From Perkinsus olseni (taxonomy: Eukaryota): a DNA stretch of 56,860 nt. Shown one piece after another: positions 1 through 56,860 of the stretch. Location of the stretch: contig JABANN010000175.1 in the NCBI GenBank assembly GCA_013115125.1, positions 1 to 56,860 on the forward strand, written 5' to 3'. How positions within the stretch are numbered: the stretch's first letter is position 1; the number at the start of each line of letters is the position of its first letter. The notes beneath the pieces are model-generated. The model saw only the letters and a list, made by a program, of their open reading frames with translations, was not told the origin of the DNA and did not search any database. The position numbers and the translations under genes were made by a program.

Positions 1-720
1 TTACCATAGCTAAAAGGGTGCACGCATGTACACTGAGATTGGGAGATAGACACAATAAGACATTCCTCTAACATTGACATTCATCCGTCCGCGGAGATGT
101 TTGACCGCCCACTGAGACCGCTCAGTGCTCCTTAGTGAGCACATGCCTTTATTAGTAGCCCGGATGTAGACAGGAAAGTGTATTGTTATAGATATCATCT
201 GAAGAGAATAAGCTCAAGTACCAAACCTTACACGGATATTAGGCACTGGTACGGTCGGAACCTGTACCGGACCATGACATACGCGATTAAACAATGCAAT
301 AGTCTCGACGACAAAACTAGCGTCGAGTGATTCAATGGCTTTGCCTGGGATACTTTCTGTAATCCCCTCGGTCGCTTCCCAAATCAGAGCAAAGAGAAGG
401 ACGAGGACTTGACAGTTACATGCCGTCGAGACGCCAATGAAGATAGACACGCTCCCTGGCACCACGGACGGCCGACTGTCCAACGACGTGACAACGACGT
501 CACGATCGATTCCCACATCGTCTGTAGATAGGCTTTTCGAACTGGAATAGCAGTTTGTCTAGCAGGGTGCCTTCAGTATTCTAAGTTTCGTATTCAGTCT
601 TCAGTTGTCTTCAGTAGTTTCGGAGTCGAGCAGGCGATAGTTGTTGTGCACGTGACTTGTGGACTCCGACTGGATGCTTTTACTTGTTCGAGGCTGCTCT
701 TAGTTCAACGCATTCTTAAG

Positions 721-830
721 TTAACAAACAGCTCGGAACTGGGCGAACAAAGGAAATCCGACTGCTAAAGCGGAACGAAGCATCGTGACGGAGTGAAGAG
801 GTGCTGGCGCGATGTGGTTTCCAGTGCTCT
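721..830 (+). pseudogene. Divergent LSU (28S) rRNA fragment
   Basis: TTAACAAACAGCTCGGAACTGGGCGAACAAAGGAAATCCGACTG...GCATCGTGACGG...GCGCGATGTGGTTTCCAGTGCTCT follows the conserved eukaryotic LSU block AGAACTGGTACGGACAAGGGGAATCTGACTG...GCATTGCGATGG...CGCAATGTGATTTCTGCCCAGTGCTCT (recalled consensus). Only about 110 nt, so not a full rRNA gene. Confidence 0.75.
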
Positions 831-842
831 CAGACCACTGTT

Positions 843-1068
843 CTGCGCGCAGGCTGCCTCCCTCGTGGCAGCCCTTTCTCAGGCTCTCACACCGGAGTCG
901 ATCCCTAATTCCCCGTTACCCTGCAAAACCACAGAAGACTCAACCCCCGCCCGTCGTAGCTGATGATAGGTCACCCCACCGGTCGTAGCTGATGATAGGT
1001 CACCCCACCGGTCGTAGCTGATGATAGGTCAGATTTGAATGGTCCATCGCCGGACAAGCCGTACGAAT
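843..1068 (-). pseudogene. Divergent SSU (18S) rRNA fragment with internal tandem duplication
   Basis: The minus strand reads GGCGATGGACCATTCAAATCTGACCTATCA...GGGTAACGGGGAATTAGGGATCGACTCCGG...GAGCCTGAGAAAGGGCTGCCAC...GGAGGCAGCCTGCGCGCA. This matches the conserved 18S 5'-domain segment GGTAACGGGGAATTAGGGTTCGATTCCGGAGAGGGAGCCTGAGAAACGGCTACCAC...GGCAGCAGGCGCGCA. Confidence 0.85.
953..1031. repeat. 29-bp tandem repeat x2.7 (GTCGTAGCTGATGATAGGTCACCCCACCG)
   Basis: Exact copies at 953-981 and 982-1010, partial copy at 1011-1031. Lies inside the SSU fragment. Confidence 0.95.
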
Positions 1069-1820
1069 CACCAACAAGGACTAGGCGGAGACATCGCTGT
1101 GAAAACGCTGACGGCGAATCGCATAACCGACACTTCAATATGTTCTAGTGTTTGGTGGCTGCCAAATTGGTCAGCGATGAGTACTTCAATATTTCGGAGG
1201 ACGCATTATATCGCGAGATCTAAGACTCTGTGCCTGAGTCCAGACTGCTGTGATGCTGTTGCCTTCGTTGCTGTGATGTCTCGACCATGAGGACCGTACA
1301 GTCTAGTTGCGTGTTGCTACATTTTTATAGGTCACCGACGTGATCTATTTCCACTAGCGAATTCATTTCGGTATACCCAAGTACAGCCTCTCGGCGCAGT
1401 CTATGGTCCTGTGTTAGACACAGTCGGATGGTGACTTTTCAAGAGCATCTACAATGTAGATGACATCTACGGCTAGCGCAAGCACATTTAGTAGATGACC
1501 CCGCGCTCACCTGAAGACGGTGTCCCAAAAGGGGTCTCGATTAATTGTCTCTATTGCTGTCTCCCAGTGCTCTTCCTACAGACGTCTTTATGTTATGGTA
1601 TCAGCATAGTGATAGTCCTGCTTGTGAGGTGCCACAAGTTTCACGTTCTGTGCCCAGACGATCTTCCATTATTATTCCAGTCGATGGGTCCAAGAACGGT
1701 CGGAATGCCGCTCCATTGCTATGATTAGTGGCGCAAAGTGCATACGTGCGACTTGGTCCGCATAGAGTGACGCGAGCGATTTTGGTATAGCTGGAAATGG
1801 GGCAAAATTTGTCCGGCAAA

Positions 1821-1877
1821 TCACCACAAGCGTTGAGAGGTCACCACAAGCATGGAGAGATCACCACAAGCGTTGAG
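1821..1877. repeat. 20-bp tandem repeat x3 (TCACCACAAGCGTTGAGAGG-like)
   Basis: Units start at 1821, 1841 and 1861, about 200 bp upstream of secreted-protein paralog 1. Confidence 0.9.
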
Positions 1878-2083
1878 TTAAACTATGTGATATAGTCTAT
1901 ATCGCCCATCAGAGGAATCAGCAGGCGTTCACGGTATCGATGGAGTTTGTTCGACAACGTCTCAAGTCGCCTTAATACACACGGTATAGTTCTACCGCCG
2001 CCGGACGCGACCACCGGTCTTATCGTTGACCTGATCGTCCCGTTCGTTCTCTCGCATGTAATTTGGCGTCCCCTTCCCCAACA

Positions 2084-2857
2084 ATGACCTTCCGTCTCGT
2101 CGCCTATCTCTCTATCGCCTCACTGGTGACTGCTTTCCGCCAGGTAGACTACGGTACCTTCATCTATGACGTCAAGGAGCCGCATCCGTTCAAGTTGACA
2201 TTCACCACCACTCACGACCATTATGGTCTGCTCTCCATACAATGTGGGAAAAAAGCATTCCGAGATAATTGGTTGAAGCTGACTGTACCCGGAGGCGACA
2301 TCTACGACCCAACACTGAATGAGTTCCCAGACACTGAATATGGGAAGATGTTACACCAGCGTTGGGTTCGCCTTGCTCGAGAAACATGTCCTCAACTCCA
2401 ATTCTATGATAGCGATTTGGAATACTTCTTCGTTAACAAAGCAGGTGATGCAGTGACGCAAATTGGAGGTGGAGAAGTTTCCGTTCCGCGGCAGTGGTAC
2501 CCACTGATACCAGGGAGATACTGGTCCGAGCCTTCGACATCATCATTCAGGCTGAAGTTAGACGTTCACCCCGATGGGACCACTTATGTGGTACTCGGCT
2601 GCAAAGACGGTGACACCGGTGGTCATGAGAGATTTCGTCTTGTGAAGAAGGACGATGATGAGCGTTACGAACTGACGACCTTCCCGGGCCATTCTACGGT
2701 GGAAGAACTCCTCGACAGTTTCAAGCAGGCTTGTCCTGATCTCTGGAACCCAAGGTACGCGGAACAACTTAAGAACATGGGGTTCGCTAACTACGATGCT
2801 GTGTACGTCTGGGGATATTTCGGCCGAGATCGCCTTCACAGGCAACCTATTAGGTAG
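2084..2857 (+). CDS. Secreted protein of unknown family, paralog 1 (257 aa, intronless)
   Basis: Signal-peptide-like N-terminus MTFRLVAYLSIASLVTA after CAACA-ATG. Colinear with 10198-10971 and 7879-8598. Confidence 0.85.
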   Translation: MTFRLVAYLSIASLVTAFRQVDYGTFIYDVKEPHPFKLTFTTTHDHYGLLSIQCGKKAFRDNWLKLTVPGGDIYDPTLNEFPDTEYGKMLHQRWVRLARETCPQLQFYDSDLEYFFVNKAGDAVTQIGGGEVSVPRQWYPLIPGRYWSEPSTSSFRLKLDVHPDGTTYVVLGCKDGDTGGHERFRLVKKDDDERYELTTFPGHSTVEELLDSFKQACPDLWNPRYAEQLKNMGFANYDAVYVWGYFGRDRLHRQPIR

Positions 2858-4257
2858 CTTCTCTGTGATGATTCTTTCGCTGCATCTAGCGCAGAATAGC
2901 GCCACCTTTCTGGCTTTTTTTGAGAAGATTTCCGTGCTGAGGCGGCTGTACTTCGTGTTAACTCCGATGGCGCGCACGGCTTGCTAGTGAAGCTCGACCG
3001 CCAGTATTGGATCAGCTCAGCTGATTCTTTTTTTTTACGTACCCCAATAAGCTGCGGGGAACTCGCGAACCCGCTTACTTTTTCATTGTTATTATTATTC
3101 TTATTGATATTCTTACCAATCTCTCATTATTATTTTTATTATTTCGGTCAGACTTATGGACTAATATGACATTATCATCAGATTCCAGCATCCTCATTTC
3201 TTAATGAATGACTCCGATTCTCCAACGGGTATTGAGTTGTCACTGCAAGGTCCGCACTTGAGCCCAAAGATGCTCCAGAGGGGAATCCTACGAACAGTAG
3301 GCCTCGCTAAGCATTAAACTGTTGAATACGTTGTGCCACTCGGATGTTCCTGTGCGTCAGTGCGCGTAGTCGCAGGTAGTACAGTACGTATGCGCATCGT
3401 TACACTCGTGAGAAGAACATCACCATGTGAATAGGCCTCTACCTCACGGCCAATTGTTGCGTAGACAGTGCCGAACGGCCAACCGTTTGTATAGCATAGG
3501 TGTTAAGACCCAGAAACGCCGATGTAACTAGAATCAAGGTCAAGGTTAGAACCAGAAAAAAGGTAGGAGTTTGCCACAGTTAGCACGGGGTTAACTAGAT
3601 GAACTAGTCGAACTATCGTGACTCGTGCCACCTTGGCGCAAGTTCGTAGTGTGCCTACAGAACTCAACACTTCTTCGAGCGCATGACTCACACATCGAAA
3701 TCCCTTCAATCAGCTCCGGGACTCAGTTCCCGCGCCCGAACTATCCGCTAAAGTAAGGAAGCCAACTGCGGGGCGGAAATGAGAAGCTCATTATCCTGAG
3801 CTGTTGTCACAACACTGTTGTCAGGCCCATCGCATCAGCACTCCACAGCAGGCTATCGTAATTGCTTGTGTAGGAAGTGAGCGCCACAACCTAACGAGCA
3901 CTGTTGTCTACGCCCGAGCGTACCTCTTGGGCACCCATATCAGAAAAAGCCTTCTTATTCTACGCGGTCACGGCGTGCGAGTTACACATTCTCTTTATGC
4001 GCACGGTTACTCACAGTGGAGAACAAAAACTAGCGGGTTTCCTTCGCTGCCAACGCAAAGCCCACATTGATACAGAAAATCATACGCGAGAAAGGGCCAT
4101 AGCAGTATTCTCATACCGTGGTCACGACTCACGCATGCAGCTTTAAACAATGAGATACCATGCATCCACTACTTCCCACCAGACTTGCTACGAGGAAGTA
4201 TTGACCACACGGCCGAGTGAAATCAATGAGTACACGACAACGTGAGCGCCATGCTAG

Positions 4258-5050
4258 TTACGCCGCACCATCACCACCATCCTGATCAGATGTCCAAAGA
4301 GTCAAATTGTCTCTAAGGAGCTGCATGATGAGAGTGGAGTCCTTGTAGCTATCCTCGCTGACATTATCCAGCTCAGCAATGGCGTCTTCGAATGCCGTCC
4401 TCGCCATCTTACAAGCCTCGTCAGGCTGATTCAAAACCTCGTAGTAGAAAACGGAGAAGTTGAGGGCAAGACCGAGCCTGATCGGATGAGTTACCAACAA
4501 ATCAGATTGGGCCGTAGCAGAAGCATCCTTGTATGCCTGGTGAGCGTTCTCAGCAGCAGTGCTCTTGCCCTCGCCCGAGTTGAATTCGGCGATGTAGCGA
4601 TAGTAGTCGCCTTTCATCTTATAATAGAAGACCTTAGACTCCCCGCTCTGCGAGCTCGGAATGAGGTACTTGTCGAGAAGCTGCAGTATGGTGTCGCAGA
4701 TCTCCTGGAGCTCGGCTTCGACCTTCTCTCTGTAACCTTTAGCGATCTCCGAGTTCGAATTGTTACCCTTAGATGACTCCTTCTGTTCGACCGACGAGAT
4801 AATACGCCACGATGCGCGACGGGAGCCAACCGCGTTCTTGTAGGCAACCGACAAGAGGTTGCGCTCCTGAGATGAAGAGGAAGCACGAGGAACAGCGCAT
4901 GAAAGCCCAAAGTAATGGAGATCTTACCTCAACTGTTAGCTCTTTACCATCCTCCGCGACCATTTTCATGTACTTGGCCATCTCATCGTAGCGCTCAGCT
5001 TGCTCAGCCAATTTGGCGAAGTAAACGTTCTTCTCGCGCTCATCAGCCAT
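4258..5050 (-). CDS. 14-3-3 protein, copy 1 (exons 5050-4928 and 4866-4258; 243 aa)
   Basis: [68 protein letters not shown]. 61-nt GT-AG phase-0 intron. Confidence 0.98.
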
Positions 5051-5687
5051 GATTGGTTCTGCTCAAATCAACACCGAGACGAGCTACTGAAATGCAGTCG
5101 AGCCCGAACGTCAAACCGAAGTAACTAGTGCCGTAACACGTCGATGGACTACTGAGTCGTCGAAATTTCTCGCGCTGCGTCCCACAAGCTTCAAATGAAA
5201 CGGCTGGAATCCTGAAAATGTCGCGCGCCTCACAAACAAATCGTTCTGTACTTGTAAGCCAAGCACAGCATAAAAATGCTCAGCAGGTGAGAAGAACTTG
5301 TGAATAAAGTTTTCTTACACCAACCGCAACAGTTGAGTGGTTCATAGTCAAGTGTCCCTCGGAAATCAGACCCTCATAAGGCGGACCCATGTCGTTTGAT
5401 TCAGACTGAATCATCCAATGATTGAAGGGAGATCGAACAAGCACGGCATAAACAGGGCGGCGGAGGCCCCTTGGCAGACGATGTAGTCGATGCTAATGAA
5501 AACACTCGCAGCAGAAGACGTCTAACTGGCCCCTCCCCTGCCCCTACTAATCAAACTCAACGCCAAACCTTGTATATTTGAGAATGAATCAGCATCGGTT
5601 TAGTTCTAATGATTAGTCAAACAGCACCGCATCGTTATAGATGATAACCGCCACTTAAAGACCTCAACAGCACGTCGACAATCCGCC

Positions 5688-6578
5688 CTATTGCGCAGCA
5701 TCGGCTGCGCCGTCCTGATCAGATGTCCAAAGAGTCAAATTGTCTCTAAGGAGCTGCATGATGAGAGTGGAGTCCTTGTAGCTATCCTCGCTGACATTAT
5801 CCAGCTCAGCAATGGCGTCTTCGAATGCCGTCCTCGCCATCTTACAAGCCTCGTCAGGCTGATTCAAAACCTCGTAGTAGAAAACGGAGAAGTTGAGGGC
5901 AAGACCGAGCCTTATCGGATGAGTGACCGGCAGACCGGATTGGGCAATGGCAGTAGCATCCTTATACGCCTGATGCGCAGCTTCAGAGGCATTGCTCTTG
6001 CCCTCACCCGAGTTGAATTCAGCAATATAACGGTTGTAATCCCCCTTCATCTTATAATAGAAGACCTTCGATTCATCGGTTTGAGAGTGCGGTATGAGAC
6101 TCTTTTCCAACAATGTGAGAATAGTGTCGCAAATGCCCTGGAGCTCGGCCTCGATCTTCTCCCTGTAACTCTTAGCGATCTCGGCATTGCTGGTGTTGCC
6201 TTTGGAGGCCTCCTTCTGCTCGACAGATGATACAATCCTCCAGGAGGCACGTCGAGACCCAACAGCGTTCTTGTAGGCAACCGACAAGAGATTGCGCTCC
6301 TAAAAAGCAACGCGATGGCAAACAGAGCCTCTCACTCCGCGACCTGCAGAGTAATAAGTCACAGTGGACACTACAGAATCACGCAAAACAAAACGCACAA
6401 CAGCCATAAACAACCTAGTTACGTTACAAACCGCACTGCAGCATGCTGGGCTTACTTCCACGCTCAGCTCGGCGTTAGTCTCCGCAACGGCCTTCATGAA
6501 AGATGCCATCTCGTCGTAGCGCTCAGCCTGCTCGGCGAGCTTTGAGAGATACACGTTTTTCTCACGTTCGTCAGCCAT
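5688..6578 (-). CDS. 14-3-3 protein, copy 2 (exons 6578-6456 and 6299-5688; 244 aa)
   Basis: Same 14-3-3 signatures. 156-nt GT-AG intron at the same position. Confidence 0.98.
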
Positions 6579-7050
6579 GATAAGTAGAGTAGTACTTTTT
6601 TATGTAGCAGTGATGGATACGCAGGACGCTTATGTGCATGCGTACGAGCATGTAGGAGCCGTGAGAGTTCAAGATTGCAAGTGAGGATTTGCTAGACCAT
6701 GAGTCAAGCAAACAATTCGTTAGTAGTCAGTCGGACGCACACCACCTGGATTTCCTTTCTAGTGTCGGCGACACTGTGTCGCTCTTCATTACGGCATATT
6801 ACTTAGCCAATGTTATAGAGCAACGAAGTAGCAAAAGACCTTGTCCCGCGATCACCTTAGAATTGCAGTGTCACGACCCGGCCCGGCTTAGTTAGCTCGT
6901 CTCTCGCCGATTTGTGCTGTTGTGAGGCATATGAATACAATGCAATGGTATCAGATGGCTCGTCGACGGCTTAGCTCCAGGATTTCACTCAACTGAGATA
7001 CTTCATTCTCCAGCCAGGATTCGCTCACCGACCCGAGGGGATGTGCGCAT

Positions 7051-7120
7051 AACCATCTAGCGAGACTCGAGCCGAGTCTCGCGAGATGGTTTGAACTGAG
7101 CCGAGTCAATCGGCTCAGTT
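7051..7120. other. Two adjacent inverted repeats (19-bp stem with 1 mismatch; 11-bp perfect stem)
   Basis: AACCATCTAGCGAGACTCG-agc-CGAGTCTCGCGAGATGGTT (7051-7091) and AACTGAGCCGA-gtcaa-TCGGCTCAGTT (7094-7120). Confidence 0.9.
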
Positions 7121-7878
7121 GAATCAAAAAATCTTCTGTCGAGAATTTGATCGGGGACATATTCACGTCTGCTTGGGTGAATTCCACTCCCGCTGAGCCT
7201 CCTGTGGAAAGGGTGCTACCATAAACACAGGGGTTCAAACATTGTACCGCGTAACATAAGGATACAGGAACAATGCTCTCATTCCAGGATGGGCTGAATC
7301 CAGAGGAATCTAATCGCGAGGCCTGACGACAGCTAACTGGGCTAGCTTCACCCTCGTGTCGCTCACGAGTTGTCTCCTTATTTCAGCCGTCTTCTACCGA
7401 TATCTGCTTCGATTGGTGTTGGTAGGCCTTCACCGTCTGCACACCTGCTCGAGTACTCGTAAGGAATCACCCGGCGACCTCCAATGGCAAGTATGTAAGC
7501 ATATCGCGTTGCTGCTAAAGTAACCATAAGCAATAGCAGTAGACAGCGGTCTCCACCGACGTCACGATCGATTCCCATATAGCTATGGGTGACCACACCC
7601 CGTCACGGGGCTATTCGTTGCAATTATGTCTCACTGGGGGGCATCGGCCCTAGGACTTCAGTCATCTTGTCATGCCTAGTATTGCTCTGAAGACGTCGAT
7701 AATGTTAAGGAGGTCCTGCGGTGGTGAATTCGCTTCACTCGACTACATCTCAGACGGTCGTAGTCCAGTATAGCTGTTCTGCAGCTACAGTGTATGCGGC
7801 CGCTGCGAATCTCCACATTCATTTGGTCGTCTCGCTCGTACTTCTCAGCCTGTAGCTTCATGAAACCCGTTTTCAACA

Positions 7879-8598
7879 ATGGCTATCCCCCTTGTCGTCT
7901 ATCTTTCCATTGCCTCCCTTGTCACTGCTTTCACCCACGTGGACTACGGTAACTTCGTCTACGAGACCAAGGGCCGACACGCCATTAAGTTGGTTCTCAA
8001 CACGACCCATGATGGTTATGGTCTCTTCTATATAGAATGTGGTCGTAGACGTTTTCAAGGGGATTGGTTCCCGCTCACCGTGGTTGAGCATGACCCGCAC
8101 CTCGTAGTACTTCATGAATTCCCTAATGAGAAGGCTACCCTCCATAAGTATTGGCTCCAGTGCGCTCGTGCTACATGTCCGAAACTGGAATTCCGAGAGT
8201 TAGATTTCCTAGAGTTCATGGTCGACAACGTAGGTGATGCACGAACTGACGTAGGAGGTAAAGAAGTTATTTTGAAACGACAATGGTTACCACTGATCCC
8301 GGGGAGGTACTGGTCTGACGAGTCCGTATCAGAGTTCAAACAGCAGTTTGACGTTCACCCGGACGGATTCGTTTATGTCAACATCGGAGGTGTCGCCTCG
8401 AGAGAAAGAAAGGCAGCGATCGCTTCGAGTTGACAACCATTCCGGGCCGTTACACGGTGGAAGATCTCCTCGAAAGTTTCAAGGAAGTCTGCCCTGCTCT
8501 CTTGCCTCCCGTTTTTAACCGTTTTCGAGAGCAATTGAAGAATATTGGATGCCTTGAGGAACTATGGTAGCGAACGTCTTTACAGGCGTAGTTTGTAA
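7879..8598 (+). pseudogene. Secreted protein paralog 2, disrupted by two frameshifting deletions
   Basis: Homologous up to NIGG (about 8390). It continues in another frame as RLERKKGSDRFELTTIPGRYTVEDLLESFKEVCP, and after a second shift as RNYGSERLYRRSL*. The CKDGDTGG and FANYD segments of the paralogs are missing. Confidence 0.8.
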
Positions 8599-10197
8599 TT
8601 TTTGTGTTGTTTCCAGCACGGGCATGCTACGAGCTCTAGCCTAGCCGCTAGGTCCTAGCGCTGCTAAGGCTCGGTCAGCATCGCGCTCGAATATCATCAT
8701 ACGTTAGGGAAGTCAGGTGGGGAAGTCCCCCTTATCTTCTCAGTCATCCCACATGGATGACATTCTCATGGGTTGTGATCAGCCTCGAAGGACCTACTTA
8801 ACTCTACCAACGATACTTAATGGTGATCTACCATTCGGTTTCAGAGATATTGCCTGCTTTGGTTCCAGTGATATGGGTAACTGCGCTCGGCTGACCTCGA
8901 CCAGCTACCGACGTAACGATACGCAGCTGATACGTAGTTCTTGGTTTAACGTGAAGCTACATGGCCCGTACACTGCTGACTGGAACTCGAAAAGTTCGAA
9001 CTCGTATTTGTAACTCGCTCGCAACTACACTGTGGTCTGCAGGACGCCGACGAACCAGTGCCGAATTTGGCGATGCAAAAGGCAACCGTAGAACTTCAGT
9101 CAATGTGGTGCGCGTATCCCACGACTTCCACAATGATAGAGGGCTCTCCTCGCACTATTTCCAGGTGGTAACACTTCTAGCTCTACCAGTCTTCGGACTG
9201 TGAGCGGAGAGCGAGTCGCACGTTGACTCCAGCCCTAAACTAGTTGGTCTTCATATCGACCCCCACTTGTGGTAATGCTCTTCCTTGATCGTCATCGTGC
9301 GCAGTTTTCCATTCAAGAACTGCCCCAGCAAAGGATAGAATGATCCCTTGAGAACGTGGATAGCGCTCCGCGACCTGGCCTCAGCGAAGAACTCACCTCG
9401 GTAGTTCCCCATCGATTGAACGAATAGACAAGATTATAGGCTGATACCCCGTCGACGCTCGATGCCGCAAGATTATGAGTCGCCGGGTTTCTCTGGCGTC
9501 ACCAACAGTAAGATATAACAAGCAGTTCACACCAGTGAGTGGCTCCAGGTTTCGTGCCTGCTCGCCTGCGGCGTCTTGTGATGTGTCGAGGGATCGCGAG
9601 ACCCGTAAAGAGTTCCCATCAGAGACCGCGGTCTTTGACATCGACATGAGTTAAGAAACTTATTACATGAGAATGGCTCAGATGATCGCTATGCCTCATG
9701 TCACTTGAGAGATGTCTCTTCATCCTATCCGTCACGCGCCGAAATTTACTGTGAACGATACCCGCTGAACATCTGCAGACCTGCCCGAGTACTCGTAAGC
9801 AACCGCCAGGTAATTTCCTACAGCCTGTATGTAAGAAGTTGCATTGTTGCTAGACCAACTGTAGACATGAAGAGTAGACAGCCGAATGTCCGCCGGTGTC
9901 ACGAAGCATTGCCATGTACTGTAGCTGCGGGTGACGCCACCGTGTCACTAGGTTGTTCATTGCCATCCTCTCTTCGGCTACTCGCGCTACTGCTAGGAGC
10001 TTCGATCACCTCTTCCCGTTTATTTCTGTTTTGAAAAGATTTGCAGTATTGTCGGTATCGATTCGGCAGCATCTCCGGCTCGCGTAGTCCGGTTTCATTA
10101 TACCAGGGCTCACCGCGACGAACGCGAGTCTCGTCGTGGAGCTGATCTTCTCGTTCGTTATCTCTCTACAGGCCGTTTAGTGTTGCCTTCCCCAACA

Positions 10198-10971
10198 ATG
10201 ACTCTCCGCCTCGTCGCCTATCTCTTTATCGCCTCACTGGTGACTGCTTTCCGCCAGGTAGACTACGGTACCTTCGTCTATGAGGTCAAGAAGCCGCATC
10301 CGTTCAAGTTGACTTTCACCACCACTCACGACCATTATGGTCTCTTCGTAGTACAATGCGGGAAGAAACGGTTCCACGATAACTGGTTGAAGCTGACTGT
10401 AGACGAGGACAACGTATATGATGCAATGCTGCATGAGTTCCCGGAGACCCCTTATTGGAAGATGCAACAGAAGCGTTGGGTTGACCGTGTCCGAGAAACA
10501 TGCCCTAAGATCACATTCGATGATGCCGATTTCCAGTACTGGTTCATTAACCCGAATGGTGATGTGGCGACACAAATTGGAGGTAAAGAGGTTTTCGTGC
10601 CACGGCAGTGGTTCCCACTGATACCAGGAAGATACTGGTCCGAGCCTTCGATAACACCATTTAGGATGAAGTTTGACATTCACCCCGACGGGACCGCTTT
10701 TGTGATATTCGGCTGTGAAGGAGGCGACACCGGTGGTTATAGGAGGTTCAATCTCGTCAAGAAAGGCGATGATGGGCGCTACGAACTGACAGCCGTCAAA
10801 GGCCGCTCTACCGTGAAGGACCTCATTGACACTTTTCGGGCAGCCTGTCCTGATCTCTGGCATCCTAGACTCGAGGAGGACTTGAAAAGCGTGAGGTTCG
10901 CCAATTATGACCAAGTATACGTCATGGAAAGCGTCGGCTCCGACCGTCTCTTTAGAAACTATGTAAGATGA
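10198..10971 (+). CDS. Secreted protein of unknown family, paralog 3 (257 aa, intronless)
   Basis: Signal-peptide-like N-terminus, same length as paralog 1 and ungapped similarity to it. Confidence 0.85.
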   Translation: MTLRLVAYLFIASLVTAFRQVDYGTFVYEVKKPHPFKLTFTTTHDHYGLFVVQCGKKRFHDNWLKLTVDEDNVYDAMLHEFPETPYWKMQQKRWVDRVRETCPKITFDDADFQYWFINPNGDVATQIGGKEVFVPRQWFPLIPGRYWSEPSITPFRMKFDIHPDGTAFVIFGCEGGDTGGYRRFNLVKKGDDGRYELTAVKGRSTVKDLIDTFRAACPDLWHPRLEEDLKSVRFANYDQVYVMESVGSDRLFRNYVR

Positions 10972-12549
10972 TTTCCCCCCTCCCCCCCACCCCCTCCAGC
11001 AGACCCTTACTCCCAGTAGCAGGGCTCGCTAAGTATTTCTCTTCGTTGACATCGTATATGTCGGTAAGTCAGTGGTGTCTGTTTCATTGGTCCCTGTCAG
11101 AGCTAATCAATGATCAGCACTGTGTTATGGATGATCTTTCGTGGGCATCGCTTGTAGGACGGTGGTGACATGATATAACTCTGTCTCCTTTTACACTTAA
11201 TGTGTTCGCGTGCAACTAGCGTGCACGCGTGTTTTGCCCGGGCCGGGCAGTGGCCACTTTTTACTAGCCAACCTTATCGAAAGAGTCTATGGAGAGAGAG
11301 TCCCTGATTTTTCTGTGTTGTCTACGTGTAGACAACAAGCTCCGCGCGCCACCTCGCTCCAGCAAGGAACCTGAGTATGCGTGCAGCCGCTGTATTAGCT
11401 TAGGAAGATGAGTTGAATAGTCAGAATATTAGATATTATCCTAGACCCGACCTATACTTATTCAAGTTAGCCTTTTTCTTGAGACCTTAATGGCACTGAG
11501 TTCAGTCCAGGGCGGCTTACCCCCAACAGTCCCCTTCCACGGGGGACTTTTTTCACTAACATGCTTGAGCAGTTAAATCGTGCGATGGCGCACAGCGGCA
11601 GCTCCAATCAAACATAATAAGCCGAGACTTCTATAATAGCCATTTGTTTCTGCACATCTCCTTCGACCCGAGTTGCCAGTTAGTTTCAATCACATCACGC
11701 GTTAAGGAGAGCTTCTAAACACAAGCTTCGTGCTGATAGCGGATCTTTGTGGCCTCCACTGGCCGTGTGACGGATCGGAGCTCCTGACCGATCAGTCTGG
11801 CGAATCAAGATAGCATGGATAACATCTGGAGGCTGAAAACCTCGATTCGGCCGACAGTTCTCGTGTAAGTAATTACTCGCACATTCCGATCGTAAAGGTC
11901 AAATCAAATTCCTCTCACACGAACGGCATGCCGGTAAATACTCAGTTCCTGGGCGGAGTTAGGAAGTGAGCACCTGAAGCGCTTGCTGTTAGCCTCCAAC
12001 TTGGGAAAACATCACAGATCCCCTCGCAACATCACAGCCCCTCATAACATTCGCTCTACTTTCTAACATTAGTCACTTCTAGCCTAAAGGATACTGTAGA
12101 GATCCACGTCTAGTTGATGAGTACATCTATTCAAGGTCTACCACGCTAGTCTATTCGTACCCCACTAGTCACTATTCACTCAACACCCAACGCTTGTGCC
12201 TCGTTAAAGCATTCTCATATGATGTAATGTGTACACCGGCTGTTGCCCCCATTCAAGAGCGTATGACCCACACACACCGCGGAGATTAAGCTAACTTGAA
12301 GTATAAAGGTAGCAGCTCAGAAAGTTGTATTAGTATTATTACTACCGGATAATCTGTATATGATCGTACTACTCATCATCAGCTCTCTCATCAATGGTCA
12401 ATTGTAATAGTAGTACTAGAAACACCCGTCTTTAATGGTGATAGAAAAAGGAGCTGAAAGTGTACACTAGGGCTCGCTAAACCATGTAGAACACGAGGGC
12501 ATAACAACTCTCCCACCGGTACACGGAGAGTCTTCCCTTAGAAAGGGGA

Positions 12550-13364
12550 TTACTGAGCACCACCCTCAGCAGCACCATCCTGATCAGAGGTCCACAAAGT
12601 AAGGTTGTCTCTAAGGAGCTGCATAATGAGAGTAGAGTCCTTGTAGCTATCCTCGCTGACATTGTCGAGCTCAGCAATGGCGTCTTCAAATGCCTTGCGA
12701 GCCATCTTGCAAGCCTCTTCGGGCTGGTTTAACACCTCATAGTAAAATACAGAATAGTTGAGAGCAAGGCCTAGACGGATAGGGTGAGTAACTTGCAACT
12801 CGGACTGGGCGATATTGGTCGCATCCTTGTAAGCCTGATCAGCGTTATCGGCAGCCTTATTCCTCTTCTCGCCAGTGCTAAATTCGGCGATATAGCGATA
12901 GTAATCACCCTTCATCTTGTAGTAGAAGACCTTGGACTCGCCCGTCTGGGAATGAGGGATGAGAGACTTGTCAAGAAGATCAAGAATAGCATCACAGATT
13001 GTCTGGAGCTCGGCCTCGATCTTCTCCCTGTAACTCTTAGCGATCTCGGCATTGCTGGTGTTGCCTTTGGAGGCCTCCTTCTGCTCGACAGATGATACAA
13101 TCCTCCAGGAGGCACGTCGAGACCCAACAGCGTTCTTGTAGGCAACCGACAAGAGATTGCGCTCCTACATAAGAGAAGACGATTCACTTTCGAAAACTGA
13201 GGCCGATTCCCTCAACAAAGCTCCCGTGCTCTTCCCCCTACCTCAACGCTAAGTTCCCCCTTTCCCTCAGCGACAGCCTTCATATACGAGGCCATCTCGT
13301 CGTAGCGCTCAGCCTGCTCGGCAAGCTTGGAAAGATAAACATTCTTCTCACACTCGTTCGCCAT
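12550..13364 (-). CDS. 14-3-3 protein, copy 3 (exons 13364-13242 and 13164-12550; 245 aa)
   Basis: 14-3-3 signatures. 77-nt GT-AG intron at the conserved position. Exon 1 is [29 protein letters not shown]. Confidence 0.97.
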
Positions 13365-14005
13365 TTTAGGTTCAATAAGACTGTAATCTAATAGCCTTGC
13401 GTTAGAGAGCTGTTGTGAAGGAATGACAAGTGACTCAAGATTTCAAGATATCCTCAGAAATCGCGAAATAGCCGAACTCCAGCTACGAGACAGAAGGGAT
13501 CTAGGAACCCTGCAACTACGAACTTGAGCTGATCGGTTGCTCTGGAGGAACTACTACTACCCGCTCGCGTCTCGGATGAGCAAACGTGTCAAAATGAGGA
13601 CCGTGGCGGCCTTGCATGGCTAGCGCTTCGGTTTGTGTTCTGGAAGCTGTCTTTGCAGTCACAAAAAATGTCTCCTGAGGATATCTGTGCTCATTTTCAA
13701 GATATTCAGGAGTTCGCGACGCGTCACCTACGGCAAGACGAATGTTACTACGTAATATGTTGTGAAGGCGAGTGGTTCGCTTCGCCACAGCCAGTCTACT
13801 TCTGCAGTCGCCTGATGGCATGCTCCAATGCGGGGTGGTAGAAAGAAGCGGTGATTAGGCCATGGCTCTATGCTGTGAGCGATCTGGCGGCGTGGCAGTG
13901 GCGCCCAATATCTTTCGGTTTCGATCGATTCGTAATCTCTCTGCCAAGTTCATTCATGCGAAAGAGCATCTCATGATTGCTTTCAAATCATATTATTTTA
14001 TTACT

Positions 14006-15031
14006 ATGGCCTCTGACAGTTGCAACAAGGTTACCACGGCAGCTGAGCGCTTTTCTGATAGCCCTGGTTGCCAGTCCGCCACTGCTAGGGAGGTAACTGT
14101 ACGATACCAACGCCCTGCGCTACTGTTCGTGATAGATGTTGTCTCAGGTTCGTTCACGTCCGAGCCTAGCTGCCGGCGGCTGGGCATGTGTCCGCTGTGG
14201 CAATGTCAACTTTCCACAGAAGCTATTCTGCAACATGAGAAAGTGCATGTCCCCGAGGCCTTTGCGAGCTTGGAGATGTAAAGGCTGTGGTAAGGCGCGC
14301 AGCATGCTCGGTAACCGAGCTTACAAACCGTTTGTAACTTTGTGAATTCAGGTTTCAAAGAGTCCAATCCGCTGGCGCCCAGATGCCCGGAGTGCAACAC
14401 CGCGCGTCGCCTATCCCGTGACGATTGCATCCTGGTCTATGCGCATGCTACAGGGGAAATACCCTTCCAGTTCCAACCGGAGGCTATGATGGCGCAACAG
14501 CTCATTAAGGCTCCCGTCGGCTCGTGGGTGTGCTCGGCCTGCAACAACGTCAACTGGCCTGAGCGCACGAGATGCAACGGTAATCGCTGCAAGAAGGCGA
14601 GAGGTTCTGAAGACGTGCTCCACACTCAAAAGAAGCGGGATGTCCTTCGCAAGTATGCTCAGGAGCTTAGTGGTCCGGCCATCCCTCCCACCTTGGCGGC
14701 TTTGCAAGAGTACGCTGGTGTTCACGAGAAGGGTGCTCCAGTGGTCAACTCCGAGAATGATAGCTCTACGGTTTCCTCTGGCTCCCGTTCGCCGTGTTGC
14801 ACGCCGGCTGAGCTCGCCGAGAAGATGATTACTCAGCAACGCCTGGCCGAGTTGGCGAAAGTTGTTTATATCGAGAAAGAAGCTGATGGCAGATATCCTG
14901 ACGTCGACGACGCTCCCCCCGGTAGTTGGTTGTGTGTCTGCGGCAATGTCAATTGGCCGTTTCGGCTGTCGTGCAACAAGCTTGATTGTGGAATGGTGAG
15001 GCCATTCCTGCCGTCGCACAGAGATGCTTGA
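14006..15031 (+). CDS. RanBP2-type zinc-finger protein (exons 14006-14092, 14136-14289, 14352-15031; about 306 aa)
   Basis: Repeated W-x-C-x(1-2)-C-x-N-V-N-[FW]...C..C motifs (WACVRCGNVNF, WVCSACNNVNW, WLCVCGNVNW). GT-AG introns keep the frame. Confidence 0.85.
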
Positions 15032-15966
15032 AGCTTTGCGTATTTTTGCCACCGAAACTGATGAGTGGTGGTTCTTATCGGCGCTTACAACTGTTTGTAA
15101 ATACTCCCTCTCAGTGGGGATGGATTATGAAATCTGGTTTTAAGTGAATTTTGGTATTACACTAGTCCGTCTATGTATGTCCTATCTGCTCGTGTGGCAG
15201 TAGCGCATGAAAGTAGTTGTGTCGTGATCGTGCAATGGTATTGAGTTCCGTAAGCCTGACAAGAGCTCGTGCGATCTGTCCACTGGGTGGGAGGGAGATG
15301 CGGTTGGCAATTGGGAATACTTCCTAGCATTTGAAGGATTGCTACCTGATAAGCTTTGGTGTTCATTGTGCTGCTCGACGGCAGTGATTACGCTGGGTTT
15401 TGAAAGGGGATTATTATTTATCGTAGGTACCTCGTTTTCCGGTGTTTTCAAACACCTGCCATTCCCTTCCTAACTGCGAACCATCTTTCCCGCTTATCTT
15501 CATTCGCAAAATTTGAGGGAAGGGAAAGGCCGATTTGAAAGTGTCTGGAAATTTGTGATACGCTAGTTGTATGCCTTGATAAGACGCCGAAACATGCCGC
15601 GAGTATGTTAATTTGATGAGTAGGTATTTCAACCGACTGGATATAAACAAAAAAAGTCACGTTGTGTCGCACAACTTGTGTACAAACGTGATTCATGTTG
15701 TGAGTCGGATGACAAATTTGATGGCCGTTGTGGCCAGTGACTATGTCCCTAGCCATGTCCCTCAACTGATGATTTCTGGGGCACTCCGTGATAGCGTTAT
15801 TATTATTGCACACGCTACCTGAAAAGTTTATTATCAGCAGCCTCAGTTCAGCATTGGAGAAAGCAGAGCAATCCACTGATTCAACGCTCACTACCAACAC
15901 AACATCCCCGTAAGTATGCAGTTCATTAGCAATAATTCAGTGCATAGCAGTTGTATTCGTTACAGT

Positions 15967-17822
15967 TCAAATATCAGGAGGTCTTCGCTGTGACATGCCG
16001 AATATCGGAAAAGTAGGTATCGTCGGTTCCGCGATCCTCATACGTTTGGCTGCGGCGACAGCCTCCTCATGATCACGCTCGACAGAGCTGCTGTCCCATT
16101 CATCAACCCACTTGCGTTTCAAGCTACCTGAATAAGATAATTTCCAAAAACTAATACTTTGTAACTCTTCAACACTAACCTTTCTCACGTGCCTTCTTAA
16201 CTCCTCTCTGCAGCAGACGTAACATCTTCCACCTCGCTTCTTCGAAGACAGCCTGGAGATCCTCGGATCCCTCCGAGCTCCCACCAGTCACTAGTCCCGT
16301 TCGCGACTGTGACAGAAACAGTCGAATGGAACCACGCAAAAATCGGCAGTACTTTGTTTCCACGGCCCTTCTCAGCCAGCATTGCCCTCAGCACTCCTTG
16401 CCGTGTCGGGTCCTGCGACAAAGCGCCCATCTTCTTCCCGTCATACGCCGCTTGTAACCGGAAGTAATACCTGCCAACACGTTACGCTTTCAACACCGAA
16501 TGCACAATACAACTCATACTCCTTGATCTCCCTGATGGCAGCATCACGGCTCCAGGGGTAGGGCGCAGCGAGTCCCTCTCGCCGCAGCATCTCCTGTATA
16601 TCCCGCTCCTTCTTGCCTACCCAAACTCAACGTCGCTTCGGTAACCCAGCTGAAACCCTCGCCGCTTACCCCGGAATATTGGTAAGGTCGGACGAGAATC
16701 TATCGGCACTCCTTTGGATTGCGATAGCTTCTGTCGCATGAACACGGGATTCTTCCCCTCCGCGACGGCTTCTACTTCTGCAGTATTAGCCACCCGTATG
16801 GCCTGGGAGTGGTTTGGCGTTCACTGGTGACGGCGCGCTTCGGCAGTATCACCTTTCTTATCTTCTTCCGTGTATTGTTCTCCCCCATTAACCTCACCAT
16901 AGCGGCGATGCGGGGCTCCTTCACAAGAGATGACACTGACGTAGAAGCGTTGCACTCCGGACAAGTCTGGGACACCAACTCGAGGTGCCGCCGAATACTG
17001 AGGGCGGGGAAGGTTACATGATAAGGAACGAAGAGTTGCTTACCATGCACTGCAGAAGACATGAGAGCACTTCGCCATCATGGGAGCGTCGAGGAAGCCT
17101 TTACAGACCGAGCATCGCAACTGCGAAGACGATCACTGTCCACCAACCGGGAATCTTTCCTGCAATGCGAAATCCGCCCTCAGGCAGGCACCCAAGGCGG
17201 TGACTCGACGCAGTGCGTTTCGAACCGCACACGAGCCCGAATATGCAAGCCAGCAATGACGATCACCTGCGCTTCCATCTCCTTGAAAGCTGTCAATAGT
17301 CCAGCATTACCACTGCCTGTTGACGAGTCCCCTTCCACGCTCCTGTACGCTCATCACCAGCACAACTAGCATGTTTTCACTGCAGTACCTTCTCTCACGG
17401 GGAGGTGTTACCCTCCCTAGTTTTAAGGGACTCGTGTTCACCGCCACCGTCCTTTGCTGATCGGGTGTTGAAGGCGTCTTCGCGGGTCTTGGTCGAAGCC
17501 CATGCTGTCTCTGCGGGGTCGTCGCCGATCTACAGGACGGGAATCCGTGAAGTTCCACCTGCTTTGCGCTACCTCGCTGAAGCCGAGTGGGTCTCCGCAA
17601 CTTTCCTCTCCCCCAGACGAGCACTCCTCCGAGGTCCTAGGGACCTGGCACCCGAGATTTCAGAGAGAAGCAAGCGCGAGTACACGACCTCGACACCCAC
17701 GTCATGTGCTCAGCTCCCGGACTAGCTTCGAGGTGACTTGGCGAGTTGGATTCAGAGCACAAGTCAACAACGTCCGATGATTCACTGTGGCTTCTCCAGC
17801 CGGAGGGCCCCGACGCCGTCAT
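15967..17822 (-). CDS. RAD18: RAD18-like RING-HC E3 ubiquitin ligase, multi-exon
   Basis: Spliced [45 protein letters not shown], followed by a SAP-like [20 protein letters not shown] segment and [10 protein letters not shown]. The 3' end is approximate. Confidence 0.7.
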
Positions 17823-18409
17823 AACAACGCTGAGGGGCATCCTATCCAATCCTGCAGTAACTTGAACTCGGCAAGATCCGAATACAAAAGATATCTTTAC
17901 ATTGACAAGTAGCGGATGATGGTCAGCAGCAGCATAGAAATAATACAGAATAGACAGCGGGCAGATGGTAGGAGAGCCGAAATACGCGTAAAACATGGGC
18001 GCCAGAGCAACGATGGTGATGATGAGAGAGCAGGAGGCAATCACCGGCTTTACATCCACGACACAAATGAAGTAAGTCAGCGAACGCCTCCTGTATGAAC
18101 CAAACTTATCTGCAAGACATACGCACTCGAGGATAGATAGACTGATCATAAAACTGATTGAAATTTCGTAAAAACGAAACTCTGTCTCCCTCGGAGTTGC
18201 ATCAACAATGCAAACTCTCACGTCACAGTCCACCAAGGACACTATACAGAATCTCTCGCCCTCAGTAAAAAGTAATGGTCGCGGGCAAGGACAAGACGGA
18301 TCAGTCTCGCTACTTCAAATGGATGACTCGGAGCATCATAGCGCTCCCGTAGCGTATCTAACGAGACCATCACCGCAACCCCTGATAACCAACCCCATTA
18401 CGTTCATTT

Positions 18410-20962
18410 CTAAGCGGTTGCCTTCACCGTATTGCTCTGTTCATGCCCATCATACTCGGCTTCAAGGAAAGCCCATTTAGCTTTGGTGACTTCCTTTGCC
18501 CTCTGAGCCCTGACCACCACACACAGCCTTTACACGGCTGCAGACCTCCCCCCTCTACTACTGTTCCGCGACATTCCGGACTTTGGAGTTGCACTCGTCG
18601 AAGAAGGGGGGATCAGCCTCCATGAGTAGCTTAATGACATTGTACGACAAACCGTGGACAGTAGTGTTCCAGTGAGAGTCAGAGTTCCTGTATCTGCATC
18701 ATCCAGGAGCGTTCTCCCAGCAGCGAGACGAAGGGGGAAGGAAGGCTTACAATGGTCCAATGACAAGGGGGAAAATAACCTGCCGATTCTGATTTATCCG
18801 CTTGGCGATGTAGTCGTTGTTCCAGAGGAACAGCACCCGCTCTGCAACCTGGGAAGTTGAAGCGAGGGATTCACAGTGTCGGAAGATCTTACGCCCGCTC
18901 GAATGACGCGGTACTACCTGGAAGTGAGGACTCGCGATGCACTGCCCTATCCGCTTGAAAAGTGGTACCTCCACCTTCTGGAATTCTGGTGGTTGCGTCA
19001 ACTGAAGATCATCATGCACATAAAATGCTTCGCTCCGCTGTTTAATATGGGATTACCTCCAGAACCACCTCCACCTCATTGAGAAACAACACTTCTTTTG
19101 GTGTGTTGGTTATTGGCCAAAATCGGAGAAGGCCTATCCGTAACGAAAATAAACCAACTGCTGCTTCGCTCCGCTCGCTCGCATTACCCAGAATGATCGA
19201 GTCAGCTAAGCGCGGATCCTTCTCCACGTATTGAGTCATACAGTATGACAGCTGCTGATGGAAAGAGTTCAACGTCTTCACCTGGCATCCCACCGGAGCT
19301 TTCAAAATCTCCTCAACGCCCCGTGACCGCACCTTATGAAGTGGTATGAGGCTCTTCTCCAAGAACTGCTTGTGCTCCTCCTTCAATGGGAGAGCAAAGC
19401 CGTTGACGATCGAACCGAATATCTCCAGCAGTTCCTCGATGCCGTTGTGATACTCGCTTTCGTATATGATCTTGTAGAAGAGGTTCTGCATGGCTTTCCG
19501 AATGAACGCCCGCAGCGCCATAAATTTGCCTGAGGACCGATCCGATACATCACGCACGAGCTGCTGCTGCTGCTGCTCCGCCGCCGCCGCGGCCTACCGT
19601 ATATCCTGTGGAGTATCGTTTTTAGATAATCCCTTTCGCGAGGATCCTCCGAGTCAAAAAGATCCATCAACCTAAAAATGCCATGACGGCTTCTGCACAC
19701 GACGCTCTCGTCCTCTCAAGAACACGTTTCAAGATGGGATCGGAATGCCATTCACCTTCCACAGACTTGCTGGTTCAACCCAAACCACCGTGCTGCTACC
19801 CCTCCGTCCTTTCCACTACTACCTCAATACGAAAGTCTGATCAACGAACCTCTTGGCGATTTTAGGGTCAACATCATTAGATACCACAAAGCGAAGGAAA
19901 AACTCGTATCTGCATGGGAGAAGAGGCGTAGGCAGCTCATGACAAGCCGACCACATCAAACCTACACAATCTGAAGGTGGGGCCAACTGGGCTCTAGTGT
20001 CGGTTCATCATCTTCGGGATCGTAGATGGAGTTTGGGTTACGACCGTGCACCGGCGGAAGCTGCAGGAAGCAATCAATATGCCCCTCCCTCTATGCCCAT
20101 GCGACGAGTCGTCAGCCGCAAATTTCTTCCCGTTTCCCGTTTACTACCGCCCGAAAAATATTCGCGGAGACCATGTTAACCACATCTTGCATGACCGACT
20201 CGTTAAAGCAGTTGCGCGTATTGTTCACGTACCTATCAATAATCAAATATGGCGAATTTTAGGTCGAAGCTTGCTCAGTACTCCACGAGCTCAAGTAGTG
20301 TTTGTCGTTTGGCTTCCTTCTCCTTGAGATATGTCTGCTGATTATTGAAGTCAAATACGACCCCACACGCTCGCACCTTCTGTCGGAAAAGCTCACTTCT
20401 CTCAGCCACGGGTGCATCTATAAAACTTCAAGTATCCACGCGTATCTTTAGGTTGAGATAGTACTTCGTAGTGGAGGAAGATTCTCGAAAGGGTTGACCT
20501 CGGCCGACATAAAATGGCCGGGTTTTATTAACACTTGCGTGGAATTAGCAAATCCTGGCCCATGCTGATGATGATGGACCTACCCAAAAGCCTACCTTCA
20601 CCATCCACACGCCGTCCTCAATCACTACCTTATGTCCACCACTGTTCGCCACTGGGTGTTGCTGTTGTTGCTGTTTTGACGCCGATGATCCGCCTGTACT
20701 CGCCACCTGCGTGCTGCTGTTGCCTGCTGCGCTCTGCTCATTTCCACCAGCCGCGGAACCTGCCAATCAAACCTTCGCAGTGCGTTGAGGGTATCTTGAG
20801 GTTACCCTTGGGTGAGCTGGTAGAGGCCATAGTAGAGCTGGTCGAGTCCGCGGCAGCATTGGCAGTGGTGGCTGGTGCCGGGCTGTTGTTAGTGCTGCTG
20901 TTGCCGCTGTTTTTCTTTTCCTCGTTACCCATTCGACGCTTTACACTTTGAATCAGCTTCAT
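18410..20962 (-). CDS. PP2A regulatory subunit B' (B56), multi-exon
   Basis: [62 protein letters not shown]. Low-complexity N-terminus. Confidence 0.95.
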
Positions 20963-22049
20963 CCTAGAATTAATAATCAACACCACTGAGTACCGATCCT
21001 GCTTTTACGCCAATCACGACGGCCGTTCATCCTGCAGGACCAACACTACACACCTGCTGTCTGAGAATCTATTTCGGGAGTCACTCCTCACGCGCGAAAA
21101 AGGTGGTCCCAGAATCGATTTTGAGTTTCAGAATCAGTTTATCGAACATCCCCGAAGTATAGGAAACCCAACCACAACTCAGAACAGCGCAGCGGACCTC
21201 CATCGGCCGCCCCCTCCCCGAACCTCATATGGGGCTCGGGATTGACCCTGGGATAACTTCAAACGGGTGGAAAAGTGTTCTAGGAAGAAGTTCAACAGCA
21301 CGGCGGCCGCAGGGTCACAAAATTTTCAATTTGCGCCAAGGTGAAGCGCTTCGCTCCGCTCGCACTCATGTGCGCGTCTCCATCATCGCGTGCGTGTCGC
21401 ATCCCTTATTAACTTACGTCTTCTAAAACCATGGCTGCTTCTAACCGCGCTTGGCCTGCTCTAGCGGAAAGCCTTATCACAGGATGACAGGCGAAGTATC
21501 GGGCCTTGTTTACACAGTAGAGCGGGCAAGAGAATCGGAGAGGGGTTGTTAAATACGCAAGATAGCCGCTGGCAAGGAGGACTCGACAAGCTCTAGTTTG
21601 GCAGCTCATCTGTACTCAAATGTGTGGACACCTGAAAGGAGCTACGGCAGGGCGAAGGTCTGCTTAGTCACACAGACCGTATGGCCACGATTGATACAGA
21701 GGCTTGCTGTTCGGTAGCGGCGGCTGTCGGTTGGTTATATAACAATCTTAGAATAGGGGTTCATAGTGTAATTCGAAAATATATCAATCAGGTGTTATTA
21801 TTAGTCTATCTATATTATCATTAGTACATGGAACATTAGCGTAGATCTATTCTATCATTTACTAATTATTTACAATGATTGGTCGTGACGCATTTCGGCC
21901 CCAACTCTGGCCCCCTGCAGTCTACTGTGTTGTTCCTGACATAATGATATCCGGTGCAAGCGGTAACCATGCTGCTTCTGCTGCTGCTGGTAGGCTCCTC
22001 CTGATGGTCCCCATCAGTTAACAGCCTCCGTCAACCTTCAGATAGTTCT

Positions 22050-23449
22050 GTGCTTTGCGTCCCCGGCGCCAACCCCAGCGCGCTATTACCACCAATATCC
22101 CTTCCAACGGCTTCTAACCTCTACGCAGTTCATTGCGAGACCCGGACGAGGACTCTAGCGTTAGATGGTGCTACTGATCACGCCGCTGTAATGGCTGCTG
22201 CCGAAGGGCCGTGCCTTATTCGGCCTGACTTCCCTCAGACAGTGTCCCCTCCTCCCAACGTCTCCGAGTACGATTGGTTGGCTATAAGCACCTACGATAT
22301 GTGGAACGAGATGAACATCATCGTTGGAAGCGTGCAGGAGTTGGAACCATGACCACACTCTTGAAGAGATGCAATTCATCTTGCGACCAGGTACTGCACC
22401 AAACTGCTATGCCCGACGATGACGGCCGGGGACTTCGAGTATGCCTGGGCTGATGATGAAGCGGTAGGTGAGGGCGCGAAGACGACGAACATCGAAACTG
22501 TTGGTCGTTCGAACGTCGGATGTGCTTCGAATGGACTCGCGATGGCAAAGTCGCAAATCACCCTTGCTATCGTAGTGGACTGTACTGCCGCAAAGATGCT
22601 TCTCGTTACTTCGGTTTGGTCGGACTCGAGAAACGCCTTTGGCATCCTAGGGTGATAGGACACTACGCTGTCCTGAACAGCCTGTCCGCCTCGAAACTTG
22701 CATTCCAATGGCGATATCCGTGCATTTGAGCTGTTCACAGGAAAGGCTCGACGACAGAGGGACCACGTCTGCCTGTGACTGAGCTTCCCCTCTTTTGCTA
22801 TCATCAATCTCGAAAGTTTCTGTAGTTGTTTCATCTTTGCCCTTTTCTCTCTGTCTTTTTCGTCAGGGGGAGTTGAAGAAGGTATCAGCTCTGGAATACA
22901 TGTCCAACGTCCTCGACTGGTCGGAACGGTGCGTCCGTTAACTTTCGTCATCGCCAAAGGCTCATTGCCATGGTCAGGAAGATCACCGATCGCCGCTTCA
23001 TGCCGAACGAACACGGTCAGGCGTACCCGGCAAATTTCAAGGCGGAGGTGATATTTATAGATGCACCCTCGTGGTGAGAGTCTCGGATATTTTCCTTCGT
23101 CTCGTAGTTAGCAGTAATCTACAAGCGTTTCTTCCGACTCTACGGTCACATTTACTACTCCCATTTCAAGCAGCTAGAGGTGAGTGGTTAGAGCGCTAGG
23201 CGATGGTTTACAGACAGGATGCCTTCCTCAGGATGCAGGAGTGGAGCGACACTTGAATCATTCCTTCAAGCACTTCGTGTAGGGATCGTCTCAGGTGTCG
23301 ACGTTCTGACCTTTTCTCGACTTGCCAGTTACTTTGTGCGTCGCTTCGAGCTCGTGGAAGAGTCAGAGTTGGCGCCACTTCAAAGCTTGATAGACGCATG
23401 GAAGATACCTCCAAGGGAAGCCCTCCTTAGGATGGGCTCCCAACTGTAA
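22050..23449 (+). CDS. MOB1/phocein-family kinase activator, multi-exon (start uncertain)
   Basis: DWLAISTYDMWNE, CPTMTAGDFEYAWAD, SALEYMSNVLDW, KRFFRLYGHIYYSHF, HLNHSFKHF, ELAPLQSLI. Confidence 0.9.
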
Positions 23450-24329
23450 CAACTGCAATACTGTGTAATTCACCCGACACTACCACTGCCCCGATTTAAC
23501 AGTATCATTTCACAGCCCGATATTTTCTATCTCATTTCTGCGATCATGAAGCCCTTCATCAGCATGTCGATAGGTAAATAAATATTTCCTCCGACGGTAG
23601 CGTCAGAAAGAGAAGTTGTGTTTGGTAAGTGAATCGTCCAGGCCCGTGCGCGTTACCCGGGATAACCTACCCTCAACTGCAGACCGTTGTTGCGGTACTT
23701 CGAGGTGTGGCCGGAGTTCGAGAAGCACTGTGGATCCCGAGGTACCCTACACTGCTCCTCTAATAGACTTTCCGGCATAGGGAACTTATGGCCAGATGCC
23801 AAGTCTCACAGCGACGTACTTTACGGAACATTCTCTGACGCGAATCATATCCTCAAGTTTCGAGTCCCTCGTTTGCAATCACAATGAAAGAGTGCAACGC
23901 ATCTTTGCTTCTGCGTGCTTAAACGCCTCGCTCTGCTGTTAAGTGGGGCGTAACCAAAGGTCACTTACAAATTCACCTGCAGAATCATTGGGGGGAAAAC
24001 GATTACCTACAAGAGTCCGATTCGGGCCGATTGTTCCGAGACCACCCTCAGGATCGTCGTCTTTTGCACCCTGAGATCAACTCTGAGAGCGAGCGCCCTG
24101 GAAAGTAGCAAAGGTTAATAAGACCCCATGGGATTATTATTATCGACGCGAGTGTCGTGTTGGGGATTATCGACAAGGATGAGGTTTCGAAATGAAGGTA
24201 TCCATGATTAGTTACACGAGCCTTCGTTAGCGACTTTAGCAAGAGCTTCTGCCAGAAGTAGCAGCTACTGACACGCAACAAGCTTGATGATAATGTGATG
24301 CATCATCTAGTAGTTAAGAGACATGTGCA

Positions 24330-26704
24330 TGCATGAGCTACACGGCTGCACATTCAACGCAACTTGGGCCTGAACCAAACCCTCGAGGTCCGAGTCTTCA
24401 AGATGGGCGTCGTGGCACACACGGGACAGTAATTGTTTCTAGCAGTAACAACCTGCACGAAAACAGAGGAGGTCGCGGGGCGTCGAAAGAGTACACCGAC
24501 CTCTCCATTCTCGTCGACCGTGTCACCATTGGCGTTGACCTCGATGACCCTGGGTCTAGCCCTTCTACGATGTCTATCGCGGACTTGATGGTACGCCCAG
24601 GACTTGATGCATTCGGCGTGGAACCAGTGCCCGCAGTCGGCCCTGAAGACTGTGACCTGACCAGAAACTCGATACTTCTATCGTGCTGATGACGATGGGT
24701 GGCTCACAACTGCTCGTTTGGAGCAGCGATGGCGCACGGCATTGGTGATTTCTGAGACCCGACTGGGACGGTCTAGGCTGAGAGTCGCTCGACTAGCTGG
24801 TTGGTGGAGGTCATCAGTGAGGCAGCACAGGCATATGGAACAGCTGCTACTTGGCACCCCATGGCATGCCTTGCAAAAGGTAACAAGGATGACATGCGAA
24901 AGGATCGGCCGTTATCAGAAGCTACCTTTCTAGGCCCAGAAAGGGGGCACACTGTGAATGTGCAGCCGGCGAGACTATTGAAGACTGATGTTACTTCGAG
25001 AAAGTGGGCATCCAATCGAAGACGCACCACCTGGAAACGGATTGGACAGCCTACGGGCGGATATGCTCAATGACATGCCGAAACTCTGACCTGATCCTAC
25101 TAGGAGGCCTGGCCGGGAGATGATCCAATCAGCCCAGAGGACCAAAAGCCTCAGGGTAACAAGCATCGCGATGTGGCAGAGGAGGGTAACCGACAGAAAC
25201 TATCGCCAAGCACGAAGCTCAAGGAAACAAATTAAGCTCTCATACCTTGAACCCTAGCCTGACTAGTCCGTCACCGTGAACCACTGCGGTGATAGCCATC
25301 CACAGGGCTTGCCTAGACGCGAAGAACACCGCGTGAATGGTGACGAGGGGCCTCTGTAGCGGCCACACGATGCCTGAACCATTGTAACCTCTACGAAGGG
25401 CGACGATACTCATGCGCACTACGGGAGGACTGCAGTAGAGTGAGGCTCATACAGACACCCATGATTGCTGTGACGATGAAGTCCAAGGCCAGCCATACCA
25501 TCCACAGCCCAGGACGTGCCGGGTACTGACCTCGCCAAGGGAGGATGTCGTATGGATGACGCGCATCTGATGAAGAGCCCATGCGGTCGGCTAGTTGCTG
25601 AGCATTGGTTAGGCCAAGCTCAGAGCGCGTTGTCAACAACTTGTTGATGACAAGGGTGACTGCGTCCAAGGTTGCTCAAGCAACGTCTCATGCCGTAGTA
25701 TCGCCAATGGTCACACAGTCCCTACTAACCTCTTGCCGGTGGCGTCTCCAATCCCACAATCTGAGCGTCGTCCCAGGCTGAGTCACAGATAGTGTACGAG
25801 CGAAGAGTGTGGGGGCAGACGTCGAGGTGGGCCGTATCCTGGCATATCTCGCGTGAACAGGTCGCCTGAGCTGTGACCTACGCCGATCACGTCATTGGCG
25901 TACTCCCCTAGGAGCAACAGTAACCTGTCTCCTGCCAAGGAGGCATAGACAGACAGGAGAGATATCTGAGATCGATTCCAAATCGAAGCCAGGTTGATGG
26001 AATGATATCAGCTTCGGCCCATTGATTCAGGTTATCTAATCCTAGCCATCGTGAAGTGTTACCCAGTTACTGTCATAGCCCAGAAGAAATCACTTCTCAC
26101 GAGCCTCCTCCATGTTTCGTACGCGTAAGTCGCCCACGGTCTCTCGGGCCTGTTTTCCTAGCAGGGAACCTCTCTTACAGGGCATGAGCCTTCCACCTCA
26201 CCCGCCAACGTTCCCTCGAGCTTGCTCGACTCGATGCCCTTCGTCGCAGCACAGGCATCGGTGACGCGAGGAGCGTATGGTAACGAAGATTGAGACGGTC
26301 CACACTATTCTGTGGAACTCAGCACAACACAAACACCGGTACCAAGTTATATCCGGTCAAGAGCTCCCGAGAGAAGCCCGGGGAATTGCAATAACAAGAC
26401 AGCGCCCAAGCCATACTTGAAGCATCCGTCCACTCAAGGTACACAGGTTGGCCGATTAACCCAGATTTTACGCCTTTCCACCAATGATAAGCCTTGCTGA
26501 CTCGGAACTCAGCAGCCAATGTACTGCGACACCAACCTTATCGTGCCGATTACCACAGTGCTGAACCTCCCCACTCACTACTCGCAAACACCACACACTA
26601 TCCCTGCTTTCAGATACATAATAATCGCGGGAATGAAATCCGTCCGGGAGCACCAACATGAGGTCCTCAAAGGACTAACTACACTAACCTCCTGAAAGCC
26701 TCAC
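24330..26704 (-). mobile_element. Probable degenerate LTR-retrotransposon relic (LTR-like 26311-26704 plus decayed internal region)
   Basis: A 394-bp segment is bounded by TGTG...CACA. The adjoining 2 kb has broken reading frames with a Cys/His cluster (CYLCKACHG...CSICLCC). No RT or integrase motif was recognised. Confidence 0.35.
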
Positions 26705-26761
26705 AATATAATAGTTGATGAAGGATGCGCTATGACATAAATCAGATGTAGGCGAATAAGC

Positions 26762-27850
26762 CTAATACACGTAGTTGGCAACATAAAGACTCTCGCTTCC
26801 CGGGCCTCCTTCAGTGCCCTTGTACTTGCCAAGCTGCGCCTCGCTGTTAGCCTTGGCACGGAAAGCGAACGCCTCCTGAGCAGCCTTCACATTTTCGGCC
26901 TTACCGGCCCAAGTCTTAATGGCTGTCGCCTGCAAGGCGCGTCCGTAGGAGAATGTTAGAGCCCAAGGCCTTCGTTCCTTTGGCATGGCGTTCATGGCAG
27001 ACAGGTTGACCGAGGCCTCCTCCTCGCTCTGACCACCAGACAGGAAAGTGACTCCAACCAGGGCAGGCGGCACAGTCCTCTGTAGCGTGCGAACCGTATA
27101 GCGGGCGATGTCCGCCGGGCTTGGGCGAGTCGAACACTGCATGCCAGTGGTTACCATGTTGGGCTTGAGCAAGCACCCCTCAAGGAGTATGTGATGATCG
27201 TTGAGGGCCTTGAACACAGCCGTGAGGACTCTTTCGGTGACGTAAGCACAAGTCTCGATGTCATGAGTGCCATCAGCCAGGATCTCCGGCTCAACAATAG
27301 GGACGATCCTGTGCTCTTGACAGATGGAAGCGTAGCGGGCCAAGGTGTGAGCAGTCTCATCGATAGACAGCTGTGACGGCTGATGCTTCACCTGACTTAT
27401 CTTCAACACAGCACGCCACTTGGCGAACCTGGCTCCAGCTTGGTAGTACTTAGCGCACCTCTCAGCCAGACCGTCGAGGCCCTGTGTGGCAGTCTCCTGG
27501 TCCGAAAGATGCAGAGCAACCAAGCCCTTGTCGACCTTGATACCGGGAATGATTCCAGCCTTGCGAAGGAGCTCGACCATAGGCGTACCATCAGGGGCCT
27601 TCTGGTAGAGCGTCTCCTCGTACAGGATCGAACCGGATATATACTTGCCAACGTCCGGGGTGGTGAACAGGAGTGCCCTGTAGGCTGCCCTATTAGCCTC
27701 AGTGTTGTCAATGCCAGCGGCATCGAACCTCTTCTTGATAGTGCCAGTGGACTCATCTGCAGCCAGGATTCCCTTGCCAGGCGTACAGATAGTCTGAGCC
27801 GTTTTCACGAGCTCGGCCGCAGCGTCTTGATCAATATGGCGGACGGGCAT
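26762..27850 (-). CDS. FBA: Fructose-bisphosphate aldolase class I (362 aa, intronless)
   Basis: [39 protein letters not shown] (Schiff-base Lys), [20 protein letters not shown]-terminal Tyr. Confidence 0.99.
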
Positions 27851-28296
27851 TGTAGTGGAAAGCTCTTCAACAAAGGTGGTGGAGACGACTTCGCAGTGCG
27901 TGTAGCTTTCAATGGGGATAGGGCGCGTCTTGGCAATCGATTCATGCGTGCAGAATCTTAGCTTGAAATTCAAGCCTTGAATAAGGTCGGAGGACGTTGG
28001 AGGACAATGGCCACACGAAGGCTTTACCCTTTTACGGGAGCGGAAAGGCTCTCTCTAGTAGGCATCTCGCAGACGGTGTGTATTGAATCCCTCGCGGAAC
28101 AATGCCATTGTGCGCTGACTGGGGCGTGCGCTATTTACGCAGAAGGTCAAAACCCATCGCTGCGGTTCGAACCTTCGCGGGTTATGCGTCAAGGATCTTT
28201 GGCTGCGTTGCGTGCAACTTACTTGCAATCCGACTCCCGCTCCCCGTCCATCATAGTCGCCCTCTTAGCAGTGCTCCTGTCCACCCTTCTCCACTA

Positions 28297-28756
28297 ATGG
28301 CCGAGGAAAGCGCTGATGCCTTGTTTGTTGGCACCCTTGATCGCCTGACGGCCGAGCACCCTCACACCGACGACCCCAGATTCGCCTTCCAGTCGAATCA
28401 GTGGAACAACTGTGAGGTCAGTGGACCATTCCATTGCCTTCATTACTCAACATTCCGAATTTTCTCAGCTCCGCTTCACACAGTTCTGTCGCTGCACTCG
28501 CGAGCTCGGCGAAGACGACCCAAGATGCAAGTAAGCTTTCCCGCGTATGCCCGTGATCGACCTAAGATACTCCTGTTCAGGTATCAGTACTATCGTGCCC
28601 AAACGGTCTGCCACGAGTTCCTGCTCGAGGACTGGATGGAGCATAGACACCGAGGTAACCATTACCGTCCCCTTCCAGCTCTCCCACTGTCTCGTTCGAG
28701 GTACCTGCGATCTCGACATCATGCCTGATCGACAGGTCATCCACATGAGACAATAG
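28297..28756 (+). CDS. COX6B: Cytochrome c oxidase subunit 6B, apicomplexan type (4 exons)
   Basis: DPRFAFQSNQWNNCE|LRFTQFCRCTRELGEDDPRCK|YQYYRAQTVC...DW..HR|GTCDLDIMPDR. Confidence 0.88.
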
Positions 28757-28779
28757 TCGACACCTATCATTGTTGCACC

Positions 28780-29510
28780 ATGATTATGTACACCCATTGC
28801 CGAGGCTCTGGGACGGCGGTAGCGTATAGCGAGGCAGTCTGACCTTTTTTGATACTGTTCTTGGGCTTGCGTTGAGTCTGTGGACTGGGAAATCATCACG
28901 AGCCTTCAGTGGTTGTTGCACCCTGACGACCATGGGCAACTTGATGACGAGCACACCGTGGTCTGTCTGCAGCATGTTCGCTGTGAGTGGTGAGGTCAGG
29001 ATAGCTACTCACCACTGGAAGCGGTTCAGGGCTGGAGGCTGCCTAGCGATCCTCGAGAATGGAAGGAGAAGCATCGCGTGATGGTGGCCGTCCGCCTCTT
29101 CGACGAGTATGATCGGGATGATGACAGCCTTGTGGATCTCATCCAGCTGACCAGTCTTTTCAAGTAAGTTGTGGCCAAGGGGGCGGAGCGAAGCCGTTAC
29201 TCAGGAATCTGGCATTGGAGCTGGAGTTGTTCTTTGATGTTCCTGAGGACGCTCGCCTGTCGTCTGACGATGGTAACCCTCTACCTCTCTGGGGTGTTCG
29301 GTTCTTCGTGCACTCAGGGGTAATGAGTAGGAGTACTGAGATCATGATGCGGTATGGAAGGTCGGGAGGCCCTCTCAAGCTCACGTTTATCCGCTTCCTT
29401 CCTCTCTTCAACGTAAGTCGTAGCTCTGGGCTGATAAGTGGGAGAATTCTTGAAGGGACCCAGCATTCCCTCAGGAGTTTTTCGATCAGCTAGTGGCCGA
29501 CCTCTGAGCA
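28780..29510 (+). CDS. Small multi-exon hypothetical protein with an EF-hand-like loop
   Basis: Exon RLFDEYDRDDDSLVDLIQLTSLF is flanked by canonical splice sites (donor GTAAGT at 29164). Both ends are uncertain. Confidence 0.45.
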
Positions 29511-29787
29511 TGTGCATGCCTTCTAATTACATCAGTTTCTCTCACCGCCAGTGTTGAGTTGACGAACTTTTATTACCACTGTGGAGTGCAGTGTCGACCT
29601 CTTCTGTATTTAGCCGGGGACTCTTGACGCTTCTTGTCTGGACGGTGCTCTGTGTTGCCTTCGGAAGGTTACCGTCTCGGTTTTATCGCCCTCTTGAAGG
29701 GGCGTGCGGACGCGTAGGTGGGTCCGTGAATCGTCCACAGTGCGTTTTTTGTTTATTTGCACTTTGCCGTTTAAAGCAACAAGAGAG

Positions 29788-31345
29788 ATGGAAGACGAGC
29801 TCCTTGAAGTCCGTGATTCCTTCTACGTGGGAGCCTACTCCCGATCTCTGCAGCTGTCGGAACAGACTGCTGTCAGCTCGGATATGGTAGCAGCCGAAAA
29901 GGAGGCCCTCAACGGCAGGTACTCAGGGAAGGGTTCACGCCTGTTGGGCCATTGAGGGGCTCCTGTGTAGGTGCTATCTAGCAGCTGGCATGCTAGACCA
30001 CATCAAGGGCATGCAGCACAGCCCGAACCCTGCCCTCAAGGCTACTGCGCTGATGGCCGTGTAGGACGGCAGTGGTGCTGCTGCTGCTGGTGATTAGTGA
30101 GGAGCATCAGGTACCTGCGAACGCCCCAGGAGGGGCAGCGTAAGACGGCCTTGGATCGTCTACAGGAGCTGGCCACTACCACCAAGGACCCGACTGCACT
30201 GTAGGGCTCCCCCTCCTACCCTTCTCGAGTAGTGGTTGAACCGTCCTAGCAGGTACTACTACGCGACTGCCCTGTCTGGCAGCGGGCAGGGGGCCATGGG
30301 AGCGGTAGATGCCATCAACTTGACTAAGGAGTACTCCAATCCGGAGATGTTGGCAGTTCGGACCTTCCTGGCGGTACTGTTCGGATTTTGGTATTGCAAT
30401 ATGGCTGAATGATGGCATGTTAGATATCGATTGATAGACTGGATCTAGCGGAGCGAAGCTTGAAGGAGTTGGGTAAAATGTGTGCGGGTGATGAGCCTGC
30501 TGCGGCCAAGTACGCCAACGCAGCATGCTCAATAATGAAGGGCGATAACGAGGAGGGCTATCTAGTGTAAGCTTCCGCGCTCATCGCTCTTTCGACCTTC
30601 GGTACTCAACCGTAACCGCTGGTTGACCTAGTTAGTCGATTGCTATAGCGCATGGGCTCCGAGATTTTGAGGCTAACTCGAGAATAGTCTCACCCTCCAC
30701 CCGCGCCGTGAATTTTTCCGAAACTTGGAGTTCGAAGGCGTCTTTTCTGTTGCTGCTGCTGATGGTGATCTTTACTCAGAATGACTGATTTGGGCTCCCA
30801 GTACTCCTGTGATGAGATGAGCCCTGGTGGGACGGAGTCGATCCTTCTCACCAACGGCAAGGCAGTGGCCAACCTCCAAAGGGGCATGTATCAGGAGGTG
30901 CTCACAGCGCCTGGCGTCCAAGTTGATGAACCCGACTCTCAGGCTTATGACGATCTGCTCCGCGTCCTGCAGCTCGACCAGCGTAATCCGGACACTTTGG
31001 TGAATCTAGCCTGTGCGGCTACGCATCTTGGGAAGCTAGAAGAAGCCCAGAAGTAATACAGGAGCTCACTTGAACTCTATAGAGCAGTTTTGAATTTGAT
31101 ACGTGCTTCTATTGTGCTCTCACTGGGTTCGAACTGAGACGTCTAGGATTCTCACTATTCGGCACTGGGCTACGATTGAGTTCTCGAATATTGTTCGTGC
31201 ACAGGTACAAACAGACTCTCCAGCAGCTCCCAAGCGTCGGCTCAGCTCAGGCGTAGGTCCACTGTATTCTAGTAAGGGATGGTAAGTGATTCTGCTCGGT
31301 CAGGTACACAGCGGGCCTTCAAGAGTTGTCCAACAGTTTTTCTAG
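29788..31345 (+). CDS. COPE: Coatomer subunit epsilon, multi-exon
   Basis: DELLEVRDSFYVGAY, IDRLDLAERSLKEL, LLTNGKAVANLQRG, NPDTLVNL. The 3' end is approximate. Confidence 0.9.
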
Positions 31346-31458
31346 ATTTCAACCCACTAAGTGAGTAGTCCATCTAAGTCACCATTGTTGACCGTAAGCA
31401 GCCTTAGTGTATCCGTAGAAGGGCTCAGAGTTGTTAATGAAGGGTAGCGTGCAACAGC

Positions 31459-33820
31459 ATGGGGAAGGTGGGCCACCGTTATCCACGGAATAGCCCGGAA
31501 GCCTGACTTAATGGATGTTTGGTTAGTCGCACAGGATGGGTCGAACAGAGTGCTTTCAACCGGCGGAAAGACTCTCGAAGATCGTGCGTAGCCTTTCAGT
31601 CGTGTCCGCTTCTCCTGCAGTCGCTGCCTCGAGTGAGCCATAGGATAGTCACCGTGATAGAGGTAGTAGTATCGACCATCGTGCACTACTCAATACACTG
31701 CGCCACTCACTGTGACCAGTCAATCCAAATAGCGACTGGAAGCTCCCGGCGTCCGCCTTACAATGTTCATACCGCCCGGCGGCTACGGGTTCCAATTCAA
31801 CCGTATCCAACAGCAGCAGCAGGTTCGGAGGATGCCCTCTGCGGGCGGTGAGCGACTGTAGGGTGTAGTACCGCGCTGCTCTCTCAAGACGGCTCGACCC
31901 GTGCAGGTTCTCCGCGCCCACGAGCGTCGTCTCGGGGAACCACACGGTGAGGACCACGGGTAACTTCGCCGCGTCCTCGCCAATGCCGCCCCCGCCCTTC
32001 ACACCAGCGGTAGCGGCTCACCCGAGCATGCCAGGAGTTACTCATGGTGTGGTACCCACCAGGAGTGCCACTCCTGACAACTACCTGGCGGGATGTGCTA
32101 CTCCAATGGCGCCACCGGCGGGCGCGTCTGACGTGTCGGCGGTGAGAAGATATCACACGACCGTTGCCACTCCCTCGAGTGGGGTACCGCAGCAGCGAGC
32201 AGTGTATAGCCCTCTGAGGGGGTTGTGCAGTAGCGCAGCCATGAAGCCAGCGGCTGCGTCACCTCCGCTTAAAGTCGAAACTCAAGTGGAGAAGATTCCC
32301 GCTCATCCAGCGAAGGTCGAGCATGGACAGAGTAGGGGCATTACGCTTCCGGTGATGCTACTCTTTTACTGTCATCCACAGCTCAACAACAACAACAACC
32401 ACAACAACAACGCCGGAAGATGGAACAGAAGAAGTCTACACAGAAGTCTACCAGGCGTCCTGGCGGGGCCGCAAGAACCCCGACACCGTCGACAGGGCCT
32501 CCGAGAGTGTCCGAGGGTCGCAGGTTCTCTGCGGTCCGGAAAGTCACAGCGAAAGCAGCGGCGCCAGAAAAAGTAATCACCACGCGTATCTGGTCATGCT
32601 CTCAGGGTTTCTCTAGGTGACCAAACCGCCACAGCTCGCACGGCGAGCCGCTGAACGAACGCCACCTCTCATTGAACTCTCTCCGCCCAAGAAGCTTTCG
32701 GAAGAGAGGGTAGCAGCCGTCGGTGAGCAGGGGAAGGTGGTACTGGACCAGCCACCGCATCTCGCCAATCACTAACCGTGTCAGGTGGAGTTGGTCGAGG
32801 CCGCGGAGAGCCGACCCACCGGTGATGCCCAGCTGGACCAGCTGAAGGACATGCGGAGGACAGTACAGCTCCGCGATGTCCCTATTGGCAAGGCACTACG
32901 GTAGACAAATCTTACAGTGCCTTCACGCGTTCAAGCATGGGCCACCCCAGGCACTTTGCTGGTCAGTGCATGAAGGCGGGCTGTACAGAAGATACGGCTA
33001 ATGAACCAGCAGCGGAGTAATACTAGATTAGACTCGGGCCTGGTATCGGTCCTCAGTTTCACCCCGCAAACCTTCACAAAAGCGTATCGGAGTCTGCTGG
33101 AATCCTGTGCGATCGCGTCCAACGAGGATGATGAACAGATAGAGCGTGAGAGCCGGTTGTCGAGTGATGGCCTCGTGGACGCTGGACGGGTCAGCCTCTT
33201 TGGGCGGAGGGCTGAACTTCTGCCGACGGTCTTCTCCGCATGCGACGTCCCTGGGCTCATCCCTTCAGCTTGTCGTCTAGAGAAGAGGCCACGCGGAATG
33301 TACGATAAATAGTTCGCAGGTTTATTGGCCCTGTTCGACCGAGACAAGAATGGGAGAGTTGATCTCATGGAGGTCATCTGCGGACTCTCCCTGATATGCA
33401 GTGGCACCGAGAAGGAGAAGCTTGAGGGTATCTTTGATATATTCGACGCCGATGGGGACGGCCGAATCACCCTGCACGAGATGACGACCTTCCTGCGTAA
33501 CGTGTATAGAATAGTGAGTAGCGTTGAGGAGAAGCGTGCCTTCCTCCGCCTTGTTGGCAGCAGGTGCTCACACCCTTAGTCGTAGAGAGAATGAAATCGG
33601 TGGGAGTCTCGCTGACCACTGCGGAGGCCTTGGCCGCAGTCACCGCTAAGGAGTGCTTTGCCAACGTGGACTCTGAAGGGTCGGGGATGATGAAGTAAGG
33701 CTGGCTGTATTTTGTTCTTTACCATCTTGACGGTCTCAGCTGCAACGACTTCTACGGATGGTTTTGTACTCCTCAAAAGCATGCTCTGTTCGTAGCTGGC
33801 TCGATGGACGGCCTCTTTAA
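31459..33820 (+). CDS. EF-hand calcium-binding protein (calcineurin-B/NCS-like C-terminus) with a long Pro/Ala/Thr-rich N-terminus
   Basis: FDRDKNGRVDLME, EKLEGIFDIFDADGDGRITLHE, VDSEGSG. Start and stop are approximate. Confidence 0.7.
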
Positions 33821-34247
33821 TTGATCAGTACATTGAAGCATGATCATTTCCGCACAAACGAGCGATGTTGAGTCGTCGGGTAGTAGGCAACCTCGGCGGT
33901 CTGCCGCCGGTAGACTACCAAAAGACTCTCACGAAGACAATAACAATTGATACATAAGCCAAGATTTGGCGCCCTTTTCGTGTTGCCCAGCGACATTGCC
34001 GTCTGAATCTTAGATTTTACAGAACAACAACCGTTGAGGCACCCTGAGGATCCTCGTGCTCCACAGATTGGAAGTTGCGACTCTCCTTGCACCAAATCGC
34101 GCGGAAAGGTTTATGCGCCGTCTCGAGCGAGCCCTGTATCCCGGGGAGTCTCCTTACAGTCGACAAGATCACAACTCGTCAAAGGACATGATGACCTTGC
34201 GGAAGCGGACGCCGTGCCTTCATGCAGTGTGAAGGTTTGTCCCGCGA

Positions 34248-35353
34248 ATGTCGATGAAGGGAGTTGCGACCGCTACTGCATTGGCGGCCTTCTTAGCTCC
34301 TCGCGCCTTGGCTGACGTGAGAGTATTGTGTCGTAGGTCGGTGTACTCTCCTTATGGTAACAGTAACGATCCATCGTCGAGAACCCCTTCAAGTATCTTT
34401 TCATTACACGGCTGCTGTCATTTCAGAGCTTTCCTTCGCTGAACGAGACATACTTCTCCCCCAAGAATAACGGGGCTGTTTGATACTACCGCAACGGTGT
34501 AGAGGAGCAAGCAGACAGTGAAACGCTGGGGGTGGCGGTCGGCCAGACAAGCAATCTGATAACAGAAGAGATCGTCTGTCCGAGGACTCTCAGCCGGCTG
34601 GCATTCAGGAGTCTTTAGTAGGGCTCTAGTCTCTTGACCGTGTCCTCTTTAGCCCAACGCTGCCTTCCTTGATTCAGCTACTGGCCCAAGAACGTCCTTC
34701 ATCATTATCTACGCGGCTATCCACATTCATATCCGGCCTTGGCGATGTCATTCCGTGAACATCCTCCCTTCGGCACTGGTTTAGATCCCCTTAGGAAGAT
34801 CCAGAGGACGAACTCAAAGCTTTAGGGCAAGCTGGAGCAGACACGTTTGACGCAGCGGAAAATGTCTGCCGAGTTGTGAGGGAAGTTTTGGAAGCGTCGT
34901 TTGCATCGTTTGCAAGTCTTTGCGGGGAGGTTCGCGTGAGCTCCGATGCCGCTATTGAAGCTGCCCGTTATGAAAGACGAGATTTCGTGCCGACTCAGTT
35001 TGGCTTTACTGACATAATCCTCCCTCTCTTACCTGGTCATAATGATATGCGCTGATGCCACTTCCTATTGGCTATGCGTTGTTGTTGACGGGTATAAGCC
35101 TGTGAAGAGATGTTCAATGATGATAGGAATGATTATGATGTATTGTTGTTATGTCTCATGTCCCCAGAGGTCGGGAAGAGCTAGTGTTCCGATAGTTGGC
35201 CACAGCCGCGGTGAGGGGCGGATCCTGCCAGGAGGGACTGAGCTGGGCTGGTGTCTTCTGTCCGTTCTCCGAGGCAGCAGAATTCGGGGTTGCTGAATCA
35301 CTCAACTGAGTCTATCACCGTCATTCTGCTAGCACATAGGCCTCGAGTCTAAG
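34248..35353 (+). pseudogene. Signal-peptide gene fragment, possibly GDA1/CD39 (apyrase)-like and truncated
   Basis: MKGVATATALAAFLAPRALA leader, then C-ADATSY...VVDGY and GTELGW, which resemble the apyrase ACR5 region. No ACR1-4 seen and apparent in-frame stops. Confidence 0.3.
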
Positions 35354-36081
35354 TTTGCGAGGGTGTGAGACCCCGAACTGACACACGGAGTGGCGATGGT
35401 CAGGTCATCTCCTATCCCCGGTAAGGCAGGGGCTAAACATCATCCCTGCTTACAGTTCATTGCCTTCACGTACCAAACCTCGACTCGAACACAAGGCGCC
35501 ACAGGATTGGGCTATCATCTGGACTCAACGGCCCGATGAAGCAGATATACAGCAATATTCATATACAGCCGCCGACCAAGCACGACAGGGCGCTATGCCG
35601 ATATACATCAATGGACGCTGAACCTGCCCCTTCGAAATAAGAAGAAAAAAATCGGTGTGTCGGGGCACACTTCGCAACAGTGACTGGTCTGAGCGTCACA
35701 GCTTGCTTGGGACTAATGATCAGAGCGCGCACAAGAGTCACGCCAAGGGCTAACACTTGCGGCTAGCTGAGACCGACAGAGTTGTGTGCCGAACACAATA
35801 CAGGGGACGAGCAAGGTGAGGTAACGACTCCGGCTCGAACTGTACCTCCAAGCACACGTGCTTTCCAATTTATCTGCTCTCCCCCTCCGGCCTTGCCCCA
35901 TCGCGGGTACAACGGTAGTCAGTTCAACCAGTGCACTTTTCTCCACTTTTGCCGTATGCACGTGGCGATTGCGCCCCCCCCCCCCGCCAGCGTTAACTCA
36001 GGAGAACACAAGTCTTGGATGTTGTGAAACCAGTGTTTAACAGCACACACTACACCCCGTCAACCAGACAGCAGCTTCGCA

Positions 36082-39000
36082 TCACTTTCGGGGCGCTTCT
36101 TGCTCCTCTGGTTGGAAGTCTTTATTCTTCTTAATAATAACGAATCCCTCGATAACCTTGGTAACGGGTATGTACTCCTCCGTTGCCAGCTCCGCACGAT
36201 CAGTGCATGACAGCAGCACCTAACAGTTGCACCCGTATACTGATCAATACCGCCATGCCGTAGCTTACCGGGGTAGTGTGAGTTTGGAAGCCGGTGATTG
36301 CCTTTGCCTGCTTGCCAGCGATACCAGTAGTATCCACAGCCTGTCCCACACGAACCTGAGGTCACGGGAGCTGAGGTAACGACGCAATCGTTCCAGTCGA
36401 GGCGTACCGGAACACTGATTGGCTCGGGTTCGCTTCCGTCCTCCTTGTCCAGTAGAGTGACCACCATACGGGGGTATCTAAGGGGAAGGTATCGGGTGGT
36501 GAGCTGTGGGTAGATCGGGCTTACATGCAGGGGACGAGATAGTAGAGCATAAAGTGGTACTGGGAGCCGAAGAGTGTCTTATCGATATTGAGGGCACCGG
36601 CGAAGAGGACCACTAGCATTGAGGCGAGGGAGGTGGGGTTGATGAGATACCGATCACTATGAAGTGGGCTCAGGGATACCAAACCCTTGCCGCAGTACCT
36701 GATACATCGAAATTCATGCAGTCAGTCAGTCAGCAGTCTGACGCTTACAGCATGCCCTGAGCGATTCTCGTAGCGTAGAGTGCATTGGGGCTGTTGGCGT
36801 AGTAGGCAGCCAGCTGGCGCAGCAAGCCGGCCAAACGGGAGTTGTTCGTACCAGCTCCCACGATACCTGAGCACACAGTCCTCGGCGGGACCTACCGGAC
36901 GAGGGCTCACCCATGCTGAGTATAGCACACTCTGCAACCTCGTTATCGGCGTCATGGGACAGTCTCGAGAGTGTGTCGATGATCGTGTATCTACAGCGAG
37001 GTGAGGATGCTCTATGCTCACACCGTGTGAGGGCCACTCACTTCGGGTTACTAGCGAACAACATGGCCAAAGTAAGAGGGACACCTCTCTTGATGGTAGC
37101 AGGACAGTACCTATCACATAGCAATCAAGCACATGATGTCAGTGATGACGACCCTCACTGTAGAATATTGTCCATGGCTCGGACGGTCATCTCAGTGCCG
37201 ATCTCCTCTCCCAAGGCGATGAGACCGATACCGAGGACGCCAGCCACTTGGTAATAGCGGGCGGCGCGCTCAGCAGAAGCTTCCGCGTTATCTGTCGTTG
37301 GTAATCTCCGTACCATATCGTCGACTGCCTTCATGACCCACCTCCAAGCTCCTCATCGTCATCAGGGGTGTTATCCTCAGCCGCAGCTGAGCCATCAGCG
37401 TTGCTGCCGTCCGCCGGCTTGGTCGCGTCCGCAGCGATGTTCGGCTTCTCCGTCAATAAATGCATCAACTCCTACAAAAGCGGATTATCTCCATGGCAAT
37501 CATTATAGCATTAGATGGCATCCATTAATTCATTATTATATACGAATGAGTGGGTATGAAGTATCCCTTATAATCTTTTCCCTTAACTGTATTACTAATT
37601 AGAATCAATAACATAAAACACATATTAACAGCACCCCTTCACTAGAACTAATACAATCCAAGACGAGGGGTACTACCACTACACTGCTGCCCATCACCAC
37701 TTACTTGAACCTTAAGTACATCGCCACTGCCAGCGTACCCACAAGACTTCACGACAACCGTACACAGGTTACCTGACGAAGGCCAAACTGCTGCCACTCG
37801 AGGCGACCGATGGACACTTACGAAGCTTCTCGTCCTTAACGCTCTGCTCTACCTCTTCGAGGAGCTCGTCCACTGGGCTGCGGTCCGGCATGCTCTTATC
37901 CCCTCCCTCCGCTGAGAACGACACCACTCAATGTGGACTGGGCATCAGACCCAGAGGTGCTCACCTGGTAGCACAGATCCGCACTGTAAGTAGAGGATAC
38001 CCAAGGCGACGGCGAAGAAGCATACGAAAACGTCCGATTCCGCCGAGAAGGTGGGTAACTGAGAGTGACAGCTGAGCAGCAGCAGGCTGGGAGCATTGAT
38101 GATCGGACCTCCTGTCTCTCCTGAATGGTGGCCATGATGATGTCCTTGATATCGGTATTACCCGTCCCAACGAAGACCAAAGCCAAGGAGACGGAGGCCA
38201 GGGCAGAGAGGGCCAGGGAACCTGCAGACGATGTGTGCGGTGGTACTGTAGGGAAGTGCGCTCACCAGCCTCGGTATCAACAACTATGGGAGTGAGGTTC
38301 TCTGCTAGGTCCTCCCGACGCGATCCAGAGTAGGCAAAGCCAAGGCCCATCACTGCTGCCTGAACGACGGTCACCGAGGCTGAGCGTGGCTGCTATAGAT
38401 GGATATTCCTACCATCTTGACAAGAGGCTCGCTGCTGTCCAACTGCTCAGCGAGGAGAGCCCAGGCAGGGTCCACGTCCGAAGTGACTCCGGTGGAGGCC
38501 AGGCCGAACCCCAGCATGGCACCCGCCTTCACGTTGATGTTCTCTGACCACTGATACCTGCAGTGAGCACTCATCCCGCACAGGTTCGAATTCCAGGAGC
38601 TTCTCGTACTTATCGATCTGTGCGAGACCTTCATCAACATCCCAGAGCATGATCGAGCCCAATGATGCAGCTGCTGCCAACATGCCTGAAAGAAGGCGGA
38701 GCGAAGCAAGTCACCATCCGCAGTTTTCATCCACCGCGTTCACCTCTATCCTTATTCTTATACAACCATTGACTGCCCTCTACGGTCATCAGCTTGTCCG
38801 TCCCAAAGCCCACATTAACCAGAGCGTTCACGTAGGTCGAGGCCAAGTTCTGCTTAGCCGAGTCTATCACCTATCCGACAGATCATCAGGAGGCGAGTGA
38901 GAGCCCTTTCTACTACCGCTGTAGCCGGATTCCTCCCGCGTTCTTCGAGATGGGTCTTATAAACATCCTCTGGAGCCTTGGCTGAAGGGAACAGCAGTAG

Positions 39001-40900
39001 CGTTGGTGATGACAATAGCAGACGAGCCACTCGAAGTGGAGCAGTAAACGCCCCCCTACTACCCTCGACAACATCCAGGTCCTTAGCAAGATTACGGTAG
39101 GTACTTGAGAGGCTCTCATTGGAAAGAATGGATATCTGGTCAGAGAAGGTTACCTTCTACTCGACTACACCAAGGCCTACCAGGTCAGAGTCCTCGTCCT
39201 CATCCAGGCCTAGTTCCTCGGCAGCCTGCAACGCTCCGCCGCTGGCTCGTCCTGACGATCGGGCATAGATGTAGCACATCTGTCGGGCTATCGACCTGAT
39301 GCAGGGAAGGTGTGGTACTAGATACCGAGCTGCATCACTGACCTATCCTCCTTGATATCAATGGCAGCCTTCATGGTCTCGCGGACTCTACCGAAGTTGT
39401 TCATCCTCATGGCTATGCTGAGCAGGGCGGACATCCGACCCAGTAGCGGAAAGGAAGCTTACATGAGGGCATTGGGAAGGTCTTTCATCTCAGTGAAGAT
39501 CTGGTAGGTCACGTTCAACAGCACTCGCCTCTCCTCAGTGTTAGCGGCGAGATGAGCCAGGCCCACAAGGTACTGGCAAACCCTCGGAGCCGTCACGCTG
39601 TCCACCAACTGAACACAGGCCGCGTACTCAACACCCGTACAGCCGCTGCAGCTGGATCATCACCTTGGGTAGCTTCTCGATGCCGTCAGTCTCGGCCAGG
39701 AGATCCACTGCCTCCGTCTCCGCACTGTGGCTCATGTTGTAAGGCACCTGCGGGAGGGGAGAGGGTCGGGGCCAATCCTGCCCACTGGTCATATTACGAT
39801 TTGATCCACGAGAGTTATGAGCTCCGTGACGTCCTTGCCGTCAGCTATGCGGCTCTGATACTCGGCGGAGATCTCGCCGGATATCGTCCTGATACAACAA
39901 TAGTCATGGTCGCGGACGGTCGCAGATGGAAGGATATGAGGGCAGAGGGGAGACGACAATTCAGCGTCCGTAGTACCACAACCGACGCCCACGGTAGAGG
40001 CCGCGATGAAATTTATGGCGGTGGAATATGGCGAGTCTGTCTCGCCACCTCCCCAGTACTACTTCATAAACTCCATGCCCCACTTAGTGATGTCCTTGTT
40101 GGTACCAGCCAGACGGTATCGAAGAGTAGCTCCCTTCTTAACATGGCCCACGCCAGGGTGCTCAGCCTTATCCGCAGCACCGCTGCCCTCGGCTTCCTTA
40201 GGAGCAGCTTCTTCGGACGAGACTACCGAAGCAGTGGTAGCTTCATCAACCTTCTCGTCGCCGACGTGCTTCTTCTCTCGCGATTTCTCCACGGGTATTG
40301 TTGTGGAAAGAACCTAGCAGGTCAGATCAACCAGTTGGCATCATAAGCTAGTCATCCCGCAACCCAGGTTCGACCCCAACGTACTGCAAGGACATCCGCA
40401 AGCTCCTTCTTAACCTCACTATCGGGCATCGCCTCATAGGCCGCGGCTAGGGGAACGAAATGCGCCCTCAAGAACTTCAATGGCTTCGGCACAGACGTCA
40501 TGCTGAAGCAGATGACACTTCCCCATCCACGCCCTCTCTGCAAACCTCACCTGCTGGTCGCGGACCTCATCTCCTCACCGATCGCTTGGATGGCTCCTTG
40601 AACGTCTCCAGACCTGACCGAGCACGATAGTGGAGCGGCGTGGGGAATCGGTCGCGTACCCTGTTGTGATGGTATCGACCTGCTTCTCCAAGAGGGTCTT
40701 CAATTGCTGGTCCTCTTCGGACTACACACAGGGACTTCAATGAACCATCGACCGACTGTGGTCTTTACTACCAGTTCTTTTTCAGCCTCCAGCTTGCGCC
40801 TCTTCTCTTCCATCACACGCCTCCTTTCCTTAGCTGCTCTCTCTGCCTCGTCCGCCGCATGAAGGGCTTTCTTATTATCACCACTGCCACCGCCGGCCAT
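36082..40900 (-). CDS. RPN1: 26S proteasome regulatory subunit RPN1/PSMD2, multi-exon
   Basis: [90 protein letters not shown]. Confidence 0.96.
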
Positions 40901-41378
40901 TGCTATTGTATGACGAGCGAGTTCAAAAACACAACTTAGCGAACCGCGGCAGTGCGACACCTCCCTTCCCCCTTCCTAAAACCCAAGGCCAGAGAAGGCC
41001 AGAAACATTCCCATGCCACACACGAACACTAACGGCGTTCCCGACCAGTCCATCTTCCCGAAGTCGAGGGCTGGCCGAAGCCTCTGCCGGGAGCCGTTGG
41101 GTTGTATACCTGGTGAGCACGCTTGCCGTCGAAGGAGCATATGCTTTGGACGCACTGTATAGGTCCCGCTGACCCTCTCTGGTGTAACCCCGTAGGGCCA
41201 TCGCTTGCTGATCTGTTGCCTGACCTGAATGGTGAATATCATTCATAGCGGAGCGACGCAGATAACAAGGAAACTCTGTTGCGCGGTCTGCCAACCTCTC
41301 TCAGACATTAAGAGCGCCTGTGCTCAGTAGTCCCAAAGACACAATTCGCGAGAGCATCAGATAGAGCCCGGCCCTCCA

Positions 41379-42720
41379 CTAGGTGACGACTATCCGATGA
41401 TGATCGAAACCAGATCCTACCGGTACAGGCTTCCCGAAGTTGGCAGGCGGCGGCTTCACCAGATGCCGCGTGTACCTAGCATTTAACTCATACCCGGGAA
41501 TAGGAGGCGTGGGGCTATTACTACTACCTGACTAGCTTGCCGGTTTGAGGATGCTTCACGTTACGAGGCCGATAACGGTGTCGCCATAGCCTCTGCTGAA
41601 GCATCCACTTCACTTTATCGCCATCAACAGCGATAGCATTGACCGTCTAAAAACTTGAACCTTCTTCGCAAGCACCATCATCACCATGCTACCTTAGAAG
41701 GGTCCTTCAGTGCCATGTAGTTGAATCTGACCAGCCTCAACCCCAGCTGTTTCACAACCCATTTGTATAGCTCGAAATCCTTCGTGAAGAGAGCCTTCAT
41801 TACTCTATTCCCTACCACAACTTCTCCTAAAATTCCATACCATCTCATCGTCAACACCTACGTCTGCACAATGCCATTTTTATGGCCTGCTTAGCTCGAG
41901 TATTCCTCTCCTGCACGATGTTAGTAGCACGCATGTTCAGTATCCTCTCCGTCAAGCTAACATCACCACGCCTACCCCACCTGCCGCCACCCGACCCTAC
42001 ATCGCGATTTTCACAGGGAGGCTACCCGTGTCGAAGGCCGACCGTTGGAACTTCTGTAGCAGCTGGTATCGGCGGAACCTGTTGACCGCCATCAGCAGCA
42101 TGCCCACCCCTCATTGTTCCATCATACTTCGACACTTGTTTCTCAGAGGCACAAGCGAGCGACAAAGTCTGCCGCAGCTCAGCCGGGGCAGCACTGAGAT
42201 CGTCCTCACTGAGGTTGTACCTGTCACCTTGTCCTAGCCAACAGTCCCCCTACATGGCCCTACACATAACCCGCTGGCCTTTGTGCTCTCATCAACAGGA
42301 ACTCCTTCTCCGCCGAAATCTGTCAACAAACCCCTACCAAGCTCGCTGCAGATCCCAGTAATCCTACCTGGAACAGTGTCTTTATGGGAGCGCATTTCTG
42401 AGCCCTGTTCCCTGTAAATCGATGGTACTCCAATTTCGGCAACTGGTACTTGTAGGGCATCGGCCCTTGATTCGGCGGCAAATTCACTTTGAGATAGGGG
42501 TTCTTCGGAAATAGATTTTTCTTCTTCAACTTAATCTTCGCGAATCCACGCTTCTGCAACAACACCTGACCTCCGCTCCCGGCTGAAATAACAGAACTCC
42601 CGCCAAAGACGAGCTTCGACCTTGGATACTACCATCCCGTAGAAGCAGAGGCCTCGGCACCGTACACAGGAAAGAATTCATCATGGAAAGACGAGCAGAA
42701 CCCCTACTGAACTCCGTCAT
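41379..42720 (-). CDS. Mitochondrial ribosomal protein uS15m, multi-exon
   Basis: KFQRSAFDTGSLPVKIA|LTERILN...RRNRVMKALFTKDFELY (S15 core). Arg/Ser/Leu-rich presequence-like N-terminus. Confidence 0.8.
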
Positions 42721-42911
42721 GTTCCTCACTACAACACAACTAAACGCCGAAAACACGTGGACATCCTCCTCACGTCAAACAGGACGTCACTATCATCGGT
42801 AATGGTACTAGTCTGTATGGTATCGTCAACTGTAACACGATTGAATTGAGAAGAGGAGAAGCTAGACAAGGGAGGGGGCGGCAGGTGGTGGGAATGATAT
42901 ACAGATATTCC

Positions 42912-44041
42912 TTAACACTCTGTGCCACGATGCTTCATCTCGGACGGGGTTCGCCTTGACGAGGGCATTGGCTGCCCGGCTCTAAGCAACGCAATTGATA
43001 ATGAAGACCCAACCCTCGACCCACTAGTACCAGCCCATACGCCAGACTCTCTTGGAAGTCCATGAGGGTCGCTTCTTCGTCTGCCACCATGCGCGTCCAA
43101 TGGGCATGCACGGCCATGCAGGTGGCTGTGAAGAGGTCCTCGAAGGCTCCTGCCGTCAAGGCCATCGCCGAGGCGAAGACCTTCCTTTCGTACTCAGAGG
43201 AAAGCACGCTCTCCTTAGTGACGGGAGAAAAACCTAATTTGAGACAGACTAGCCAGGACTGCGGTAAAGGCAATAGGCCAGCCTACCATCGACCATACGC
43301 AGATAATGAAGCAGCATAAAGTGAACGTTGATGGCAGTAGCCGCGAAAGGGTAGTGGAATCTGTTGGAAGCCCCTCCACCATAACCATCACTGCCAGCGA
43401 CCATCTCTCGGAACTCCTGCCATCAAAGCACAGGGTCATTGACCTCCACCACAAGCCCTTCCCCAGCCTACCGGGCCGTATGCTCTCGCAGCCTGTACCA
43501 TACACAGCAAGGCGTGAGGGCCCGTCCGGAAGTCGGTACTAGGACGGCCACTTTGGAAGCCCACAGACTTCCACCGCTCATCACGCGGTAGGTCGGGAGC
43601 CGTGGAGCCGCCAATGGTGACGAGGCCCCACCACTCGAGAAGGAGTGCACTCATACTATCCTCACTCAAGGCGTTGTCCACGGCAGCGCTTCTGGTAAGG
43701 TCCGCTAGCAGACCCTCTTCCACCGGCGTGAGGGGTGGATAGGGCCTGAGGGAGGCCATCCACCTCCTCAACCGGTACACAGCGGAGTCGAGCCAGTCCT
43801 TTATGTAACGGCAGAAAGATGAGCGCGCAGGATATTTCCGCGAGGCGCAGCAGCACCTCTCCTTAAAGGCTGTGGGGCGGCCAAGGCACCCACAGCTCGC
43901 GATGGTAGCAAAGATCTCGGGCGCTGAGCTTGGGTGACTTGGCTGGGTTAGTGAATCGTCCATAGCCTCGTAGTGTGCTTGTGAAGGGACTGTGGACGCT
44001 ATAGTGCCGCCCGAGGGAGAGGGAAGCGGCGGAGAAGGCAT
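42912..44041 (-). CDS. ELMO/CED-12 domain protein
   Basis: RWKSVGFQSGRPSTDFR matches the ELMO WxxxGFQxxxPxTDFR motif. The 3' end is approximate. Confidence 0.85.
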
Positions 44042-44354
44042 CGCTGAGGTAAAACCAGGAACCAGAAGGAACTGCTGCGACGATTCAAATGCTTCTTCGA
44101 AGACAGATTCGGTCGAGTGCGGTCATGATCCACATCGCTCCGCTCCCAAAATTTGTATATTTACACATTTTGACCGTCGCGCGCCACGAAATACTCCAAA
44201 CTGCCATAACAAGAAGACAACCATTGGAAACGTATGGGAGGAACGTGTTGAACTACTGCTGTTGCTGTCGTCAGTGCCGCCACGCCGTGGCGATAACAGT
44301 GGAGGATTGGATGTAGCAGTAGCAGTATTATTATTAACAATGGACGTTGGATGA

Positions 44355-47965
<3,611 letters not shown>

Positions 47966-48333
47966 GACTGTACAGTAGACTGTGTCGAGCAGCAACCAAA
48001 CGCAACTATCAATACCACACCTTTCCCGCCTTCCAGCCCCCAACCCAATGCTAATGACTTCGCAAAACTTACGCAGAGTACGCAAAGTCGGCTGCGAGGC
48101 TGCTGCTGCTGCTGTTGCTGTTATTGATCATGCTACTACGGGTACTAATGGCCGGGCGTGACAGATTCCCACCTTGGCGCCCCTCCTCCATCCCTGCCGA
48201 CGTCTGTCGTGGCTGTTTTACCAATAATAAAAGTGTCAAAAGTTATAATGAATATCGATAATAATACTGAAACTCTGCCGTAACTACTACACGACAGCCA
48301 CCCCGATACGTCACCATCATCAGAGTGTCGGCT

Positions 48334-49541
48334 CTACCGATCGATGGCCATGGAGAAGCTGTACGGGAACCAGGCCGTTGACCCTGTCTGAGGGTGGGGG
48401 ATATCCTAACAACAACATGAACATCACCCGAGCACAACCCACCCGCCGCCGCTCACCCTCCAGTCCTCGTCCACTCTCATACCCGCAGCCCACCCACTAG
48501 CGGTGACTTCGAGCACTCTTACTACATCACCGGCACACAGGTCAAGGAAGCCGCCAGGGTTGCCAACACTCATGGTCTCAGCATCGGGACTAAGGTAATG
48601 AGCACCATAAGACAGCCGTATCGTCAACAACCACCGCCCCTACACAAAATCATGAACAATACGCCTGTACTCATTAACGGCTCTAGTGTCCGCCTCCGGA
48701 GCCGCCTGCTGCTGCTGAGGCTGATAGTGATGGTGATGCTGCTGTTGGTCCTGCTGTGGCGGCATAGGCCTCGAGTACTGATTGCTATGGGCCGCTGTCG
48801 TCGCTGCAGCAATCGCCTCGAACTCCCTTCGACGTCTCGAAGCCTCGTCGCCGTAGCCACTAGACTGACCAACACCATTGTGGTAGTGCTGTGGGGGTGG
48901 ACCACTATTGAACTGGTGACCACTGCCAGCATCAAACCCTGGCTGGTGATGCTGCTGCTGGTGGGGTGGCATGGAGTGATCGTAGCCATAGGGCATACGG
49001 TCGGGGTAGTGGGTATACTCACGATGCTGCTGCTGGAGATGGTAGGGCGGTTGGGGCTGGTGATGATGGCCCATCATAGGCCCTTCTGGCGGGGTGTTAT
49101 CCGCTCGTTGGTCATAGTAGAAGCCTTTACCATGCATAGCAGTATGAACCTACAGAAGGGGCTACATTGTCGGAGGGTGGCAGTAGTAGCTCCTCTCACC
49201 GAAGCACCATACGCTGGTTGTTGCTCCTGATGCAGCAGCCGATGATGATGCTGTGGCTGGTCCTCCAGCCCTTCCTGCTGCTGCTGCACTGCCGGTGGTG
49301 AAGGGAATGATGCTCCGAGCCCCACAGGAGGATGCTTGAGAAAGTCCAAGGTGTTGGCAGAGGACTGTCTGTCGGTGGTGTCCTCGAGGTCCCCCAATCT
49401 GCTCAGGGGAGTGGCCGGCGGTTTACTCCGTCTACTGGTCCTGCTAGTCGGTGACCAATCGCTAGGCGGCGGGGGCGGCAGTGTGCCAGACTCCACCATG
49501 CTAGAGTTATTGCCACCAGGCAGGGTATCATTCTGTTCCAT
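48334..49541 (-). CDS. Gln/His/Pro-rich protein with a C-terminal SH3-like domain
   Basis: FLDLCAGDVVRVLEVTASGWAAG...AWFPYSF. Low-complexity N-terminal exons. Confidence 0.65.
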
Positions 49542-49715
49542 CGCTATCGCCTCGCTAAGGACACAACAACAGCGTCGGGCGAACATCAGCAGTAACTCTC
49601 CGGTCAATAAAGTAATTCTGATACTCAGAATCGATTCAGAATCGACGATTCTGGAATTGATTTTCATGCGTGGTTCGTCGAACGACCCCCAACCACCACC
49701 GCCCCACCCGACTTA

Positions 49716-51371
49716 CTACACCCTAGGAGCACTGTTCTTCAGTTGCCCTTCCACAGCTGCTGCTATACTTGCCGCGGCTTCAGCCATCCCCGGTCCTACT
49801 GGTATCGGCGGACCGGGTACTGCCGCAGCCGATGCCGGGTCCGTTCGAGTAGCTGCTGTCGTTGTGCTATCGCTCGTTATTTCCACATTATTATGCTGCT
49901 GCTTCCGGGCGGCGCTGCGGTCACTGGTCGGAGATATAACTTTGTCTCTGGCGGAGGGGGAGATGACACTGGCGCTATTATTCCCTGCGCCAGCCGCCGC
50001 CGCCGTCCCGGTGCTCCCGCCTGTCGCTGACTTGTTGCGGACCACCGATGCAAAGTCCGCCCGAGGAGCCATCTGGTCTCGAACGATCTCCTCAACCTGC
50101 TCCAAGAGTCGCGGAAAAGTTGGTATGGAAAAGTCTTTCCCCACCTTACTACCTGGCACTGGTGTATATGAGCCGCGTACTCCGATATTGTCCCCTGCCA
50201 TCTGCACTCTATGCCGAGTGCTGTCTTCACAAGCTCGCTTGGAGGATTCACGCTCTGACTCCCTGCTACGTCCCCGCTACTCTTAGAAGCAGTAGAAGCG
50301 CCATTGGGCACCGCGTCATCAACCACGTCATTAGCAGCAGCAGCCGCCGCCCTTTCCGCCAAGTAAAGGGGTGATATAAAGTTAACTGGATGATGCTTGC
50401 ACCTAAGGCGACGTGCTGGAAGGTCGGACGGCTATACGGCTGGTAGGGAGATTACCTCACTCGAGTTTGCCGGTACTCTCTCAAGGTCTTCTCATCGAGG
50501 CCCCCAACATCACTCCTGGCTAGTCCATGGTTGCAGCTGTGAAAGTAGCACAAAATCGGTGATCGAACGAGCAACCGGGTATCACTACCTCGGACACGGT
50601 ATGCTAGTGACTGGCTTATTCTTTTGTTTCGCTGGTATCGTAAAGCGCTCCTGGCAAGAGAAGACGGACGATCATCACACAACGATAACCCAATCGATAA
50701 GACGGTGATGGACTCGGTCATGGAACGATACTCAGTCAACCACAGGCTCACGGGGAAGGGGGGCACCGTACTACTACTACCATATGGGCTTGGAAACAGT
50801 TGCGACAGAAACGGTGTCTGCAGGGCCGAGTCTGTATCGGGTCCTTCAGCACATTATTGCATCTACCGCATATACAGTGGGATAGGTCGGCCTTCTCGCT
50901 ACAGTCATTAGGAGCTGGCAAATTCACCAGCTGATACCTGTCCAGCAACCACTATCACAAGTCTCATGAAACCCTAACCTCACCTGTGGATGACGGTATC
51001 CGAGCTTGGCCCTGACGGCCGGCTCGCCGCCGGCCACGCACCCTTGACACCAGTTCCAGTGGAACCCGACCCAGCGGAATTTGTTGCACCGCCGGGAGTG
51101 CTTCCCTTCTTGCCAGCTTGCGATGCGCCTGATCCCCCAACCATGCACCTTCCCTTCAGCCATCGCCCCTACTATGCGATGGCGCTGTGGCCGAAGAGCT
51201 GTTACCAATGAACGCTGAAAGGGTGCTCGATGCAGCTTGGGGTAATGCATGGCCTGATACCGTCATCACTGGCCCCTGAGACAAAGGTGGGGCCTCAACC
51301 GTTTCCTTGGTACGGCACACGGTACCGATCTGGGCGGCGGAAGCTTCCTTATCTCGTCGTAGCTCCTGCAT
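49716..51371 (-). CDS. RING-HC (TRAF-like) zinc-finger protein, multi-exon; may be the 3' part of the upstream gene
   Basis: CICGRCNNVLKDPIQTRPCRHRFCRNC, and later CRWQGTISEYAAHIHQC (TRAF/SIAH-type finger). Confidence 0.65.
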
Positions 51372-51399
51372 GACGCTATCTTGGCCTGAAAAAGGTTAT

Positions 51400-53026
51400 T
51401 CATTCTAGCGGAGCGAAGCAAAAGTGTACCATCTCCTCGGTCGAGAGGCCTCCTTGTGGCGATGCATTCGGATGAACGTCATACATGTGCAAGTGCGCTA
51501 TTGGGCTCGGCTTCCGCTCCTTAAAGGCGTTGACGCACTTGGAAGGACCACAGCCCGATTTGTCGTCCGCTATGCATAAGATGAGCTGACAGAAGGGGAG
51601 GAGGGTAGCGGGGGTCATTGCGAGCACCAACGCTCTTTATACTCAGCAGCCTGCGATAAAAATTCCGGAACTTCCTACAACTTCATCTGAGGTGACTGAT
51701 GACAAAGGAAGCCGGAAGGTTATATATAATCCTTGGATGCACCGGTAATTGTGGTTTACTCGTAGAGCTACACTGTGCAATATATGCAGACACAGGTTCG
51801 AGCCCCCGTACCTACCTTTCCCGTATCCACAAGTACTTGCAGCATCTCCTGCGGTTTGCTAACATTATTATTCTCCATCCGCAGCCACGTCGGTTGATAG
51901 CTGAGAAGCATCAACCGCCCTCCTCCTAGCCTCACCACCCCCTCCCTACATTTGTGACTTGGCTTGCCAAGGATACGCATGGTTGGGATGCAGCGAGAAG
52001 GTCATCAACAGCTGCATGATGCCTCGCTCTGACCACAGGAGCAGCTGCCCAATCACCCCTTCACCAAATTTCATCACCAGTTATCCTATTATTAGACAAG
52101 TGCAACTCTTCTATCGCCTCACTCTGGTCTGCCAGCATCTGCGACAGTCGACACACCGCCACATCGTCTATCAAGTTGCGATAGAGTCGGAGTGCCTGAG
52201 GTAGCATCTTGACTTGACCAAAACCGCTCCGCTGTCCTCAACCTCACCTTGCACTGGACGTTATGGTGCGCTAGAGTGTTCAGCATGATGATGCAGCCTG
52301 GTGATGTTAGTTGATTCTCAGCTACGAGGGACAGCAGATCTCGCTGGATCGGCAGCTCCCGCCCTTACCAAGCTCCACATTAGCACAAAGTCTGTACCGG
52401 TAGACGAAGGTGGGGTCACTCGTTGTCGGCTAAGCAAGAGACATCCAGGTCACTCAGGCCACAGTAAATATACTTTACGTATAGTGACACAGCTCCATGG
52501 TGGAGGCCTAAGGCCTACGGCAATAGCGATACATTTAAACTGACTTTTGTTCGTACCAGCACAGGCCTTTACGATCATCTGACGCCTAGGTACCAGTGAG
52601 CTTGAACTATGAGCCCGCCTCAGCACGCCGCCCCACACCTTCCCCTCAGTCCCTCATCTACTACCCCCGGATTGGAGTCCCTGTACTCCTTCTTATGCTC
52701 CTGCAAGAACTGCTCCAACGCAGCGCTCGCATCCTGGGCCAGTGCTCGGTCCACCCCGAGACGCTTGTTATTCAACTGATAGTCAACACATAAAACAACC
52801 TCCCTCGGACCATTGCCTCTCCCCGCCCTACTACCCTCACAGTGAGCCAATAGGTGCCATCGGGCTTGGTAGGGGTTATATGGAAGCAATTACGCCACTT
52901 AGAATCCCCTTTACTGTTGCTAGTCCCCGGCCCCTTTGCATGCAATGGTGAGTATCCGACTCCACCACTACTACCATGGTGATGGTGATGACGATGTGTT
53001 GCTGATGATGATGACGAAGAGGCCAT
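51400..53026 (-). CDS. Hypothetical protein with LRR-like segments, multi-exon
   Basis: Exons give NVEL...NQLTSPGCIIML, LRLYRNLIDDVAVCRLSQML and WLRMENNNV. Start is MASSSSSSATHRHHHHH. Confidence 0.5.
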
Positions 53027-53249
53027 GGCCCTTGGGTCAACGCTCTTCGTAGGACAAGTAGAAAGCCGGCCAGCTGGTGGAAGTACCCAGACCCAACTCT
53101 TAGACCGCCTTCCCAGCACCTTCCACGCTCCTGTATTATCCACTATGGACGCAAGCCAGATACGAACCAGGAAACCTCCTCAAGTGCCAACACTCTGCCC
53201 CACACAACCACGACCACCAAAAACTGATTCACGGGATACCGCCCATATC

Positions 53250-54099
53250 TCACGCCCCCTTCTGCACTGCCTTGAGACTGTCCAACAACACCTACCACAC
53301 CAAACGCAACTCTTGCGCCACATACTCTCTCCCCAACCTCCCTACCATGCGGCGCTCGAACAGAGCCCTTGCCCTCCTGTCAGCGATATCTTGGGCCAAC
53401 AGGGCACTCTGAACCAGCAAAGTCCAGTCCAGTGAGCTCCCATCGAGTACCGTACATTGGTGGCATCAGCCTGCTCCTTAACGATGCTCTGTCTGCACTG
53501 GTCAAAGGCCTTGAACTCAGCATCACACTCCTTATCGACAGTAGGGGAGGCGAAGTTACTCGAGAGGCATCGGAAGAACGTCATTCCTAAAACAACATCT
53601 ACCTATGCTACCACTCCTCCACCAACTCCTACCAGCAGGGCGGCACTTGTGGTCGTTGTCAGTGGCATTGTCGAACATGCGAGTGTAGGTATCGGCCTTG
53701 CGCTGCTTGGCGTCCACCGACAGCTCTTCTCCACCCAGTGAAGGACGGCCCGCCACTATGTCGGACCACATCACCTAAGGACAATTCCCTCATCACAACA
53801 CCGCTCCGCCTCCCTCTGTACCTTCTCTCGAACAGGGATGTCCTCAGGAGCGTTGTTGCTGAGCCCCGTGAAGTTGTTATCGTCCAACTCCTTCTTAATA
53901 GCTAATCCCCGCTCCATCCGAAAACGACGAGTAAGGAACCACTCCTGACAATAGCCAGCATCAAACTAAGATTCCTCTCCCCTAGTTCCATAAACCCCAC
54001 CTTCAAATCCCTCTCTATGCCATTGAGCTCCGACGTAACATAAGCCTGATACTTCTCATTCTGACTGGGGACGTGGTTAGAAGCAGCAGCAGCAGACAT
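53250..54099 (-). CDS. Twin-CX9C protein resembling myzozoan ATP synthase subunit ATPTG8
   Basis: ELNGIERDLK, NFTGLSNN, VMWSDIVAGRP, LSVDAKQRKAD, KCR..GMTFFRCL, CDAEFKAFDQC and ALFERRMVLLD match my recollection of Toxoplasma ATPTG8. Confidence 0.75.
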
Positions 54100-54199
54100 G
54101 GTGTTAAGAAAACTCAAAGCAAGAGTGCTCTTCTATCAACAGCAATACTCAACACCACCCCAACCAACACAAGGCCTCGATGGTCATAACCATAAGATG

Positions 54200-56842
54200 A
54201 ATTCAAATCATGTTTATGACGTGATACCCCTCTACCTCCCACAGAGGGCTCTTTCCTGACACTCAAAGGCTAAGACGACTCGTACAGGGAGAGGCCGCCG
54301 CCGGCGCCCACCTCCTCAGACTGCACCGTCCCTTTAGGGAGGAACTCGAACAGCTCCGCTCCATACTCCGCCAGCAGCCTCTTACGCTCTTCCGCTATCA
54401 CCTACAACATGGCCCTTCCAATGGCAGCCGAGAGCCCAGGCCCATCCACCTCCTTCCGAACGGAATCAAACTTGAGCAGCTCCTCATGCTCCTTCCGCTC
54501 CTTCTCCCTCTCCGCATCAAAACGCTTCTTCCTCTCCTCCACCAGACTACCATCAACCACCGTGACCGCTGCGCCCCGGAATTCCCAACCCTACCGATCC
54601 ACCTCCCGCTTGTGCTCCAATACCTTCATACGCCTCCTCTGGTCGTTCATCTGCTCTATCTTAGCATCCTACCGACCACAACCCTCCACCCAACACCCAG
54701 CACCCATCCCCACCTTGGCAAACTTAGCCATCAGCTCCTCTCGGAACCGGGCCTCCTGAGCCTCCTCCTCCTGCCTCTTCTTCTGCAACACTGACACCTT
54801 TCAACAGACGCCAACTTCCCTAATATAACCTCCTTAAGCTCCATCTGATACTCATAGGCTGCCAGCATCTCCTCTCGGTCCTTCGCCCTCTTCGCTGCTT
54901 CCGCCTACCACTCCAAAAGAATCGTCAAATCACAGCCTATCACCCCACCTTCTCCCTCTCCCGATTCTTCTTCTCCAGCTCCTCCCAAAACAGTTCATTC
55001 CTGTAATACTCCAACTCAGCGTCTTTGGACGCCTTCGCGGCTTGGTCAGCTGCACGGCCATAGCTCCGGTCCTCATTCCCCCCATGAACCCCCTACCCAT
55101 CATCCTCTCCAATATACGCTTCTTCTCCTTCTCCGTCGCTGCTTTCTCTGCGTCCAACCTGAGGTAGTAATCAGTAGCGCTAAATCGGATATTCAATAAC
55201 TATAAGGGGCACAATAGTAGTGAATCGATATCTGTTCTGAAACCAACATGACCCGAAACAACGAACTACCATCCACGAACTCAGAAAGGCACAAAGCCGC
55301 ACTCAGTAGGATCAAGTGCTTGTACACCGCCTGGACCCTTTCATGCTTGTTCGTACAGATTCCACACGAGGAGAAGAAAAACACACAATACGAGAGATTC
55401 TCACCTTTCCTCCATCTCCCTCTTGGCCCGCGCATAAGCCTCTATTCTTGCCTCTTCCGCTCTGTCAGCAGCTTGCTGTTGTCGACGAAGTCTAACATAC
55501 ATCTTGCGATCTTGCATTTCCTTCACGCTCCAACCTCGCAGCTTCCTCCGCGAAGTCCTTCAACTGCTTCTGAGTGTCCAGCTGCTGCTGTCGTCTCCGC
55601 TGCATCGCCTCCAGCTCCTCCTACATGCCAAACCTCTCAAAGCTCCTTCCCCCTACCAAAGACTACCCCACCAACTAGGATCATACCACTATTAACATAG
55701 TTAATACTTCCGAAACACAACAATTCTAGCGGATCCATGCAGCAGTAGTACCTGTTGACACTTCCTCACCACAGCATCCACCTGCGCCTTCTCTCGAAGA
55801 TGCTCTTGTAAGGCCTGAATGGAAGGTGAGTGTAGCAGCCCCACCCTACGGTATTACGATGTCCCGCTGCTGCTCCTTCTCAGCGATCTGCTGTTGTTGT
55901 AGGTCCTTTGCATACTGCCTCTTCTCGTGCTGAACGAAAAGTACACAAATCCTAGCGGAGCGAAGCAACGACAGCCCACAACCTACCACTGTATACTCCT
56001 TCAACTTCTCCTTCTCCAAGTCCTTCAATCGTTCTAAAGCATACCAATCCCTCCTACCCCGACTCTCTCCCTTATACCAATTTCCAGCTGAGTTTCCAAA
56101 AGCTCCTCCTGTCGTCGCTGTTCCTGCGCCCTGTACTCCATATCAAGAAGCTGAACCGCCCTCTCCCGGTTAACCTAACGATCCCTCTACCTCCCAACCA
56201 ACAACCACTCCCCTACCTTAGCCTGCTCTATTCTCTCCCTCAACTGCCTCAGCTCATCACTCTCCTCACATATTTGCCGCCTCAGTTGCTCCTCCCGCAC
56301 TGCTCTTGCCTGCCTCGCCTCCAACTCATCCGCTGCTGCTTGCTCCATTGCCATTATCTAACACCATCAAGCGGCTTCCTACCTCCTCAACACCTGGACG
56401 GACCCGCTGACACGCTGAAGAAGCCTCTCAGAAATGCGAAAAATGCCGAAAACAGAATACGGTCTCAAGGAGGATCACGCGTTACGAATATCAGCAACCA
56501 GCAGACACCACCGTTCTCTTGGTCTCCTTATGGGCAGCCTCCGCTAGGTACTCCGCATCAGCGGTCCTCTCCCTAGCCATCTCTTCTTGCCTGAGAATCT
56601 CTATTCAACCTAGCAACACTGATCAGCCACTACTCTCTTTTCCAGCGCTTCAGCTCCACCCTCTTGTCGCTCTTACTATGCCCTCCTGCGGCAGAGGACA
56701 GATAGTTCCTCCACTCCCCCTCACTACTATTCCCACCTAATATCAGCTGGTCTTTCAACATCCTACCCAGAGACTCATTCCTCGCCTCCCCCTCTCTGAA
56801 CTTGACCAGCTCTCTCTCCCTGTACCGTCGTAGCTGTGCCAT
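54200..56842 (-). CDS. MNS1: MNS1-like (TPH-domain) coiled-coil axonemal protein, multi-exon
   Basis: QICEESDELRQLRE...AKVNRERAVQ and C-terminal EERKRLLAEYGAELFEFLPKG. E/R/K-rich. The 3' end is approximate. Confidence 0.75.
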
Positions 56843-56860
56843 AGCGAGTCGACGTACAAC

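Follow-up and report, generated by a model that had tools for sequence, protein, structure and literature searches.

Genes of the window and positions of the word

The window, i.e. the whole stretch of DNA that was analysed, is a contig of ~57 kb from Perkinsus olseni, and all figures given here are internal to it. Among its genes are those encoding B56, epsilon-COP and RPN1, together with a plus-strand gene around 29 kb, a minus-strand gene running from 48138 to ~52200 and a minus-strand coiled-coil gene around 56 kb. A 12-mer, GCGGAGCGAAGC, recurs in or near these genes. Its exact and one-mismatch copies are the following:

19027..19038, minus strand: exact copy in the 55-nt B56 intron 19002-19056, sense; the intron shows up as a gap when Perkinsus B56 proteins are aligned by tblastn and is absent from the annotated protein
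19163..19174, minus strand: exact copy directly after GCGA, sense, inside B56 intron 19134-19187 (54 nt); intron supported by a tblastn gap and the annotated protein
21348..21359, minus strand: exact copy directly after GCGA, upstream of B56 in non-coding DNA, ~386 nt from the start codon (20962) and in the same direction as this gene
29183..29194, plus strand: exact copy, sense to a plus-strand gene, in its predicted intron 29164-29204 (41 nt); intron supported by reading frames, GTAAGT..CAG and the intron finder
30448..30459, plus strand: exact copy within the coding sequence of an epsilon-COP exon, directly after CTA, read in frame as Ala-Glu-Arg-Ser
38696..38707, plus strand: exact copy, antisense to the minus-strand RPN1 gene, in its intron 38686-38743 (58 nt); intron supported by frames and by homology of the flanking exons
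51408..51419, plus strand: exact copy directly after CTA, antisense to a minus-strand gene, in its predicted intron 51386-51429 (44 nt); intron supported by frames and GT..AG
55955..55966, plus strand: exact copy preceded by CTA, in the predicted 57-nt intron 55930-55986 of the minus-strand coiled-coil gene, antisense; intron supported by frames and GTAGGT..TTCAG
770..781, plus strand: one-mismatch copy (position 6, G to A), from the mismatch search
41248..41259, plus strand: one-mismatch copy (position 10, A to C) in a candidate ~196-nt intron of a minus-strand gene, antisense

The exact copies thus comprise six in GT..AG introns of 41-58 nt, one in upstream non-coding DNA and one in a coding exon. 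The first-pass annotation had proposed the same partition (six tiny introns, one non-coding site outside genes, one exon), and reading frames, splice signals and homology agreed with it. Its gene names fared less evenly: B56 and RPN1 were verified, an EF-hand assignment was weak (E 0.047, below the Pfam cut-off), and the names 'LRR/RING' and 'MNS1' found no support. The gene with the exonic copy was identified as epsilon-COP by alignment to orthologues.

Support for the host introns came from several sources. In the neighbourhood of intron 29164-29204 (28.1-29.7 kb), five intron candidates lie on the plus strand vs one on the minus strand. The exons flanking intron 38686-38743 match PSMD2/RPN1 residues 371-404 and 407-430, and the strand of this gene is supported by 14 minus-strand intron candidates vs one on the plus strand. 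RNA-type contigs contain minus-strand introns in the gene that hosts the 51408 copy; the joint across intron 51386-51429 is not among the 15 of 87 RNA joints listed. Between 54.15 and 56.86 kb, intron candidates number 11 on the minus strand vs one on the plus strand, and RNA cover near the 55955 copy is almost nil. No homologue of the coiled-coil gene was found by Pfam, PDB or protein search, exons near 51408 and 55955 gave no useful match in Pfam and PDB searches, and a further protein search for gene names returned none out of 401 candidates. One run (X8) has a loose end of 15 letters at 41419 that is identical to the sequence immediately left of 41223 in the window; this points weakly to a ~196-nt intron that probably encloses the one-mismatch copy at 41248.

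The intron finder, whose splice matrices were trained on 20 introns (including the two word-bearing B56 introns), recovers 13 of 20 known introns and over-chains genes; it was used as a rough intron list only. Codon usage did not call the strand, antisense frames scoring like sense frames, and the open-frame test for introns was too permissive. One joint inferred from contig pieces, 48404 to 48644, had no canonical ends within ±5 bases.

Abundance and composition of the word

Eight exact copies of GCGGAGCGAAGC were counted in the window (~1 copy per 7 kb), compared with none in 100 dinucleotide-preserving shuffles. Markov models of order 1-5 gave an expectation of 0.009-0.033 copies per window. 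When up to one mismatch was allowed, there were 10 matches against a shuffle mean of 0.41 and a maximum of 3. The eight exact positions and the two one-mismatch positions (770 and 41248) reported by the first-pass annotation were all recovered. Copies with 0, 1 and 2 mismatches numbered 8, 2 and 6, respectively; the shuffle mean for up to two mismatches was 5.75 with all classes pooled, and the number of two-mismatch copies is about that of the background. Simple repeats aside, GCGGAGCGAAGC is the sole 12-mer in the window with more than three copies.

The word has sharp edges. All 12 positions of the core are invariant across the eight copies, an A stands at position -1 in six and at +1 in five of them, and information drops farther out. 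Short extensions shared by three and by two copies, noted from the sequence beforehand, proved to be CTA directly before the copies at 30448, 51408 and 55955 and GCGA directly before those at 19163 and 21348. In the output of a repeat finder, the matches between copies (pairs I3 and I5) did not reach past the word except by chance. No partner motif within ±150 nt of the copies rose above random-site controls, and the whole window contained no Rfam family.

The word is not palindromic, its reverse complement being different. It consists of GCGGAGC and GCGAAGC overlapping by GC, such that positions 1-7 and 6-12 both fit GCGNAGC. This composition from two overlapping mini-hairpin heptamers is new here, and enrichment is confined to the exact word, none of the three other (GCGRA)2GC variants having a single copy. 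No published description of the word in Perkinsus was found by full-text search (the word, its reverse complement and 11-mers) or by keywords on introns, motifs and genome assemblies, searches that covered article texts; the papers returned by the full-text search dealt with neither Perkinsus nor genome motifs.

Placement in introns and in one exon

Relative to the host genes, the word occurs in both orientations. The sense copies are those in the two B56 introns, in intron 29164-29204 and in the epsilon-COP exon; the antisense copies are those in the RPN1 intron and in introns 51386-51429 and 55930-55986. The distance from the 5′ splice site to the start of the word varies between 10 and 36 nt, with no fixed value. 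Strong tiny-intron candidates, into which a random 12-mer would fall with a probability of 0.112, hold 5 of the 8 copies (binomial p = 7 × 10−4), a count that omits the sixth intronic copy (19163). Of the predicted tiny introns, which number at least 94, 6 contain the word, and none of the 15 introns confirmed by RNA joints (15 of 87 joints listed) has its exact form. Word-bearing introns have a mean length of 51.5 nt, and 14 introns lacking the word, confirmed through RNA contigs or by homology, one of 50.9 nt (Mann-Whitney p = 0.51).

The claim that the word is not a splice signal held up, given its sense and antisense copies, its variable distance from the splice site and its rarity among tiny introns. 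The same applies to the claim that it is not an ordinary transposon: the flanks are unrelated, no duplications were seen, the introns are not longer, and the exonic copy involves no indel when compared with two orthologues.

In the latter case, the epsilon-COP exon aligns without indels to Perkinsus marinus, which has AERS at the site of the word, and to P. chesapeaki, which has ADRG. The copy uses less common codons (GCG with 13% of Ala and CGA with 13% of Arg, preceded by CTA with 8% of Leu, in a sample of ~670 codons), and an intron lies only 24 nt away. The vicinity of an intron in which the site would be free of cost fits better with mutational or conversion bias than with selection for a site exactly there. 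A second Ala-Glu-Arg-Ser, in B56 at 20726, shows two synonymous differences from GCGGAGCGAAGC; the peptide therefore does not require the word.

Candidate explanations for the word

Our preferred reading, held tentatively and at somewhat less than an even chance, is that GCGGAGCGAAGC is a sequence-specific DNA recognition site arising in place by substitution. The word, usually with an A on both sides, would stand alone as a site read on DNA, and its simplest reader would be a factor that binds this sequence specifically. New copies would arise on the spot by point substitution rather than insertion and persist where sequence may vary: mainly in the interior of the 41-58-nt introns, where 20-30 bases are unconstrained, and now and then in codons able to spell the word. 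The evidence against a splice signal and that against a transposon both favour reading at the level of DNA. We infer, and purely so, that the reader is a protein rather than an RNA guide; the effect of binding might be a chromatin or architectural mark, or an origin-like or recombination-like site. Besides the intron close to the exonic copy, two observations count against such a site. The first 19 kb of the window contain no exact copy and a single one-mismatch copy. Moreover, copies in introns outnumber those in upstream or intergenic DNA by 6:1, which avoidance of codons by itself would not obviously produce; the over-chaining gene finder does not measure the size of the intergenic compartment reliably.

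Known sites of this kind include the yeast ARS consensus and the sites of general regulatory factors and insulators, which have long exact cores and lie mainly between genes. The Perkinsus word is like them in its freedom of orientation, its sharp, information-rich core, its non-coding location and its kilobase spacing. Unlike them it is mostly intronic, and inspection revealed no likeness in sequence. TFIIIC B-box and E2F-type sites bear a partial likeness, judged by eye against their consensus.

Seven of the eight copies lie in transcribed DNA and six of them in introns, as would suit an RNA-level intronic element (a splicing enhancer or the site of an RNA-binding protein) acting in the pre-mRNA. 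We regard such an element as very unlikely: half of the six exact intronic copies run antisense to their genes and match the word as exactly as the sense copies do, the one-mismatch copy at 41248 is antisense too, the distance from the splice site is not fixed, most introns lack the word, and no Rfam family was detected. A spliceosomal signal proper (splice site, branch point or intronic enhancer) does not fit with the three sense and three antisense introns, the variable distance and the rarity of the word. The occurrence in both orientations, the unrelated flanks and the lack of added length or of an exonic indel likewise make an inserted element unlikely. Introners, described from Amoebophrya, Micromonas and Aureococcus, resemble the word as repeated sequence in introns of many unrelated genes; they account for the bulk of the intron, with inverted and direct repeats at its ends, whereas the Perkinsus word comprises only 12-16 shared bases located anywhere inside, on either strand, with no length added. 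In PMC7789003, introners of the related parasite Amoebophrya, a lineage near Perkinsus, are reported as sequence repeated inside many introns of unrelated genes. This precedent and the one-sided extra 3-4 bases of the CTA and GCGA sub-groups speak for an origin from a small mobile element or introner, of which the word would be the remnant or footprint left after insertion into introns or their creation. Against it, the flanks are unrelated past 1-4 bases, no flanking duplications or terminal inverted repeats were seen by eye around the eight copies, and word-bearing introns are no longer than others. The exonic copy is a codon-for-codon replacement, for which such an origin is already largely refuted. 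Intron-wide likeness, terminal repeats or duplications (by eye) and added length, the marks of an introner or MITE-like class, are all lacking, and we consider an origin from a mobile element extremely improbable.

Two further explanations keep the word at the level of DNA. PMC13037366 describes GCGGAGC and GCGAAGC as extraordinarily stable mini-hairpins that occur at phage priming sites and phage N4 promoters. The word could be a single-strand DNA signal, whose G-rich strand when unwound folds into either of two GCGNAGC mini-hairpins and marks the template strand for replication priming or pausing, polar to the fork and not to genes. Its exact composition from both named heptamers fits this proposal, as does the strand order along the window (- - - + + + + +), with one switch between 21348 and 29183. 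Judged as a strand-polar signal of the Chi/KOPS type, however, this order has a probability of 0.0625 for at most one switch among eight sites and an exception in the one-mismatch copy at 770 (plus strand). Gene-relative orientation also shows one switch, and the two patterns are inseparable in the window. Moreover, GCGAAGC outside the word has 2 copies vs ~10 expected in total, GCGGAGC has 16 vs 9-13 expected, and the other double-heptamer variants are missing altogether. A nearest-neighbour DNA fold gave 0 kcal/mol for 4 of 4 copies tried, with a model assumed to be blind to sheared G-A triloops. The word shares both heptamers with G4-type priming sites and phage N4 promoters (PMC13037366); unlike phage mini-hairpins, which are single, set in longer stems and located in single-stranded phage DNA, it has two overlapping heptamers in a eukaryotic nuclear genome, where the generic heptamers are not enriched. 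Taken together, we find this signal decidedly unlikely. Somewhat less doubtful, if still rather unlikely, is that the word spreads by itself: a recognition-dependent bias of mismatch repair or gene conversion would turn near-matches into the exact word, which would then spread in tolerant DNA without benefit to the host, like bacterial uptake sequences and iterated palindromes. The scarcity of near-misses beside exact copies argues for such a process, as do the lack of a position rule inside introns and the epsilon-COP copy, with its indel-free origin at a tetrapeptide that varies between species, its less-used codons despite the nearby intron and the different spelling of the same peptide in B56. 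Drive alone does not explain the preference for introns over intergenic DNA, a factor reading the word would still be needed, and we know of no comparable drive in a eukaryote. Spread driven by bias is nevertheless an equally live alternative to a protein-bound chromatin, origin or recombination site.

Iterated words of bacteria offer the closest comparisons for a spreading word. HIP1 of cyanobacteria is a highly iterated 8-base palindrome in coding and non-coding DNA, for which selection and repair-linked drive are debated. The Perkinsus word is likewise an exact word iterated across coding and non-coding DNA; unlike HIP1 it has 12 bases and is not a palindrome. DUS of Neisseriaceae and USS of Pasteurellaceae are short exact words that are hugely over-represented on both strands, in and outside genes, with unrelated flanks and an origin by substitution; they act via preferential DNA uptake by competent bacteria, a route that to our knowledge has no counterpart in Perkinsus. 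All of these features of sequence recur in the window, where an exact short word far above background occurs on both strands, in coding and non-coding DNA and with an indel-free origin. The concentration in spliceosomal introns is what sets the Perkinsus word apart from DUS and USS. On uptake sequences, see also bioRxiv 10.1101/2025.10.24.684340. Combining both explanations, Perkinsus might harbour the eukaryotic equivalent of such iterated words of bacteria, in which a factor recognising the double mini-hairpin word biases repair or conversion, the word is written repeatedly into introns and even codons, and its strand follows replication and not gene direction; we deem this combination unlikely.

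The genome of Perkinsus has a size of some tens of megabases. If the density in the window held genome-wide, there would be several thousand copies, placing the word among the most frequent exact words known in eukaryotes. Sequence-specific DNA recognition is little known in this lineage next to dinoflagellates, and so sharp a word, used as oligo bait or as a target for footprints, offers direct access to a putative DNA-reading factor. It also allows one to ask whether selection or conversion bias shapes introns in genomes with introns of ~50 nt. Since Perkinsus can be transfected, the word is testable in reporters.

The 8-base core GCGGAGCG has eight extra copies in the window, compared with 2-4 expected for all copies; of the six found between 36 and 57 kb, five belong to the G-rich strand of minus-strand genes. 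Base composition may largely be the cause of these copies, and they were not counted as members of the word. Sister-species DNA in one metagenome provided two loci of 60-68% identity that look like intron-less cDNA; neither had the full GCGGAGCGAAGC, and one of them contained a single match to the 8-base core.

Abundance and surroundings of the 12-mer

Counting both strands, the 56,860-base window contains eight exact copies of the 12-mer GCGGAGCGAAGC (the word). No exact copy appeared in any of 100 dinucleotide-preserving shuffles of the window, and the expectation under Markov models fitted to the window's own sequence (orders 1 to 5) was 0.009–0.033 copies. No 12-mer other than CAG-type simple repeats was as frequent in the window, and the remaining complex 12-mers had three copies at most. 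Allowing up to one mismatch added only the sites at 770 and 41248 (10 matches vs. a shuffle mean of 0.41), and allowing up to two added six more (16 matches vs. a shuffle mean of 5.75 and a maximum of 12). From these mismatch counts, the word family therefore consists of eight exact and two near-exact copies, followed by approximately background.

After orienting the eight copies on the word, their flanks were unrelated, with 1–4 bases in common at most. An A was found at position -1 in six copies and at +1 in five; CTA directly preceded the word in three copies and GCGA in two. Within 150 nt of the copies, no second word recurred above the rate at random sites. The first-pass annotation had reported the same eight coordinates, the two near-copies at one mismatch, a strong over-representation, and unrelated flanks, all of which agree with our counts.

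The 8-base core GCGGAGCG was also found without the AAGC tail at 9364, 39232, 44136, 47609, 47742, 52225, and 53802, with the one-mismatch copy at 41248 as the eighth extra. One extra copy lies in an RNA-confirmed intron (53775–53821), one is exonic (47609), and one lies between genes (44136). In the 36–57 kb region, five of the six extra copies are carried by the G-rich strand of genes transcribed from the minus strand; base composition, and not decay of the word, may therefore account for them.

Gene contexts of the eight copies

Exact copies of the word, by start coordinate, with orientation relative to the gene
19027, sense: intron 19002–19056 (55 nt) of the minus-strand PP2A-B' phosphatase subunit gene (B56); gap in alignments with B56 proteins of Perkinsus; the annotation of P. 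olseni protein P0123 splices it out
19163, sense: B56 intron 19134–19187 (54 nt); gap in the same alignments, likewise spliced out in P0123
21348, same direction as B56: about 386 nt upstream of the B56 start codon
29183, sense: intron 29164–29204 (41 nt) of a plus-strand gene; reading frames and GTAAGT..CAG signals, weak EF-hand match (E = 0.047)
30448, sense: coding exon of the epsilon-COP gene; reads Ala-Glu-Arg-Ser, with a CTA leucine codon just before
38696, antisense: intron 38686–38743 (58 nt) of the minus-strand PSMD2/RPN1 gene; exons on either side match PSMD2/RPN1 residues 371–404 and 407–430
51408, antisense: intron 51386–51429 (44 nt); minus strand given by RNA-type contigs
55955, antisense: intron 55930–55986 (57 nt); intron candidates 11 minus vs. 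1 plus

The contexts of the individual copies bear out the annotated partition into six introns, one upstream region, and one exon. For intron 55930–55986, no support was found in the RNA-type contigs or in homologue searches. The copies favour introns: five of the eight (the sixth intronic copy is outside this count) lie inside strong candidates for tiny introns of about 50 nt, vs. a probability of 0.112 for a random 12-mer (p = 7 × 10−4), with splice matrices whose training set included both word-bearing B56 introns.

The first-pass annotation had also argued against a splice signal and an ordinary transposon, and both arguments stand. The word is not a splice signal: the intronic copies divide evenly between sense and antisense (three each), the distance from the 5′ splice site to the word start varies from 10 to 36 nt, and all 15 introns that RNA joints confirm (15 listed of 87) lack the exact word. 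An inserted element is very unlikely given the short common flanks, with no flanking duplication seen, and the word-bearing introns being no longer than others (41–58 nt, mean 51.5, vs. a mean of 50.9 in 14 introns that lack the word and are backed by RNA contigs or homology; p = 0.51). Moreover, the epsilon-COP exon aligns without indels to its orthologues in P. marinus (same four residues) and P. chesapeaki (Ala-Asp-Arg-Gly), i.e. the exonic copy exchanges codons one for one. Its codons are among the less-used ones (GCG 13% of alanine, CGA 13% of arginine, AGC 22% of serine, and CTA 8% of leucine in about 670 confident codons), and the Ala-Glu-Arg-Ser of B56 (20726) is spelled differently from the word at two synonymous positions; chance is therefore excluded as the origin of the exonic copy.

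Make-up of the word and its possible readings

The word consists of GCGGAGC and GCGAAGC with a common GC, each fitting GCGNAGC, a double make-up not noted before. Both halves thus resemble phage mini-hairpin DNA: PMC13037366 describes GCGNAGC heptamers as extraordinarily stable and places them at phage G4-type priming sites, with the GCGGAGC form in phage N4 promoter hairpins. The copies also follow an order along the window, three on the minus strand and then five on the plus strand, which is what a replication-polar signal would give, but at most one strand switch has a chance of 0.06, the one-mismatch copy at 770 departs from the strand pattern, and gene-relative orientation likewise switches only once. 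A hairpin signal that forms in single-stranded DNA and is linked to replication is improbable. Outside the word there are two copies of GCGAAGC, for an expected total of about 10, and 16 of GCGGAGC (9–13 expected). The other three double-heptamer variants have no copies in the window, and a nearest-neighbour DNA fold of four word copies gave no structure, although such a model presumably leaves these loops unscored. For these reasons, we do not think that a hairpin alone explains the word.

In this single window, the sharp core of 12–14 bases, the lack of preference for gene strand or intron position, and an apparent origin in place by substitution point, tentatively, to a word read on DNA, most simply by a putative sequence-specific factor. 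The copies would then arise where they stand, by substitution, and might persist under selection for some role in the host. The exonic copy, with an intron 24 nt away and less-used codons, leans instead towards multiplication through biased repair or conversion, which we regard as rather unlikely overall. Such a bias does not account for the intron excess over upstream or intergenic DNA, and neither does selection for host function. Ranked below both, together with the hairpin signal, are an RNA-level intronic element, for which the probability is slighter still, and a mobile-element remnant, the least credible of all. Literature searches with the word or its complement (full text) gave no paper on Perkinsus or on genome motifs, and no description was found under Perkinsus genomes, introns, and motifs (main texts). 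The two related loci that a metagenome scan gave look like intron-less cDNAs.

Genes, repeats, and RNA of the window

The left third of the window contains duplicated stretches and no exact copy of the word. A stretch of 300 nt or more is present three times (4258–4568, 5691–6001, and 12556–12866; 77–91% identity), and a further pair (2062–2361 and 10176–10475) is 83% identical; these sequences point to a small duplicated-gene family. A 29-nt unit is repeated three times in tandem at 945–1031 (96% matches).

Among proteins, the window has its best matches in Perkinsus. P0123 (926 aa) matches the window with residues 1–53 and two C-terminal segments (96–100% identity). It spans 15970–20962 on the minus strand and joins the B56 subunit to a downstream cysteine-rich part, a RING-type E3 ligase according to one source. 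Perkinsus marinus B56 proteins stop near 18413, and P0123 looks like two genes fused in one gene model.

The genes are very intron-dense. A rough finder predicted 94 tiny introns (mean 51 nt), 75 of them in 36.1–56.6 kb, a region of which they occupy about 19%; these figures are approximate, as the finder recovered 13 of 20 known introns and chained neighbouring genes together. Contigs from four RNA-type public runs, spanning 36861–56860, represent spliced forms with minus-strand introns; the 15 joints listed of 87 skip 43–60 nt in 13 cases and about 300 nt in two. Among these 15, the 47-nt intron 44642–44688 has the sole non-GT donor (GCAAGT..CAG, i.e. GC..AG ends). Loose contig ends at 40937, 44073, and 48007 carry, in reverse complement, the 3′ part of the spliced leader of Perkinsus as given in PMC3101222; they locate the acceptor sites for trans-splicing in three genes of the minus strand. 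At 36909, on the 3′ side of RPN1, a contig in all four runs continues leftwards for 255 letters unlike the window, which could represent a long intron, a trans-joined piece, or a structural difference. One base at 56787 is absent in all four runs, possibly owing to an error in the assembly or to a fixed difference; at 52154, the C of the window is T in run X19 only. Finally, a class I fructose-bisphosphate aldolase (26765–28054, minus strand; Pfam E = 5 × 10−168) forms a single uninterrupted frame and stands out among neighbours with an intron every 100–150 nt.
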